Numbered from the stretch's first letter, positions 1 to 64,000 are shown. The stretch is DNA of 64,000 nt from Candidatus Latescibacterota bacterium (GCA_965243025.1 CBDETY010000003.1:6688001-6752000), one strand, 5' to 3'. Made by a program: numbers and translations. The notes: a model not told the origin generated them from the sequence alone.

Positions 1-1821
1 GAATCGCTGGCCGGGGAAGGGATCGACAGGGAGACGGTGACCGCCGCCCTGAACACCTCGGAGTTCCGCCTGCGGGAGAACAACACCGGCTCCTACCCGC
101 GCGGTCTGGCGCTGATGCTCAGGGCGCTGACGACGTGGCTCTACGACCGCGACCCGTTCGCCCCCCTCGCGTACGCCGAACCCCTGGCGGAGGTCAGGCG
201 GAGGGGGGAAGCCGGCGGCTGGTTCGAGCAGCTGATCAGGCGCCACCTGCTCGACAACAGCCACCGCACCGCGCTCTACCTGCGCGCCGACGAGGAACAG
301 GCGCGGAGGGAGGAGCGGGAGGAAGAAGAGCGGCTGAGCCGGGCGCGGGAGGGTATGAGCGACGGACAGCTGCGGGAGATAGCCGCGGAGGCGGAAGAGC
401 TGGCGCGGCGCCAGCAGCTGCCGGACGATCCCGCCGATCTGGCCAGGCTGCCGCGCCTGACCCTGGAGGACCTGGAACCGCAGATCCGCACCATACCGCT
501 CGACAGGGGAGAGGTCGCGGGCGCTCCCGCCCTGTTCCACGACCTGTTCACCAACGGCATCGTCTACGCCGACGTCGGTTTCTCGGTGCGCGCGGTGCCG
601 GAGCGGCTGCTTCCCTGCCTGCCGCTGTTCGGGCGCGCCCTCCTCGAGATGGGCACGGAAAAGGAGGATTTCGTCCAGCTCGCGCAGCGCATCGGCGCGC
701 GCACCGGGGGCGTCTGGCCGCATACCCTGGTATCGTCCCGGCGCGGCTCGAAAGAGGCTGCGGCGCGGTTCTTTCTGCGCGGCAAGGCAATGGTCGGCCA
801 GGTCGGCGACCTCGTCGAAATCATGGGGGACATCCTCAACACGGTGAACCTCGACAACCGGGAGCGGTTCCTGCAGATGGCGCTCGAGGAGCGCGCCGAG
901 CAGGAGGCGGGCCTGGTGCCGGGGGGGCACGGGGTGGTCGCCCTGCGCCTGCGGGCGCAGCTCGACGAGGCGGCGTGGGTGTCGGAGCAGATGGAGGGGG
1001 TCAGCTACCTCTTCTTCCTGCGGCAGCTGGTCGCCGACATCGAAAACGACTGGCCCGGGGTGCTCGCCCGGCTCGAGGAGCTGCGCAGCCTGCTGGTGAA
1101 CCGGCGCACCCTGCTGTGCAACGCCACCCTGCCGGACAGCGACCGCCCCGGCTTCGAGAGGCAGCTCGCCAGGCTGGTGGAAGCGCTTCCCGATGCCCCC
1201 GCGCAAGAGGCGGCCTGGGAGCCGCGCTACGAGCGCAGGTGCGAGGGGCTGGTGATACCGGCGCAGGTCAACTACGTCGGCAAGGCCGCGAACCTCTACG
1301 AGCTCGGGTACGAGCTGCACGGCTCGGTCGCGGTGATCACCCGCTACCTCCGCAACACCTGGCTGTGGGACCGGGTCCGCGTCCAGGGCGGGGCCTACGG
1401 GGCTTTCTGCTCGTTCGACCCCTTCTCCGGGATCCTCGCCTTCGCCTCGTACCGCGACCCCAACCTCGGCGGGACCCTCGCCAACTTCGACAACTCCGGG
1501 CGCTTCCTGCGCGAGGCCGATCTCTCCGAGGAGGAGCTGACCAAGGCGGTCATCGGGACCATCGGCGACCTCGACGCCTACCAGCTGCCCGACGCGAGGG
1601 GGCACACCTCGATGGTGAGGGAGCTGACCGGACTGGACGACGGCTTCCGCCAGCAGATGCGGGACGCGGTGCTGGCGACCACGGCCGCGGATTTCCGGGC
1701 CTTCGCGGACGTGCTCGACGAGGCGGGAAGGAGCGGCCGCATCGCGGTGCTGGGGTCGCGCGACGCCCTGGAGGCGGCCAACGCAGGCGGGCAGGCCCTG
1801 GAGCTGGTGCCGGTGCTTTAG
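1..1821 (+). CDS. Insulinase-family M16C peptidase (presequence protease PreP-like), 5'-truncated by window edge
   Basis: Frame is open from base 1. Motifs FRLRENNTGSYPRGL, TNGIVY, QVNYVG and LWDRVRVQGGAYG are typical of the M16C/PreP C-terminal half. Confidence 0.9.
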   Translation, partial: ESLAGEGIDRETVTAALNTSEFRLRENNTGSYPRGLALMLRALTTWLYDRDPFAPLAYAEPLAEVRRRGEAGGWFEQLIRRHLLDNSHRTALYLRADEEQARREEREEEERLSRAREGMSDGQLREIAAEAEELARRQQLPDDPADLARLPRLTLEDLEPQIRTIPLDRGEVAGAPALFHDLFTNGIVYADVGFSVRAVPERLLPCLPLFGRALLEMGTEKEDFVQLAQRIGARTGGVWPHTLVSSRRGSKEAAARFFLRGKAMVGQVGDLVEIMGDILNTVNLDNRERFLQMALEERAEQEAGLVPGGHGVVALRLRAQLDEAAWVSEQMEGVSYLFFLRQLVADIENDWPGVLARLEELRSLLVNRRTLLCNATLPDSDRPGFERQLARLVEALPDAPAQEAAWEPRYERRCEGLVIPAQVNYVGKAANLYELGYELHGSVAVITRYLRNTWLWDRVRVQGGAYGAFCSFDPFSGILAFASYRDPNLGGTLANFDNSGRFLREADLSEEELTKAVIGTIGDLDAYQLPDARGHTSMVRELTGLDDGFRQQMRDAVLATTAADFRAFADVLDEAGRSGRIAVLGSRDALEAANAGGQALELVPVL

Positions 1822-1910
1822 ACCCCTCCGGTTCGGTCAGGCACTCGGAAGGGGTGGCGGCGGTTCCCGACCGGGCATGATTCGCCTGCGGACCCCGCGG
1901 TCCCCGAATC

Positions 1911-2180
1911 TCATTCTGCAAGGCCGGCCTTGATGCGGCCCCAGGAGCCGCTTTCCACGGCGGTTTCGTCGTACGGGCTGCTGAGAAGAACACCCCGGGC
2001 CCACAGATCGGTGTGCACCTGATCCCGCTCCGCATCCACCCCCTGTCCGAAAAGGCCGAAGGAACCGTCCTCCTCCCCCTGGTCGACATCCACCATCAAC
2101 AGGTTGAAGGTGATCTCCTTGCCGGGGTAGAGGTCCGAGACGGCGGATTCCTTCGGATCGTCCCGGAGGAACCGGGGCCA
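1911..2180 (-). pseudogene. C-terminal remnant of a secreted protein with a TAVExxxWGRIK tail (same family type as 51328..52269)
   Basis: The frame reads ...DDPKESAVSDLYPGKEITFNLLMVDVD...ETAVESGSWGRIKAGLAE*. It resembles the C-terminus of 51328..52269 (..SAAESIRHIIEVDKVIHFGVQFQDGD...DTAVETVTWARIK). No signal peptide or credible start lies before the aldolase stop at 2224. Confidence 0.6.
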
Positions 2181-2223
2181 TTCCCCGATCCCCTCCGATC
2201 TGCGGGATGCCTGGATCCGGAGA

Positions 2224-2976
2224 CTACAGAGCGGACTGGGCGCGGGCGACGAAATCCCTGGCGCCGGCCGCCAGCCAGGCCCCCACCGAGGTCAGGACCA
2301 CCCGCGCGCCGCGGCCGACGTAGTCGGCGACCTGGTCGTTGTTGGTTGTGAAACCGGCTACCCGCCCGGCGGCGTTGATGCGCGCGAGGGCGTCGGTGAT
2401 CGTGTCCTGGACCTCGGGATGAGCGGTGTCGGCGTTGTGCCCCATCGACTGGGCGAGGTCGGTGGGGGCCACGAAGAAGACGTCGATGTGATCGACCGTG
2501 AGGATCTCGTCGAGATTCCCGATCGCCTCGATGTCCTCGATCAGCACGATCAGCAGCGACTGCTCGTTGGCCTCGGCGAAGAAGTCGTCGACCCCGTACC
2601 CCTGGCGGCTGGTGTACATGCCGCGCTTGCCGGCAGGGGCGAACTTGCCGCCGTCGACGACGTTCTGCGCCTCCTCCCTGGTGTCGACGTGGGGGACGCA
2701 GATGCCGGTGGCGCCGCAGTCTAGGGTGCGGTAGATCAGGGCCTGGTCGTTCCGGTTGACGCGCACCACCGAGGTCATTCCCCAGATGTCGCAGGCGCGC
2801 GTCAGGTCCCCGAGCCGCGAGGCGTCGGCCGGGCCGTGTTCCCCCTCGAGCCAGACGCCGTCGAAGCCGTTGGGCCCGAAGGCGTCGATGCCGTCGGGGT
2901 CGGACAGGCCGCTGACGATGCAGGCGACGCCTCCGTCGGCGAGCTTCTGCTTGATCCGGTTCGGTCTGATTTTCAT
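2224..2976 (-). CDS. HpcH/HpaI class II aldolase family protein
   Basis: Starts MKIRPNRIKQKL. Motifs FDGVWLEGEHG, VVRV, LDCGATGICVPHV, LIED and FVAPTDLAQSMG. Confidence 0.9.
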   Translation of the reverse strand: MKIRPNRIKQKLADGGVACIVSGLSDPDGIDAFGPNGFDGVWLEGEHGPADASRLGDLTRACDIWGMTSVVRVNRNDQALIYRTLDCGATGICVPHVDTREEAQNVVDGGKFAPAGKRGMYTSRQGYGVDDFFAEANEQSLLIVLIEDIEAIGNLDEILTVDHIDVFFVAPTDLAQSMGHNADTAHPEVQDTITDALARINAAGRVAGFTTNNDQVADYVGRGARVVLTSVGAWLAAGARDFVARAQSAL

Positions 2977-3008
2977 CTCGGTGTTCTCTCCCGGTATATG
3001 GTGGTATT

Positions 3009-4091
3009 TCAGCGGATCTCGATCTTCCGCCCCGTATCCGCGCTGTCGTAGAGGGCGTCGAGGATCTTCATGAACAGGTGGGCCTCCGGGGCGGCGACCT
3101 CCGGCTCCGTTTCCCCGGCCACCGCCATGGCGAAGCGCTCGATCTCGTGGTAGAACGGGGACGCCCCCTCCGGCGCCTCGGTATGCTCGACATCGGATTC
3201 CTGCGGGATCTCCTCGCGGCGGTACCCGTCCCCGGTCCGGCGGAACACCGCCTCGTTCGGCGGCGAACCGGGGGCGCGGCCCAGCCCGCAGCGGGCATTT
3301 CCGGCGATGGCCCCCTCGGTGCCGTGCAGCTCGCAGGTCCGCGGCGTGTCGCAATGGCTGGAGTTGCTGCAGTCGATCTGGATCGTCCTGCCGCCGGCGC
3401 AGCCGAGCAGGCCGCTGAAGTAATCTTCCGAGGGGCCCTCCGGGCCGTCGTACAGGGGGTGCAGGTGGTGCTTGGCGGCGAAGGCCCACTCCGGCTGCGG
3501 ACAGCCCATCCACCACCACAGCAGGTTGAGGTCGTGCGACATGTGCTGGGCGAGCACGCCCCCCTTCTGCCCGTACACGTGCAGCCAGCGGTTGGCCCCG
3601 GTGATCGTCCGGGGCGGGCTCGCGTTCTTGCTGAAATAGCGGCCGTGGTAGGGCTCGCCGATCGTCCCTGAGTCCACCGCGAGGCGCACGGCGCGGTTGT
3701 GGGGATAGTGGCGCAGGTAATAGCAGAACTGGAGGACCCTGCCGGCCTCCTGCGCCGCCGCCTCCATCTCGAGGATCTCGCCGGCCCGGGTCGCGTGCGG
3801 CTTCTGCACCAGGACGTGCCTGCCCGCGGCGAGGCTGTCGATGACCATCGGCGTGCGGATGTCGGGCGGGACGCCGAGATAGACCGCCTCGACGCTCCCG
3901 TCGCTCAACAGCTCGCGGTAGTCGGAGCAGCGGCCGGGGATGGCGAACTCGTCGGCCAGCGGATCGCGGCGCCCGCTGTCGGGATCGGCGATCGCCGCGC
4001 TCTCTACCCGCTCCATCTGCGACGCCGAGAGCGCCGCCTGCCTGCCGGTGAACCCCGCCCCGGCGATGCCGAGCCGAAGCGGCCGGCTCAC
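3009..4091 (-). CDS. Gfo/Idh/MocA family oxidoreductase
   Basis: N-terminal GIAGAGFTG Rossmann motif, HVLVQKP (EKP variant) and GGVLAQHMSHDLN. Confidence 0.9.
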   Translation of the reverse strand: MSRPLRLGIAGAGFTGRQAALSASQMERVESAAIADPDSGRRDPLADEFAIPGRCSDYRELLSDGSVEAVYLGVPPDIRTPMVIDSLAAGRHVLVQKPHATRAGEILEMEAAAQEAGRVLQFCYYLRHYPHNRAVRLAVDSGTIGEPYHGRYFSKNASPPRTITGANRWLHVYGQKGGVLAQHMSHDLNLLWWWMGCPQPEWAFAAKHHLHPLYDGPEGPSEDYFSGLLGCAGGRTIQIDCSNSSHCDTPRTCELHGTEGAIAGNARCGLGRAPGSPPNEAVFRRTGDGYRREEIPQESDVEHTEAPEGASPFYHEIERFAMAVAGETEPEVAAPEAHLFMKILDALYDSADTGRKIEIR

Positions 4092-4119
4092 GGGGGTTGC
4101 CTGTCCGCCGGAGCCGCCA

Positions 4120-5472
4120 TCAACAGATCGTCCCCCGGTGATGCCCGATGCCGTTTCCCGGCGGCGGGTCGCCGACCCAGCGGCTGTCGATCGGCTCGGA
4201 GGCGAGCTGGTAGCGGGAGTCGGTGGAGATGCGCAGGCGGTCGGTCTGGTTGTCGTGGGCGGCGTGCATGGTGTGCATGGTGAAGACGAGCAGGTCGCCC
4301 ATCCTGTAGTCGGCGGTCAGCCAGCGGCCTCCGAGGTCGGCGCGGGCGTCGATCGGGTCCTTGCCGTAGGGGCCGAGAGTGGTCCACTGAATGCGGTTCC
4401 TCTCTTCGCCGGTCAGCTCGCGGTTCTCCGCCTTCGCGGCGGCGATGATTTCGGCCGCCTCCCCGGAGTTCTCGCAGAACAGGTTGACGTCCGCCTGGCC
4501 GTAGGTCGCCTTGAGTTCCTCCTGCAGGTGCGAGCCCTCGAGCAGCATCAGCCCGCCCATTTCGAACGGGATGTCGTCGAGGGGGGTCCAGGAGGTGTAG
4601 AGGTTCCTGGTGCCGCGCGACATGAACACGATGTCGCAATGCGGCTCGGTGGCGACCGCCTCTCCCTGCGTCTTTGCCCGGAACCAGGTGTAGTCGAAGT
4701 GCGCCACCGGGCCGCCGAGGAAGAGCTCGTAGAACTCGATCATGCGGCCGGAGTAGAGCAGCCTGTCGATCTCGGGGTTGTCGACCGGCACGTCCTGGGC
4801 CGAGCGCATCCGCGTTCCCGGCTTGAACCGGCCCTCCTCGAGGGGGGTTCCCTCCTCGAAGGTGCCCGAGGCGGCGAGCCGCCTCAGGGCGCTCATGCGC
4901 GCCGCGACGACCTCGCCGCGGTCGAGGTACCCGGGAAGGAAGAGATAGCCGTCGGCGGCCATGCGGCGGTGCAGCTCGCCGCGGTCTCCGGCGACGTCGA
5001 TGGAGCTGCGCAGGAGGCCGACCCCGGACATGTCGAGGGAACGGCCGCTGAAGGTGAACTGGGGCAGTGTTTCGGTCGTCATCGGAACCTGTTTCGATTG
5101 CGATTGCGGAGGCGGGGTTGGAGTGCGGAAAGATAGACCGGAGCCCGGGGAACTGCGAGCGGCGCCGGGGATGGAAACCGGATCTTCAGGCCCCTCGGGG
5201 ACCGGTGGCTTTGCGGGAGAGGGCTGGGCGGCCGAAGCTTCCCCGGAGTCGGGCGGGTCCGCGGCGGGGGGGAGGTGGAGGATCAGCTCGTCGACGCTCT
5301 CGCATCCCAGGGCGCGGTAGATGCGGTCGAGGGTGTCGAGGTCGATGCGCTTGATCCCGCCGTTGACCAGGCGGTTCACCTGCTGCCGCGGCATCCCGAT
5401 TCTGCGGGCGAGCTCGGACTGCGTGGGGGCTCCCTCCCTTTCGAGCAGCTCCCTGAGGCGGAACTTCATCAT
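4120..5472 (-). CDS. Cro/C1 (XRE) HTH fused through a Pro/Ser-rich linker to a PhyH-family Fe(II)/2OG dioxygenase
   Basis: GGAGG RBS before the ATG at 5472. HTH segment LRELLEREGAPTQSELARRIGMPRQQVNRLVNG..RIDLDTL. The PhyH domain starts at an internal ATG at 5082 and has DGYLFL, HCD, WTPL, TMH and RISTDSRYQ. The frame is uninterrupted. Confidence 0.85.
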   Translation of the reverse strand: MMKFRLRELLEREGAPTQSELARRIGMPRQQVNRLVNGGIKRIDLDTLDRIYRALGCESVDELILHLPPAADPPDSGEASAAQPSPAKPPVPEGPEDPVSIPGAARSSPGSGLSFRTPTPPPQSQSKQVPMTTETLPQFTFSGRSLDMSGVGLLRSSIDVAGDRGELHRRMAADGYLFLPGYLDRGEVVAARMSALRRLAASGTFEEGTPLEEGRFKPGTRMRSAQDVPVDNPEIDRLLYSGRMIEFYELFLGGPVAHFDYTWFRAKTQGEAVATEPHCDIVFMSRGTRNLYTSWTPLDDIPFEMGGLMLLEGSHLQEELKATYGQADVNLFCENSGEAAEIIAAAKAENRELTGEERNRIQWTTLGPYGKDPIDARADLGGRWLTADYRMGDLLVFTMHTMHAAHDNQTDRLRISTDSRYQLASEPIDSRWVGDPPPGNGIGHHRGTIC

Positions 5473-5543
5473 GGATCGTGTCCTCCCCTTCCGGATGCGG
5501 AACCTGGTCGCGGGCAATCAAGCAAAAAAGGGATTGGGTTTCC

Positions 5544-5561
5544 GTCAACAGAAATGTTCAC
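5544..5561. promoter_or_regulatory. Imperfect palindrome GTCAACA-N4-TGTTCAC, candidate operator overlapping a minus-strand TTGACG -35-like hexamer
   Basis: 7-bp inverted repeat with 1 mismatch in an AT-richer divergent intergenic region upstream of the HTH-PhyH gene. Confidence 0.35.
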
Positions 5562-5771
5562 AGAAGATGGCCCTGCGGAATCCACCCGAAAACGTCCGTA
5601 TCGAGAATCGGCGAGGTCGTCGTTTCAACCGGGGCAACTCACTGTTCGGGGATTGCCTGCCGTCGCCCGGGGGGCGACCTTCAACCCGGGCCCCTTTCCA
5701 AAACCGACAACCGGTTGTCCGGGGCGTCCTGTCCGGCGGCGGAAACTCCCCGGGGCTGCGAGAAGGAAATT

Positions 5772-7226
5772 GTGAACAACCAGGCTCGTCATCTGGCGGG
5801 CGGCATCCGGTCGCCGAGGAGGAATGGAACGCCCGTCCCCCGTGCGCCGGCCCTCCCCCGCGTCTGCGGCGGCCTCCTCTGTCTCGTCACCCTCGGCGCC
5901 ACCGCCTGCTCCGGGCCCTCCCCCGAGGCGCTGGCGCATTTCGCCGACTGCGAGCTGGAGTCCGGGCAGGGGCAGCTGCTCGACGCCGTGAAGACCTGCG
6001 GGAAGGCACTCGAGGCGGATCCGGAGCACCTCGAGGCGAGGCTGCTGCTGGGGCGGCTCCTGCTGAAGCTCGGAGAGATACGGCCGGCGGTTCAGCAGAC
6101 CCGGAGAGCGGTCGAGCTCGCCCCCGGAAACGTCGATGCCCGCGTCGCCCTCGGCGACGCGCTCCTGAGGTTGCGGGCGACGGAAGACGCCGGGGCGGCC
6201 TACGAGGAGGCGGAACGGCTCGACCCGTCCCGCGCGGAGATCCCGCGCAAGTTGTCGATCGTGTACAGCGACCAGAACATGTACGCGAAGGCGGTCGCCG
6301 CCCTGACCCGGGCGCTCGGCCTCGAACCACAGCACGCGCCCACCCGTTACAGCCTCGCCCTCGTGTACGAACGGCAGGGCCGCTACGACAAGGCGGTCGC
6401 CGAGCTCGAGCGCGCCACCGCGCTCGATACCACCCACCTCGACGCGCTGACCCGCCTGGCGCAGATCCAGGTCAGGCTCGGAAGGTACGGAGATGGCGAG
6501 AAGCGCCTGCGGGAGGCCCTGCGCCGGCGTCCGGGCGATTCCGGGGCGCTTGCCGCCCTGGGAGGGGTCATGCTCCAGCAGGGCCGGCTCGCCGAAGCGG
6601 AGAGGGCATTCCAGGCGGCGATCACCCTCGATCCGTTCGACCAGGAGTCCCTGCATCGCCTGGGGACGATGTACGTCAGGCAGGGGAGGGCGGCCGAAGG
6701 GAAGAGACTGCTCGATTCCTTCGAGCGCCTCTCCGCCGTCAACGAGCAGATCGTCCACTACCGCTACCTCCTGCAGCTGTACGAGGACGACGCCAGCGCC
6801 CACTACAACCTCGGCGTGCTCTACGCCGGGCAGGGGCACCTGAAGGCGGCGGCCAGACAATACGAGCGCGCCCTGGAGATCAACCCGGCGAACTTGAGCG
6901 CCCGCAACAATCTGGCGAACATTCACCTGCGCCGCCGCGACGGCCGGGCGGCAATCGAGGAGCTCGAGAAAATCATCGCCCTCGATCCCCGCTACGCCCG
7001 CGGCTACAACAACCTGGGATCGGCTTACCTGATGGTGGGGGAGGAGGCCATGGCGACCCGTCTTTTCCAGAAGGCGATCCGGATCGAACCGGACCTCGCG
7101 GACGCCCACTACAACCTCGCCCAGGTGTATCTTCAGAAGGGCCTGGAAATGGATGCCCGGAAGGAGCTGGAGGTCTACAGGCGCCTGCGGGAAAAGCCCG
7201 GGCAGAAAAAGGATCTCGGCGGATGA
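5772..7226 (+). CDS. Tetratricopeptide-repeat protein, probable lipoprotein
   Basis: AGAAGGA RBS with GTG at 5772. Hydrophobic stretch ending ATAC (lipobox-like). Many TPR units (AHYNLGVLY, ARNNLANI, GYNNLGSAY, AHYNLAQVY). Confidence 0.85.
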   Translation: MNNQARHLAGGIRSPRRNGTPVPRAPALPRVCGGLLCLVTLGATACSGPSPEALAHFADCELESGQGQLLDAVKTCGKALEADPEHLEARLLLGRLLLKLGEIRPAVQQTRRAVELAPGNVDARVALGDALLRLRATEDAGAAYEEAERLDPSRAEIPRKLSIVYSDQNMYAKAVAALTRALGLEPQHAPTRYSLALVYERQGRYDKAVAELERATALDTTHLDALTRLAQIQVRLGRYGDGEKRLREALRRRPGDSGALAALGGVMLQQGRLAEAERAFQAAITLDPFDQESLHRLGTMYVRQGRAAEGKRLLDSFERLSAVNEQIVHYRYLLQLYEDDASAHYNLGVLYAGQGHLKAAARQYERALEINPANLSARNNLANIHLRRRDGRAAIEELEKIIALDPRYARGYNNLGSAYLMVGEEAMATRLFQKAIRIEPDLADAHYNLAQVYLQKGLEMDARKELEVYRRLREKPGQKKDLGG

Positions 7227-8098
7227 TTCTGCGCATGTGCGGCACCGAAATGGAGATGGGGGGGAAGTACCTGGGTGAGCTGCGCGAGACCCGCCGATCC
7301 CCGGACGATCCCGGTGCTCTCCGCGACCGCCTCGAAGAGGACGGCTACCTCCTGTTGCGCGGGCTTCACTCGCGGGACCGCGTGCTGGCCGCGAGACGCC
7401 GGATCCTCGAGGCGATGGATGCCGCCGGCAGGCTCGACCGCACCCGCCCGCTGATGGAAGGCGCGGTCGCCGACCCGCCCCTGGAAGGGGAGCCGTACGA
7501 TGCGCGGGGAGTCACGCGGTCCGTGGAGATGCTGGGACTGGTCGAGTCGCCGGAGATCATCGGTTTTTTCGAAGGGATTCTCGGCGGCGAGGTGTGCACC
7601 TTCGACTACAAGTGGGTGCGCGTGGTCCCTCCCGGGACCAACACCGCCGCCCACTACGACGTCGTCTACATGGGACTGGGTACGAGGGACCTGTTCACCT
7701 GCTGGACGCCGATCGGGGACGTCACCCCGGAGATGGGTTCCCTCGCCGTTCTCGCCGGCTCCCACAGGATCGAGAAAATCAGGGAGACCTACGGCCGCAT
7801 GGATGTCGACCGGGACCGGATCGAGGGCCTGTTCTCGAAAGACCCGCTCGAGATGGTCGACCGTTACGGAGGCCGCTGGCTGACCACCGGTTTCGCCCCG
7901 GGGGACGCTCTGATCTTCGGCATGTACACGATGCACGCCTCCCTCGACAACATCTCCGACAGGTTCCGCCTCTGTGCGGACACGCGCTACCAGCTGGCCT
8001 CCGAACCGGTGGACGGCCGCTTCATGGGAGGAGAACCGTTCATCCGGGAAACCCCGGTTCACACCATCGAGGAGATGCGGGAGAAATGGGGGGTGTGA
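7223..8098 (+). CDS. PhyH-family Fe(II)/2OG dioxygenase
   Basis: ATGA overlap with the TPR stop. Motifs DGYLLLR, HYD, CWTPIGD, TMH and RLCADTRYQ. Paralog of the PhyH domain at 4120..5082. Confidence 0.9.
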   Translation: MILRMCGTEMEMGGKYLGELRETRRSPDDPGALRDRLEEDGYLLLRGLHSRDRVLAARRRILEAMDAAGRLDRTRPLMEGAVADPPLEGEPYDARGVTRSVEMLGLVESPEIIGFFEGILGGEVCTFDYKWVRVVPPGTNTAAHYDVVYMGLGTRDLFTCWTPIGDVTPEMGSLAVLAGSHRIEKIRETYGRMDVDRDRIEGLFSKDPLEMVDRYGGRWLTTGFAPGDALIFGMYTMHASLDNISDRFRLCADTRYQLASEPVDGRFMGGEPFIRETPVHTIEEMREKWGV

Positions 8099-8208
8099 GG
8101 AGGGGGCCGTGCAGGGGCCGCCTGTTTCGGCAAACACACCCATGCCCGCTTACCCGGAGACGGGTGCCGGGCGTGCGTCGCCGCGGCGCTGACCGGCGGA
8201 AAGGCTCG

Positions 8209-10308
8209 ATGCCGCGGGCGTTGCTGAAAGGAGTTCTCGCTGCGGCCCTGGTTCTGCCGGGGGGGGAATCCGCGGCGGAAGTCCAGGTCTGGCAATTCGG
8301 GGGAGGAAACGGCAGGCCCTGGGGTGAAATCACCGATCTCAACGTCCTCGTGGACCTCTCCGACCCGGGGGTGCTTCAGCCTCGCGAGCTCGACCCCGGC
8401 GAGAACCTGCTGCCGCATCTGCACCCCTGGCACGACGCCAGAAATCCGGAGGACATCCACTATCAGAACGGCGAGCCCCGCATCTGGCGCGGCGGCGAAC
8501 ACGATCGCTCCAAACTGCTCAAGATGCTGCCCCTGCTGTTCATCGACGGCGATTTCGAGACCGCCTCGGTGAAGCAGGATTTCGGGCCCGGCGGGAACAA
8601 GATGCACGACGAGTACTACACGATCGACGTCGGCGCACCCGTACCGGCCGAGCGTTTCGCCGTGTTTCCCCCGGAGGGAATCGACCACGTCACCGGCGAG
8701 CCGTACGGGAACTTCACCCCGCGGCAGTTCGAGTTGTCCGCGGGCAACGACGCCGAGGCCATCGCCCTGGAAGAGGCCACCGGGGCACCGGTTCCCGGCG
8801 GTTCGAACCTCTACACGACCTGGTGCGAGGATGCGGTCTCGGTCCGTCTCGAGTGCGACTACAAACCGCTCGAAGTGCTCCTGCACACCACCACGCAGAA
8901 TTTCGAAGACCTCATCGACGTCACCTTTCCCGTTCAGTACCTGCGCTTCTTCCGCATACGGCCGTTCCACGACGAGTACTGGAGAGGGCACACCGCCTAC
9001 GGGGTCGACTACCGGCTCGCGTACGCCGAGTTCGCGGTCTACGGACGCGGCTTCGTTCCCGAGGCCAGGTGGGAGTCGCAGGTGGTCGATCTCGGGGCGG
9101 AGTACAACTTCGGCCGCCTTGATTTCGGGACCAGCTCCCTGCGCAAGGGGGAGGACGGAGTTGTCGAGGAGATCGATGCCCGGACCGACGTCGAGATAGA
9201 GCTGAGAACCGGGGACGACGAAACCCCGGTGGCCTTCTTCGGCTTCAACAGCCGCGGGGCGCACGTCGAGGTCCCGGCGGAGGAGTACGAGGACCTCAGG
9301 TTCAACATCCGCCAGCCGCTGGCCAACGAACAGCATATCGGCTGGCGCGGCCCGGTCGGACACGACAACGCCAACTGGGGCTTCTGGTCGGCCCCGGTAC
9401 GGGAGTCGGGAGCAAGGCCGCGGGTCGGCAAGGCGCGCTACTTCCAGGTCCGGGTGAAGCTGCGGACCGATGAGCTGTGGGAGTTTGACCGCCTCGATTC
9501 CCTCGGGGTGGAAATCTCCCCGCTCCTGGCCCGCGAGGTCCTCGGCGAGGTCGCGGTGCTCGAGGACCTGCGCCCGGAGGGCAACCTCGCCAGGGTGCGG
9601 GCGGGGGAGATCGCGGAGTTCGCGTACGACATTGGCGCCGTGTTTCTCGGAGAGGAAGCCGGTTTCGACGCGGTGCGCCTGATGACCCCGGCGTCGGCGG
9701 AGTTTCTCGGCCTGGAGATGGGCGAGCCACCCGTGGAGGTGACTCCCGACGCCGTCTTCGAGGAGACCTCGGGTTTCACCGTGCACCTGCCGCGCCGGGT
9801 CGAAGCGGGGGATCCGCGGCTTCGCATCCGGCTGGCGAGCGCCCTGTACGGCGCTTCGGCAACCTTTGCCGGCGAGGTGTTCGAGCGCGCCGGAGAGGGG
9901 TTGCCCCAGGCGATCGAGCCTGGTGACGTCAGTGACGAGATGGGAACGAACCGGCTGCAGGTGGTGGCGATTGCGTCATCCCTGGGGAACGTCCTCGGGC
10001 GGGTCGAGATCGAGCCGCCGGTTTTCACGCCGCAGGGGGACGGGGTCAACGACCGGGTGCGCATTCTCTACTCGATGCTGCGCCTGCACGAGGGAGCCGG
10101 CGTCGAGGTCGGGGTGTACTCGCTGGGCGGCGAGCGGGTGCGAAGACTGGATTCCAGGACTCGGGGGGCGGGACTTCACGCCGCCGAGTGGGACGGACGC
10201 GACGCCCGCGGTGAGCCGGTGCCTCCGGGGCTCTACCTGGCACGGGTCGAGGTCGAGACAAGCCAGGGGAGTTTCGAGCGCCTGCTGAGGATCGCCGTGG
10301 CCTACTGA
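8209..10308 (+). CDS. Secreted protein with C-terminal FlgD-Ig-like domain, paralog 1
   Basis: Signal peptide ending ESAA. Motifs QPRELDP, EYYTIDVG, YGRGFVPEA, FTPQGDGVND, WDGRD..G..VPPGLY and terminal IAVAY*. Confidence 0.85.
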   Translation: MPRALLKGVLAAALVLPGGESAAEVQVWQFGGGNGRPWGEITDLNVLVDLSDPGVLQPRELDPGENLLPHLHPWHDARNPEDIHYQNGEPRIWRGGEHDRSKLLKMLPLLFIDGDFETASVKQDFGPGGNKMHDEYYTIDVGAPVPAERFAVFPPEGIDHVTGEPYGNFTPRQFELSAGNDAEAIALEEATGAPVPGGSNLYTTWCEDAVSVRLECDYKPLEVLLHTTTQNFEDLIDVTFPVQYLRFFRIRPFHDEYWRGHTAYGVDYRLAYAEFAVYGRGFVPEARWESQVVDLGAEYNFGRLDFGTSSLRKGEDGVVEEIDARTDVEIELRTGDDETPVAFFGFNSRGAHVEVPAEEYEDLRFNIRQPLANEQHIGWRGPVGHDNANWGFWSAPVRESGARPRVGKARYFQVRVKLRTDELWEFDRLDSLGVEISPLLAREVLGEVAVLEDLRPEGNLARVRAGEIAEFAYDIGAVFLGEEAGFDAVRLMTPASAEFLGLEMGEPPVEVTPDAVFEETSGFTVHLPRRVEAGDPRLRIRLASALYGASATFAGEVFERAGEGLPQAIEPGDVSDEMGTNRLQVVAIASSLGNVLGRVEIEPPVFTPQGDGVNDRVRILYSMLRLHEGAGVEVGVYSLGGERVRRLDSRTRGAGLHAAEWDGRDARGEPVPPGLYLARVEVETSQGSFERLLRIAVAY

Positions 10309-10334
10309 CGGCTCGGCGGCATGGTGGCCCGGTG

Positions 10335-12377
10335 ATGAACCGTCTGCTCACAGCGATAACGGTCGGCTGCGCCGCCGGCCTCGGGCAGGTTGCCGCCGAG
10401 GTGGAGGTCTGGCAGCTGGGCGGCGAGGGCGGCCGCCCCTGGAGCGGGTTCACCAACGAGAACGTCCTCGCCGACGACTTCACGAACCCCGCGGTTCTGC
10501 AGCCCCGCGAGCTCCTCCCGGACGTCAACATCCTGCCGCAGCTGGGACCGTGGCACACCGTCAAGCACCCCCCCGATTTCCGCTATCGCGACGGCCAGCC
10601 GCGCATCTGGAGGGGGATCAACTACGTCTTCAAGAGGCTGTTCTTCCCCGGCAAGTACGTCGACGGCGATCCCAACACCGCAGACGTGAGCAACGACCTC
10701 GCTCCCTGGAGGATCGACTGGGAGTTCTACACCATCGACGTCGGCGGGCGCATACCCGCCGAGCGTTTCCGCTTCTATCCCCCCGAGGGCATCGACCACG
10801 TCAGCGACGTGCCGTACCGCCCGAATTTCAATCCGGTCGGGTTCCAGCTGTCGGCGACCAACGACCCGGAGACGCTTTTCCTGGAGACCACCGCAACCAA
10901 CGAGGGGAAACCGGGCGACTACATGCCGCTCGACGCGGTGCTGTTCACGACGAGACAGCACTACGAGCCCACGGGCGTCATCGACATCGACTTTCCGCTG
11001 CAGTTCTTCCGTTTCTTTCGCATTCGCGCCTTTCCCGACGATCCCGAGATCTGCCCCCCGAGCCACGGCGGCAGGTGCATCCGCAGACTGGCCTGGGCGG
11101 AGATGGAGATCTACGGCCGCGGCTTCGTCCCCGAGGCGATGTGGGAATCGCAGGTGGTCGACCTCGGAGGGGATTTCAATTTCGGCCGGGTGATTTACGG
11201 GGTCGGGAAGTGGCGCCGGGACAGGCAGGGAGAGCTGGTCCCCGCCCCGGAAAGCACCGCCAAAGTCGAGGTCGAGCTGCGCACCGGCGGCGACGTCAAC
11301 CCGATAGCCTACTTCGGATTCAACAGCCGCGGGGGACACGTCCAGGTGACCCCGGAGGAGTACGAAGCCCTTAGAGTCGTGCGGCCGGAGCGCGACCCCG
11401 AGCTGATCGGCTGGCGTGGCCCGGTCACCCACGACAGCGAAAACTGGAGCTTCTGGTCCTCCCCGCTGCGGGAGTCCGGGGTGAGGCCGCGGACCGGGAA
11501 GGGCCGTTACTTCCAGCTCAGGGTGCGGCTGCAATCGGACGAGGTCTGGGAGTTCCTGCGGCTGGATTCACTGGCCGTGGAGATCTCGCCCCTGCTCGCC
11601 GACGAGGTGGTCGGTGAGATCGCCGCCCTGGACAACCTGCGTCCGGAGGGAAACCTTACCAGGGTGCAGGCCGGAGTCGCGACCGAGTTTCTCTACGACA
11701 TCGGCGCCGAGTTCTCCGGGGGCAAACCCGGTTTCGACGCCGTGCGGCTCATCACTCCTTCCGAGGCGGACTTTCTCGGCCTGGAGATGGGAGACCCGCT
11801 GGCCGAGGTGGAGCCCGAGGAGGTGATCGCCGAGCCGGGCGGCTTCACCGTGTACCTGCCGCGCAGGGTCAGCGATTCCGGACAGCCCCTCCGCATCCGG
11901 CTGGAGAGCGCGCTGTACGGCGCCTCCGGCACCTTTGCAGGGGAGGTTTTCGACCGCCGGAGCGGGGACCTGCCGCAGACAATCCAGTCAGGCGACGTCA
12001 GCGAGGAGATCGGAACGGACCGGCTGCAGGTAGTGGCGGTTTCCGGTTCGTTCGGCGGGGTCCTGGGACCGGTGGCGGTCGAGCCTCAGACCTTCACCCC
12101 GCAGGGGGACGGAATCAACGACAGGGTGCGGATAGGCTACACCATGCTGCGCGTCCAGGGGGAGGTCGAGGTCGAGGTCGACATTTTCGCCCTGGGAGGT
12201 GAACGTGTCTGGCGCCGGGACTCCCTGACCCAGAGGGCGGGCCGTCACGCCATCGAGTGGGACGGCCGCGACGGGCGGGATGAGCTGGTGGCCCCGGGGC
12301 TCTACCTCACCCGGATCAGGGTTTCGACCAGTGAAGGGGATTTCGAGCGCCAGCGACTGGTCGCCGTCGCCTATTGA
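10335..12377 (+). CDS. Secreted protein with C-terminal FlgD-Ig-like domain, paralog 2
   Basis: Signal peptide ending VAA. Colinear with paralog 1. FTPQGDGIND, WDGRDG and terminal VAVAY*. Confidence 0.85.
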   Translation: MNRLLTAITVGCAAGLGQVAAEVEVWQLGGEGGRPWSGFTNENVLADDFTNPAVLQPRELLPDVNILPQLGPWHTVKHPPDFRYRDGQPRIWRGINYVFKRLFFPGKYVDGDPNTADVSNDLAPWRIDWEFYTIDVGGRIPAERFRFYPPEGIDHVSDVPYRPNFNPVGFQLSATNDPETLFLETTATNEGKPGDYMPLDAVLFTTRQHYEPTGVIDIDFPLQFFRFFRIRAFPDDPEICPPSHGGRCIRRLAWAEMEIYGRGFVPEAMWESQVVDLGGDFNFGRVIYGVGKWRRDRQGELVPAPESTAKVEVELRTGGDVNPIAYFGFNSRGGHVQVTPEEYEALRVVRPERDPELIGWRGPVTHDSENWSFWSSPLRESGVRPRTGKGRYFQLRVRLQSDEVWEFLRLDSLAVEISPLLADEVVGEIAALDNLRPEGNLTRVQAGVATEFLYDIGAEFSGGKPGFDAVRLITPSEADFLGLEMGDPLAEVEPEEVIAEPGGFTVYLPRRVSDSGQPLRIRLESALYGASGTFAGEVFDRRSGDLPQTIQSGDVSEEIGTDRLQVVAVSGSFGGVLGPVAVEPQTFTPQGDGINDRVRIGYTMLRVQGEVEVEVDIFALGGERVWRRDSLTQRAGRHAIEWDGRDGRDELVAPGLYLTRIRVSTSEGDFERQRLVAVAY

Positions 12378-12406
12378 AGGCCGCCATCGCGCAAGGAGTC
12401 GACACC

Positions 12407-14458
12407 ATGAGAAAGATGCGGATGCCAATTGTCCTGTCCGGCGCGTTCGCCGCCCTCCTGCAGGCCGGGGATACCCACGCCAAGGTACAGGCCTGGCAGT
12501 TCGGCGGGGCAGGCGGCGAGGTCTGGAGCGAGTTCGCCGACTCGATCGGAATCGTCCTTGCGGACGACTTCACGAATCCGTCGGCCCTGCAGCCGCGGGA
12601 GCTCGACCCGGAAGTCAACATCGTGCCGCAACTGAGACCCTGGCACGGCTACAAATACCCGCAGGGACACCTGTACCGGGACGGCCAGCCGCGCATATGG
12701 CGGGGGGTCAACAACACCTGGAGGTGGCTGTTCTTTCCCCTGACTTTCGTCGATGGCGATCCCGGTACTGCCAATGTCTTCAATCCCCTGATCAGGACCA
12801 ATCAGGAGTACTACACCCTCGATCTCGGGGGGCGCGTACCCGCCGAGCGCTTCCGCTTCTATCCCCCCGACGGTATCGACCACATAACCGACGTGCCGTA
12901 CCGGCCGAATTACGTCCCCGTCGGCTTCGAGCTGTCGGCGACCAGCGATGCGGAATGGATCGCCGAGGAGGGCATCGCCGAGACCGGTTACAACCGCCTG
13001 GAACACCTGCTGTTCACCACCAGGCAGCACTACGAGCCCTCCGGCGTCGTCGACATCGAGTTCCCGCTGCAGTACCAGAGGTTCTTCCGCATCAGGGCGT
13101 TTCCGGAATCGGTCGATATCTGCATCCACAGCGGCATCCACGAGCACTGGAGAGGGGAGTGCATCCGCCGGCTCGCCTGGGCGGAGATGGAGGTCTACGG
13201 CCGCGGGTTCGTTCCGGAAGCCATCTGGGAATCCCGGGTGGTCGATCTCGAGGGGGAGTTCAGCTTCGGCCGGGTGCAGCTGTGGACGAGCAGGTGGCGG
13301 CGCAACGAGGAGGGGCTGCTCGAGCCGGCTCCGGGGAGTCCTGCCCGCGCCGAGGTGGAGCTGCGGACCGGAAACGACGAGGATCCGACCGCCTGGTTCG
13401 GGTACAACAGCCGCGGCGGGCACGTCCAGGTGACGGCGGAGGAGTTCGAGGGGCTGCGGGTCAACCGGCCGGAGATCGATCCCAAGGAGATCGGCTGGCG
13501 CGGACCGGTGGCCCACGACCACGAGAACTGGAGCTTCTGGTCGTCGCCGATCGCCGGTTCGGGATCGCGCCCGCGGGTCGGAACCGGCCGCTATTTCCAG
13601 ACCCGGGTCAGGCTGTACACCGACAGTGTGTGGGAGTTCGCGCGTCTCGACTCGCTGGCGATCGAGTATTCCCCGCTGCTTGCCGACCGCATAATCGCCG
13701 AGATCGCCGGCATCGACAACCTGCGACCCGACGGCAACCTCACCAAGGTCCTTGCCGGAGAGAGAACGGAGTTCGTCTACGACCTGGTCGCCGAATTTTC
13801 CGGGGAGAAACCCGGCTTCGACGCGGTGCGCCTGTTCACCCCCTCCGAGGCGGAGTTCCTCTCTCTGCAGATGGGGGATCCCCTGGCGGAGACAGCGCCG
13901 GACGAGGTGGTCGAGGAGGGAGCGGGATTCACCCTGTACCTGCCGAGAAGGGTGGCGGCGGGAGAGCCGCCGATACGAATCGAGCTGGCCACGGCGCTCT
14001 ACGGCGCCTCGGGAACGTTCGGCGGCGAGGTGTTCGAGCGCGGCGGCGAGGGGCTGCCGCAGACCATCGAGGCCGGGGACGTCAGCGACGCCGTCGGCAC
14101 CAACCGGATGCAGGTGGTCGCCTTCACCTCCTCGCTCGGGGGGGTCGTCGGAGCGGTGGAGGTCGATCCCCCGGTTTTCACGCCCCAGGGGGACGGCGTC
14201 AACGACCGCGTGCGGATCGGCTACTCGATGATGCGTGTGCAGGGTGAGGTCGAGGTCGAAGTCGGGTTGTTCTCGTTGAGCGGGGAGCGGGTCTGGCACC
14301 GGCGGTCGGGCACCGGGGCGGGGCGGCATTCGGTGTCATGGGAAGGCCTGGACGACCAGGGGCGCCCGGTGCCCCCGGGGCTGTACCTCGCCCGCGTGAA
14401 AGTCGCCACAAGCGAAGGGGACTTCGAGCGCCTGCAGCGCGTCGCCGTGGTCTATTAG
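12407..14458 (+). CDS. Secreted protein with C-terminal FlgD-Ig-like domain, paralog 3
   Basis: AAGGAG RBS with ATG at 12407. Signal peptide ending THA. Colinear with paralogs 1 and 2. Terminal VAVVY*. Confidence 0.85.
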   Translation: MRKMRMPIVLSGAFAALLQAGDTHAKVQAWQFGGAGGEVWSEFADSIGIVLADDFTNPSALQPRELDPEVNIVPQLRPWHGYKYPQGHLYRDGQPRIWRGVNNTWRWLFFPLTFVDGDPGTANVFNPLIRTNQEYYTLDLGGRVPAERFRFYPPDGIDHITDVPYRPNYVPVGFELSATSDAEWIAEEGIAETGYNRLEHLLFTTRQHYEPSGVVDIEFPLQYQRFFRIRAFPESVDICIHSGIHEHWRGECIRRLAWAEMEVYGRGFVPEAIWESRVVDLEGEFSFGRVQLWTSRWRRNEEGLLEPAPGSPARAEVELRTGNDEDPTAWFGYNSRGGHVQVTAEEFEGLRVNRPEIDPKEIGWRGPVAHDHENWSFWSSPIAGSGSRPRVGTGRYFQTRVRLYTDSVWEFARLDSLAIEYSPLLADRIIAEIAGIDNLRPDGNLTKVLAGERTEFVYDLVAEFSGEKPGFDAVRLFTPSEAEFLSLQMGDPLAETAPDEVVEEGAGFTLYLPRRVAAGEPPIRIELATALYGASGTFGGEVFERGGEGLPQTIEAGDVSDAVGTNRMQVVAFTSSLGGVVGAVEVDPPVFTPQGDGVNDRVRIGYSMMRVQGEVEVEVGLFSLSGERVWHRRSGTGAGRHSVSWEGLDDQGRPVPPGLYLARVKVATSEGDFERLQRVAVVY

Positions 14459-14580
14459 GAAGGTTTCAGGCGTTTCCGGCTTTCATCGACCCGGGTCGGT
14501 CTCGACCGATGGGGACCTGCTGGCCCGGAGAGGAACGGCAGCGTCCCTCCGGGGCGACGGCGCGGAAGGACGGATCGCCG

Positions 14581-16023
14581 TCACAACGGCTCCCCGGCGG
14601 CGGGGTTTCCCTCGATCACGTGCTGGATGCGGGCGTAGCGCTGCATGATGGCGAGGACCTTCTCCTCGAGCTCCCCGAGCAGGTTGGCCGGTGTGTCCTC
14701 CTGCTGGTTGGCCGAGTAGATCGTCGACTGGAGCAGGGCCGTGACCTCGGGCCAGGTGTAGTGCATGTACACCGGCGGGATTTCGTGGCGCAGCTCGGCG
14801 AACAGCTGCAGCAGCTTCTGTCCCCCCAGGTAGTCGAAGCGGTCGTTCAGCAGGCGCGGGTCCTGGTAGGCCTCGTGCAGGGCCGGCACCATCCTCGTCT
14901 TCAGCACGTCCTGCACCGCCAGCTCGGGGTTGAGGAACAGGTACTTGGCGAACTCCCAGGCCATCTCCTTGTTCTTCGCCTGCTTGGGAATCAGGTTGGT
15001 CGTGCCCCCGAGGGTCGAGGTGCGCCGGCCTCCCTCGCGCCACACCGGCATCGGCATCGCCCTCCACTTGCCCGCCTGTTCCGGAACGTTCTGACTGAGA
15101 AACCGCAAGAACCAGTCGGTGGCGAGAAAGGTCAGTATTTCGTCCCGCTTGACCGCACCCCAGAAGGAAGCGGTGTCGCGAATCGGATAGGCGACCCGGT
15201 GCTCGTTGAACATGTCGCTGTAGAACTCCAGCACCTGGCGCCCGGCGGGGCTGTTGATGGCGAAACGGCGGGGGCCGTCATCGCCGCGGGTATAAAGGGC
15301 CCCGTCGTTCTGCAGCAGGAGCTGGATGAATTCCCAGCCTGCGGAAAGTCGCAGGGCGATCCCGTAGCGCGGGTTTTCCGGATCGACCTCGCGGGGGCGG
15401 GACACTTCCCTGGCGACCCGCACCATGTCCTCCCAGGTCTCGACCACGGCAGGCAGGTCCGGGTAGCCGAGCGACTCGAGCAGGTCCCGGCGGTAGAGGA
15501 GCACGACCGGGCACAGGTCCTGGGGCATGCCGAAGACCTTGCCGCCGTACGAATAGGGGGCGAGACGGGCGGCGACCACCCGGTCGAGCCACGGTTCGTC
15601 CCCGAGCCGGACCGCCAGCTCCGAGAGATCCTCGAAAGGGACCTCCTCGGGGTCCCCCTTGAAAAAGCGGTTGACCGAGGTGATCTCGATGTCGACCATG
15701 TCCGGCGCGCCGTACCCGCGCACGAAGGCGGCGGTCAGCCGGTTCATCAGGGAACTGAACGAGAGCAGCTTGACTTCGACCCTCCATCCCGGATGCGCCG
15801 CTTCGAAGTCGACCTTGGCCTCTTCGTAGTCCTCGTAATGAACCCGTTCGAAAGTCCAGTAGGTCAGCGTCTGTCCCCCCTCCCTTCTCGCCAGGGTGAG
15901 GGTCGCGGCGGAAACCGCCAGCAGGAGGAACATGACGACCGGCGTACGGCCGAGGGGAAGGGAATCGAGGATTTGGGAGAGGCGGCTCATTTGTCTGGAG
16001 GCGGTGGTCAGAGATCCGTGCAT
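14581..16023 (-). CDS. Carbohydrate (CUT1) ABC transporter substrate-binding protein
   Basis: GGAGG RBS before ATG 16023. N-terminal hydrophobic anchor. Motifs GAPDMV, GKVFGMPQD..PVVLLYRRDL, TWED, GKWRAMPMP and AWEFAKYL. Confidence 0.85.
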   Translation of the reverse strand: MHGSLTTASRQMSRLSQILDSLPLGRTPVVMFLLLAVSAATLTLARREGGQTLTYWTFERVHYEDYEEAKVDFEAAHPGWRVEVKLLSFSSLMNRLTAAFVRGYGAPDMVDIEITSVNRFFKGDPEEVPFEDLSELAVRLGDEPWLDRVVAARLAPYSYGGKVFGMPQDLCPVVLLYRRDLLESLGYPDLPAVVETWEDMVRVAREVSRPREVDPENPRYGIALRLSAGWEFIQLLLQNDGALYTRGDDGPRRFAINSPAGRQVLEFYSDMFNEHRVAYPIRDTASFWGAVKRDEILTFLATDWFLRFLSQNVPEQAGKWRAMPMPVWREGGRRTSTLGGTTNLIPKQAKNKEMAWEFAKYLFLNPELAVQDVLKTRMVPALHEAYQDPRLLNDRFDYLGGQKLLQLFAELRHEIPPVYMHYTWPEVTALLQSTIYSANQQEDTPANLLGELEEKVLAIMQRYARIQHVIEGNPAAGEPL

Positions 16024-16082
16024 CGGGCCTCCGCAGATCAAACTGTCGAAAACCGACCCCCGCGGCAATCCGGAAAAGACCG

Positions 16083-17117
16083 ATGGCGACGAGAACCGCG
16101 GTGACAGGAGCCGGCGTCATGGGCAGGCAGCATCTCAGGGCCCTGGCGGCGATACCGGAGGCGCACGTCGTCGCCCTGGTCGATCCCGCGGACGGGCCGC
16201 GCGAGGAAACGGCCCGGGAGTTCGGTGTGGCGGCGGCCTACGCAGATGTGCAGACCATGCTGCGCGAACAGAGCCCGGACTACGTGGTGGTTTCCTCTCC
16301 GCCTCTTTTCCACGCGGAACAGACGGTCGCGGCGTTCGGGGCCGGAGCCCACGTGCTCTGCGAGAAGCCGTTGTGCATGAGCGTCGCAGAGGCTGAAACC
16401 ATGATCGGCGCCGCCGTGCGCAGCGGCCGGTTGTTCACCGTCGGCTACCACCACCGCCAGCGCCCCCGCTACCGGGCGATGAGGCGCTTCGTGGCCGAGG
16501 GCAGGCTGGGACGGGTATACCACACCCGCGTCTGGGGCGGGCAGGTCATGAGCTACCCGTGGGGGCGCTACCATCACAGGAAGGAGTTTTCCCTCGGCGG
16601 CGTGGTCGCGGCGACCACCATCCATCTCCTCGACGCGGCCATGTGGGTCGTCGGCGCCCGGGACCCGGTGACGGTCAGCGCCAGCACCTTCCGGCGCATC
16701 GACAAGATGCGCGACCCCCCGGTCGCTTTCGAGGGCGCTCCCGCCGACGTCAGCGTCGAGGACTTCGCCCATGCGCACGTCCGTTTCGGCGACGGTTCCT
16801 CGATGTCGGTGGAGGGCAACTGGCTCGATCATCCCGGGACCCGCACCCTCGGGTTCGAGGTCCACGGCGTCCTGGGAATGATCCGGGACGACGCCGGCGC
16901 GGTCGAGCTGGAGCGCGGCGGCGAGATCGAGGAAGAGCCGCTGGAATTCCCGAAGGAGCCGGGCAACCTCTACCAGGCCGAGCACGAGGAGTTCCTCGCC
17001 GCCATGGGCGGACGCGGCGAGCCGCTGGTGCGCTTCTGGGAAGCGCTGGCCATGCAGAAGATCCTGACGGGGATCTACGAGTCCGCCGAGGCCGGAGCCG
17101 AGGTGCGTCTCGATTGA
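16083..17117 (+). CDS. Gfo/Idh/MocA family oxidoreductase
   Basis: GAGVMG, HVLCEKP, GGVVAATTIHLLD and VEDFA. Close paralog of 31951..32979. Confidence 0.92.
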   Translation: MATRTAVTGAGVMGRQHLRALAAIPEAHVVALVDPADGPREETAREFGVAAAYADVQTMLREQSPDYVVVSSPPLFHAEQTVAAFGAGAHVLCEKPLCMSVAEAETMIGAAVRSGRLFTVGYHHRQRPRYRAMRRFVAEGRLGRVYHTRVWGGQVMSYPWGRYHHRKEFSLGGVVAATTIHLLDAAMWVVGARDPVTVSASTFRRIDKMRDPPVAFEGAPADVSVEDFAHAHVRFGDGSSMSVEGNWLDHPGTRTLGFEVHGVLGMIRDDAGAVELERGGEIEEEPLEFPKEPGNLYQAEHEEFLAAMGGRGEPLVRFWEALAMQKILTGIYESAEAGAEVRLD

Positions 17118-17154
17118 GCTTCGGGGCGCGGCCCGTCTCCTGCGCGCGAAGGCG

Positions 17155-18945
17155 CTATTGCACCGGCCGCAGCCGGTGCATCACCAGGTTCCAGGCCTCC
17201 CAGCAGGGATACGGGGCGACGTAGGGATCCGCCGCCGAAGGCCACCCGGTCCAGTAAGTGTTGTTGAACACGACGACATGCACCTCCTCGAGGGTCATGA
17301 TCTCAGGCATGTCCCTGAGGAAGATGTCCAGGGCGCGGGCGGCGAGATCCATGTAGACCGGATCGTCGGGGGAAGCGACCATGCCCTCCATCGCGTCGAG
17401 GAGGGAGTCGAGCCCGGCGTCGGCGTACCCCGAGCCGGCGAGGAAGTTCGGCGACGACTGCGTGTGTACCGGGGCGTACCTGGAGTGGAAGTCCCTGAGG
17501 GTCTCGTACGGTTCCGTCAGGCTGCCGCAGTGATTGAGGAAGAACATCTCGAAGTTGCCGGACCTCAGGTCGTCGACCCAGAGGGTCGAGCCGCCCGGCT
17601 CGATGACCTGCAGGGCGTCGAAACCGGCGTCCCTGAACTGCTGGGTCATCGGCGGCGCAATGGGCGCGAGCCACTCGGGACCGCGAACCGTCAGCTTCAT
17701 GCGCTCGCCCCCGCGGGACCAGAAACCGCCGGCATCGCGGCGGTAACCGGCCGCGGTCATGTGCCTGTCGACGAGGGCCTGGTCGGGCCGGTCGCGGTCC
17801 CACTTGTCGATCACCCCCTGGAGTCTGCCCGGGAGGTAGCGCTGGATGGCCCCGTACCCCGAGAAGGGCGCGACGCGGGGGAAATTGGCGCTTTCGTACC
17901 CGAGGATCGACAGCCTAGAGCGGTCGATAGCGTAGTTCAGGGCCAGGCGGACGTCGCGGTTCGACATCGGCTCCTTCCTGGTGTTGAGAACGATGTTGTA
18001 GATGCAGCCGTCGGGGGCTCCCCACACCGGGCCCTGCGCAAACCAGGAGGAGAGCTTGTCGTTGCGGCTCCTGACCGCCTCGTAGGTCCCCGGCTGCAGG
18101 GGATTGCCGCTGTCGATCAGGTTGCGGAGATACAGCTGGGCCATGGCCTCGTCGCTGGCGGCGGGAATGATGATCAGCCGCTCGACCTGCGGCATCGGCA
18201 TGAATCCGGTTTCGGCGCCCCACCATTCGTCGCGGCGGTCGTAGATCATCTGATGCGGACTGGTGTACACGAGCTTGTAGGCGCCGGTGCCCACGGGCCA
18301 GCCGGCCTGGATGTCGAGGTTGGTGAACGTGAGGGGGTCGACGTCCCGCCAGATATGCTCCGGCATCATCACCTGGTGGTTCTCGTGCCCGAGCGCCAGG
18401 TTTTCGACGAACCAGCGCGGCCCCGGCCTGGTGAGACGGATCACCACCGTGAGGTCGTCGATGATGTCGACTCCCTTCACCCACTCCTCGTAGATGGTCG
18501 AATACCTGAGCTCGGGGGCGGCGGCCGCGAGCATCTCGATCGTGTACTTCACGTCGCGCGCCGTGAACGGCTCGCCGTCGGCCCATTCGACTCCCGGCCG
18601 CAGGCGGACGGTGACGGCGGTGTAGTCGGCGTTGTACTCGAACCCGGTCGCCTGCCAGGGAATCAGCTCCCCGGTGTTGACGTTGGTGTAGAACAGCGCC
18701 TCGTAGATCGTCTTGTTGCCGCTCTCGCGCTGGTGGCCGACCCCGGTCTGGTAGATGTTGTAGCTTTCGGCGGCGTTGGGCAGGTGGTTGTCGAGTCCCC
18801 AGGGGGTGATGAGGAGAGTGCGGTTGCGGGGCACCTCTGCGAGCCCGGCTCCGACGCTCGCCGGGCCGGTGTCGACGCCGCAGCCGGCGGCGGCCGCCAG
18901 CAGGAACGCGGCAGCGGCCCCTTTCAACGGGGGATGCGGGCGCAT
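17155..18945 (-). CDS. Family 5 (Dpp/Opp-type) ABC substrate-binding lipoprotein
   Basis: Lipobox AAAGC. Motifs LRPGVEWADGEPFTARDVKYT, PVGTGAYKL and VRLALNYAIDR. Confidence 0.9.
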   Translation of the reverse strand: MRPHPPLKGAAAAFLLAAAAGCGVDTGPASVGAGLAEVPRNRTLLITPWGLDNHLPNAAESYNIYQTGVGHQRESGNKTIYEALFYTNVNTGELIPWQATGFEYNADYTAVTVRLRPGVEWADGEPFTARDVKYTIEMLAAAAPELRYSTIYEEWVKGVDIIDDLTVVIRLTRPGPRWFVENLALGHENHQVMMPEHIWRDVDPLTFTNLDIQAGWPVGTGAYKLVYTSPHQMIYDRRDEWWGAETGFMPMPQVERLIIIPAASDEAMAQLYLRNLIDSGNPLQPGTYEAVRSRNDKLSSWFAQGPVWGAPDGCIYNIVLNTRKEPMSNRDVRLALNYAIDRSRLSILGYESANFPRVAPFSGYGAIQRYLPGRLQGVIDKWDRDRPDQALVDRHMTAAGYRRDAGGFWSRGGERMKLTVRGPEWLAPIAPPMTQQFRDAGFDALQVIEPGGSTLWVDDLRSGNFEMFFLNHCGSLTEPYETLRDFHSRYAPVHTQSSPNFLAGSGYADAGLDSLLDAMEGMVASPDDPVYMDLAARALDIFLRDMPEIMTLEEVHVVVFNNTYWTGWPSAADPYVAPYPCWEAWNLVMHRLRPVQ

Positions 18946-19099
18946 GAAGAAACGGGTCAACCGGAACTCCTTACATTGTGGCCGGCGTTGCCCGGTGCCC
19001 GGGCGCGAAATCAAGCGCCCGAATGCAGGCGGGATTTCGCGGGCAGGCACTGGCAACAGGTAGCGGGAGCTAACGATACACAATAATCGGGAACGGGGA

Positions 19100-20101
19100 G
19101 TGACACTCCGCTACATCACCGCGCGTTTCGGGCAGCTGTTGCTGATCGTGTTCCTGGCGGTCAGCGTCAACTTCGCGATCCCGCGGCTGATCCCGGGCGA
19201 CCCGATCGAATCGGCGCTGGCGACGAAAATGGCCATGACCGGAACCGAGGCCGGTGACATCGCCGCCATCGCCGCCGCATACCGCGCCAAGTTCGGACTC
19301 GATCAGCCGCTGTGGAGGCAGTACCTCAACTACTGGGGCGACATACTGCGCGGCGACCTCGGGGTGTCGCTCGTCAGCTTTCCACAGACGGTCTGGTCCA
19401 AAATCCGCGACGCGCTTCCCTGGACTCTCGGACTCCTCGTCACCTCCACCCTGATTGCTTTCGCGGTCGGCTCGCTGATGGGGGCTTTCCTCGCCTGGCC
19501 GAAGGCCCCGTCGTGGTTGAAGGCATTCGTGCCGCCGCTGATGCTGCTCTCCGCCGTACCCTACTACCTGCTCGCCGTCATCCTGGTGTTCCTGTTCGCC
19601 CTGACCTGGCCGCTGCTGCCGGCTTCGGGCGGGTTCAGCCCGATCTCGGTGCCGGGGTACGACTGGAGATCCGCCCTCGACATCCTCTCCCACTCGCTGC
19701 TTCCCGGGCTCTCGATCGCCCTCGGGGGGATCGGGTTCTGGGCCCTGGGAATGCGCGCCCTGATGGTTTCGGTTCTCGGTGAGGACTACATCACCTTCGC
19801 CGAGGCCAAGGGGCTGCCGGCGAGGCGCATCTTCTTTCGCTACGCCATGCGCAACGCCATCCTGCCGCAGGTCACCGCCCTGGCCCTGGCCATGGGTTTC
19901 GTGCTCTCCGGATCGGTGCTGGTCGAGGTGGTATTCAGCTACCCCGGCCTGGGAAAACTCCTGTTCGGGGCGATCGCGGGAAAGGACTACTTCGCGATCC
20001 AGGGGATCGTCCTGTTTCTCATCCTGACGCTCGCAGGGGCCCTGTTCGCGGTGGACCTCGTGTACCCGCTGATAGACCCCCGGATCAAGTACGGCGAATG
20101 A
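19100..20101 (+). CDS. Dpp/Opp-type ABC permease (DppB-like)
   Basis: PRLIPGDP, FGLDQPLWRQY, GDLGVS, EDYITFAEAKGL and VEVVFSYPGLG. Confidence 0.92.
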   Translation: MTLRYITARFGQLLLIVFLAVSVNFAIPRLIPGDPIESALATKMAMTGTEAGDIAAIAAAYRAKFGLDQPLWRQYLNYWGDILRGDLGVSLVSFPQTVWSKIRDALPWTLGLLVTSTLIAFAVGSLMGAFLAWPKAPSWLKAFVPPLMLLSAVPYYLLAVILVFLFALTWPLLPASGGFSPISVPGYDWRSALDILSHSLLPGLSIALGGIGFWALGMRALMVSVLGEDYITFAEAKGLPARRIFFRYAMRNAILPQVTALALAMGFVLSGSVLVEVVFSYPGLGKLLFGAIAGKDYFAIQGIVLFLILTLAGALFAVDLVYPLIDPRIKYGE

Positions 20102-20961
20102 ACGCGGCCGCCGCAGTCGGAAAACTGGTCCGCAGCCCGCGCATGAGCGGAAGCCTCGTGGCCGGCGCAGCGATCATGGGGACCGTCGTCGCCTTCAGCC
20201 TGCTCGGGCCGCTTCTCGTCGACCTGGAGAATGCGGACGTCGGGGCGGCGAACCCGAGGATGCCCCCCTCGGGGGAGCACTGGCTCGGCTCGGACGTGCA
20301 CGGCCGCGACCTGTTCACCACCCTTGTCCTCGGCACGCCCCAGACGTTGAAGATCGGCCTGATCGCCGGGGCGGCGGGGACCGGCCTCGGCCTCGTGCTG
20401 GGTCTGCTGGCCGGATACTTCGGCGGCCTCGTCGACAGCGCGATCCGCGTCGTCTCCGACTCTTTGCTGACGGTTCCCACGCTGGCGATTCTTATCGTCA
20501 TCGCCGCCAGCGTCAGCGAGATGTCGGTCGAGCTGATGGGCCTCACGGTGGCGGCCCTCGCCTGGATGTGGCCGACGCGCACGATCCGCTCGCAGCTTCT
20601 CAGCATCCGCGAGCGCCCCTACGTCGAGGTTGCCCGGGTCAACGGCCAGGGGGAGCTCGAGATCCTCTTCCGGGAGGTCATGCCCAACCTGCTTCCCTAC
20701 ATCGCCGCCAGCTTCGTCGGCGCCGTGGGCTCCGGCATCCTCGCCGCCATCGGCCTGGAGGCGCTCGGACTGGGGCCCAATCACCTGTTCACTCTCGGCA
20801 CCTCGATCTACTGGTCGCAGAAGTTCACCGCGGTCCTGCGCGGGCTCTGGTGGTGGTGGGCGCCCCCGATCGCGATGATCGCCCTGATCTTCGTCGGGCT
20901 GATGCTGCTTTCGGCCGGTCTCGACCGGATCGCCAATCCGCGCTTGCGCACGAGGACATGA
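20098..20961 (+). CDS. Dpp/Opp-type ABC permease (DppC-like)
   Basis: PPSGEHWLGSDVHGRD, ERPYVEVARVNG and NPRLR. ATGA overlap with the upstream gene. Confidence 0.92.
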   Translation: MNAAAAVGKLVRSPRMSGSLVAGAAIMGTVVAFSLLGPLLVDLENADVGAANPRMPPSGEHWLGSDVHGRDLFTTLVLGTPQTLKIGLIAGAAGTGLGLVLGLLAGYFGGLVDSAIRVVSDSLLTVPTLAILIVIAASVSEMSVELMGLTVAALAWMWPTRTIRSQLLSIRERPYVEVARVNGQGELEILFREVMPNLLPYIAASFVGAVGSGILAAIGLEALGLGPNHLFTLGTSIYWSQKFTAVLRGLWWWWAPPIAMIALIFVGLMLLSAGLDRIANPRLRTRT

Positions 20962-21986
20962 ACGGCCCCGGGACAGCCGCTGCGCGGCAGGTGCTGCGGG
21001 TCGCAGACCTCAGCGTCCACTACGATACCCCGGAGGGTCCGGTCAAGGCGGTGCAGGAGGTATCCTTCACCCTGAACGCCGGAGAGCGGCTCGCCCTGGT
21101 GGGAGAGTCGGGCTCGGGCAAGACGACCCTGGCGACGGCGCTGCTCAACCTGACCAGACCGCCGGGGCGGGTGGTATCCGGGGAGATCCTGCTCGACGGC
21201 CGCGGCCTCACCGGCATGGGCGAACGCGAGATGCGCGCCCTGCGGCTGTCGCAGATCGCGCTCATTCCCCAGGGTGCGATGAACGCCCTCAACCCGGTGA
21301 TGCGGATCGGGGAGCAGATCCTCGACGGCATCACCGCCCACGAGGGCAGGCAGGCCGGCGGGGAAGCCTCCGCCCGCGTCGATTCGCTGCTGCGCAGCGT
21401 CGGGCTGCACCCGGAAGTCGCCTCGCACTTTCCCCACGAGCTCAGCGGCGGCATGAAACAGCGGGTGGTGATCGCCATCGCCACCGCCCTGGAGCCGAAG
21501 GTGATCCTGGCGGACGAGCCCACGAGCGCCCTCGACGTCGTCGTGCAACGGCAGGTCGTCGAAACCCTGGTGGCGGTACAGGAGCGGATCGGGGCCGCGG
21601 TGATCCTGATCGGCCACGACATGGGGCTGGTGGCCCAGTTCGCCCAACGCGTCGGCCTGATGTACGCCGGCCGCCTGATCGAGATGGGAGGGGTGGAAGA
21701 GCTTTACCGGGAACCGCGCCACCCGTACACCCGCATGCTGATCGAAAGTCTGCCGAGCCTCGAATCGAAGCGGGAGTTCACGGGTATTCCCGGGCTCCCC
21801 CCGGAGCTGCTCGACCAGCCCCCCGGGTGCGCCTTTCGACCGCGCTGCCCGCACGCATTCGAGCCCTGCGGCGTCGAGACTCCGGCGTTCGCGGAGGTCG
21901 GACCGGGCCGCTCGGCCGCCTGCCACCTGAACCCCGGCAGCGGCCCGCTGCCGGCCCCCCCGGCCTCCGGGGAGGGAAAGCGGTGA
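20958..21986 (+). CDS. Dpp/Opp-type ABC ATP-binding protein (DppD-like)
   Basis: Walker A GESGSGKT, FPHELSGGMKQR, ADEPTSALD, HPYT and a C-terminal Cys motif. Confidence 0.93.
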   Translation: MNGPGTAAARQVLRVADLSVHYDTPEGPVKAVQEVSFTLNAGERLALVGESGSGKTTLATALLNLTRPPGRVVSGEILLDGRGLTGMGEREMRALRLSQIALIPQGAMNALNPVMRIGEQILDGITAHEGRQAGGEASARVDSLLRSVGLHPEVASHFPHELSGGMKQRVVIAIATALEPKVILADEPTSALDVVVQRQVVETLVAVQERIGAAVILIGHDMGLVAQFAQRVGLMYAGRLIEMGGVEELYREPRHPYTRMLIESLPSLESKREFTGIPGLPPELLDQPPGCAFRPRCPHAFEPCGVETPAFAEVGPGRSAACHLNPGSGPLPAPPASGEGKR

Positions 21987-23017
21987 CCCCGCTGCTCGAG
22001 CTGCGGAACGTCGCCAAGCGGTACGGCGGCGGCCTTCTGGGGGGCAGGGAGACGACCGCGGTCGAGGACCTCTCGCTGAAGATCGCCGCGGCCCCCCCCT
22101 CCATTACCGCGGTCGCCGGGGAGAGCGGCAGCGGCAAGACCACGCTGGCGCGCCTCCTGCTCGGGTTCGTCCGGCCGAGCCGCGGCGAGGTCCTCTACCG
22201 GGGCCGCGACCTCGCCGGGATGACGAAGCAGGAGCGGCGCCGGTTCCGCCGCGAGGTGCAGCCGATCTTCCAGGATCCGTACGAGGTGTTCAACCCGTTC
22301 TACCGGGTCGATCACGTGCTCGAGACGCCGGTGGCGCGCTTCGGCCTGGCCGCCTCGCGGCAGGAGGCCCGCCGGCTTGTTGGCGAGGCCCTCGAGATGG
22401 TGGGGTTGCGTCCCGCCGAAACGCTGGGGCGGTTTCCCCACCAGCTCAGCGGCGGCCAGCGGCAGCGGATAATGGTGGCGCGCGCGCTGCTGCTCGAGCC
22501 GCAACTGATTCTCGCCGACGAGCCGGTGTCGATGGTGGACGCCTCCCTGCGCGCCACGATCCTCGGCAGCCTGCGCAAGCTCAACCGCGAGCTCGGAATT
22601 TCGGTCGTCTACATCACCCACGACCTCACCACCGCCTACCAGATCAGCGAGAACATCGCCGTGATGTACCGGGGCAGCATCGTCGAGGCGGGCCCGGTCG
22701 AGCGCGTCATCGGCGACCCCCTGCACCCGTACACGCAGCTGCTCGTCGGTTCGATTCCGGTGCCCGACCCTGGCAGGCGCTGGTCGGACAGCACCCTCGA
22801 GCTCCGCAAGGAGGAGGGATCGGAGCTCGCCGGGGCCGGGCGTTCGAGCGCCGGTTGCCGTTTCGCCGATCGCTGCCCGGCGGCGATGGAGGCCTGCTGG
22901 AACGAGGTCCCTCCTCATTACCGCACCAAGGGCCGCGCCGCGGCCTGCTTTCTCTTTCGCGACGATCCCGTTCTGGAAAGCGGCGTTGCCAGCCTGTTCG
23001 AGGCCTCCGATGGGTAA
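21983..23017 (+). CDS. Dpp/Opp-type ABC ATP-binding protein (DppF-like)
   Basis: GTGA overlap. GESGSGKT, FPHQLSGGQRQR, ADEPVSMVD, HPYTQLL and GCRFADRCP. Confidence 0.93.
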   Translation: MTPLLELRNVAKRYGGGLLGGRETTAVEDLSLKIAAAPPSITAVAGESGSGKTTLARLLLGFVRPSRGEVLYRGRDLAGMTKQERRRFRREVQPIFQDPYEVFNPFYRVDHVLETPVARFGLAASRQEARRLVGEALEMVGLRPAETLGRFPHQLSGGQRQRIMVARALLLEPQLILADEPVSMVDASLRATILGSLRKLNRELGISVVYITHDLTTAYQISENIAVMYRGSIVEAGPVERVIGDPLHPYTQLLVGSIPVPDPGRRWSDSTLELRKEEGSELAGAGRSSAGCRFADRCPAAMEACWNEVPPHYRTKGRAAACFLFRDDPVLESGVASLFEASDG

Positions 23018-23897
23018 GCGGAACTCCGGCGGCGGCCCCCGCATGCAGCTGGCCCCCTACGTTTTCATTTCTCCATTCTACATCCTGTATGCCACCTTCA
23101 TGCTCTACCCGCTGGTCTCGTCTATGTGGACGAGCCTCCACTTCCAGCGCACCCTGGAATCGAGCATTTACGTCGGCCTCTTCAACTACGAGGTGCTGCT
23201 GACCGATCCGGCGTTCTGGCAGGCCCTGTTCAACACCTTCTGCTTCACCTTCGGAATACTCGTCGTCCAGATCCCCGTGGCCCTGGCGATGGCGCTGGTC
23301 GTCAACGCCGCCTTCCTGCGGGGGCGCAACTTCTTCCGCCTCTGCTTCTTCTCGCCGACCCTCGTCGGGGGGGTGTTCGTCGCCATCATCTTCCGCCAGG
23401 TCTACCACGCCGACAACGGCCTGCTGGCGATGCTGTTCGGCCGCGAGATCCCCTGGCTCGAGCACAAGTACCTGATCATGCCTTCGATCATCCTGACCAG
23501 TGTCTGGAAATCGGCCGGGTTCATAATGCTGTATTTCCTCGCCGGGCTTCAGGCGATCCGGCGAGAGCTGTACGAAGCCGCGCAGGTCGACGGGGCCGGC
23601 TGGTGGCAGAGCCTGTTCAACGTCACCCTGCCCTCCCTGAGACCGATCCTCATTTTCGTCATCGTCATCTCGGTGATCGACTCGCTGCAGCTGTTCGACA
23701 TCCCCTACGTGCTCCTGACGCCGCCCGAGGGGCCGGGAGGTTACGGCCGCACCATCGTGATGTACCTCTACCAGAAGTTCGAGACCTCCGAGCTGGGGCT
23801 GGCCTGCGCAACGGGGTGGAGCCTTGCGGTCCTGATCTTCCTCGTTACCCTGGCGCAGCTGCGCCTGCTCGGCGCCTTCCGGGAGGAGCGGCAATGA
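23010..23897 (+). CDS. Carbohydrate ABC permease (MalF/UgpA-like)
   Basis: APYVFISPF, YVGLFNY and the EAA loop LYEAAQVDGA..VTLPSLRP. Confidence 0.92.
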   Translation: MGKRNSGGGPRMQLAPYVFISPFYILYATFMLYPLVSSMWTSLHFQRTLESSIYVGLFNYEVLLTDPAFWQALFNTFCFTFGILVVQIPVALAMALVVNAAFLRGRNFFRLCFFSPTLVGGVFVAIIFRQVYHADNGLLAMLFGREIPWLEHKYLIMPSIILTSVWKSAGFIMLYFLAGLQAIRRELYEAAQVDGAGWWQSLFNVTLPSLRPILIFVIVISVIDSLQLFDIPYVLLTPPEGPGGYGRTIVMYLYQKFETSELGLACATGWSLAVLIFLVTLAQLRLLGAFREERQ

Positions 23898-24760
23898 ACC
23901 GGTCCGGGCTCCTCGAGACCGCGGCTTACGCCCTGCTTGCCTGTATCGCCCTGGCGATCATCACGCCTCTCGCATGGACGTTCATGTCCTCCTTCAGGCC
24001 GATAGGGGACATCTTCTCGCAGCGGCTCCCGGCTTCCTTCGACGAGTTCACGCTGGAAAACTACCGGGCCCTGTTCGAGCCGCTGGTGCGCGAGATCGCC
24101 GGCAAGGACAAGATCTTTCCACCGATTCCCTACGCGCGCTACTTCCTCAACAGCGTTTTCGTATCGACGGCGTTCACCCTGCTCGCCCTGTTCTTCGGCT
24201 CCCTGGGAGGCTTCGGTTTCTCGAAGTACGAGTTCCGGGGGAAGCGGGGGCTGTTCCTCGTGCTCATGGGCTCGATGATGATCCCCTTCCACGTCGGCCT
24301 GATCCCCCTCTACAGCCTGATCGCGCGCTTCGGATGGATCGACACCTACCAGGCGGTCATCATCCCCGGGTCGGCGAGCGCCTTCTCCATCTTTCTGATG
24401 CGCCAGTACATGGCCGGGGTCCCGGACAGCCTGATCGACTCGGCCCGCATCGACGGGAGCTCGGAGTTCGGCATCTACTGGCGCGTGGCCCTGCCGCTGC
24501 TCAGGCCGGCTCTCGGAGCCCTTACCATCCTGCTTTTCGTCGCCGGGTGGAACAACTTCCTGTGGCCCTCGATGGTGCTGCTCGACGAGCAGCGGTACAC
24601 CCTTCCGGTCGGGCTCAACTCACTGAGGGGCACGTACTGGGAGGAATACGGGGTCCTGCTCGCCGGCACCGCCCTCGCGGTCGTGCCGGTGATCCTTCTG
24701 TTCCTGTGGATGCAGAGGGAGTTCGTCGAGGGTATTACCCTGGGGGCGGTGAAAGAGTAG
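23894..24760 (+). CDS. Carbohydrate ABC permease (MalG/UgpE-like)
   Basis: TLENY, YFLNS, LIDSARIDGS, WNNFLWP and QREFVEGITLGAVK. Confidence 0.92.
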   Translation: MNRSGLLETAAYALLACIALAIITPLAWTFMSSFRPIGDIFSQRLPASFDEFTLENYRALFEPLVREIAGKDKIFPPIPYARYFLNSVFVSTAFTLLALFFGSLGGFGFSKYEFRGKRGLFLVLMGSMMIPFHVGLIPLYSLIARFGWIDTYQAVIIPGSASAFSIFLMRQYMAGVPDSLIDSARIDGSSEFGIYWRVALPLLRPALGALTILLFVAGWNNFLWPSMVLLDEQRYTLPVGLNSLRGTYWEEYGVLLAGTALAVVPVILLFLWMQREFVEGITLGAVKE

Positions 24761-24837
24761 GATCCGGTGCAGCTTCTTGACCGGCAGCCGGGTCGTGGCG
24801 ACCGTTGGGATGTTGCCGCTTGAGAATCGAGGTGCCC

Positions 24838-26931
24838 ATGAGACATTGCCAGACCTTCCGCGCGTTCGCCGCCGCGGCAATCTGCCTCCACCTCACCCTC
24901 GGGGCCGCCGGGAGCCAGGTGGATGTCTGGCAGTTCGGGGGAGCCGGGGGCTCGGCATGGGGGGACTTCACCCGCCTGAACGTCCTCGCCGACGACTTCA
25001 GCGATCCGCGCAGGCTCCAGCCCCGCGAGCTCGATCCCGAGGTGAACCTGCTGCCGCAGCTGTCCCCCTGGCATGGCCTGAAGCAGCCGATCGAGTTCGG
25101 TTACATGGAAGGCCAGCCGCGTATCTGGCGGGGCGTCAACTACCGCAAGGCGCGGCTCTTCTTTCCCCTCGACTTCATCGACGGGGATGTCGAAACCTAC
25201 GTGGTGAACCGCGACTCCCCCTGGATCTGGTGGGAATACTACACGATCGACGTCGGGGCGCGGATACCGGCCGAGCGCTTCCGCTTCTACCCGCCCGACG
25301 GCATCGATCACATCACCGATCAGCCCTACCGCCCGGGTTACACGCCCCAGCACTTCGAGCTGACGGCGAGCAACAACGCCGAGGCAATAGCGCGGGAAGG
25401 GGAGGATTTCGGAACCCCGGAGCGGCCCACCGGGGTCAGCGAGATTCACGACGTCGCGCCGAGCCTCGACGACTACCGTCCCCTCGAAACGCTGCTGTTC
25501 GAGTCCGCGCAGTACTTCTCCCCGGACGGGATCGTAAACCTCACCTTCCCCCTCGGCCACTACCGCTTCTTCCGCCTGCGCTCCTTCCCGACCGAGGAAA
25601 ACTGTTTCGAAGGCTGGACAGAGAGAAGCTGTTTCGAGACGATCGGGTTCGCGGAGATGGAGATTTACGGCCGCGGCTTCGTGCCGGAGGCTACCTGGCT
25701 GTCGACGGTGGTGGACCTCGGGGAGAGCGTCAACTTCGGAAGAGTGGTGTTCTCCGGAACCCGGCTGCGCCGCGAAAACGGCGGCCTGGTTCCCGCCCCG
25801 GAGGCCCCGGCGGTCGTCGAGGTCGAGGTCCGGGTCGGCGACGACGACACCCCGGTGGCGTATTACGGGTACAACAAGCGGGGGGCCCCGACCGAAGTCA
25901 CCAGGGACGAATACGAGAAACTCAGGGTAAACCGCCCCGAGCTCGATCCCCGCATCATCGGCTGGCGCGGGCCCCTCGGACACGACAGCGAGCGCTGGAG
26001 CTTCTGGTCGGCGCCCGCCAGGGAATCGGGAATCCGTCCCGTGGCGCGCAAGGGCCGCTATTTCCAGCTGCGGGTGCGGCTGAAGACGGACCGACTCTGG
26101 GAGTTCGTCCGCCTCGACTCGCTGGGGGTCGAGTTTTCTCCGCTGCTCGCCGACCGCGTCGTGGGGGAAATAGCTGCGGCCGACGACCTGCATCCGGCGG
26201 GAAACCTGACCAAGGTGCGGGCCGGGGAAACGGGGGAGTTCGCCTATGATCTCAGGGCGGAGTTCTCCGGCGAAGACAGGACGGGCTTCGACGCAGTGCG
26301 CGTTACCGCTCCGGCCGAGGCGGAGTTCCGCGGCCTCGAGATGGGAGATCCGCCCGCGGCAGTCGAGCCCGACGGGGTCATCCCCGAGGGTTCGGGCTTC
26401 AGTCTGCTGCTCCCGCGTCCGGTAACCGAAGGGGAGCCGCCCCTCCGCATCCGCCTGGCAACCGCCCTGTACGGGGCCTCGGGAACCTTCGGCGGTGAAG
26501 TCTACCAGCGCGACGTCGACATCCTGCCGCAGCCGATAGAGGCGGGGGACGCCAGCGAGGCCGTGGGGACGAACCGGCTGCAGCTGGTGGCCTACCCGGC
26601 TTCGCTCGGAGAGGTGCTCGGCAGCGTCGCCGTCGAGCCCCGGATCCTGACGCCGCAGGGTGACGGCGTCAACGACAAGGTGCTGATCTCCTACTCGATG
26701 CTGCGGATTCAGGAGGGAGCCGACGTCGAGGTGACCGTCTACGGGCTGAGCGGGGAGCCGGTCCGGACCATGCGGTCCCCGCAGCAGGTCGCCGGCCGGC
26801 ACTCCGTCGAGTGGGACGGCCGCGACGACCGCGGCCGCCTCGTGCCTCCGGGCACTTACGTCGCCAGCATCAGGGTAGCGACCAGCGAAGGGGATTTCGG
26901 GAGCATCCACCCGGTGGCGGTCGCCTACTGA
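24838..26931 (+). CDS. Secreted protein with C-terminal FlgD-Ig-like domain, paralog 4
   Basis: GAGG RBS with ATG 24838. Signal peptide followed by QVDVWQFGG. Colinear with paralogs 1-3. LTPQGDGVND and terminal VAVAY*. Confidence 0.85.
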   Translation: MRHCQTFRAFAAAAICLHLTLGAAGSQVDVWQFGGAGGSAWGDFTRLNVLADDFSDPRRLQPRELDPEVNLLPQLSPWHGLKQPIEFGYMEGQPRIWRGVNYRKARLFFPLDFIDGDVETYVVNRDSPWIWWEYYTIDVGARIPAERFRFYPPDGIDHITDQPYRPGYTPQHFELTASNNAEAIAREGEDFGTPERPTGVSEIHDVAPSLDDYRPLETLLFESAQYFSPDGIVNLTFPLGHYRFFRLRSFPTEENCFEGWTERSCFETIGFAEMEIYGRGFVPEATWLSTVVDLGESVNFGRVVFSGTRLRRENGGLVPAPEAPAVVEVEVRVGDDDTPVAYYGYNKRGAPTEVTRDEYEKLRVNRPELDPRIIGWRGPLGHDSERWSFWSAPARESGIRPVARKGRYFQLRVRLKTDRLWEFVRLDSLGVEFSPLLADRVVGEIAAADDLHPAGNLTKVRAGETGEFAYDLRAEFSGEDRTGFDAVRVTAPAEAEFRGLEMGDPPAAVEPDGVIPEGSGFSLLLPRPVTEGEPPLRIRLATALYGASGTFGGEVYQRDVDILPQPIEAGDASEAVGTNRLQLVAYPASLGEVLGSVAVEPRILTPQGDGVNDKVLISYSMLRIQEGADVEVTVYGLSGEPVRTMRSPQQVAGRHSVEWDGRDDRGRLVPPGTYVASIRVATSEGDFGSIHPVAVAY

Positions 26932-26944
26932 GTCCCCCCCGCGA

Positions 26945-28852
26945 ATGACACCCCGGGCCCTGGTCTTAGGGCTGCTGCTCTCCTTCCTCGTCGGGGCGGC
27001 GGTTTTTTTCGAGATCTACGTCCGCGGATCGAACGCCGGCGGGGTCTTTTTCCACAGTCCCGTCGCCCTCTTCACCTTCTTTCTCCTCACCGGGGCAGGC
27101 AACGTCCTCCTCGGCGCCCTGCGCCCCGCATGGGCGCTCCGGCGCGGGGAGCTGGTCGCCGTCTTCGTCATGATGACGCTGGCCAACGCCGCCCACAACC
27201 CCGTCCACTACTGGCTGGGGGCGATCACCGGCCCTTTCTACTACGCCACGGGAGAAAACAACTGGGCCGAAGTCCTGCACCCCTACATCCCCGACTGGAT
27301 CGCACCCCGCAGCATGGCGGCCCTGCGGGCGTTCTACGAAGGCAGCGAGGGGTACTCCGGCGGGATCGACTGGAAGGTGTGGATTGGCCCCATCCTGTAC
27401 TGGCTTCCCCTTATGGCGGGGTTTCACGTCGCCTGCCTGTGCCTGATGGTGGCGCTGCGCCGCCAGTGGATGGACCGGGAGCGGCTGATATACCCACTCG
27501 TCCAGGTGCCCCTGGCGATGGTGCAGGAGGACGGCCGCAGCGGCCTCGTCAGCCCGTTCTTCCGCAGCCGGGTGATGTGGATCGGATTCTCCGTGCCGGT
27601 GGCGGTCGGGGCGGTCAGGGGCCTTCACAGCCACCTGCCGTACATCCCGACGATCGAGCTCAGCACCTCGTTCGCGCTGCTCCACGACAGCCTGACGGTG
27701 CCGGTTCACATCAGCTTCGCCACCATCGGTTTCTTCTTCTTCATCAAGCGGGAGATATCCTTCGGCCTCTGGGTGTTCTACCTGCTCAACCTCCTGCAGG
27801 AATGGGTTTACGGAGTCCTCGGGGCGGGCCTGGAAAAAGAGCCTGCGATCAGCGTCTTCAGCTACGGCGTCCACAGTCTCGTGCACCAGTCGATGGGGGC
27901 GATGATCGTGCTCGTCCTCGGCGGCCTGTTCGTCGCCAGGGGGCACCTGAAGGACGTCTTCCGCAAGGCTTTCACCGGCGCTCCCGACGTCGACGACAGC
28001 GACGAGATCATCTCCTACCGCGGCGCGGTCCTCGGCCTCTCGGCCGGGTTCGCGGTGATGATCCTGTGGCTGTGGCAATCGGGCATTCCCCTGCCGGGAG
28101 TTTTCGTCTTCCTGTTCTTCGCCTTCGTCGTCTTCACCGGTCTGACGAGGCTGGTCGCCGAGGGCGGGGTCGCCGTGATCTACACGCCGCTGGTTTCCGC
28201 GGATGCGGCCGCCTCGGCCATGGGCACCTCGTTTTTCGGTTCTTCGGGCATGACCGGCCTGATGTTCACCCGCGTCTGGTCGGGAGACATACTCAATTTC
28301 GCGATGCCGCACTGCGCCAACGGCCTCAAGCTCGGGGAGCGCGTCGCCCGCCGCAGGCGCTGGCTGTTCTTGGGGATGATACTGGCGAGCCTGGCGGGAC
28401 TGGCCGGGGCCCTGTGGATGGTGCTGACTCTCACCTACGAGTACGGAGGCATAAACCTCCGCTACTTCAACTACGTCTGGATGCCCAACTACTTCCCCGA
28501 ATACACAGCCGCCCGCATCGGCGAGTGGACGGGGCCCCACTGGTGGGGGTGGTTCCATACCGGGGCGGGGGCCATGGCGATGAGCCTGCTGATGCTGGCG
28601 CGCCGCTTCTGGTGGTGGTGGCCCCTGCACCCGATCGGGTTCCCGATCAGCTCCACTTTCAGCTGGATGGCGTTCGACGCCTTCCTCGCCTGGGGGTTCA
28701 AGGGAATCCTCCTCAAGTACGGAGGACCGCCGCTGTACGCAGCGGTGCGCCCCTTCTTTCTCGGACTGATAACCGGCCAGTTCGCCATCTGCGGCATCTT
28801 CTGGATCATCGACACCCTGCTCGGGCACCAGGGCAACCTGGTCTTCAGATGA
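26945..28852 (+). CDS. Multi-pass membrane protein, DUF6785/DUF6784-like putative transporter, copy A
   Basis: Many TM segments. Motifs RRQWMDRERLIYPL, RLVAEGG, WWPLHPIG and KYGGPPLY..RPFFLGLI. Family name is recalled and needs HMM confirmation. Confidence 0.8.
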   Translation: MTPRALVLGLLLSFLVGAAVFFEIYVRGSNAGGVFFHSPVALFTFFLLTGAGNVLLGALRPAWALRRGELVAVFVMMTLANAAHNPVHYWLGAITGPFYYATGENNWAEVLHPYIPDWIAPRSMAALRAFYEGSEGYSGGIDWKVWIGPILYWLPLMAGFHVACLCLMVALRRQWMDRERLIYPLVQVPLAMVQEDGRSGLVSPFFRSRVMWIGFSVPVAVGAVRGLHSHLPYIPTIELSTSFALLHDSLTVPVHISFATIGFFFFIKREISFGLWVFYLLNLLQEWVYGVLGAGLEKEPAISVFSYGVHSLVHQSMGAMIVLVLGGLFVARGHLKDVFRKAFTGAPDVDDSDEIISYRGAVLGLSAGFAVMILWLWQSGIPLPGVFVFLFFAFVVFTGLTRLVAEGGVAVIYTPLVSADAAASAMGTSFFGSSGMTGLMFTRVWSGDILNFAMPHCANGLKLGERVARRRRWLFLGMILASLAGLAGALWMVLTLTYEYGGINLRYFNYVWMPNYFPEYTAARIGEWTGPHWWGWFHTGAGAMAMSLLMLARRFWWWWPLHPIGFPISSTFSWMAFDAFLAWGFKGILLKYGGPPLYAAVRPFFLGLITGQFAICGIFWIIDTLLGHQGNLVFR

Positions 28853-28865
28853 TTCCCGAGGCGCC

Positions 28866-30776
28866 ATGACCCCGAGATGCCTCGTCGCCGGGCTGCTGCT
28901 CTCCTGCTTCGTCGGTGTTGCCGGTCCCTATATCGGCATTTACCTGCAGGGATCGAACGCCGGCGGCGTGTACTACACCAGCCCGGTCGCCCTCTTCTCC
29001 TTCATCATCATCACCGGTCTGGCCAACCTCCTGATCGGGGCGGTGCACAGGCCGTGGATGTTCCGGAGAGGCGAGCTCGTCGCCGTTTTCGTCATGATGA
29101 CCCTGGCCAACGCCGGCCTCAACCCGATTCACTACTGGCTGGGGGCGATAACCGGCCCGTACTATTACGCCACGGCCGAGAACAAGTGGGCGGAGATTCT
29201 CCATCCCTGCATCCCCGACTGGATCGCCCCGCGCGACCCGGCGTCGGTCAGCGCCTTCTACGAGGGGGTCGAGGGCGGTTCCGGGGCCATCGACTGGCAG
29301 GTCTGGGCCGGCCCCATCCTCTCCTGGATGCCGTTCGCGGTCGCTTTCTACACGGTCACGCTCTGCCTGATGGTGGTGGTGCGGCGGCAGTGGATGGACC
29401 GGGAACGGCTGATCTACCCGATCGTCCAGGTGCCCCTGGCGATGGTTCAGGACGACGACAGGGGCTCGCTGGTCAAACCTTTCTTCCGCAGCTGGCCGAT
29501 GTGGATCGGCTTCTCGATACCGGTGGCGGTCGGGGCCCTGCGCGGCCTCGGCACCTACTATCCGCATCTGCCCGACATCGAGCTGGCGACCAACATCGTC
29601 CTGGCCCGGGACGGCATCACCATCCCCTTGCGGCTGAGCTTCGCCACCCTCGGGTTCTTCTTCTTCATCAAGCGGGAAGTGTCGTTCGGCCTATGGGCTT
29701 TCTTCCTCCTCAACACGCTGCAGAAGGCGGTTTACACCAGGCTGGGCGTCGGCCTGGAAGCCGAGCCCGTCATCGGCGCCTGGAGCTACAACAGCCCGAG
29801 TCTCGTCCACCAGGGAATGGGGGGAATGATCGTCCTCGTGCTGGGGGGGCTCTACGCCGGCAGGGAGCACATTTGCAACGTGTTCCGCAAGGCCTTCCGG
29901 GGCGCCCCCGACGTCGACGACGGCGACGAGATCATCTCCTACCGCGGGGCGGTCTTCGGTCTTCTCGGGGGTCTTTCCGTAATGACCTTCTGGCTCTGGA
30001 TGACGGGGATTCCCCTGCTCGGGGTGCTGGTGTTCCTGTTCTGCGCCTTCGTCGTCTTCATCGCGCTGACCCGACTCGTGGCCGAAGGGGGGGTGGCGGT
30101 CATCTACCCTCCCATGATCGCTCCCGACGCAGCCCTGTCGGCGATGGGGGCTTCCTTCTACGGGGCGTCGGGGATAACGGCGCTCATGTTCACCCGGGTA
30201 TGGTCGAACGACATCCTGAACTTCCTGATGCCCCACTGCGCCAACGGTCTCAAGCTCAGCGAACAGATAGGGGCCCGACGGCGCTGGCTGTTCTGGGGGA
30301 TGATCCTTTCCAGCCTTGCGGGCTTGGCGGGTGCCCTGTGGATGGTCCTGAGGCTGACGTACGCGGACGGCGGCATCAACCTGAGGTACTGGAACTACGT
30401 GTGGATGCCCAACTACCTGCCGGGCTACACCGCGGCGCGCATCACCGAGTGGGCCGGGCCCAACTGGCTGGGCTGGCTGCATACCGGGGTCGGGGCGACG
30501 GTGATGGGACTGCTGATGCTGGCGCGCAGGACGTGGGGCTGGTGGCCGCTGCACCCGATCGGTTTCCCGATCAGCTCGACCTTCAGCTGGATGGCTTCCA
30601 ACGCCTTCTTTGCCTGGTGCCTGAAGGGGGTTGTCCTGAAGTACGGGGGCCCGCCGCTCTACACCTCGGTGCGCCCCTTCTTCTGGGGACTGATTCTGGG
30701 GCAGTTCGCGATCTGCGGAATCTTCTGGATAATCGACGCCTTCACCGGCAACATCGGCAACTACATCTTCGCCTAG
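28866..30776 (+). CDS. Multi-pass membrane protein, DUF6785/DUF6784-like putative transporter, copy B
   Basis: Tandem paralog of 26945..28852 over its full length, with the same motifs. Confidence 0.8.
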   Translation: MTPRCLVAGLLLSCFVGVAGPYIGIYLQGSNAGGVYYTSPVALFSFIIITGLANLLIGAVHRPWMFRRGELVAVFVMMTLANAGLNPIHYWLGAITGPYYYATAENKWAEILHPCIPDWIAPRDPASVSAFYEGVEGGSGAIDWQVWAGPILSWMPFAVAFYTVTLCLMVVVRRQWMDRERLIYPIVQVPLAMVQDDDRGSLVKPFFRSWPMWIGFSIPVAVGALRGLGTYYPHLPDIELATNIVLARDGITIPLRLSFATLGFFFFIKREVSFGLWAFFLLNTLQKAVYTRLGVGLEAEPVIGAWSYNSPSLVHQGMGGMIVLVLGGLYAGREHICNVFRKAFRGAPDVDDGDEIISYRGAVFGLLGGLSVMTFWLWMTGIPLLGVLVFLFCAFVVFIALTRLVAEGGVAVIYPPMIAPDAALSAMGASFYGASGITALMFTRVWSNDILNFLMPHCANGLKLSEQIGARRRWLFWGMILSSLAGLAGALWMVLRLTYADGGINLRYWNYVWMPNYLPGYTAARITEWAGPNWLGWLHTGVGATVMGLLMLARRTWGWWPLHPIGFPISSTFSWMASNAFFAWCLKGVVLKYGGPPLYTSVRPFFWGLILGQFAICGIFWIIDAFTGNIGNYIFA

Positions 30777-30963
30777 TGCATGCGCGGGCAGGCACCGAGG
30801 CCTGCCTCCGGGGTCCCGCAGTTCCTCGAGGGTCTTCGCCTCATTTTTCGAGGCGCGGTTTTGCGGCCCGGGGGATCCGCGCCGGGGACACGGGGATCCC
30901 GGGGTCCGGGGCGCGGTCCCGGCGGCGGCACGACACCCCGGATGGGGGAGTCCCGGGGGGCCC

Positions 30964-31785
30964 TTACCGGTCGGGCCAGCCGTAGGCCGCCTTCGCGTTT
31001 TTCCAGAAAAACTTCTCCGCCGCCTCCGGGCCCTTCTCTTCGAAGTACTGTTTCAGGTTGCCGATGCCCTCCGAGTACGAGCAGCCCTTCTCGCTCACCG
31101 GCCAGTTGCTGCCGTACATCAGGCGGTCTTCACCGAATGCGTCCCACATGGCATCGAGTGTCGGACGGTAATGGTCGAGACCGCGGCCGCCCCTGCTGGA
31201 GAACCCGACCGCCTTCATGCAGGCATGGGGGTGCCGGGCGAAGGCGTTGAGCTGGTCGACCCACTCCGGGCTCGGCCGCTCCCCGTCCTCTGCGGAGTTG
31301 CCGGCGATCGCTTCGAACACGATCCGCAGGGAGGGATGCTCCTCCATGACGGCGAGCATCTGCGCCGGCATCTCGGGCTCGATGATCAGCGCGTCGAGGA
31401 CGAGGCCCATGTCGGCGAGCACCGCCATGTCGTCGAGAAACCCCTTTTCGAAATCCCAGGGGGGCCAGATGCGGACGCCCCGGAACAGGGGGTTGGCGGC
31501 AAAACGCTCGACCTGCCCGGAGAAACGGGGGGTCTGGTCCTGCAGGCGGCCGACGTAGGCGACGATTGCGGGGTCGTCGGCGGCGATGTCGAGGACCCAC
31601 TGGTTGCACTCGACGGTGCAGTCCGCTTCGACGACAACGGTCCCGGTGACGCCGTGGGGGGATGCGACCTCCAGGAAATGCTCCGGCAGGACGGTCCGGT
31701 AGAGCAGGGCGTCGTCCTCGGGCGGCCAGGGAACCCCCTCCGGCCGCGACGGATCGTAGATATGGGTGTGGGTGTCGATGATCAT
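30964..31785 (-). CDS. Amidohydrolase_2 family protein (sugar lactonase-like)
   Basis: MIIDTHTH metal motif, GTVVVEA, N-Q-W-V-L-D and FGEDRLMYGSNWPV. GAGG RBS. Confidence 0.88.
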   Translation of the reverse strand: MIIDTHTHIYDPSRPEGVPWPPEDDALLYRTVLPEHFLEVASPHGVTGTVVVEADCTVECNQWVLDIAADDPAIVAYVGRLQDQTPRFSGQVERFAANPLFRGVRIWPPWDFEKGFLDDMAVLADMGLVLDALIIEPEMPAQMLAVMEEHPSLRIVFEAIAGNSAEDGERPSPEWVDQLNAFARHPHACMKAVGFSSRGGRGLDHYRPTLDAMWDAFGEDRLMYGSNWPVSEKGCSYSEGIGNLKQYFEEKGPEAAEKFFWKNAKAAYGWPDR

Positions 31786-31950
31786 GCCGCCCTCGTCTCC
31801 GTGTGTCTGCGTGGTTCCGCCCAAGGTAAGGATGCTTGAACCGGTGGGACAGGCGGCGCCGGTTCTTGCCGGGGCGGCCTCGCCTGGTTTGTTTGAGTCG
31901 CAGGCCCTGCGGGATCTTCCCGGGGCAAAGGGAACGCGAACAGAGGGAGA

Positions 31951-32979
31951 ATGCCGGCGACAACCGCGGTAATCGGCGCAGGCGTGATGGGCCGGATCCA
32001 TCTCGGGATCCTCACCGGCCTGGAGGGTGCGAAGTTGGCCGCACTCGTGGAGCCGGACGCCGGCGCGCGGGACGCGGTCTCCGCCGAGTTCGGAATCCGG
32101 GGATACGGCGACCTCGGGGAAATGCTGGGGGTGGAGAAGCCGGAGTACGTGGTGGTGTCGTCGCCGCCGCTCTACCACGCGGAGCAGAGTATCGCCGCGC
32201 TCGAGGCCGGCGCCCACGTGCTGTGCGAGAAGCCGCTGTGCATGAGCGTCGCCGAGACCGGGGCGATATACGACGCCGCCGAGCGCGCCGGGCGGTTGTT
32301 CACGGTCGGTTTCCACCGGCGCTTCTTACCGAGGACGCGGGCCATCAAGCGCTTCCTCGACGCGGGAAAGCTCGGGCAGATCTACCACACCCGGGTCTTC
32401 GGCGGCCACGTCATGCACTACCCCTGGGGCCGTTTTCACCACAAAAGGGAATACTCTCTGGGCGGGGTGATCGCGGCCAGCACCATCCATACCCTCGACG
32501 AAGCGATTTTCGTTCTCGGTGCGACCGACCCGGTGGCGGTGAGCGCCAGCACCTGCCGCCGCATCGCCGAGATGCCGGACCCGCCCATCCACTTCGAAGG
32601 CGCCCCCGCCGACGTCACCGTCGAAGATTTCGCCCACGCCCATGTCCGTTTCTCCGACGGCTCATCGATGTCGGTGGAGGGGAACTGGTTCATGCATCCC
32701 ACCGGCCGTCCGTCGGGGTTCGAGATCCTCGGCACCTCGGGAGTGATCCGCGACGACAGCGACGAGGTCGAGCTCGAGCGTGGGGAGGAGATCGTCGGCG
32801 AACGGCTCGAGATCGAAGGCGAGACGGGCAACCCGTACCGGCAGGAACACGCCGGCCTCATCGCCGCCATCGCCGGCGGGGAGGGGAACCTGGTCAGCCG
32901 CGCCGAGGCGCTTGCGGTAATGAAGATCGTGACCGGGATCTACGCCTCGGCAGAGGCCGGGGCCGAGGTGCGGCTGTAG
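31951..32979 (+). CDS. Gfo/Idh/MocA family oxidoreductase
   Basis: VIGAGVMG and HVLCEKP. Close paralog of 16083..17117. Confidence 0.92.
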   Translation: MPATTAVIGAGVMGRIHLGILTGLEGAKLAALVEPDAGARDAVSAEFGIRGYGDLGEMLGVEKPEYVVVSSPPLYHAEQSIAALEAGAHVLCEKPLCMSVAETGAIYDAAERAGRLFTVGFHRRFLPRTRAIKRFLDAGKLGQIYHTRVFGGHVMHYPWGRFHHKREYSLGGVIAASTIHTLDEAIFVLGATDPVAVSASTCRRIAEMPDPPIHFEGAPADVTVEDFAHAHVRFSDGSSMSVEGNWFMHPTGRPSGFEILGTSGVIRDDSDEVELERGEEIVGERLEIEGETGNPYRQEHAGLIAAIAGGEGNLVSRAEALAVMKIVTGIYASAEAGAEVRL

Positions 32980-33006
32980 CCGGGAGCCTCTGCGGGAGCG
33001 GGCGCG

Positions 33007-34020
33007 ATGGAGTACCGGAACCTGGGAAAATGCGGAGTCAAGGTGTCGCCGCTCTGCCTCGGCACCGGGTTCCGCTCGTACTGGCACAACCTCACCGACG
33101 AGAAGACCTGCTCCGAGGTCATCCACGCCCTGATCGCTCACGGGGGCAACTTCATCGACTGCGCCAACTACTATTTCCAGGGGCGCTGCGAAGAGGTGGT
33201 GGGCAAAACCCTGAAGGGGCTCAGGGGCAGACGGGACGACCTCGTCATCACGACCAAGGTGTGCGCGCGGATCGGACCCGGACCGAACGACGGGGGGCTG
33301 TCACGCTACCACATCATGAGGGAGGTCGAGCGCAGCCTGAAAAGACTGCGGACCGACCACGTCGACATCTACCTCCTGCACGGTCCCGACGGGGAGACGC
33401 CGGTGGAGGAGACGCTGCGGGCGCTGGACGATCTCCTGCGCCAGGGAAAAGCCCGGTATTTCGGCGCCTGCAACCACACACCTGCCCAGGTCCTCGAAAG
33501 CCTGGCGCTCAGCGCCAGACACCACCTCGACTCCTTCGTCTGCCTGCAGAACGGGTACAACCTGCTGAACCGGAGAATCGAAGCGGAGCTGCTCGACTGC
33601 TGCCGCCGCCACGGCCTCGGGCTGATGACTTTCAGTCCGCTGGCGATCGGCCTGTTGAGCGGGCGCTACCGCAAGGGAACCCCGGCACCCGAACGCAGCA
33701 TCTGGAACACCGGGCGGGAGGATCCGGGCAAGTCGACCTGGGACGGCACCCGGGACGATTTCGGGGCGCTCGTCGAGCAGGCGGACGGCGTAATCGGTGC
33801 GCTCGTCGAGGTCGCCGCGGAGCTGGACAGGACGCCGGGGCAGGTGGCGGTCGCCTGGGTGCTCGACCATCCCGAAGTGACTTCGGCCATCATCGGACCG
33901 GATTTGCCCGAACATGTGGAGGATGCGTTCGGCGCCGTCGGCTGGGAGCTCCCCGGAGAAGCGAGACAAAGGCTCGACGAGGCGTCAGCCGCCTGCCGGC
34001 TGAGCTCCATCCCCGACTGA
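33007..34020 (+). CDS. Aldo/keto reductase
   Basis: MEYRNLG..GVKVSPLCLG, FIDCANYY, TTKV, SLKRLRTDHVDIYLLH and SPLAIGLLSG. Confidence 0.93.
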   Translation: MEYRNLGKCGVKVSPLCLGTGFRSYWHNLTDEKTCSEVIHALIAHGGNFIDCANYYFQGRCEEVVGKTLKGLRGRRDDLVITTKVCARIGPGPNDGGLSRYHIMREVERSLKRLRTDHVDIYLLHGPDGETPVEETLRALDDLLRQGKARYFGACNHTPAQVLESLALSARHHLDSFVCLQNGYNLLNRRIEAELLDCCRRHGLGLMTFSPLAIGLLSGRYRKGTPAPERSIWNTGREDPGKSTWDGTRDDFGALVEQADGVIGALVEVAAELDRTPGQVAVAWVLDHPEVTSAIIGPDLPEHVEDAFGAVGWELPGEARQRLDEASAACRLSSIPD

Positions 34021-34038
34021 CCGCCGGGTTGGCGGTCA
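34018..34038. terminator. Short hairpin formed across two convergent stop codons
   Basis: TGACCGCC-gggtt-GGCGGTCA, an 8-bp perfect stem with no U-tract. Confidence 0.3.
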
Positions 34039-34824
34039 ATCGAGCAGGAACTGCGACAGGTAGCGGTAGCTCGCCCGCAGGCCCGCTTCCCGTTTCCGCG
34101 TCACCCACATGGCCGAGTGCGGCTCGACGGCGACGGCACCTTCGTATTCCGCTTCGTGCAGAAGGGCGAACAGCGGACCCCATTCGGTCTGGCCGAACCC
34201 GGGGTTGGGGTCGGCGGCCATGCGGTTTCCGATCTTCAGGAAGTCCTTGGCGTGGAAATGAAGAAACCAGCGCCCCCATTCCTCGGTCTCGGCGAGGTAG
34301 TCCCGGCCTTCGTACGCCGAATGGGAAGGGTCGTACTTGATCCCGGCTCCCGGAAGCTGCGGCAGCACCCGGGCCCACATCGAAGGGGACCTGACGCGAT
34401 TGGCCGTCTTGCACGTGATGAAGGCGAGGCGGCGACCCGCGGCGCAGGCGCGCTCGAGCCGCGGTCCGAAAACCGCAACAGTTCGCATCGCCACCTCGTC
34501 GTCGCCGGAGGGGTGCAACCCGGATCCCGTGTACAGTACCGGGGCGTCCAGCTCCGCGGCGACCTCCAGGGCGGCGTCGAAGCGGTCCTCGCTGAGCTGT
34601 CGCAGCCCCTCCTCGTCGCTGATCGGAAACTCGTCGTTGTGCAGTGCTACGGCAGATACGGCGACCGGACTGTCTCTCAGAGCTTTTGCGAACTCCGCTT
34701 TGCCGGGAAACTCCACGGGATCTTCGCCGCGCACGGAAAGGAACACCTCGACGTTCGTGTAGCCGATTTCGGCGGCCAGCTCGAGATCGGCAGGGGTCTT
34801 GTCGCAGATGAATCCAAGCTGCAT
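34036..34824 (-). CDS. Sugar phosphate isomerase/epimerase (xylose-isomerase-like TIM barrel)
   Basis: GIKYDPSH, HFHAKD, PGFGQTEW and VAVEPH metal-ligand pattern. Confidence 0.87.
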   Translation of the reverse strand: MQLGFICDKTPADLELAAEIGYTNVEVFLSVRGEDPVEFPGKAEFAKALRDSPVAVSAVALHNDEFPISDEEGLRQLSEDRFDAALEVAAELDAPVLYTGSGLHPSGDDEVAMRTVAVFGPRLERACAAGRRLAFITCKTANRVRSPSMWARVLPQLPGAGIKYDPSHSAYEGRDYLAETEEWGRWFLHFHAKDFLKIGNRMAADPNPGFGQTEWGPLFALLHEAEYEGAVAVEPHSAMWVTRKREAGLRASYRYLSQFLLD

Positions 34825-34842
34825 CGGAGGTCTCCGGGGGGA

Positions 34843-36567
34843 TCAGTAACAGCGGTACGTTGCGATCAGTCTTTTCTCGACCGGGCGATGGCCGCCCCGC
34901 GGCCGGGTGCGCTCCAGCATATAGTAGATTTCGAAGAACAGCAATCGCTTCCCCCCGCTCCACGCCGCCTCGCCGAAGCGCTCCTTGTCCGCCCGTTCGT
35001 ACACCCGGGTCAGGTAGCCGCTGAACAGCTTGCGGTGGCGGCTGCCCTCCTCCATCCAGAGGCGGTACAGGTACTTGCGCCATCTCGCGGAGGGGTAGGC
35101 GTCGACGACGGGGTCCGGCTTCTCCCAGGTCTTTCCGGTAACCGCGGCCGATTCGCCGGTGCGGAACCCCCCGCGGTTGTAGAGCTCCTCGACAGTGCCG
35201 TCGACGCGGGTGCCGATGATGACGAACCACCCGTCTTCAACCATGGGAGAGGGGGCGAACATTCCCCACGACTGTTTCAGCCGCAGGGCCTTCAGCGGCC
35301 CGTCGAGGGCGCGGTACCAGTCCCATTCGATCCAGTTGGGCTGCCGCGGCGGGTTCCGCGGGTCGTACCCGGGTGGTCTGCCCAACAGGCCCATATCCTG
35401 CAGGCCGGAAACGAGATCCTCCTTGAAGAAGCTCCCCCGGTCGACGTCGAGCCGGTGCGCGGTCCCGACCGCGACGATGGCGATCAGAAGCGCGCAGATC
35501 CACTGTTCCGCCCTGTTCCGCCAGGTCGGGCCGGCCAGGGGCTGCGAGGGCCGCATCCATTTTCCCGCCCGGGACAGGGTCGGGTGCCAGCCGGCGGCCA
35601 GGCGTCGGATGCGGTCGCCGGCGGACCGCAGCAGGGGTGCCTTCATGGACGGCAGCCACTCCCAGAAACAGGGCGGGATGAAGGCCAGCCAGAAGACGAT
35701 GCTCGCGGCGCTGAAGGCGGCCAGGTTCAGGCAGATGCCGAAACCGGCGTGCAGCCCCGCCATCATTCCCGCGGCGAGCAGCCGCTGCCATCCCCGGGAG
35801 AGCGGCAGCACCAGCAGCAACGGACCGAGGAACTCGAACGCCATGGTCAGCCAGGTGAGAAGGGGCGGCAGCCAGGCGGCCTCCCTCAGCAGGATGCCGG
35901 CCGGCAGGGCGAACTGGTCGCTTTCGAGGGCCATGCCGACGGCGCGTCCCTGCCACCAGTCCGGATGCCATTTCAGCAGCAGGGTAGACCAGTAGAGAAA
36001 GCAGGTCTGCAGCACCAGGGCGGCGGTGCCGGCGGACAGCCACGGCGGGAGGCGGGAGCGGTCCCCGCCGGCGAGGGCGCTGTCGACGGACCAGCGGGCG
36101 CCGAGAGGCAGGAACAGGCTCCACAGCAGGAGGGTGCGCAGGAGCTGGTCGCCGCCGTGTCCGACGAATTCGTTGCGGTGTTGGACGCTTACTACAAGAA
36201 GCCAGCAGAGGACGGCCGCCGGACGGGTGCGGTATCCGGCAAGCAGGCAGAGGGCCAGGGCGAGCTGGACCGCAAACAGCAGAACCACGGCGCCGCTCTG
36301 GCCGGAAAAGGCGTGCAGGGTCCAGTCCCAGGGATCGGCGAACTCGGAGAACAGGACGCTGCGCGGCAGGATGCCGAAATCGCCGTAGAAGCTTTCGGCA
36401 TCGCCGATGCGCTGGACCAGGTCGCAGGAAAGCACCACCCCGAGGCCCATTCGGAAGAGGGCGAGGGAACGGAGGTCGAGCCCGAAGACGGCGCGCAGGA
36501 ACCGCTTCCCCGGCCCCTCCATGGCACCCGGCCCGGCGCTTTCTTGACAGTCGGAAGCGGCCATCAC
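34843..36567 (-). CDS. HTTM-domain membrane protein (vitamin K-dependent gamma-carboxylase-like TM region)
   Basis: FGLDLRSLALFR, GYRTR, SVQHRN..GGDQLLR, FLPLGARWSVD, K....W..G.A and QSWGMFAP. The start may be 36522. Confidence 0.85.
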   Translation of the reverse strand: MMAASDCQESAGPGAMEGPGKRFLRAVFGLDLRSLALFRMGLGVVLSCDLVQRIGDAESFYGDFGILPRSVLFSEFADPWDWTLHAFSGQSGAVVLLFAVQLALALCLLAGYRTRPAAVLCWLLVVSVQHRNEFVGHGGDQLLRTLLLWSLFLPLGARWSVDSALAGGDRSRLPPWLSAGTAALVLQTCFLYWSTLLLKWHPDWWQGRAVGMALESDQFALPAGILLREAAWLPPLLTWLTMAFEFLGPLLLVLPLSRGWQRLLAAGMMAGLHAGFGICLNLAAFSAASIVFWLAFIPPCFWEWLPSMKAPLLRSAGDRIRRLAAGWHPTLSRAGKWMRPSQPLAGPTWRNRAEQWICALLIAIVAVGTAHRLDVDRGSFFKEDLVSGLQDMGLLGRPPGYDPRNPPRQPNWIEWDWYRALDGPLKALRLKQSWGMFAPSPMVEDGWFVIIGTRVDGTVEELYNRGGFRTGESAAVTGKTWEKPDPVVDAYPSARWRKYLYRLWMEEGSRHRKLFSGYLTRVYERADKERFGEAAWSGGKRLLFFEIYYMLERTRPRGGHRPVEKRLIATYRCY

Positions 36568-36680
36568 ACCATTCCAGCCAATCGGGGACCCTCGCGGGCG
36601 ACGGCGGCCAGGCTTCCGGCAGGGCGCCGCCGCTCACTCCCTCGGGCCACCACGGTCGGTCACTTTCATCGGAGGAAGAA

Positions 36681-37334
36681 ATGGCACTTGCGGTCTACGA
36701 TTTTCGCAACGAGGAAGATATCTGCCAGATGCTGGTCTGTCCCCCGATCCGCGCCCGTTTCCTGCGCATCGAACCCGGTGCGGTCCGCACGGATCAGCAG
36801 CACAGCCACGATCTCGGGCACGAGGTCTTCCTCATCCTGCAGGGCCGCTGCGAGTTCACCATCTCCGGGGAGACGGCGGTGCTCGAGCCGGGGCAGCTTT
36901 GCGTGGCCCTGGCAGACGAGCCGCACGCGGTCCGCGTCATCGGCGACGAGCCGGTGATCATGTACCTGTCGGTCACACCCCACGTGCAGCCGACCCACAC
37001 CGGCCGCGAAGCCGACGGCAGCCGCCACCCCTTGAGTTTCTCACCAAATACCGCGTACGGCGTCGAGACCGACACGACCACTCCTGCGGCCGAGCTCGTC
37101 GACCGCTTCGTGGCCGCGACCGACGCCTGCGCGAGGATGCTGCGGGATGCCGCCGACAGGCAGGAAGAGGTGGCGGCGAACCTCAAGAACTCCCTGGCCG
37201 ACGGCGACCACGAGCGGATGGAGCAGTGCCGCAACCAGATGTTCGAGGGGATCTACGACGGTTTCAGGCAGCTCTACGACCTGGGCGATCTCTGGAACAC
37301 CCTCTCCCCGCGCATAAGCAACTTCGGAAAGTAG
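36681..37334 (+). CDS. Cupin-domain protein with helical C-terminal extension
   Basis: GGAGG RBS. HSHDLGHEVFLILQG...EPHAV cupin motifs. Confidence 0.85.
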   Translation: MALAVYDFRNEEDICQMLVCPPIRARFLRIEPGAVRTDQQHSHDLGHEVFLILQGRCEFTISGETAVLEPGQLCVALADEPHAVRVIGDEPVIMYLSVTPHVQPTHTGREADGSRHPLSFSPNTAYGVETDTTTPAAELVDRFVAATDACARMLRDAADRQEEVAANLKNSLADGDHERMEQCRNQMFEGIYDGFRQLYDLGDLWNTLSPRISNFGK

Positions 37335-37344
37335 TCCGGGGAAA

Positions 37345-38616
37345 TCAGTCCTCCTCCAGGCCGTGGTACTCGTCGATCTCCGCCTGGTACTGGCGGACTT
37401 CTCCCGACAGCATCTCCTTCATGCTCACGGCGCGTCCGGCGAGGTCTGATTCGTAGGCCCCCATGATGGCCGCCATCGCCTTCATGCCCCCTTCCCCGTC
37501 GACCTCGGGGGGGCGGCCGTCGATGATCGCCTCGCCGAAGTCGTGGTATTCAATCGCCAGGTGCTTGGCATCGACGAGAATCGCAGGAGAGATCCGGCTG
37601 CCGGTCGGCGGCTCGTACTGAACCCCGTCCCTGCCGAACAGGCGCACGGCGATCTCGTCGAGCTCGAAGCCGGGAAGCTCGGCCAGGATCTCCTTGCCCC
37701 GCAGTTCCCTGTCCTCGAGACGCAGCAGCACCGGTCCTCCGGTGCGTTCACCCTGCGGCGCGTAGATCGCGCCCCAGCGCCCGTGTATGCTGCGCTCCCA
37801 GCCGCGGCTGCCGCGGCCCCCGGCGAAGGACAGCTGCACCACCGCTCCCGACTCCATGGTGTAGCAGGCGATGACCGAATCCGCTCCCGTCGCTTGGATC
37901 GTCTCCGGGTACAGCTTGTTGCGCTCGCGGTGCGACGAGAGCGGATCGTTCTCGGCGTTCGGCCGTTTCCGCAGGGGCTCGACGATAAGTCCCTTGCCGA
38001 AGATCAGGTCGTATTCCCCGAGGAAATACTGGAACAGGTCGGCGTAGTGGACCCCCATGTCCATGCCGATGGCGCCCATCACCTTGAGATGGCGCCAGGG
38101 GGTGGCCGCCATGGTGTCGCCGTGTCCGAGGGCGGTCTGGATCATGAGGTGCGGCTCGCCGATCAGGCCGTGATCGATGATTGCCCGGATAAGCCGCATG
38201 ACCGGATCCCGCCGGTAGTTTTCCGCCGTGGCGAGGACGGCGTTGTTCTCGCGGGAGGCCTTGATCATCGCCTTGCATGCGCGCACCGAGACACCGAGCG
38301 GTTTCTCGACGATGGCGTGCTTTCCCGCCTCGAGGGCGGCAACGGCTACCTTGTGATGCGAAGCGCCGTCGGTAACGACGTCGACCGCGGCGATATCCGG
38401 GTGCGCGAGCGCTTTTTCCAGGTCGTCGAAGACCATCGGCTTCTCGCCCAGAAGCCCGGCGGCTTCATTGGCCACGAGCTCGGCCATGTCCCTGTTGATA
38501 TCGCAAACAGCGACGACCTCGAGATTGCCTATCCCCGTGTTTTTGAGTTCCTTGTACCCCAGCATGTGGCGATGGCCCATGCCCCCGCATCCGACTACGC
38601 AAATCGGAATCTGCAT
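37345..38616 (-). CDS. Gfo/Idh/MocA family oxidoreductase
   Basis: GAGGAG RBS. VVGCGGMGHRH, HAIVEKP, AENYRRDP and DMGVHYAD. Confidence 0.92.
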   Translation of the reverse strand: MQIPICVVGCGGMGHRHMLGYKELKNTGIGNLEVVAVCDINRDMAELVANEAAGLLGEKPMVFDDLEKALAHPDIAAVDVVTDGASHHKVAVAALEAGKHAIVEKPLGVSVRACKAMIKASRENNAVLATAENYRRDPVMRLIRAIIDHGLIGEPHLMIQTALGHGDTMAATPWRHLKVMGAIGMDMGVHYADLFQYFLGEYDLIFGKGLIVEPLRKRPNAENDPLSSHRERNKLYPETIQATGADSVIACYTMESGAVVQLSFAGGRGSRGWERSIHGRWGAIYAPQGERTGGPVLLRLEDRELRGKEILAELPGFELDEIAVRLFGRDGVQYEPPTGSRISPAILVDAKHLAIEYHDFGEAIIDGRPPEVDGEGGMKAMAAIMGAYESDLAGRAVSMKEMLSGEVRQYQAEIDEYHGLEED

Positions 38617-38618
38617 TT

Positions 38619-41600
38619 GTGATCTCCTCGATCTGGATTTCGCTGTGTGCGGTCGTCCTGTGGATCGTACCGGGATGCCAAGTCTCCGAGAAAAGTGCTC
38701 CCGACGGTCAGGTTAGGTCACAACCCCTCGTCGATCGCAGCGGCTCCCACCCGACCCTCTTTCGCAGACTCTCGCCTGAAGAGAGCGGCGTCGAGTTCAC
38801 GAACGTTCTCGAGGCCGAAAACATGAGGAAATATCTGTACAACGGCGCCGGCGTCGCCATTGGCGACTACAACCGCGACGGCAGGCCCGACCTCTACCTG
38901 GTGAGCCTCGACGGTCCCAACCGCCTTTTCGAACAGCGTGGGGACATGCAGTTCGAAGACGTCACCGCCAGGGCGGGGGTCGACGGCGGGGATGCCTGGG
39001 GGACCGGGGCCACCTTCACCGACGCCGACAACGACGGGAACCTCGATCTCTTCGTGTGCAATCTGGCTTCCCCGAACCTTCTCTACATGAACCGGGGGGA
39101 CGGCACCTTCGCGGAGACAGCCGAATCGGCCGGTGTCGATTACAAGGGGGGCAGCACCATGGGGGCCTTCGCCGATTACGACCGCGACGGCGATCTGGAC
39201 CTGTACCTGCTGACCAACCGCGTCTTCTACATCGGGGCGGAGTTCCCCGAGGTCGAGCTGCGCCGGATCAACGGACAGCTGGCGGTACACCCCGATTACA
39301 GGAATCAATACATCGTTCTCCAGGGAAGGTATCTCGCCGAGGCGGGGGAGAGCGACATCCTGTACCGCAACAACGGCGACGGCACCTTTTCGGACGTGAG
39401 CGAACAGGCGGGAATCGAGGAGAACGGGATGGGGCTTTCCGCCACCTGGTGGGACTACAACGGCGACGGCTGGCTGGACGTCTACGTCGGCAACGACAAG
39501 AAGACCCCCGACTATCTCTTCCGCAACAATGGCGACGGCAGTTTCACTGACGTAATCGAGGCGGTCGTACCCCATACGCCCTGGTTCTCCATGGGGGCGG
39601 ATTTCGCCGACATCAACAACGACGGCCTGTTCGACTTTCTCGTCGGCGACATGTCGAGCACCACGCACTTCAAACAGAAGACGACGATGGGGGCGATGAG
39701 CAAGTCGGCCTGGTTCCTCGACAGCGCCGTGCCCAGGCAGTACATGCGCAACGCCCTCTACCTCAACACCGGCACCAACCGTTTCATGGAGGTGGCCTAC
39801 CTCACCGGGCTGGCGAGCACCGACTGGACCTGGGCCGTCAGGTTCGCCGACCTGAACACCGACGGCCTCGCCGACGTTTTCATTACCAACGGAACGGCGA
39901 AGAACTCGAACAACTCAGACCTGCTGGAGGAGTGGGAGGTCCTGTTCAGCTCGGGGCGCCTCGAGGAGGCCGAGGAGCTGGCCCTCAACCTGCCTCCCCT
40001 GCTCGAGGAGAACCTCGCCTTCGAGAACCTGGGGGATCTGCGGTTCGAGAACACAAGCGCCGAGTGGGGGCTGAATCTTTACGGCGTCAGTCAGGGAGCC
40101 GCCTTCGCCGATTTCGATCGCGACGGCGACCTCGACCTGGTCGTCAACAACCTCAACAGTCCGGTCGCCGTCTACAGGAATGAGGGTACCCGGGGGCACC
40201 GCGTGCTGATCCGGCTCGAAGGAGCGCAGAGCAACCGCCTCGGGGTCGGAGCGAAGGCGACCCTCGAAACAGGCGCCGGCATCCAGGTGGGGCAACTCAG
40301 CCTGGCGCGCGGCTACATGTCGGCGGACGAGCCGCTGCTCCACTTCGGACTGGGGGAATGGCCGCGCATCGAGCGGCTGACCGTCGAGTGGCCGAGCGGC
40401 GCCGTGCAGAGGTTCGAGGATCTCGCTGCGGACCGGATGTACACCATCAGCGAACCGCAGGGGCCGGACAGGGAAAACCAGTCGCCGCCGACACTCGCCG
40501 AAGCCCCCTCCGTCCGGCGCCCGCAGTTCGAGGACTTCACCTACCCCGGCAGGTTGAATTTCGTGCATTCTGAACAGCCGTACGACGACTACGAACGCGA
40601 ACCGCTGCTGCCGTACAAGCTGTCCCAGCTGGGTCCCGGGCTGGCCTGGGGGGATGCCGACGGAGACGGCGACGACGATCTCTACGCCGGGGGGGCTGCC
40701 GGCCAGGCGGGGGGGCTGTTCCACAACGCCCGGGGCGAGTTCAGGAAGATGCGGAACGGCCCCTGGGACGAGGACAAGGCCTGCGAGGACATGGCGCCCC
40801 TGTGGTTCGACGCCGACGCCGACGGCGACCTGGACCTGTACGTCGTCAGCGGCGGCAACGAGGCCGCCCCCGGAGACGCGGTCTTCCAGGACCGGCTGTA
40901 CCTCAACAGCGACGGGTCCGGTTCGTTCCAGCGGGCTCCCCGCGGGGCGCTGCCGGTTCTGACCGAAAGCGGAAGCGCGGCCGCGGCGAGCGACTTCGAC
41001 CGGGACGGCGACCTGGACCTGTTCGTGGGCTCGCGCATGACTCCCGGGAAGTATCCGCTGACGCCGCGGAGCTTTCTGCTGCGGAACGAGGGGGGCCGGT
41101 TCCGCGACGCGACCGATTCGGCTGCCCCGGACCTGCGCCGCGTCGGCCTGGTTACCGGTGCGGTATGGTCGGACGCCACCGGAGACGGCTGGACCGATCT
41201 CCTGGTCACCCTGGCGTGGAGCCCCATCCGCGTTTTCGGGAACAGGGGCGGCGAGCTCGTCGACGCGACCGAAGCGAGCGGGCTCCTGCCCTACTCGGGC
41301 TGGTGGAACGGCATCGCCGCCGGCGACATCGACAGCGACGGCGACCTCGACTACGTGGCGACCAACGCCGGCCGCAACACCAAGTATCACCCCACCGCGG
41401 ATACCCCGGTTGCCATGTACGCCCGGGATTTCGACAACAGCGGAACCCTCGACCTCGTCGAGACGGAGTTCGAAGGGGAGACGGAGTTCCCCATCAGGGG
41501 GCTCAGCTGCAGTGCCGGCGCCATGCCCTTCGTCGGCGAGAAGTACCAGACCTACACGGACTTCGGAAAAGCCTCGATCGGCGAGATCTACACCGAGGAG

Positions 41601-42287
41601 GAACTGCAGAGGGCACGGCGCCTCGACCTCAACTTCCTGGACTCGGCGGCTCTGATAAATACCGGAGAGGGTGTCTTCGAAGTCCGTGCCCTCCCCAGGC
41701 TCGCCCAGGCATCGGCGGGCTTCGGGGTCGCCGTGACCGACCTCGACGCCGATGGCCACCTCGACGTGTACATGACCCAGAACTTCTTCAGCCCTCAGCG
41801 GGAAACCGGTCAATGGGACGGCGGACTGAGTCTGATGCTGCGGGGTGCGGGGGACGGCATGCTCACGCCGGCGTGGCCGACCGAGAGCGGTTTCGTGGTG
41901 CCCGGAGACGCCAAGGGAGGGGCGGTTGCGGATTTCGACGGCGACGGCTGGCCCGACGTCGCCGTGGCGATCAACGACGGCCAGCTCCGGATCTTCCGCA
42001 ACACCGGGGTGACCGGCAACAAGCCGCTGACCGTGAGATTGAAAGGGCCTTCCGGCAATCCGACGGCGGTGGGGGCGCTGGTTACGCTGACTACCCGGAG
42101 CGGACGGGTGCAGACCCAGGAAGTCCTTGCCGGGTCGGGCTACCTCTCGCAGTCGTCTTCGAGATTGTTCTTCGGTCTCGGAGAGAGCGATACTCCCGTC
42201 GAGATCCGGGTGCGCTGGTCCGACGGCAGCACCGCCCTCTACACCGAGAACCTCGACCGGCAGTCGATTCTTCTCGAATTCCTGTAA
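38619..42287 (+). CDS. FG-GAP/VCBS-repeat protein with two ASPIC/UnbV domains (CRTAC1-like), probable lipoprotein
   Basis: Many DxDxDGxxD(L) Ca-blade repeats. ASPIC motifs RGYMSADEPLLHFGLG..VEWPSG and GSGYLSQSS.RLFFGLG..VRWSDG. N-terminal ..IVPGC. Start is uncertain. Confidence 0.88.
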   Translation: MISSIWISLCAVVLWIVPGCQVSEKSAPDGQVRSQPLVDRSGSHPTLFRRLSPEESGVEFTNVLEAENMRKYLYNGAGVAIGDYNRDGRPDLYLVSLDGPNRLFEQRGDMQFEDVTARAGVDGGDAWGTGATFTDADNDGNLDLFVCNLASPNLLYMNRGDGTFAETAESAGVDYKGGSTMGAFADYDRDGDLDLYLLTNRVFYIGAEFPEVELRRINGQLAVHPDYRNQYIVLQGRYLAEAGESDILYRNNGDGTFSDVSEQAGIEENGMGLSATWWDYNGDGWLDVYVGNDKKTPDYLFRNNGDGSFTDVIEAVVPHTPWFSMGADFADINNDGLFDFLVGDMSSTTHFKQKTTMGAMSKSAWFLDSAVPRQYMRNALYLNTGTNRFMEVAYLTGLASTDWTWAVRFADLNTDGLADVFITNGTAKNSNNSDLLEEWEVLFSSGRLEEAEELALNLPPLLEENLAFENLGDLRFENTSAEWGLNLYGVSQGAAFADFDRDGDLDLVVNNLNSPVAVYRNEGTRGHRVLIRLEGAQSNRLGVGAKATLETGAGIQVGQLSLARGYMSADEPLLHFGLGEWPRIERLTVEWPSGAVQRFEDLAADRMYTISEPQGPDRENQSPPTLAEAPSVRRPQFEDFTYPGRLNFVHSEQPYDDYEREPLLPYKLSQLGPGLAWGDADGDGDDDLYAGGAAGQAGGLFHNARGEFRKMRNGPWDEDKACEDMAPLWFDADADGDLDLYVVSGGNEAAPGDAVFQDRLYLNSDGSGSFQRAPRGALPVLTESGSAAAASDFDRDGDLDLFVGSRMTPGKYPLTPRSFLLRNEGGRFRDATDSAAPDLRRVGLVTGAVWSDATGDGWTDLLVTLAWSPIRVFGNRGGELVDATEASGLLPYSGWWNGIAAGDIDSDGDLDYVATNAGRNTKYHPTADTPVAMYARDFDNSGTLDLVETEFEGETEFPIRGLSCSAGAMPFVGEKYQTYTDFGKASIGEIYTEEELQRARRLDLNFLDSAALINTGEGVFEVRALPRLAQASAGFGVAVTDLDADGHLDVYMTQNFFSPQRETGQWDGGLSLMLRGAGDGMLTPAWPTESGFVVPGDAKGGAVADFDGDGWPDVAVAINDGQLRIFRNTGVTGNKPLTVRLKGPSGNPTAVGALVTLTTRSGRVQTQEVLAGSGYLSQSSSRLFFGLGESDTPVEIRVRWSDGSTALYTENLDRQSILLEFL

Positions 42288-42382
42288 GGGCCCGGGGCAG
42301 GTTCCAGGCCCGGCGCGTTCCGTCATTCCGCTCGGCCGCCCCGGGGGCCGGGGGAGAGGAGGAGGTCTTGCGTCGGGCGGAT

Positions 42383-44713
42383 TCAGCGCAGGGTGTCTAC
42401 GGCTGCCGCTGCCAGCCGCAGGGGTTCCAGTTCCAACCGGGTCCAGCTTCCCTCCCCCTCGACGATGCGGATCGCCTGATCGGCGGGAACGTCGACAAAC
42501 GACTGCGTCCGGCCGCTGGCGGGCCAGAATATTTCGAGCCTTTCGATTTTCGTTGCGGCGCCCAGTCCGATGGTCTGTCGCAAGGGATTGCCCCCGAAGC
42601 TGCCGCCCGAGTTCACGTGCCGGTAGATCGACCGCTCCGCCCCTCCTTCGACGACCACGGCCCGGATCCTCGCCCCGATCGCCGCCCGGTTCGAGCGGGT
42701 GCCTGCGAGCTTCACCGCGATCCAGTGATTCCCGAAGCCGGGGTTCTCGTACAGGGCATCCCCGTACCTGTCCCCGGGAAAAGCTCCTCCCATCTGCTCG
42801 AAGACGTCCGAGTCGCCGTCGTTGTCCAGGTCGGCGAAGGCTATCGCGTGCCCCTTCTGCAGGTGGCCGAACCCGCCCGCCGTGGTCACGTCGAGGAAGC
42901 CGCGGCCCCTGTCGTTCAGGAACATCAGATTCGGCATGATGTTCCAGTAGTCCGGGTCGCCGGTGCCGAGGTAGAAATCGAGATACCCGTCGTTGTCGAG
43001 GTCTCCGAAGTTGGCCCCCATGGCCAGGATCGGCTGGGTGAGGTTGGATCGGGAGGCGACCTCCTGGAAGCCGCCCTCGCCATCCCCGCGGTACAGGCAG
43101 GAGTAGGCGACTCCTCCGGTCGGTTCGTCGAGGTAGTGGGCGGCCACGTGCGCGGACCGCCCGGTGTAGGTCGCCACGAAGATGTCGAGAGCTCCGTCGT
43201 TGTCGAAGTCCCAGAACCAGGCGGGCAAGCTCCAAATCGGCCAGGTCACGTCGAGCTCGGGCGCGACGTCGACGAAGGTCCCGTCCGCCCGGTTCCTGTA
43301 GAGCCGGTTGGTGCCCTTGAGATTTGAAACGTAGAGGTCGGAGAAGCCGTCGTCGTCGAAGTCCCCCCAGACGACCCCCTTGGAAAAGCCGTAGTTCTCG
43401 ACGCCCGCGCTCGCCGCCACGTCGGTGAAGGTTTCGTCCCCGTCGTTGCGGAAGAGCTGGCACGGGGCCCGCAGCGAATCGGTGTGCTCGTTCCCGATGT
43501 AGAGGTCGAGGTCGCCATCGTTGTCGTAGTCGGCCCAGGATCCCGTCTGCGTCGGGTAGTGCACCTCGCCGAGGCCGGCGGCGAAGGTCACGTCGGCGAA
43601 ATTCCCCCCGCCGTCGTTGCGCAGCAGGGAATTGGGATGGGCGCCGCGCGCGCGCCACCAGGCTCCACGCAGCACGAGGAGGTCGAGGTGGCCGTCGTTG
43701 TTGAAGTCGGTCTGGACGAGGTTCAGCCCCCCGAAGAGTCCGCGCAGCCCGGCCTCGTCGGTGCGGTCCCGGAAGGAGCCGTCCCGGTTGTTGCCGAAGA
43801 GGCGGAGCTGTCCCTTCGGGTCGTACGTCGACGCGGCGATGTCGAGGTATCCGTCCCCGTCGAAATCGTCGGCGACGGCGCCGCCGCAGAGGTTGAACGT
43901 GCTGAGCCCGAGGTTCGGGGCGATGTTCCAGAAACGGGGGAAATCGACGTCGGAGCCGAACGCCTCGGGTGGGATGAGGAAACGTTCGGGGACGCTGCCG
44001 GGATATTCGCCGAGGGTCATGTGGGCGACGTTCAGCAGCCACTGGGCGGATTTGTAGAGGTAGGCCCCCCCCGGGTCCTCCAGTACCGCAGTCAGCGGTT
44101 CCAGGGCTTTTCGCGAGCCCTCTTCGATCGCGTGCAGCCCCCCGCCGCGGATCGGCAGAATGCAGCTGTCGCGGTTGTTGCGAAGACAGCAGTTCTGGGT
44201 CTCGCCGAGACGCACGTAGGCGACGCCGAGATGGAAATTCGTAATACTGCCCCAGGGCGGCTCCGGATCGGCCGCCGCAAGCAGTCCGCGGGAAATCTCG
44301 AGCTGCTCGATGGCGGTGCGCTCGTTGCCGAGACGGAGCTCCGCCAGTCCGGAGCCGAGGTGAAGGCGCCAGCGTTCACGCGGACTGCTGCTGGAATCGA
44401 GTCCGGCGACCTCGCGTCGCAGTTCTTCGGCATCAGCCTTGCCGAGGTAGGGGTTGTCCCGGTCGGCGTTCCCGGCAATCTGGTCCAGCAGTTCCAGCAT
44501 CCTGCGGTGTCCGGCCTCGCGGTCCTGCCGGGCGGCCGAGGGAGCGTCGCGGCCGGTATTCGACTCGCCCGGAGAATCCGGGTCGCAAGCGAGGAGGAAA
44601 CAGCAGGCGAAGGCCGCTTGCCACGACGTCCGCGATCCGCCGGGACAGTCCCTCAGAACTGCGGCGAGGGAGGGCGGGGCGGCATTATCCGGTTTTGCAT
44701 TTTCCAGGTGCAT
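42383..44713 (-). CDS. CRTAC1-family FG-GAP repeat protein with ASPIC/UnbV domain and helical N-terminus
   Basis: RLGETQNC..SCILPI, repeated DxDNDGxxD, GHLQKGH and SNRAAIGARI...GGSFGGNPLRQTIGLG..WP. LLAC lipobox-like stretch. Confidence 0.88.
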   Translation of the reverse strand: MHLENAKPDNAAPPSLAAVLRDCPGGSRTSWQAAFACCFLLACDPDSPGESNTGRDAPSAARQDREAGHRRMLELLDQIAGNADRDNPYLGKADAEELRREVAGLDSSSSPRERWRLHLGSGLAELRLGNERTAIEQLEISRGLLAAADPEPPWGSITNFHLGVAYVRLGETQNCCLRNNRDSCILPIRGGGLHAIEEGSRKALEPLTAVLEDPGGAYLYKSAQWLLNVAHMTLGEYPGSVPERFLIPPEAFGSDVDFPRFWNIAPNLGLSTFNLCGGAVADDFDGDGYLDIAASTYDPKGQLRLFGNNRDGSFRDRTDEAGLRGLFGGLNLVQTDFNNDGHLDLLVLRGAWWRARGAHPNSLLRNDGGGNFADVTFAAGLGEVHYPTQTGSWADYDNDGDLDLYIGNEHTDSLRAPCQLFRNDGDETFTDVAASAGVENYGFSKGVVWGDFDDDGFSDLYVSNLKGTNRLYRNRADGTFVDVAPELDVTWPIWSLPAWFWDFDNDGALDIFVATYTGRSAHVAAHYLDEPTGGVAYSCLYRGDGEGGFQEVASRSNLTQPILAMGANFGDLDNDGYLDFYLGTGDPDYWNIMPNLMFLNDRGRGFLDVTTAGGFGHLQKGHAIAFADLDNDGDSDVFEQMGGAFPGDRYGDALYENPGFGNHWIAVKLAGTRSNRAAIGARIRAVVVEGGAERSIYRHVNSGGSFGGNPLRQTIGLGAATKIERLEIFWPASGRTQSFVDVPADQAIRIVEGEGSWTRLELEPLRLAAAAVDTLR

Positions 44714-44796
44714 TGAGCCCGAAAAAGCATTATTTATATAGGACTTTGCAACCCGGGCTGACGCCGGGTTGCTTTTGGCGACTCTTCATAACCTCC

Positions 44797-46788
44797 ATGC
44801 GGAACCTCACACTCCCTTCGCAATCCGGCCTGCGCTCCAGGCCGCAGCGACCGCGCCTCGCACAAATGGCAGCTCTTTTTTCCGTTGTCGTTGCGTTCGC
44901 CCTGCCTTCGTCGGGGGAGGTGCGGACCTGGGTAGTCGGCTCGGGAGGGGAGTCGTGGACGGCCAGGGAGATTCGCAGGGACTTCACGGCGATCGATTTC
45001 GGCACCGCAGATGTCATTCAACTCCAGGGTTTCAAGTCGACGGACAACATAATGCAGCAGATGAAGTGGGCGTCGACGCGGGCATTTCCACCGGACTGGG
45101 TAACGGAGCGCTCGGAAGGTTACATCTGGGACAACGTTCCACTCAAGAAAGACAACATAACGATGGTCGACGGCGATCCTTCCACCTCCACGGAAGACCG
45201 CTTCAAGAAATTCGGGGAGGACCAGTCCCTGCGCGTGTTCAATTTCGATCTGGGGGTACGCTTCCCCGCCAACAGGATTCTCTTCTATCCCCGGCAAACG
45301 GGAGCTGATGAGGAGGGCCGCCCCTTTTCCGACGACTTCATCCGCGCTTACGAGATTCTCAGCAACGACGGTATAACCTTCACTGCCGACGGCCGCCCCG
45401 ACTACAACTCGCTGCGCAAAGTGGAGTTTACCAGCGAAGGCATCGCCGAGATCGTCTTTCCGCTTCGGTTCCTGCGCTACCTCGAGCTTCACGTCGACGC
45501 TCCCAACCCGTTCGAGGTCGCCGAGTTCGAGCTCTACGGGACCGGGTTCGCCCCTAAGGGAGAGTACACTTCCCAGGTGGTCGACCTGGGAGAACCTGCG
45601 AATCTCAGTGAGCTCAGGTGGGACGTGGAGAAGCTCCGTCAGGAAGGAGACGAGCTTTCGGTCGAACCCGGGGCCGAGGCCAGCGTCACCGTTCAGATGC
45701 GGACCGGCAGCGACGACAACCCCCAGGTGTATTACGAGATCATCAACCAGTTCACCAGGGAGCGGCAGGAAGTAACCGAAAGCGACTGGAACAGCCTTGG
45801 CCCGGCGGAAAAAGGGCCCATCGAAGACGACCAGATAAACTGGAGCCGGTGGTCGGCTCCGTTCTCGGTTTTCGACGGGGAGCGGATCACCCTGCCCAGC
45901 CCGCGCCGGTATTTCCAGTTCGCGGTAACCATCGAAAGCCACTCCATTCTCGACGGAGCAAGGGTTACCTCGATGGGCGTGGACTTCGCGCTGCCGCCGC
46001 TGGCCCAGGAGATTCTCGCCGAGATCTCCCTGCTCGACGACCCGCGGCCTCCGGGCAACATTCCGCTCGTCCCGGCCGGGGCACCGACGACGTTCGCCTA
46101 CGACATCGCCGCGGACGTGGACTCCGCCGACGTCGGATTCGACGCCATCCGGATCTTCACCCCATCGACACCGGTCTTCAAGGAGCTGCTGGTCGGGGAG
46201 TCGTTGGCCCCGATAACACCGGAGGTAACCGCAGGACCGGAAGGTCTGACCCTGATCCTGCCGCCTGACAACCGCGTCGTTTCGAACGCAACCGGCGTAT
46301 TCCGGGTTGTTTTCGACGCCCAGGTGTTCCTGCAGGGCACCTTCTTCAACGCCGAAGCATTCGATTCGCAGAGCTCCGACCCGCCCCAACGGGTGTTGCC
46401 GGGAAACGCCAACCCCGCTGTCGGGACCAACCTTCTGAGGGTCAAGATCGCGTCCGAGTCCGCCCGCGATGTTCTGCCGCTCTTCAGTCTCACTCCCGAG
46501 GTGATTACCGCCAATCAGGACGGGCGCAACGACGAAACCAGCATCTCCTACACCCTGGTGCAGATCGTCAGACCGGTTCAGGTCGACGTGGAGGTGTTCG
46601 ACCTGTCGGGGCGCCGGATGGCAACCCCGTTTTCCGGCGAGAAGGGCCCGGGATCCCATGAAGTGGTCTGGGACGGGCGGGGCGACGACGGCAACATGCT
46701 TCCGATCGGCAACTACATCGTGAAAACATCGGTGCAGACCGGTCCGGGCACCTTTTTGCGAACCGGTGTCGTCGCCCTCGTGTACTGA
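44797..46788 (+). CDS. Secreted protein with C-terminal FlgD-Ig-like domain, divergent paralog 5
   Basis: Hydrophobic signal, then EVRTWVVGSGG. Shares DGD, FDLG..FYP, AEFELYGTGF..SQVVDLG, RTG.D, WS.WS and GFDAIRIFTP with paralogs 1-4. WDGRGDDG and terminal VALVY*. The start may be 44866. Confidence 0.82.
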   Translation: MRNLTLPSQSGLRSRPQRPRLAQMAALFSVVVAFALPSSGEVRTWVVGSGGESWTAREIRRDFTAIDFGTADVIQLQGFKSTDNIMQQMKWASTRAFPPDWVTERSEGYIWDNVPLKKDNITMVDGDPSTSTEDRFKKFGEDQSLRVFNFDLGVRFPANRILFYPRQTGADEEGRPFSDDFIRAYEILSNDGITFTADGRPDYNSLRKVEFTSEGIAEIVFPLRFLRYLELHVDAPNPFEVAEFELYGTGFAPKGEYTSQVVDLGEPANLSELRWDVEKLRQEGDELSVEPGAEASVTVQMRTGSDDNPQVYYEIINQFTRERQEVTESDWNSLGPAEKGPIEDDQINWSRWSAPFSVFDGERITLPSPRRYFQFAVTIESHSILDGARVTSMGVDFALPPLAQEILAEISLLDDPRPPGNIPLVPAGAPTTFAYDIAADVDSADVGFDAIRIFTPSTPVFKELLVGESLAPITPEVTAGPEGLTLILPPDNRVVSNATGVFRVVFDAQVFLQGTFFNAEAFDSQSSDPPQRVLPGNANPAVGTNLLRVKIASESARDVLPLFSLTPEVITANQDGRNDETSISYTLVQIVRPVQVDVEVFDLSGRRMATPFSGEKGPGSHEVVWDGRGDDGNMLPIGNYIVKTSVQTGPGTFLRTGVVALVY

Positions 46789-46827
46789 CCGGGACGGATG
46801 GTCCGAATTCGAGAAAGCAGGCACCCG

Positions 46828-49209
46828 ATGAGAGCCTCCATGGCGATCTGCAGCATCGCTGTGTCGACGTTCGCCCCGCTGCAGTCAGGGAACGCCGACG
46901 AGTACGAGATTTCGCGCCGCGCCCAATGGCTGGAATGGACGGCCAATGACATCCCTGTCCTGGATACGGAAACACTCGACCTGCGGCCCGACGGCTCGGT
47001 CAGCCTGAGGAAATTCGAGCAGAACTTCAACGCCGCTCTCGACGCCCCGCTGTTTTTCCACGAGGAAAAGCAGGGAGGAATTCGGGAGGTGGGATCGAAC
47101 CAGCGGGATGCCCCCAACATCATCGACGGGGACCCGGAGACCTACTGGCAACCGGATGCCGACGCCCCGCTCGAAGACTGGTTCATCGAAATCGACCTTG
47201 GACGAGTCGTACCGGTGACCAGGGTGCGGATCCTCTTCCCCGACGGAGAGGGGGCGAAACCCTTTGAGGAGTTCAGGGTGTTCGAATCGGACGGTCTCCG
47301 GGTGGCCTCCGGAGACGTTTTCACCTTCGATCTCATCGGCGGCACTACCCGGCAGAATTTCGAAACCGAGGTCGAGTACAGGATCAGGGAGAGGGGCGGC
47401 GGAGCTACTGCGGTTCTCGGCAGGGGAGGAGTCGACGAGAGCAATGAACACCTCAGCGAGCCTTTCGTGATGATCCAGTACATCGGACTCTGGGCGGACG
47501 CCAGGAACGCCGATGCCGCGATCGCCGAGTTCGAAGTCTACACGTTCGGTGAGAATGTGTCGCTCGGGACCCTGCAGCGAGGAGGCAGCATCGTCGAGGG
47601 CACGGGGCTCGGACCGAGAGTAGCCGACGGCGACTTCAACACCACCTGGGGCGCTCTGGTCTCTTTCGAGCACGAAGGCGGAGGCGGCGAGTCCGGTTTC
47701 ACGGAATCCGAGGCGCTCGTCTGGGATCTCGGCGCCCTGTTCTGGGTGCACCAGATCCTGTGGCTGCCCCCGGTCGCACACCTCGACAACTTTCGCTTTC
47801 TCAGTTCTGACGGCAGCCTCAACCTTGCAGGGGAGTTCGAGTTCGAAATCATGTTCGATTTCGGCCACCTCACCGCCTTCGGGGGGTTTTCCCGGATAAC
47901 GGGAACCACGACCGGGGGAGCCGGGGGCGAGCCGAATATCCGTTACCTGTTTCTGCCCCCGAAGCGGATACGCTACCTGTCGGGCATTTTCCAGGGGGGC
48001 ATAGGAGGGCAGCTGAGAACGGGGGACATCAAGGAGGTCGTCGTCGTTCCTTCAGGTCACGTGGCGCAAGTGGAGATGAAGTCTCCGTTCATCGACCTCG
48101 GACGTCTCGGGGGGGACAATCGGATCAAGGTCATCGACGCCCTCACCTGGGAGACGGATCCCCTTCCTCCGGGGGCATTCGTTCAGGCCCGGACGCGAAC
48201 CGGAAACACCCTGGCCGAGGAGGTCACCTACTTCGACCGGGCGGGTGCGCAGCTGTCTGGAAAGGCCGAATACGACGATCTCAACAAGCGCATGAGAGGC
48301 CGCACGGACACCGCGACCGTGATTGGAGATGACTGGAGCCCGTGGAGCAAGATCTACCAGGACGCGGGTCAGGAGTTCCTCTCTCCCAGTCCCAGGCGGT
48401 TTGCCCAGATCGAGCTTCTTCTCGGTTCCGACAGGCCGGAAACAGCCCCTGCGCTGCAGTCGGTTTCCCTGGAATACACCAACGCCATCCTCGCCGGGGT
48501 GGATGGAGAGGTGCATCCCCGAACAGCGTCCGCGGGCGTGGTTGAGGAATTCATTCTCGGCATCCAACCGGAGTTCAGATCGGGGGATTCCGGTTTCAAC
48601 CTGATCAAGCTTCTGACTCCCTCCGCCGTGGACGATCTGACCATCTCGGTAGGCGGCAGCGTGGTCGAGGATGCCCGCGTCGAGATCGTCCCGGATTCCC
48701 TGCTGATAGAGTTGTCCCAACCCGTCACAAGGCAAGCCGTCGAGCTGAATTTCCGCCTTGCCCTTCTGGAAAACCCCACCTACTTCAATACCCAGATTGG
48801 AAACACGGAGCAGCCCGGCCTCTGGCAGCCCGTCGACCCCCGCGGGCGTTACGCCACCACGGTTTTTCTCCCGTCGTTGCCTGAAACAGCCGAAGCCGTG
48901 GGAAGTCTCTCCATAAAACCGCAACTTCTCACTCCCAACGGCGACGATTTCGGAGAGCAGACCGCCATACGGTTCAACGCCTTGAAAGCAGATGCCACCC
49001 CTGAGGTGAAGGTGTTCGACCTGCAGGGAAGGCTGATGGCGGAGCTGACCGGGGAGAGGGGATCGGACCAGGTCCTCACCCACGCCTGGACCTACACCTG
49101 GTCCGGTAGAAATCAGTCCGGGGCCCTCGTACCCCCCGGCATATACGTATGCTGGGTCAAGCTCGAAGGGGATGAAGCAGTGGCGCGGACCATCAGTGTC
49201 GCCTATTGA
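46828..49209 (+). CDS. Secreted protein with discoidin/F5-8-like module(s) and C-terminal FlgD-Ig-like domain, paralog 6
   Basis: Signal peptide. NIIDGDPETYW..WFIEIDLGR (discoidin-like), RTRTG, WSPWS, SPSPRRF, LTPNGD, WSGRNQSG..VPPGIY and terminal ISVAY*. Confidence 0.82.
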   Translation: MRASMAICSIAVSTFAPLQSGNADEYEISRRAQWLEWTANDIPVLDTETLDLRPDGSVSLRKFEQNFNAALDAPLFFHEEKQGGIREVGSNQRDAPNIIDGDPETYWQPDADAPLEDWFIEIDLGRVVPVTRVRILFPDGEGAKPFEEFRVFESDGLRVASGDVFTFDLIGGTTRQNFETEVEYRIRERGGGATAVLGRGGVDESNEHLSEPFVMIQYIGLWADARNADAAIAEFEVYTFGENVSLGTLQRGGSIVEGTGLGPRVADGDFNTTWGALVSFEHEGGGGESGFTESEALVWDLGALFWVHQILWLPPVAHLDNFRFLSSDGSLNLAGEFEFEIMFDFGHLTAFGGFSRITGTTTGGAGGEPNIRYLFLPPKRIRYLSGIFQGGIGGQLRTGDIKEVVVVPSGHVAQVEMKSPFIDLGRLGGDNRIKVIDALTWETDPLPPGAFVQARTRTGNTLAEEVTYFDRAGAQLSGKAEYDDLNKRMRGRTDTATVIGDDWSPWSKIYQDAGQEFLSPSPRRFAQIELLLGSDRPETAPALQSVSLEYTNAILAGVDGEVHPRTASAGVVEEFILGIQPEFRSGDSGFNLIKLLTPSAVDDLTISVGGSVVEDARVEIVPDSLLIELSQPVTRQAVELNFRLALLENPTYFNTQIGNTEQPGLWQPVDPRGRYATTVFLPSLPETAEAVGSLSIKPQLLTPNGDDFGEQTAIRFNALKADATPEVKVFDLQGRLMAELTGERGSDQVLTHAWTYTWSGRNQSGALVPPGIYVCWVKLEGDEAVARTISVAY

Positions 49210-49344
49210 GGGTTCGGCGGCGCTGCTGGTTGCTCAACTGTCGCTTCACCCCTAAGTGAAGCTCCCTGCCCCCCACCACAGAGGGAGGTCCCCGCCTGTT
49301 CCTTTCAGGTGGGCATCTCCCGCGCAGACAGGCCTGTCCCCGGC

Positions 49345-51249
49345 ATGACTTTCCGAGCCCTGATAACGGGACTGGTGCTGTCCCTCGCCGTCGGAATCGC
49401 CGTCTACTTCGAGATGTACCTCAAGGGTTCGAACGCCGGCGGGGTATTCCTCACCAGTCCGGCAGCGTTGTTCTTCTTTGTGATTCTCGTCGGTATCGTG
49501 AATGTCGTTCTGGGAGCTGTGCACAGGCCCTGGGCGTTCCGGCGCGGCGAGCTGATAGCCATCTTCATAATGATGACGGTGGCCAACTCCGCCCACAACC
49601 CGGTCCATTACTGGCTGGGGGCGTTGACGGGGGTCTTTTACTACGCCACCCCCGAGAACGATTGGGCCGAACGGCTGCATCCGCACATCCCGGAATGGAT
49701 CGCTCCACGCGACTGGACCGCGATCAGGGATTTTTACGAGGGAACCGGAGGACATGGCGGCATTCCCTGGGAGGTGTGGGCGGGGCCGATTCTCTACTGG
49801 CTGCCCTTGATCATGGGATTCCATGTGGCGGCTCTTTGCCTGATGGTCATGGTCAGGCGCCAGTGGATGGACCAGGAACGGCTTGTTTATCCGATAGTCC
49901 AGGTTCCCCTGGCCATGGTCCGGGACGACGAACGCGGCTCCCTCGTCAAGCCCTTCTTTCGCAGTTGGGCGATGTGGCTCGGAATGGCGGTTCCAATCGC
50001 CATAGGGGCGGTGCGGGGTCTCCACCACTACCTCGAGTACGTGCCGACAATCGAACTGGCCACCCACCTCTCCCTGATGGATGGACTGAGCGTGCCGGTG
50101 GGACTGAGCTTCGCCACGCTCGGGTTCTTTTTCCTCGTAATGCGCGAAGTATCCTTCTCGCTGTGGGCCCTCTATCTGCTGAACCTGATCCAGAGGGCCG
50201 CCTACCTGCGGCTGGGAGTAGGCACGTCGACGGAAACCGCCATCAGCCCCTTCAGCGGCTGGAGCACTCCCGACCTCGTTCACCAGGGCGTCGGGGGCCT
50301 GATCGTGCTCGTTCTGGGCGGCCTGTGGCTTGGCCGGACCCATATCGGGGACGTGCTGCGAAAGGCTTTCACCGGGGCCCGCGACATCGACGACAGCCGG
50401 GAGATCCTCTCCTATCGCGGTGCGGTGATCGGGCTTTTCGGCAGTTTCGCGGTGATGACCGTCTGGCTGTGGCTGTCCGGTATCCCGTTTCTCGGAGTGC
50501 TGGTGTTCCTGTTTTTTGCCTTTGTGATTTTCATGGGGCTTACCCGCCTGATAGCGGAGGGGGGATTTGCCGTAATCTACAATCCGCTGGTGGCTCCCGA
50601 TGCGGCGATTTCGGCCATGGGATCCTCCTTTTTCGGAGCTTCCGGCATGATGGGGCTGATGTTCACCCGGGTGTGGGCGAACGACATCATGAACTTCATC
50701 ATGCCCCACTTCGCCCATGGCCTCAAACTCAGCGAGCAGATCGGCCGGCGCCGGCGCTTGCTGTTCTGGGGGATGATTCTGGCGAGCTTGGCGGGTCTGA
50801 GCGGGTCCTTGTGGATGGTGTTGACCCTGACCTACAACCACGGGGGCGTCAACCTGAGGGACTTCAACTACATCTGGATGCCGAGGACGATTCCCGAATA
50901 TGCGGCGGCGCGCATCGCGGAGTGGTCGGGCCCCGCCTGGTGGGGTTGGTTTCACACCGCTGCAGGAGCGGTCTTCATGTCACTGCTGATGATGGCCCGG
51001 AGGTTCTGGGGATGGTGGCCCCTGCATCCTATCGGCTTTCCGATCAGCGCCTGCGTGGGGTGGGCGGCCATCAATGCCTTCCTGGCATGGATGTTCAAGT
51101 CGATTGCCCTGAACTATGGGGGGCCGCCGCTCTACAGGGCGATTCGCCCGTTCTTCCTCGGCCTGATCCTGGGTCAGATAACCATCTGCGGTATCTGGTG
51201 GATCATCGACACCTTTACAGGACAGCAGGGCAACTACGTCCTGTGGTAA
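49345..51249 (+). CDS. Multi-pass membrane protein, DUF6785/DUF6784-like putative transporter, copy C
   Basis: Full-length paralog of 26945..28852 and 28866..30776 (MTFRAL.., RRQWMDQERLVYP, WWPLHPIG). Confidence 0.8.
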   Translation: MTFRALITGLVLSLAVGIAVYFEMYLKGSNAGGVFLTSPAALFFFVILVGIVNVVLGAVHRPWAFRRGELIAIFIMMTVANSAHNPVHYWLGALTGVFYYATPENDWAERLHPHIPEWIAPRDWTAIRDFYEGTGGHGGIPWEVWAGPILYWLPLIMGFHVAALCLMVMVRRQWMDQERLVYPIVQVPLAMVRDDERGSLVKPFFRSWAMWLGMAVPIAIGAVRGLHHYLEYVPTIELATHLSLMDGLSVPVGLSFATLGFFFLVMREVSFSLWALYLLNLIQRAAYLRLGVGTSTETAISPFSGWSTPDLVHQGVGGLIVLVLGGLWLGRTHIGDVLRKAFTGARDIDDSREILSYRGAVIGLFGSFAVMTVWLWLSGIPFLGVLVFLFFAFVIFMGLTRLIAEGGFAVIYNPLVAPDAAISAMGSSFFGASGMMGLMFTRVWANDIMNFIMPHFAHGLKLSEQIGRRRRLLFWGMILASLAGLSGSLWMVLTLTYNHGGVNLRDFNYIWMPRTIPEYAAARIAEWSGPAWWGWFHTAAGAVFMSLLMMARRFWGWWPLHPIGFPISACVGWAAINAFLAWMFKSIALNYGGPPLYRAIRPFFLGLILGQITICGIWWIIDTFTGQQGNYVLW

Positions 51250-51261
51250 GTACGGGGGGCG

Positions 51262-51298
51262 AAAAAAAAACGGGGAGAGCGTTTCTACGCTCTCCCCG
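51262..51298 (-). terminator. Rho-independent terminator for the 52269->51328 gene
   Basis: Perfect 12-bp stem CGGGGAGAGCGT-ttct-ACGCTCTCCCCG with an A9 run on its left, which is U9 on the minus strand. Confidence 0.88.
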
Positions 51299-51327
51299 CC
51301 AAACTGCCTCCTGAAATTCCGGAGCCT

Positions 51328-52269
51328 TTACTTGCTCTCCAGGTTTTCCTGCATGGAGTGCTTGATCCGGGCCCAGGTGACTGTCTCGACTGCCGTATCG
51401 TCTTCCTCGGCCGGGATCGGGAAGTAATCGCTGTGCGAGTCCCCGTTCCGGAAGATGGCGTCGACGCATCCGGCCTCGCGACAACCGGTCAGATGACGCT
51501 GCCAGTTCGTGTCGCCATCCTGAAACTGCACGCCGAAGTGGATGACTTTGTCCACCTCGATGATATGCCTGATGGACTCGGCGGCACTGGTGCTCCAGTC
51601 GTCATACAGCTGGAAAGCGAGCTCGTGGGTTCTGGTAACGTTGGTGCTTCCGTGCTGGGCGTCCGGCGGCGAAAGGGTCCAGGTGCCGTCGACGGCGGGA
51701 GGCTCGGCGAGCCACCACAAATCCTGGTTGTCCTGCCAGTCCGGGTTGTTGATCCAATGATAACGCACCTCTTCGCCGGCGACGTTGGTCGGCAGCACGC
51801 GCCACTGGTAGAAGTATCCGTTCCGCTCGACTTCGTGGTCGCCGAGGTTCTCGTCATCCCTGAAGAACCCGCCGGTATGATCCGGGTCGAAACCGATCAC
51901 CAGTTCGTCGTCCTTCCACCAACCGCCCGGTTCCTCGGTGTCGACCTTCAGCGTGTCGTCCTGTATCCGGGTGAAGAACCAGAAGCGGTTGTCATCCCCC
52001 CCGCTCCAGGCTGTGAAGTAGACGATGTTGAGCGAGTTCGGATCGATTTCGCCTACGTATGCGGCAATGCTCTTCATCTCCGAATTGTCGACGGCAAAGC
52101 TTTCGTCGTACCACCCCCAGTCGGCCTCGTCGCCATCGAGCACCATGTTCGCTACCTGGGACGGCGGTATTTGCGGGAAGAACTTCGTGACGCCGTTATG
52201 GGCCATGGCCGCCCCGCTGGCGGCAAGAATCAAGGCCAGCGTCAAAGCCAATGACTTCGATGAACTCAT
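51328..52269 (-). CDS. Secreted acidic protein, possible CBM9/DOMON-like fold, with C-terminal TAVETVTWARIK tail
   Basis: AAAGGAG RBS. Signal peptide ending AMA. LDGDEADW and ..QDD..D.L.I..DPDHTGG resemble CBM9/DOMON-like sugar-binding domains. Confidence 0.75.
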   Translation of the reverse strand: MSSSKSLALTLALILAASGAAMAHNGVTKFFPQIPPSQVANMVLDGDEADWGWYDESFAVDNSEMKSIAAYVGEIDPNSLNIVYFTAWSGGDDNRFWFFTRIQDDTLKVDTEEPGGWWKDDELVIGFDPDHTGGFFRDDENLGDHEVERNGYFYQWRVLPTNVAGEEVRYHWINNPDWQDNQDLWWLAEPPAVDGTWTLSPPDAQHGSTNVTRTHELAFQLYDDWSTSAAESIRHIIEVDKVIHFGVQFQDGDTNWQRHLTGCREAGCVDAIFRNGDSHSDYFPIPAEEDDTAVETVTWARIKHSMQENLESK

Positions 52270-52374
52270 GAAAGACTCCTTTCGAGGCTGTGGGAGTTGA
52301 ACGGAAATTGCAGGCTTGTGAAAATCTCAGGAAGTTCGTATTGTGGGCTGCGAATTCGCCTTAATAATTGGAAC

Positions 52375-52403
52375 TATATAGGTAAATCCCCTGGTCAAGT
52401 CAA
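52375..52403 (-). promoter_or_regulatory. Candidate sigma70 promoter for 52269->51328
   Basis: Minus strand TTGACT-N17-TATATA (TATAGT at N19) in an AT-rich divergent intergenic region. Confidence 0.4.
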
Positions 52404-52522
52404 CCTTTTTCTGCCAGGGTTCAGTCCGCCTCGCAGTGGGATTTCGTCGGGCCAAACTGCTTGCGCTCATCGGGAACTTTCCGAGTTTGGCTGGGAATAT
52501 TTCAGCCCTTAGGGAGGGATAA

Positions 52523-55177
52523 ATGCGGCGTCTCTTATTTTCTCCTAAATCGATACAGCTCCTCCTGCTCCCGATCATCCTCGTTACGGATCTTCCGGTT
52601 TTCGCCCAGAGAACCGGGTACCGGCCCGTTGAAGAGCCGGGGATCTACGGCGCCCGCATCCATCCGGGCGCCTTGGCCCCGAATCGCCGCAAATGGCTCC
52701 TGCCTCAGAATCTCTACTACGAATATCAATGGAAGGGCTGGGAATACAGCAACTACGCAAGGGACCACTACCAGCGCTATGTCGACATCCTTCTCGAAGG
52801 GACCCGTCACTACGATCCATTCGGAAACTACATCGGCCGCGGATGGGAGATCTACGACTGGACCGAGACGAGTCCGCAGAGGCTGGGAAGCGGCATTTTC
52901 AAGAGTCCCAGGTGGAGGGGCTTCTTCAACAGCGTCGTGGTGTCGTCGGCAAGCAAGGGCCAGTTCTTTACCGCCCTCACGGCAGGCGATGCGATCCGCA
53001 CAAGCCTGACCCCCCTGACCTTCTCGAAACCGGCGTTCAACGGTATCCAGTGGGACCTGTTGAGCGACAAGTACGCCGTGACGGCGCTGGCCTCGCGGCT
53101 CAATTCCCCCGGCTTCACCGCCTTGAGCGAAGCACAGGGCCCGGGCCTGGTCGAGAACTCCACCCGCCTCATGGGTCTGAGGGGGGTCACGCAGGTGGGA
53201 GACTTCGCCAAGGTGGGGGCGACGTGGGTCAGCGCCGCCAACGCGAGCAGCGAGTTGAGCATCGGCGACAATTCTCTCAAAGGAGTGCTCACCGGACCCC
53301 AGAATACGGGTAACGTCGAGACCATCACCATCCGGATCTCCGACGATTCCCCCGAATCTGCGGAATCGGGAGCCCTGCTTTACTTCGACCAGGTCCTGAT
53401 CGACGGCGAGGCGCACCCGGAAATCGTGCCCCTGATCAGCGGTGGAGTCGGCAGGGAGGGAGTGCTCGAGGCGCGCGGCTCGGACCATATCGAGCTGATC
53501 TACGATATACGCAACGCCTTCCGCCCCACGGATGACGTTCCGACCTTCCGCGACGCCCGCAAGCTGGAGTTCGAGCTCGTGGTCGCCAATGACTACCGCA
53601 TCGAAGTCACATCGAACCTGCAGACCGACCGCCGCGGAGCTCAGGTGTTTCTCCTGGTAGACCAGGCGCGGAACAACATAGTCGACGGGGCAAACCAGCG
53701 GTTCATTCGCTTCGCCTACGGTCTTCCTACTGCCAGCGAGGTGCTCGGCATCGATCTGGAGCTGATTGACTGGGGAGGACTCGAGCTGAGGTCGGAATAC
53801 GTCGTGAACCGCAAATACCGGCGTTTCCCCAACCAGAATTACCGCAAGTTGGGGGCCCGGAAGGAGACTGCCGAGGCCTACTATGTAACTGCTTCCTACC
53901 GCCAGCATCCCTGGTTCGCATTCGGAGAGGCGTACAGCATGGATCCGGAATACAGTACGTCGGCCTTCATCGGCGACTCCCGGGGCGCTTTCGATTATTC
54001 CGATGAAACCCGGCACCTGTTCGAGTTTGTGGACGACAACGACGACCAGGACCGATTCCCCGACTGGATGCGGTTCGGGCAGGGAGGGCAGCAGGGCGGT
54101 ACGACGGCGGGTGCGGCCGGTTTCGACCTCAGAGTGTTTCCCGGGCTCGATGAGAACAACGACTTCGTCTCCGATTTCAACCAGAACCAGAACGGCAAAC
54201 CGGATTACGACGAACCCTTCCTTCGCTATGCCGTGGATCCTCCGGAGTTCCTGTTCGGCATGGACATGAACAACAACACCATTATCGACCGTTTCGAGAA
54301 CGATCTCGAGCCGGATTATCCGTACGACCGCGACCGACAGGGCCGGAACATATACGGGGGATTGGCACTGACCGAGGATGTCCACCTGACGGTGGGCAGC
54401 CTCAGCGAAAACCAGCTGAGCAGCGCCCGCGAGAGCAGAGCTACGTACGCCTTGCTCACGGCCGGGTGGGAGCTTCCGGGTCTCAATATTTCCCTGTTCG
54501 AACACGCCAAGTGGGTCAAGGACGACATCCCGGACGACCGCATCCGGTGGGTCGACCCCCTGGGGCACCAGGATTTCCTCGACCCGCTCGAAAACCAGGA
54601 TACGTTCGTCAACCAGGTTTACCTCGATGCCAGATTCTCACGCATCCGCGATCTCAACATCGAAGGCAAGCTGAAATACGAGACCTTCGGCCAGGGAGGG
54701 GATCTGGCCGAGGACGAAAGCATTCGGGACCGTTCCTTCTTCGGCTTGATCAACAAGGCGGACTACAGCTACAAGCTCCATCGCGACCTGACCCTGTGGC
54801 CCAAATGGAAAAGCACCTTCCGCCGTTTGACCCCTACCTCGACCGAGGATCTGAAGCTTCGAGACCTGGAGGAGACCCTGTTTCTGGTAAGCCGGTATTC
54901 GATTGTCGAGGGGCGTACCTGGATGGATTGGGGCGTGGAGCTGAGCTGGTTCAACAACCTCAGGGAGAGGCCGGATGAACCTCCGCCCGGATTCGTCGAC
55001 GACTTTCGCAGCCGCGTCTGGTCGATTCTTTTCGGGAATGTCTCGGAGTACCTGGGATATCAACTGACCATGAACCTCGGTGTCCAGCTCGAGAGAACGC
55101 AGTTCGAGGCCACCGACGAGGTCCGGAAGGAATCGATCGCATTCATGAGAATCTTCGCCAGCACTGGACAGATGTGA
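52523..55177 (+). CDS. Exported hypothetical protein, putative outer-membrane beta-barrel with Asp/Asn-rich Ca-binding-like loops
   Basis: GGAGG RBS and signal peptide ending VFA. Many alternating-hydrophobic, aromatic-rich strands, especially in the C-terminal half. DENNDFVSD, NQNGKPDYDE and DMNNNTIID loops. Confidence 0.7.
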   Translation: MRRLLFSPKSIQLLLLPIILVTDLPVFAQRTGYRPVEEPGIYGARIHPGALAPNRRKWLLPQNLYYEYQWKGWEYSNYARDHYQRYVDILLEGTRHYDPFGNYIGRGWEIYDWTETSPQRLGSGIFKSPRWRGFFNSVVVSSASKGQFFTALTAGDAIRTSLTPLTFSKPAFNGIQWDLLSDKYAVTALASRLNSPGFTALSEAQGPGLVENSTRLMGLRGVTQVGDFAKVGATWVSAANASSELSIGDNSLKGVLTGPQNTGNVETITIRISDDSPESAESGALLYFDQVLIDGEAHPEIVPLISGGVGREGVLEARGSDHIELIYDIRNAFRPTDDVPTFRDARKLEFELVVANDYRIEVTSNLQTDRRGAQVFLLVDQARNNIVDGANQRFIRFAYGLPTASEVLGIDLELIDWGGLELRSEYVVNRKYRRFPNQNYRKLGARKETAEAYYVTASYRQHPWFAFGEAYSMDPEYSTSAFIGDSRGAFDYSDETRHLFEFVDDNDDQDRFPDWMRFGQGGQQGGTTAGAAGFDLRVFPGLDENNDFVSDFNQNQNGKPDYDEPFLRYAVDPPEFLFGMDMNNNTIIDRFENDLEPDYPYDRDRQGRNIYGGLALTEDVHLTVGSLSENQLSSARESRATYALLTAGWELPGLNISLFEHAKWVKDDIPDDRIRWVDPLGHQDFLDPLENQDTFVNQVYLDARFSRIRDLNIEGKLKYETFGQGGDLAEDESIRDRSFFGLINKADYSYKLHRDLTLWPKWKSTFRRLTPTSTEDLKLRDLEETLFLVSRYSIVEGRTWMDWGVELSWFNNLRERPDEPPPGFVDDFRSRVWSILFGNVSEYLGYQLTMNLGVQLERTQFEATDEVRKESIAFMRIFASTGQM

Positions 55178-55194
55178 TCGGGAGGGCATTCGCA

Positions 55195-55992
55195 ATGCGA
55201 ACCGAGATGACTCACCGGGGAAGTGGTGCAGGGCGGGGAAGGTCGCTGGTGGCATCCTCCGTTTTCCTGGGGATCCTTGCAGCCGGATGCGGACTGAAAC
55301 TGGGGTACCGCCACTTTGCAGGCCCCGTGGTTCCGGCTGCGGAGCACGAGGAACAGTTCACGGTCGGGGACGACCGCAGCATTACTTTCGTCCGCGGCCG
55401 CCTCGAGGTGACGATGCTGCCCCTTACCACGGAGATGATAAACCGCCAGCTGTCGTCCCATTCGGAGTCCCGCGCCGGCTTTTCCCGACCCAACCCCTAC
55501 GTCACGCCCACCAATCCCTACAGTTACGGCGACTGGACCCCCCTGGGAGAGGGTACGTCCCCCGACCGCTTCACCCTGTTCGTGCTGAAGGTGAAGAATT
55601 ACGCCTACCCCAAGGTCCGCATAGATCCTTCCGGCATCGAGATCGTCGCTCCGAACGGGCGTCGTTATCCGTCGCTCACCCTCTCCGCACTGGTCGAGTA
55701 CTACTGGCCCTATGCGGTCGCCTACTCCGGGAACAACCACAGGCAGCTGCGCGAGCGTACGGACGTGCTGCGGCGCACTCTGTACCGGGACGACATGGTC
55801 TTCAGCGGTCAGGAAAAGCAGGGTTTCGTCGTGTTCGAGCCGCTTCACCGCGATGTGGAAGATTTCACGCTCCATATCAACGGGATGCAGCTGCGTTTCG
55901 ACTACCGCGGCGACCCGATTGAAACCGTGGACATCGCCTATCGCTTCGACCGCGAGGTGCACTACGCCAAAGAGCCTCCCGCGGAGGGGTAG
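55195..55992 (+). CDS. Hypothetical lipoprotein
   Basis: GGAGGG RBS and lipobox ILAAGC. The beta-rich body (FTLFVLKVKN..GFVVF) suggests a beta-sandwich. Confidence 0.75.
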   Translation: MRTEMTHRGSGAGRGRSLVASSVFLGILAAGCGLKLGYRHFAGPVVPAAEHEEQFTVGDDRSITFVRGRLEVTMLPLTTEMINRQLSSHSESRAGFSRPNPYVTPTNPYSYGDWTPLGEGTSPDRFTLFVLKVKNYAYPKVRIDPSGIEIVAPNGRRYPSLTLSALVEYYWPYAVAYSGNNHRQLRERTDVLRRTLYRDDMVFSGQEKQGFVVFEPLHRDVEDFTLHINGMQLRFDYRGDPIETVDIAYRFDREVHYAKEPPAEG

Positions 55993-55996
55993 ACCG

Positions 55997-57697
55997 GTGC
56001 GGGGCCCCGTACTGATTCCAGCTTTTTTTTCGCTGCTCTTCATTTTCGGCTGCGCCCGGGAACAGAGGGAAGAGGCTGCCGATGCCGTTCCCTCTGCCCG
56101 GGATGACAACGTCCTGGCGAGAGTCGGGGACGCGGGAATTTCCGTGGGTGATCTGTACAGGTTCACCGCGGAAATGCCGGCGGTGCTGCGTTCGGAACAG
56201 GAGGGAACCGAAGCGGTTCGCGACTACCTGCAGTCGATGATCGACAAGGAGTTGATGCTTCGGGAGGGGCGCAGTCTCAACCTTGCCGGGGACCCCTCGT
56301 TCCAGGCCGCATGGGACCGGGAGTTGCATGGCAAACTGGCTCAGGAGTACCTCACCAGGAACTTTTCTCCCAGTTCAGAAGACGAGCAGGTCGAGACTTG
56401 GAGAAAGCGGTTTGCCGACAGCAAATGGAGCCGCCTGCTTCGGCTCGCTCATATTCGCGTCGGCAGTCCCGGGGAAGCCCGGGAAATCGTTCGCCAGCTC
56501 GACGAGGGGCGTTCCTTCCCAGAAGCGGCCAGGGAGCATTCCACCAGCCAGGGCACGGCTGCTGACGGCGGTGTCATCGACGCCTGGATCGGGCGCGGAA
56601 ACCTGGGCGACCTGGGACTGCCCCTGGAAGTTGCAGAAGAGGTTTTCGAACTGCCGGCGGGGGAGGTGAGCCGCCCGTTCAGAATCGGCGGCGGCTACGA
56701 GATTCTCACGGTGGTCGAAGAGCGCGATGCCCCGGACTGGTACCTCCCGGTTTTCGTGCGGGTCGAGATCGAAAAGAGATTCCTCTCCTGGAGGGATGAT
56801 CTTGTTGCCGAGCTGGCCCGGAGCCACGGGGTTCGCATGGAGCCGGAGGCCGTCTCGGCGTTGCTGCAAGGGGCGCCGGCCGGCGGCAAGCCCCTCGAGC
56901 TGCCCGCCGAAGAGCAGGGACTGGTACTGTGCCGTTTCGATGGCAGGGAGTACAGCCTCGCGGACTTCGCCCGCGCCTACGGGAGCTTTTCCACCTTTCG
57001 CGCCATCGAATTCGACGACGAGGGAATTGAGGGGTTCGCGGTCAATCACCTGTTGCGGGACAGCCTGCTGGCAAGGGCCGCGCGGGACGCCGGTATCGAC
57101 AGCGATCCCGAAGTCCTGGCCTGGCTGGACAGCAAACGGGACAACATGATGATCGAAGCGCTGCGAAAACGGGAGGTAGACGACCGCATAACGGCCAGTG
57201 AAGAATCGATACGGCGATACTACGAGGAAAACAAGCACCGCTTCATGAGGCCGGCTGAAATCGCCGTGGCGGAGATACTGGTGAAGACCCGTGAGGAGGC
57301 TGAGCAGCTTGCCCGGAGGGTTCGACGCGGGGAAGACATAAGGAAGCTGGCCAGCCAGTACAGCGTCCGGGAAGACGTAGTGGTGGAAAACGGCGTCTTC
57401 CACATGCATCCCTACGAACGCGTGGTTTTCGGAGAATTGCTCGCAGAGGCGGAGGAGGCGGAGGTCGGCGAGTTGCGGGGACCGATCGAAGTCGACGAAG
57501 GGTTCTCAATGTTCGAGGTGGTAGAGAAGATCCCACCCAGACCGGACTCCTTCGAGCGGGCCCGCGGCAGGGCGGAGTTCTGGGTCAGGGACCAGCAGGA
57601 GCGGCGGTATTTCGGCGAGCTGCTTGCAAGGCTCAGAGAGAAGTACGCTACCGAAGTCGTCGTTCACGAAGACCGCCTTTTCAAAGTGCAAATCTGA
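55997..57697 (+). CDS. Parvulin (PpiC)-type peptidyl-prolyl isomerase lipoprotein with two rotamase domains (SurA/PrsA-like)
   Basis: GGAGG RBS with GTG and lipobox FIFGC. LAHIRV...FPEAAREHS...GEVSRPF and YYEENKHRF..AEILVKTREEAE..LASQYS. Confidence 0.85.
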   Translation: MRGPVLIPAFFSLLFIFGCAREQREEAADAVPSARDDNVLARVGDAGISVGDLYRFTAEMPAVLRSEQEGTEAVRDYLQSMIDKELMLREGRSLNLAGDPSFQAAWDRELHGKLAQEYLTRNFSPSSEDEQVETWRKRFADSKWSRLLRLAHIRVGSPGEAREIVRQLDEGRSFPEAAREHSTSQGTAADGGVIDAWIGRGNLGDLGLPLEVAEEVFELPAGEVSRPFRIGGGYEILTVVEERDAPDWYLPVFVRVEIEKRFLSWRDDLVAELARSHGVRMEPEAVSALLQGAPAGGKPLELPAEEQGLVLCRFDGREYSLADFARAYGSFSTFRAIEFDDEGIEGFAVNHLLRDSLLARAARDAGIDSDPEVLAWLDSKRDNMMIEALRKREVDDRITASEESIRRYYEENKHRFMRPAEIAVAEILVKTREEAEQLARRVRRGEDIRKLASQYSVREDVVVENGVFHMHPYERVVFGELLAEAEEAEVGELRGPIEVDEGFSMFEVVEKIPPRPDSFERARGRAEFWVRDQQERRYFGELLARLREKYATEVVVHEDRLFKVQI

Positions 57698-57718
57698 AAC
57701 CGGACGGGGTCAACGGGT

Positions 57719-58528
57719 ATGGTTGCCGAAAAGCAGAAAGAGGAGTATTACGACCGGGGGTACTTCATTACGGACGACGCGGTGCCGGCGGAAATGCTCG
57801 AGAACATGGTGGAGGCCGCAATCCGCGCAACCGCGAAGGTGCGCTCCGGTGCGGTGGTTACGGGGGGCGAGAAAGTGGAGGTCGACGGCGAGGGCAGCGA
57901 CGTGGAGCATATCGAAGGTGTGTTCGCCCCGGAATTCCAGGAACCGTTGTTCGCCGAGTACATGTGCTGCGACGAACTGCTGAACTATGTGACGGGATTT
58001 CTCGGAGAGAAGTTGCGCCTGGGATGGATGACCCTGTGTGTCAACGGGCCGGGCTACGACAGCGGTTGGCACCGCGACTTCGGGGCAGAGGAGCGGGACG
58101 GCAGCTACGAAGTCGAGATGGAGATCCTTGGCCGCAACATGAAGAACCAGTTCAAATGGAGCCTGGCCCTGAAGGACGATCCGTGCCTGCTGTTGGTACC
58201 GGGCAGCCAGCGCCGCTACCGCACCGACGAAGAGCGCGAGTGTCTGATAAACACCCGGCACAAGGACATTTCCGGACAGAAGGAAGTCTTTCTGAGAAAG
58301 GGCGAGACCCTGTTCTGGAACGGCAATACCATCCATCGGGGGAGGGCTCCGGAAGAGTTCGCGGGGCGGCTTACAGTTCGGGCCGGCATGGCGAAATACC
58401 AGGAGAACGAAGGAGTTGAAGACCTGGGGAACCGGTTTCGCTGGATGCGGGCGCCGAACGTCCGTGACGCCCTGCCCCGGAAACTCCATACTCCGTACGA
58501 CCGCTGGTTGGCCGTGCAGCCCACCTGA
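57719..58528 (+). CDS. PhyH-family Fe(II)/2OG dioxygenase
   Basis: YYDRGYFI, GWHRD, LVPGSQRR and TIHRG give the H-x-D...H triad. Confidence 0.88.
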   Translation: MVAEKQKEEYYDRGYFITDDAVPAEMLENMVEAAIRATAKVRSGAVVTGGEKVEVDGEGSDVEHIEGVFAPEFQEPLFAEYMCCDELLNYVTGFLGEKLRLGWMTLCVNGPGYDSGWHRDFGAEERDGSYEVEMEILGRNMKNQFKWSLALKDDPCLLLVPGSQRRYRTDEERECLINTRHKDISGQKEVFLRKGETLFWNGNTIHRGRAPEEFAGRLTVRAGMAKYQENEGVEDLGNRFRWMRAPNVRDALPRKLHTPYDRWLAVQPT

Positions 58529-58760
58529 AAGGTGCACCGCACGTTTCCATGCTCAGGAAGTCCAGGGCGGCCCCCAGGGCACCGAATCCGTCGTTGGGTC
58601 CTTCCTCGAACCTCCCCTGATCCACCGGGTCGCGCTCATTGGCCTGGCGCGCAATTCCGGGCTTCACCGCCAGAGTGACTTGCTCCAGCGCGCCAGGTAA
58701 CCGACACCCGCAATCCGAACACTCCAGCCCTATCTGCTGACCGCACGAAACCGGCTTCTG

Positions 58761-61508
58761 TTGGCGGCGGTGGTCCTGTCGGGAGCCGGCGGCCTGATCT
58801 ATCAGCTGGCCTGGACGCGTCAGCTGGCCAGCGTCACCAGCGCCACCTATACGGCGCAGGCTGTAGTTCTTGCCGTTTTCATGGCTGGACTCGGTGTCGG
58901 GGCCTGCTTCGGAGGCCGGCTGAGCAAGCTGCTGCAGCGCCCCCTTTACGGCTACGCCGCCTTCGAACTTGCCGCTGCCTTTCTGGCGGCGCTTTCGACG
59001 CTCCTGTTTCCCGCCTCGGGGGCGCTGCGGGAGATCGTTTCCGCCGCGGGGCTGTCCCCGGCAGCCGCTTTCCGGGGTCAACTGACCGCGGTCGCTGTGT
59101 TTCTGATGTTCCCTACCACCCTCCTCGGGGCATCGCTTCCCCTGTTGATCGAACAGGTCGATCGCGACAACGGCCCGCCTGGAAAACCGGAAACGGCTCG
59201 CTTCACGAGCCTGCTGTACTGCTGGAATACTCTGGGCGCGGCCGCCGGATGTCTTCTGGCCGGGTACGCGACGATCGAAATGTTCGGGTTGTCGCGCACG
59301 ATTTACTGCGGCGCCGCGTGCGCAGCCGGTGCGGCGGCCATGGCGTTCCTGATACAGGGCCGGGCGGCGGATGGCGGAGGTTTGCCGGAAACGGCCCGAG
59401 TCCCCGAAAAGCAGGGTGGCAGGCCCGCAGAAACCGGTTGGGTGCTGGGAGCAGCGGCAACGTGCGGGTTTGCGGGGATGGGTGCCGAGGTGTTGTGGAC
59501 GAGGCTGGTGTCGCTGGTCGTTCTCACCACTGCTTATGCCCTGGCCCAGGTCCTGGCTGCGGTATTGGCCGGCATCGCCATGGGGGCAGGTATGGCTGCG
59601 TTCGTCATCAGGCGGCAATCGGGCGCTTCCTCGCTGTTGGGGACCACGGGGGTCCTGCTCGCCATCGGCGCCGCAGCGATGGCTGCAGTACCGGCCGCTC
59701 TGCTGCATGTCGCCGGGCGCTATGAGGCGATGTTGCAGCTGGCCTCGGGCCCGTCGCCATGGTCGCTGGTGCTGATGCTGGTAGTGGCCCTGCCGTCGGC
59801 GCTGCTGGCTGCGGCCCTGCCGTTGTTGGTCGCGGCGATACACGCCCAGGGCCGCACAGCGAGCGCCTTCGGAATCCTGTATGGGGCAAACACCGCCGGT
59901 GCGGTTGCCGGAAGCCTTGCCATGGGGTTCCTGTTGCTGCCTCTGCTCGGATCCCGGGCCAGCGGAATCGCCTTGCTGCTGGCGGTTCTTTCGGTGAGCG
60001 CGCTGCTGATGGCCAGGGCCGGCGCCTCCATGCGGACGTGGGGGATCGCCGCGGCGGCGGCGGCGACTTCCTCCGTCCTGGCTTGCTTCGCCGACATTCC
60101 ACGGAATCTGTACGAGCGCCGGCTCGACGCCGGATGGGAGATCATGGAACTGGCCGAGGGGAGGCTGAGCGATGTCATGGTCGCGCAGGACTCCCGCGGC
60201 GTCCGCAGGCTGTGGATCAACTCCTCCTGGGTGGCCGGGACCGAGGGGGGCCACCGCCTCCTCGGCCACCTGCCTGCCCTCTTCGTCGAGCGGCCCAGGC
60301 GAGGCCTCGGAATCGCCCTGGGAACCGGGCAGACATTCGCCTCGGTCCTGCGTCACGGTGTCCGGGAACTGCACTGCGTCGAGTTGGACGCCGGGGTGAT
60401 CGAGCTGTCGAGGCGATGGTTCGCCAGGGCCAACGACGGCCTTTTCGACAAGCCTGGAGTCGTGCTGCACCATGACGACGGCCGCGCTTTCATGCGCGCC
60501 TCCAGGGAGCGCTACGACCTCGTGATCCTCGAACCCCTGCAGGCCTGGACCCTGGGCACGACGAACCTGTACACCCGTGAGTTCTACGAGGAAGCAGAGG
60601 CGATCCTGGCGCCCGGGGGCGTCCTGGCGCAATGGATCCCATTCTACGGTCAGAGCGTGCGGGACACGCGCGCCATGGTCAGGGCTGCCGTCGAAGTGTT
60701 CCCCAATGCGAGCCTGTGGCTCGATGACCACGACGGCATCCTCCTGCTGCAGGCGGAACCGCTCGTCCTGTCGCCTGGCAGGCTCGGGAAACGCATTCAC
60801 GACCGCAACGTCCGGCCGGAACTGGAGCGCAACCATGTGGAGGAAATCGAGGACATGCTTTCCCTGTTCCTGCTGGGACCGGAAGGGGTGCGAACCTGGT
60901 CCGAAGGGGTTCCGATCCTGAGCGACGATCATCCGTTCCTGGAGTTCTCCGCCGCCCGTCAGCTCGGCACGCAGGTGTATCGCGACATCCTTCGTTCGAT
61001 CATTCCGGAACTGGAGGATCCGGTGAAGTACGCGTCCGCCGGGGACAGGGATCGAAGTGCCGCTTCCGAAACCGGCCCGCTAATCGCCGCCGGGATGATT
61101 CGGAACGCCTTGCTCGAGGAGAGGAGCCTGGCGGTCGGAAGCCATGAAAAGCGCGCTTCCGCCCTGGAAAAGGGACTGGGGCGCGTCCCCCGATCCAGGC
61201 TGCTGCGGAAGAGATACAGCGACCTGATTCTCACTTGGGCGGAATCGGAGGGGAGGACGCCGGACGGGGCCGGGACGGCCGCGGCTATCTACCGGAGAGG
61301 CCTGGAGCATGCTCCCGGCCTGGGTGAAATCGCGGTCGAGCTCGCCGTTCTCTACGGAAGGCTGGGCGATTACGGGGCCGCGCGTGCAGCGCTGGAGCAG
61401 GCGGATTCTGACCCGCGCGTACGGGATTCGGTGAGGAAGGTCCGCCGCCGTCTCGAATCCGCGGAACTCAACCGGGCGGCGCGATTGCCCGGGATGTCAG
61501 GGGAGTAG
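58761..61508 (+). CDS. Fused MFS-like membrane domain / spermidine-synthase-like SAM-fold protein with C-terminal TPR-like region
   Basis: SGAGGLIYQLAWTRQL, FMAGLGVG, NTLGAAAG, IALGTGQT, VELDAGV, DDGRAF, NLYTREFY, LAPGGVLAQWIP and SDDHPFLEF. Start is uncertain. Confidence 0.85.
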   Translation: MAAVVLSGAGGLIYQLAWTRQLASVTSATYTAQAVVLAVFMAGLGVGACFGGRLSKLLQRPLYGYAAFELAAAFLAALSTLLFPASGALREIVSAAGLSPAAAFRGQLTAVAVFLMFPTTLLGASLPLLIEQVDRDNGPPGKPETARFTSLLYCWNTLGAAAGCLLAGYATIEMFGLSRTIYCGAACAAGAAAMAFLIQGRAADGGGLPETARVPEKQGGRPAETGWVLGAAATCGFAGMGAEVLWTRLVSLVVLTTAYALAQVLAAVLAGIAMGAGMAAFVIRRQSGASSLLGTTGVLLAIGAAAMAAVPAALLHVAGRYEAMLQLASGPSPWSLVLMLVVALPSALLAAALPLLVAAIHAQGRTASAFGILYGANTAGAVAGSLAMGFLLLPLLGSRASGIALLLAVLSVSALLMARAGASMRTWGIAAAAAATSSVLACFADIPRNLYERRLDAGWEIMELAEGRLSDVMVAQDSRGVRRLWINSSWVAGTEGGHRLLGHLPALFVERPRRGLGIALGTGQTFASVLRHGVRELHCVELDAGVIELSRRWFARANDGLFDKPGVVLHHDDGRAFMRASRERYDLVILEPLQAWTLGTTNLYTREFYEEAEAILAPGGVLAQWIPFYGQSVRDTRAMVRAAVEVFPNASLWLDDHDGILLLQAEPLVLSPGRLGKRIHDRNVRPELERNHVEEIEDMLSLFLLGPEGVRTWSEGVPILSDDHPFLEFSAARQLGTQVYRDILRSIIPELEDPVKYASAGDRDRSAASETGPLIAAGMIRNALLEERSLAVGSHEKRASALEKGLGRVPRSRLLRKRYSDLILTWAESEGRTPDGAGTAAAIYRRGLEHAPGLGEIAVELAVLYGRLGDYGAARAALEQADSDPRVRDSVRKVRRRLESAELNRAARLPGMSGE

Positions 61509-61581
61509 CGGCGTACCGACGCCCACTCAGAAACCGAAAGCTGTGCAGCCCTCCTGCCGATCTACCGGAACAGAGCCGCAA

Positions 61582-62565
61582 TCAGGACCTCCGCAGAAGG
61601 CGGCGGCCTCCGGCGAGCAGTTTCAGCAGCCGGCTCGGGAAGGCCTCGACGGCATAGTACGAAACCAGGCTGCCGCCGAATCCCCGCTTGAAAAAGGCGA
61701 TCCCCGGAAGGTTGGCGCCGACGAAGTCGAACCGGGGAAAGGGGGTCTGTTCGAGCAGCTTCCAGTAGAGAAAGGAAGTGGCCCCGCTTTCGCGAAAGGC
61801 GGGGTCGGCCCCGGAGACCCAGGCGTAGATGCTGTCGAAGCCGCGGGCGAATACGACTACCGAGGCGGTGCGGCCGGAGCCCTCGACCACCCGGTAGGCT
61901 TCGGTGAGGTCGCGTTCCCGCGCCCCGGAAGCGAAACTCCTCACGACGTCGGGAGCAACGGGAGGACGGTCCTGTCCGTAAACCAGCTCGTACAGCTGCA
62001 CCAGCTCGTCGAGGTCTTCGGCAGGCTCGAACCGGAATGCCTCCGATGCCTTGCGGATGACGGTGCGGGTGCGGCGTTCGAGACGGGACCAGACCGCCCC
62101 GGAGCCGCAGCCGAGGTCGGTGACGTAGGTGTACCGGGGCGCGGGGGCCCAGCCTGCCCAGGAAAACTCGCGGACGTCGGCGACTTCCGGGGCAAGGGTG
62201 AGGCGCACGTGTCCGTAGCGGCGTTCGAGGAATTCGATCAGGGCGCGGGTTTCCCCGCGCCGCTCCGACTCCTGCCGCGACGGCAGGTCGCTGGGGACCG
62301 GCCGGTGGATGAAGCCGCCGTGCGGCATCAGGGGCGGGGTGATCAACTGTCTGCCGCCGCGCCGTTCGAGGCCGCTGACCCCGGCCACCAGCTGTCCCTT
62401 CCTGTAGCAGCCGTAGCTGACGGCGCGGTCGCCGGTCGCTTCCCCGGCGCACTCGAGCCAGGCCCGCGTCGAGAATACCGTTCCGCCCACGGCGCCGCGC
62501 ACGAACTCATCCCAGTCGCCGGCGCCGCTCGCGTCGGCGATCTCGTACAGATCATCAGCGGGCAT
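61582..62565 (-). CDS. GNAT/FemAB-like acyltransferase-fold protein
   Basis: GAGG RBS. WDEFV..GTVF..W, YTYVTDL, RTVIRKA, FDFVGAN and FFKRGFGG. Confidence 0.82.
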   Translation of the reverse strand: MPADDLYEIADASGAGDWDEFVRGAVGGTVFSTRAWLECAGEATGDRAVSYGCYRKGQLVAGVSGLERRGGRQLITPPLMPHGGFIHRPVPSDLPSRQESERRGETRALIEFLERRYGHVRLTLAPEVADVREFSWAGWAPAPRYTYVTDLGCGSGAVWSRLERRTRTVIRKASEAFRFEPAEDLDELVQLYELVYGQDRPPVAPDVVRSFASGARERDLTEAYRVVEGSGRTASVVVFARGFDSIYAWVSGADPAFRESGATSFLYWKLLEQTPFPRFDFVGANLPGIAFFKRGFGGSLVSYYAVEAFPSRLLKLLAGGRRLLRRS

Positions 62566-62587
62566 TATCCCTCAACCATGGTCCTTG

Positions 62588-62616
62588 TTGACATCCCCAG
62601 AAGGCCAATCTATATT
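62588..62616 (+). promoter_or_regulatory. Sigma70 promoter upstream of the ilvC leader
   Basis: TTGACA (62588-93), 17 nt, then TATATT (62611-16), in an AT-rich island. Confidence 0.8.
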
Positions 62617-62658
62617 AACAAAATTAAACTTTATTCTAAACACTTGGGCCGCTTAGGT

Positions 62659-62787
62659 TTGCACTGCTCTTCAAACAGGATTCGCAAGACGGCTCCCGCC
62701 GCGCGCCGCGAAACCCCGACACCGGCCTCCCTGCGCATCCTCCCGATCATTACCCTGCTCCTCGGCCTTACCGCGCCGATCGAGTAG
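62659..62787 (+). CDS. Candidate Ile/Leu-rich leader peptide for ilvC attenuation
   Basis: Short ORF ending LRILPIITLLLGLTAPIE* between the promoter and ilvC. The start codon is uncertain (TTG 62659 or later). Confidence 0.5.
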   Translation: MHCSSNRIRKTAPAARRETPTPASLRILPIITLLLGLTAPIE

Positions 62788-62928
62788 GCTCCGCTCTTTC
62801 GCTACCGACAACCTCACCGAGAACGGAGCCTTGAAGAAATTCAAAGGCAGTGACCGAACTGTGTCTGTCGCGATGTCCGTCGAGACCAAACCGGTACTTC
62901 CCACTCAACACCCCAGGAGATGACGACG

Positions 62929-63918
62929 ATGCAGATGTTCTACGACGATGACGCCAACCTCGAACTGCTGGCGGAAAAAACCGTGGCGGTGATCGGCTAC
63001 GGCAGCCAGGGCCACGCGCACGCCCTCAACCTCAAGGAGAGCGGGGTCAGCGTCGTCGTCGGGCTCCGCGAGGGCAGCGCCCGCCGCGCCGAAGCGGAAA
63101 AGGACGGCCTCGCCGTGGCCACCGTACCCGAGGCGGCGAAGGCCGGCGACATCATCATGATTCTCATAAACGACGAGATCCAGGGAGCGGTGTTCAAATC
63201 CGACATCGAGCCCAACCTCGAAGAGGGGAACGCGGTGGCCTTCGCCCACGGGTTCAACATCCACTTCAAGCAGGTGGTTCCCCCGGACGACGTCGACGTC
63301 TTCATGGTGGCCCCGAAGGGCCCCGGCCACCTGGTGCGCCGGGTATACGAGGAAGGGGGAGGAGTTCCCTGTCTGCTGGCGATCGGGCAGGACGCCACCG
63401 GGCGCGCCCACGAAATCGGGCTCGCCTACGCCAAGGGCATCGGCGGCACCCGCGGAGGCGTCATCACCACGACCTTCCGCGAGGAGACCGAGACCGACCT
63501 GTTCGGCGAGCAGGTGGTGCTGTGCGGGGGCCTGACCGAGCTGATCCGCGCCGGCTTCGAGACCCTCGTCGAGGCGGGTTATCAGCCGGAGGTCTGTTAC
63601 TTCGAGTGCCTGCACGAAGTGAAGCTGATCGTCGACCTGATTTACGAGGGGGGCATCGCCAACATGCGCTCGTCGATCTCCGATACCGCCGAGTTCGGCG
63701 ATCTGACCCGTGGCAAGCGAGTGGTCACGGAGGAGACGCGGCAGCGGATGAAGAAGATCCTCGAGGAGGTGCAGAACGGACAGTTCGCCAAGGAGTGGAT
63801 GTTGGAGAACCGGGTGGGCCGGCCGGTCTACAACGCCCGCAAACGCCAGGACGCGGAGCACCAGATCGAAGAGGTGGGGGCACGCCTCCGCGGCATGATG
63901 AGCTGGCTGGAGGGGTAG
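62929..63918 (+). CDS. ilvC: Ketol-acid reductoisomerase
   Basis: [52 protein letters not shown] and [20 protein letters not shown] favours ATG 62929 over 62920. Confidence 0.97.
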
Positions 63919-64000
63919 GGTTCCCCGGTTCCGGCAACAGATACGAGTCCACAGTGCGCCTGGCCCGCACGCAGCTCGCGAGTGAAGCAACGATCCCGCC

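What the first reader, a model, noticed from the sequence alone, without database searches (positions are those of the whole stretch)
8209..57697. Candidate undescribed PUL-like capture/uptake system: FlgD-Ig surface proteins + DUF6785-like transporters + OM protein/lipoprotein/PPIase cassette
Seen: six secreted proteins share a scaffold and C-terminal domain (8209, 10335, 12407, 24838, 44797, 46828). Three paralogous ~635 aa polytopic membrane proteins (26945, 28866, 49345) occur in two runs, each directly downstream of and co-oriented with a secreted gene (13 bp gap at 26931/26945, 135 bp at 49209/49345). Next to the second unit is a tight cassette: an 884 aa exported beta-rich protein, a lipoprotein and a double-parvulin lipoprotein. 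The rest of the locus is ABC uptake and sugar-redox or dioxygenase genes. Known: Bacteroidota PULs combine surface binders, an OM transporter, an IM permease and catabolic enzymes, but no SusC/SusD, TonB or T9SS core genes are recognisable here. Inference: this is a lineage-specific analogue, with a binder repertoire, an OM conduit or assembly machine, a dedicated chaperone and an IM importer.
Basis: partly seen in the sequence, partly recalled or inferred. Interest (0 to 1): 0.85.

Follow-up and report, generated by a model that had tools for sequence, protein, structure and literature searches.

The report
Conserved envelope module with OPT-fold transporters
An uncultured, Latescibacterota-like bacterium carries a recurring, undescribed gene set (secreted sugar-binding-like proteins, a new large outer-membrane barrel, a folding helper and inner-membrane transporters of the oligopeptide-transporter fold) that probably captures and imports nutrients without the usual SusC/SusD machinery.

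Summary
There are six secreted paralogues (S1-S6) and three DUF6785+DUF6784 membrane proteins (M1-M3). A tight cassette encodes an 884-aa exported protein (B884), a lipoprotein (LP) and a double-parvulin lipoprotein (PPI).

New results:
- B884 is modelled with confidence as a large beta-barrel. Its only structural neighbours are outer-membrane barrels. It has no Pfam family.
- The M1 model matches only the barley Yellow Stripe 1 OPT/YSL transporter, at TM 0.61-0.65.
- The S N-domain is weakly CBM32/discoidin-like. The C-terminal domain (CTD) is FlgD-Ig-like.
- Among 77 DUF6785-centred loci from 44 genomes, the S scaffold occurs in 17 and B884 in 12, with both in 10.
- B884-linked transporters fall in at least 5 supported clades.
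- DUF6785 neighbourhoods are dominated by sugar-redox genes.

Most likely this is a TonB-independent, PUL-like capture and uptake route (confidence about 0.45). Direction, substrate, surface exposure of S and any physical contacts are untested. A surface-display machine or loose co-location remain live rivals. I rate it a new variant of a known kind.

The parts
5478..7226 (+). TPR-repeat protein with a lipobox-like LGATAC motif; true start uncertain. Recurring companion of the module.
   Evidence: Pfam TPR families; translation; TPR homologues lie next to B884, PPI or S in L001, L004, L005, L037 and L039.
8209..10308 (+). S1, secreted paralogue: signal peptide, discoidin/CBM32-like N-domain, two beta-rich middle regions, FlgD-Ig-like CTD.
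10335..12377 (+). S2, secreted paralogue (58 % identical to S1).
12407..14458 (+). S3, secreted paralogue (57 % identical to S1).
19100..24760 (+). OppB-OppC-OppD-OppF-like ABC genes followed by MalF-like (22986-23897) and MalG-like (23894-24760) permeases. Same strand and contiguous with S4-M1-M2.
   Evidence: Pfam, NCBIfam, ORF reading.
24838..26931 (+). S4, secreted paralogue, 13 nt upstream of M1.
26945..28852 (+). M1, DUF6785+DUF6784 polytopic membrane protein with predicted OPT/YSL transporter fold.
   Evidence: Pfam E 3.9e-118 and 1.5e-20; AF2 pLDDT 90.4, pTM 0.91; Foldseek 7wst_A/7wsr_A E 3e-7 to 1e-6, TM 0.61-0.65.
28866..30776 (+). M2, paralogue of M1 (71 % identical).
38619..44713 (.). 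Two FG-GAP/ASPIC(UnbV) proteins (38619-42287 +, 42383-44713 -). This family recurs near DUF6785 genes.
   Evidence: Pfam; 12 of 77 loci.
44797..46788 (+). S5, divergent secreted paralogue (30 % identical to S1); alternative start 44866.
46828..49209 (+). S6, most divergent paralogue (24 %), with a sub-threshold F5/8 type C (discoidin) match (E 7e-6, 26.6 bits, cut-off 28.2) and large insertions.
   Evidence: Pfam F5_F8_type_C E 7e-6.
49345..51249 (+). M3, third DUF6785+DUF6784 paralogue, 135 nt downstream of S6.
51269..51300 (-). 14-bp GC-rich hairpin followed by a T run, between the convergent M3 and X313 genes.
51328..52269 (-). X313, secreted 313-aa protein with no family; recurs beside B884 or S. 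A CBM9 likeness is only a weak lead.
   Evidence: No Pfam hit at E<=10; homologues in 5 of 77 loci; PDB profile hit to CBM9 1i82 at E 0.33 only.
52523..55177 (+). B884, exported 884-aa protein predicted as a large (about 22-26 strand) outer-membrane beta-barrel. It has an inserted beta domain (about 267-381) and conserved acidic D/N-rich loops (about 500-604). No cysteines.
   Evidence: AF2 pLDDT 82.6, pTM 0.80; Foldseek top hits all OM barrels; no Pfam or NCBIfam hit; 707 representatives in the family; conserved columns; Cys count.
55195..55992 (+). LP, lipoprotein (lipobox LAAGC) with no family. Start is ATG 55195, or GTG 55174 overlapping the B884 stop.
55997..57697 (+). PPI, lipoprotein (lipobox IFGC) with two parvulin PPIase domains and a weak SurA-N-like region.
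   Evidence: Pfam Rotamase_2 6.6e-21 and Rotamase 2.2e-17, two stretches each; NCBIfam; start codon.

Best explanation
This is a lineage-specific envelope module, seen in MAGs labelled Latescibacterota, Handelsmanbacteria or Gemmatimonadota, built around a bacterial and archaeal branch of the OPT/YSL transporter fold (DUF6785+DUF6784).

Proposed mechanism:
1. The multi-copy S proteins are exported. Each has a variable CBM32/discoidin-like N-domain on a conserved beta-rich stalk ending in an FlgD-Ig-like domain. They act as binders for glycans or glycoconjugates at or near the cell surface.
2. B884, a new family of large outer-membrane barrel, lets the captured solute or oligomer cross the outer membrane without TonB.
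3. The OPT-fold M proteins import it across the inner membrane, probably driven by the proton gradient as in known OPT members.
4. The surrounding GFO/IDH/MocA, aldo-keto reductase, xylose-isomerase-like TIM, PhyH and amidohydrolase enzymes process it in the cytoplasm.
5. The double-parvulin lipoprotein, and probably the TPR lipoprotein and LP, serve to fold or insert the big barrel or the S proteins.

Shown here: gene content, paralogy, predicted folds and recurrent linkage. Inferred: localisation of S, direction of transport, substrate class, and every protein-protein contact.
For: Folds.
- The B884 model (pLDDT 82.6, pTM 0.80) consists of long antiparallel strands.
- Its best Foldseek matches are all outer-membrane barrels: MtrB at E 1e-9, Deinococcus SlpA at 4.5e-8, then FimD and LptD.
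- The M1 model (pLDDT 90.4, pTM 0.91) matches only barley YS1, at TM 0.61-0.65 and E 3e-7 to 1e-6. Every other hit has E above 0.06 and TM below 0.2.
- The S N-domain matches F5_F8_type_C in 6 of 42 family members, best E 2.7e-10.
- The S family profile hits five different Clostridium CBM32 modules at E 0.005-0.07.
- The N-domain is the most variable part of S1-S4: 52 % identity and about 24 gapped columns, against 61-64 % and 2 or fewer elsewhere.

Linkage.
- Of 77 DUF6785 loci (44 genomes), the S scaffold is in 17 and B884 in 12, with both in 10. Fisher p is 1e-6, not corrected for phylogeny.
- The two B884 loci without S are cut by a contig end next to B884.
- PPI lies with B884 in 6 of its 7 loci.
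- Same-strand junctions of 27-195 nt into M exist for B884 (4 loci), PPI (2), S (3) and LP (1).
- B884-linked M genes fall in at least 5 supported clades of the M tree.
- In a Handelsmanbacteria MAG the M, B884 and S homologues carry tags FJY95_00760, _00820 and _00835.

Context. The commonest DUF6785 neighbours, in loci out of 77, are GFO/IDH/MocA (18), two PhyH clusters (15 and 10), MR/MLE enolase (14), AKR (13), sulfatase (9) and SDR (9). UxuA, BNR and GH20b also occur.
Against: - The window has no glycoside hydrolase, polysaccharide lyase, SusC/D or TonB gene.
- Known OPT substrates are peptides and metal chelates (established knowledge of the family), not glycans. An Opp-type ABC system sits in the same operon.
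- Gene numbers in the window are 6 S, 3 M and 1 B884, and 7 of 17 S loci lack B884 within 10 kb. The barrel is therefore not an obligate partner of each S/M set.
- A dedicated PPIase and a TPR lipoprotein are more typical of assembly or secretion machines than of uptake loci.
- The CBM32 and CBM9 likenesses are weak.
- All loci were retrieved through M, so the link between M and the module has no background control.
- Several loci are near-duplicates from closely related MAGs.
- Everything structural is prediction.
Confidence: 0.45

Rival explanations
1. Surface-display or secretion machine. B884, helped by the TPR lipoprotein, LP and the parvulin chaperone, is a translocon or anchor that exports the S proteins via their FlgD-Ig-like C-terminal domain. 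It would be analogous to ushers, Slam or the T9SS. The OPT-fold transporters are merely neighbouring consumers of what S releases.
For: - B884 and S share a locus in 10 of 12 B884 loci, and the other 2 are truncated.
- PPI lies with B884 in 6 of 7 PPI loci.
- The FimD usher is among the top fold hits.
- The S C-terminal domain resembles FlgD-Ig, CHU_C and the PorU tail, yet no T9SS core gene is in the window.
- One barrel serving six S genes fits a shared machine.
- TPR lipoproteins and SurA-like chaperones are typical assembly factors (established knowledge).
Against: - B884 abuts M directly on the same strand in 4 loci, and PPI does so in 2. That is hard to explain if M is unrelated.
- Several genomes carry more than one B884, each near an M (L005 and L057; L022 and L032).
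- TM-scores to usher structures are low, 0.19-0.21.
- Whether these genomes have a T9SS elsewhere was not checked.
Confidence: 0.2
2. Loose co-location without a dedicated system. B884 is a general SlpA-like porin or structural outer-membrane protein with its own chaperone. S proteins are ordinary secreted adhesins or binders. DUF6785 proteins are independent importers. They cluster only because catabolic islands in these genomes gather envelope genes.
For: - 10 of 49 distant B884 relatives give sub-threshold SlpA_C matches, best E 2e-7, and SlpA is the second best fold hit.
- Most DUF6785 loci have neither S nor B884 (58 of 77).
- S genes adjacent to M (8 of 30) are not far above what gene order alone would give (the expectation is my rough estimate).
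- LP and X313 are rare, in 4 and 5 of 77 loci.
Against: - Gene orders such as S-B884-(B884)-PPI-M recur across at least 5 separate transporter clades.
- Same-strand gaps are short.
- The S/B884 association within the locus set is strong.
Confidence: 0.25
3. Export system. The OPT-fold protein exports a polymer precursor, peptide or chelator, B884 releases it across the outer membrane, and S proteins bind the secreted matrix (biofilm or capsule function).
For: - In 5 loci, M is directly followed by an ABC ATPase and a giant FtsX/MacB-type permease, and HlyD-like genes also occur nearby.
- The conserved acidic, calcium-site-like loops in B884 could bind an anionic polymer.
Against: - Characterised OPT/YSL members are importers (established knowledge).
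- The neighbours are catabolic oxidoreductases and solute-binding-protein ABC importers.
- No glycosyltransferase or polymerase genes are in the window.
Confidence: 0.1

Closest known systems
Bacteroidota polysaccharide utilisation loci (SusC/SusD type)
   Same: The logic is the same: multi-copy exported binder-like proteins, an outer-membrane barrel and an inner-membrane importer, embedded in sugar-processing genes. There are several such sets per genome.
   Different: There is no TonB-dependent SusC, no SusD, no TonB/ExbBD and no recognisable CAZyme in the window. The importer has the OPT fold rather than MFS. A dedicated parvulin chaperone and a TPR lipoprotein are present.
OPT/YSL transporters (Pfam PF03169), e.g. 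barley Yellow Stripe 1, PDB 7wst/7wsr
   Same: The whole-length predicted fold matches at TM 0.61-0.65. PF03169 is precomputed on 1 of the 120 listed homologues and on 11 % of an archaeal DUF6785 cluster.
   Different: No PF03169 match at E<=10 in 14 members tested and only 13-14 % identity. The genomic context is sugar-redox rather than peptide or metal-chelate. The substrate is unknown.
Deinococcus-Thermus SlpA / OmpM-type giant outer-membrane barrels (Pfam SlpA_C, PDB 8ae1)
   Same: Both are very large beta-barrels. SlpA is the second best fold hit at E 4.5e-8, and 10 of 49 distant relatives give sub-threshold SlpA_C matches.
   Different: The window protein itself has no SlpA_C match. The TM-score is only 0.26-0.27. 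It has no SLH domain or coiled-coil stalk. B884 carries conserved acidic loops and an inserted beta domain.
T9SS cargo proteins with C-terminal sorting domains
   Same: The C-terminal roughly 80-100 residues match FlgD_ig and CHU_C and resemble the PorU tail.
   Different: CHU_C scores are below cut-off in all six window proteins. No T9SS core gene is in the window. Whether the genome has a T9SS is unknown.
SurA / PrsA / PpiD parvulin chaperones
   Same: Two parvulin domains, a weak SurA-N-like region and a periplasm-facing lipoprotein.
   Different: It is encoded inside a specific cassette next to one barrel gene rather than as a housekeeping gene. All NCBIfam equivalog scores are far below cut-off.

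Membership tests
Bacteroidota PUL (SusC/SusD) | SusC-like TonB-dependent transporter (Plug + TonB_dep_Rec) | tested here: not met
   None of the 43 window ORFs matches these Pfam families. B884 has no Pfam hit at E<=10.
Bacteroidota PUL (SusC/SusD) | SusD-like lipoprotein adjacent to the barrel | tested here: not met
   LP has no Pfam, NCBIfam or PDB-sequence match.
Bacteroidota PUL (SusC/SusD) | Co-localised carbohydrate-active enzymes | tested here: not met
   No GH, PL or CE family in the window. In related loci only sulfatase, BNR and GH20b-like clusters occur, in a minority.
OPT/YSL transporter family (PF03169) | Sequence match to the family model | tested here: not met
   0 of 14 members match PF03169 at E<=10. 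It is precomputed on 1 of 120 listed homologues and on 11 % of one archaeal cluster.
OPT/YSL transporter family (PF03169) | Fold of a solved member | tested here: met
   Foldseek 7wst_A and 7wsr_A: E 3.2e-7 and 9.8e-7, TM 0.61-0.65 over 680-695 columns. The next hit has E 0.067 and TM about 0.1.
OPT/YSL transporter family (PF03169) | Proton-coupled uptake of an oligomeric solute | not testable with these tools
   Needs transport assays.
Pfam DUF6785 + DUF6784 | Full-length matches above the curated cut-off | tested here: met
   E 3.9e-118, 9.3e-118 and 4.6e-115 for DUF6785; 1.5e-20, 4.3e-21 and 7.8e-23 for DUF6784.
T9SS cargo | C-terminal sorting domain | tested here: inconclusive
   FlgD_ig is above the 27-bit cut-off in S1, S4 and S5 only. 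CHU_C is below cut-off in all six. PorU-tail likeness is at E 4e-5 to 5e-3.
T9SS cargo | T9SS core genes in the genome | not testable with these tools
   None in the 64-kb window. The rest of the genome is not available.
SlpA/OmpM-type barrel (PF21620) | Match to SlpA_C and an N-terminal SLH/coiled-coil stalk | tested here: not met
   The window protein has no hit at E<=10. 10 of 49 relatives hit only below cut-off. No SLH match.
Outer-membrane beta-barrel (class, not family) | Signal peptide and a closed sheet of long antiparallel strands | tested here: met
   Signal-like N-terminus. The AF2 strand pattern covers residues 138-880. 70 Foldseek hits have E<=0.001, and all 50 listed matches are outer-membrane barrels.
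SurA/PrsA-type parvulin chaperone | Parvulin PPIase domain(s) plus an N-terminal chaperone region | tested here: inconclusive
   Two parvulin stretches are above cut-off. SurA_N_3 scores 18.8 bits against a 27.2 cut-off.
Porin-cytochrome conduit (MtrB type) | Partner multihaem cytochromes (CxxCH motifs) | tested here: not met
   0 CxxCH motifs in S1-S6, X313, B884, LP and PPI.

The most novel reading that the evidence does not exclude
B884, together with its TPR lipoprotein, LP and double-parvulin lipoprotein, is a previously unknown outer-membrane machine. It both displays FlgD-Ig-tailed CBM32-like binders on the cell surface, independently of a T9SS, and forms the TonB-independent gate through which their captured ligand reaches a new bacterial and archaeal branch of OPT-fold importers. 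That would make it a third architecture for glycan foraging, beside SusCD systems and Gram-positive ABC systems.
Probability: 0.15. Interest if true: 0.85.

Novelty: new variant of a known kind. Interest (0 to 1): 0.66.

Why it matters
Latescibacterota-like and Gemmatimonadota-labelled bacteria are abundant, uncultured degraders of organic matter in sediments, soils, sponges and the ocean. How they take up substrates is largely unknown.

If this module is an uptake route, it gives a first functional handle on three things:
- two Pfam DUFs (DUF6785 and DUF6784), now placed in the OPT/YSL fold;
- a barrel family of at least 707 sequence clusters with no annotation;
- a large family of CBM32-like secreted proteins.

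It would also show that PUL-like foraging can be built without TonB-dependent transporters. Even under the cautious reading, assigning DUF6785/DUF6784 to the OPT fold and B884 to giant outer-membrane barrels improves annotation of thousands of metagenomic proteins.

Tried and rejected
- Sequence-only searches gave nothing for several parts. B884, LP and X313 have no Pfam hit at E<=10 and no NCBIfam hit beyond noise.
- PDB sequence profiles gave 0 hits for M and 0 for LP. X313 gave only a CBM9 hit at E 0.33. B884 gave one chance hit at E 0.045.
- The Pfam OPT model does not detect the M family.
- The protein atlas returned only same-family clusters for M and unnamed discoidin/FlgD clusters for S. 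It held no structures for either.
- Literature searches found 0 papers for DUF6785, DUF6784, 'Latescibacterota + polysaccharide utilization + outer membrane', 'FlgD Ig-like + type IX secretion' and 'type IX secretion + Latescibacter'. Two broader searches returned only community surveys, seen as listings. For 'Handelsmanbacteria' I saw only the listing, with nothing on this system.
No statement about binding rests on it.
- One Pfam call was over the size limit and was resent with 49 proteins.
- There are no Rfam families and no tRNAs in the window. The promoter scan was no better than shuffles.
- The Mtr-like reading is rejected (no haem motifs). The LptD and usher readings are not supported beyond generic barrel likeness, at TM 0.14-0.21.

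Full report
**Gene map and check of the observation**

The window is GC-rich, 0.59-0.71 in 2-kb windows. I called genes from ORFs and third-position GC and scanned 43 ORFs against Pfam.

- Six + strand proteins align end to end: S1 8209-10308, S2 10335-12377, S3 12407-14458, S4 24838-26931, S5 44797/44866-46788 and S6 46828-49209. Identity to S1 is 58, 57, 56, 30 and 24 %.
- Each starts with a signal-like hydrophobic segment and ends in a domain matching FlgD_ig and CHU_C. FlgD_ig is above cut-off in 3 of 6; CHU_C is below cut-off in 6 of 6.
- Three polytopic proteins are DUF6785+DUF6784 at E about 1e-115: M1 26945-28852, M2 28866-30776 and M3 49345-51249. M2 and M3 are 71 % and 69 % identical to M1.
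- The 13-nt and 135-nt gaps hold.
- B884 (52523-55177), the lipoprotein LP (55174/55195-55992) and the double-parvulin lipoprotein PPI (55997-57697) are separated by 17 nt or less.
- No SusC, SusD, TonB, Plug or T9SS core family was found.

- A MalG-like permease (23894-24760) makes OppBCDF-MalF-MalG-S4-M1-M2 one uninterrupted + strand run from 19100 to 30776.
- A PhyH-like gene at about 7250-8098 and a TPR protein with a lipobox-like motif lie upstream of S1.
- A secreted 313-aa protein, X313, lies on the - strand between M3 and B884.
- A strong hairpin terminator (51269-51300) separates the S5-S6-M3 unit from X313.

**What the parts are**

M. There is no literature on DUF6785 or DUF6784 (0 papers each), no PDB sequence hit and no Pfam OPT match. 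An AlphaFold2 model built on 64 homologues is confident (pLDDT 90.4, pTM 0.91). Foldseek against the PDB finds only the barley Yellow Stripe 1 transporter (7wst, 7wsr). The E-values are 3e-7 to 1e-6 and TM is 0.61-0.65 over the whole length. Everything else has E above 0.06 and TM below 0.2. Weak sequence leads agree: PF03169 is precomputed on 1 of the 120 listed homologues and on 11 % of an archaeal DUF6785 cluster. So DUF6785+DUF6784 together form an OPT/YSL-fold transporter.

B884. It has no Pfam or NCBIfam hit, but the family is sizeable: 707 representatives at E<=1e-3 in the 50 %-clustered library. All named members are 'hypothetical'. The model built on 66 sequences (pLDDT 82.6, pTM 0.80) shows about 22-26 long antiparallel strands between residues 138 and 880. 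It also shows an inserted beta domain (about 267-381), a non-regular acidic region (about 500-604) and a conserved but unmodelled N-terminal segment. The acidic region has many nearly invariant D/N columns.

Foldseek gives only outer-membrane barrels: MtrB, Deinococcus SlpA, FimD and LptD. TM-scores are low, 0.14-0.30. That fixes the class but not a close relative. Ten of 49 distant family members give sub-threshold SlpA_C matches, so SlpA-type giant barrels are the nearest lead. B884 has no cysteine, and no haem motifs occur in the module.

S. The family profile hits FlgD and C5a-peptidase Ig-like domains at the C-terminus. At positions about 100-250 it hits five Clostridium CBM32 modules at E 0.005-0.07. 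F5_F8_type_C is found in 6 of 42 members. Atlas look-alikes are unnamed Gemmatimonadota and Latescibacterota clusters with discoidin, FlgD_ig and CHU_C. Among S1-S4 the discoidin-like domain is the most variable part.

PPI, LP and X313. PPI has two parvulin domains and a weak SurA-N-like region. LP and X313 have no family. X313 shows only a non-significant CBM9 lead.

**Recurrence elsewhere**

With an alignment of 14 M proteins I fetched 77 loci from 44 species-level genomes. Labels are mostly Latescibacterota, Handelsmanbacteria or Gemmatimonadota, with a few Planctomycetota, Armatimonadota and Desantisbacteria.

Family profiles run on six-frame ORFs gave these counts.

| Component | Loci of 77 | Genomes of 44 |
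|---|---|---|
| S scaffold | 17 | 14 |
| FlgD-type tail only | 6 more | - |
| B884 | 12 | 10 |
| S and B884 together | 10 | 8 |
| PPI | 7 (6 of them with B884) | - |
| X313 | 5 | - |
| LP | 4 | - |
| FG-GAP/ASPIC | 12 | - |

- Fisher p for S with B884 is 1e-6. It is not corrected for phylogeny.
- The two B884 loci without S end at a contig edge beside B884.
- Recurrent orders include S-B884-B884-PPI-M (L057, L068), S-S-B884-PPI..M (L033) and M-S-S-S-B884-X313 (L032). L021 and L022 carry PPI-LP-S-X313 on one strand and B884-M-S-S-X313 on the other.
- Same-strand gaps into M are 27-195 nt for B884 (4 loci), PPI (2), S (3) and LP (1).
- In an ML tree of 83 M proteins, the B884-linked ones fall in at least 5 supported clades. 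The label needs 7 changes, against a shuffled mean of 13.1, and 0 of 500 shuffles were as low. The window's three M genes are a recent private expansion (99 % support).
- The same tree shows that several loci are near-duplicates from differently labelled MAGs (L021/L022, L037/L039, L004/L005, L057/L068). The number of independent observations is therefore smaller than the raw counts.
- Independently, source names place M, B884 and S homologues at tags FJY95_00760, _00820 and _00835 of one Handelsmanbacteria MAG. That they share a contig is my inference from the tags and the equal contig length.

**Context of the transporter family**

I clustered 980 called genes from the 77 loci and ran Pfam on one median member per cluster. 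The commonest neighbours of M are:
- GFO/IDH/MocA oxidoreductases (18 loci)
- PhyH dioxygenases (clusters in 15 and 10 loci)
- MR/MLE enolase-superfamily enzymes (14)
- aldo-keto reductases (13)
- ABC ATPases (11)
- sulfatases (9) and SDRs (9)
- UxuA-, BNR- and GH20b-like proteins in a few loci

In nine loci a giant FtsX/MacB-type permease is present, directly downstream of M in five. M is thus far more widespread than the S/B884 module: 58 of 77 loci have neither. It usually sits in sugar or sugar-acid type catabolic islands.

**Interpretation**

The best-supported reading is a TonB-independent, PUL-like route.
1. Variable CBM32-like S proteins bind a glycan or glycoconjugate.
2. The B884 barrel passes it through the outer membrane.
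3. The OPT-fold M proteins import it.
4. Cytoplasmic oxidoreductases consume it.
5. PPI, the TPR lipoprotein and LP assemble the barrel or the S proteins.

I put this at about 0.45. The arguments against it are these.
- No CAZymes or TonB genes are in the window.
- OPT substrates known so far are peptides and metal chelates.
- The gene ratio in the window is 6 S : 3 M : 1 B884.
- S-only loci exist.
- A dedicated chaperone plus a TPR lipoprotein looks like an assembly or secretion machine.

Hence three rivals: a display or secretion machine for S (0.2), loose co-location of a SlpA-like porin with unrelated genes (0.25), and an export system (0.1). 

**Comparison and novelty**

The module works like a PUL but fails the defining SusC/SusD features. 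M has the OPT fold but not the Pfam signature. B884 is a new barrel family with at most a remote SlpA link. The S tail resembles T9SS and FlgD-Ig domains without T9SS genes nearby.

None of my eight literature searches found a description of this gene set. I saw only search listings and abstract starts, and read no paper in full. I rate it a new variant of a known kind, with interest about 0.66. The fold assignments and the conserved linkage are solid and useful. The mechanism still needs experiments.

Noticed in passing
window 34843-36567 (-): A 574-aa membrane protein with an HTTM (vitamin K-dependent gamma-carboxylase-like) domain (E 6e-12) sits among the sugar-redox genes. A 2025 paper on human GGCX mentions Handelsmanbacteria once in its text (listing only).
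   Followed up: no
window 44000-58000: GC content drops from about 0.66-0.70 to 0.59-0.63 exactly over the S5-S6-M3-X313-B884-LP-PPI sub-locus. Third-position GC is also lower there. This could reflect a different origin or expression level.
   Followed up: no
window 4120-5517 (-): A Cro/C1-type HTH domain is fused to a PhyH dioxygenase domain. It may be a ligand-sensing regulator of the island.
   Followed up: no
   Followed up: yes
L066:4738-9192 and 8 other loci: A giant (about 1485 aa) FtsX/MacB-type permease with an ABC ATPase is found in nine loci. It lies directly downstream of the DUF6785 gene in five of them. HlyD-like genes are nearby in others.
   Followed up: partly
L029:2-757, L061:8430-9830: LP-like proteins directly upstream of DUF6785 genes carry an extra C-terminal domain of about 150 aa that is absent from the window's LP.
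   Followed up: no
L021/L022, L037/L039, L004/L005, L057/L068: Pairs of loci from MAGs labelled Gemmatimonadota and Latescibacterota are nearly identical, with tree branch lengths of about 0.06 or less. The public phylum labels of these MAGs are therefore inconsistent.
   Followed up: no
window 58761-61508 (+): A 915-aa protein combines a spermidine-synthase-like domain with a C-terminal TPR, downstream of the cassette and a PhyH gene. Its role is unknown.
   Followed up: no
window 52523-55177, residues about 500-604: There is a run of nearly invariant Asp/Asn columns in the barrel family (D505 N506 D507 D508 ... D604). From memory it looks like calcium-binding thrombospondin-type-3-like repeats. 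No Pfam match supports this.
   Followed up: partly
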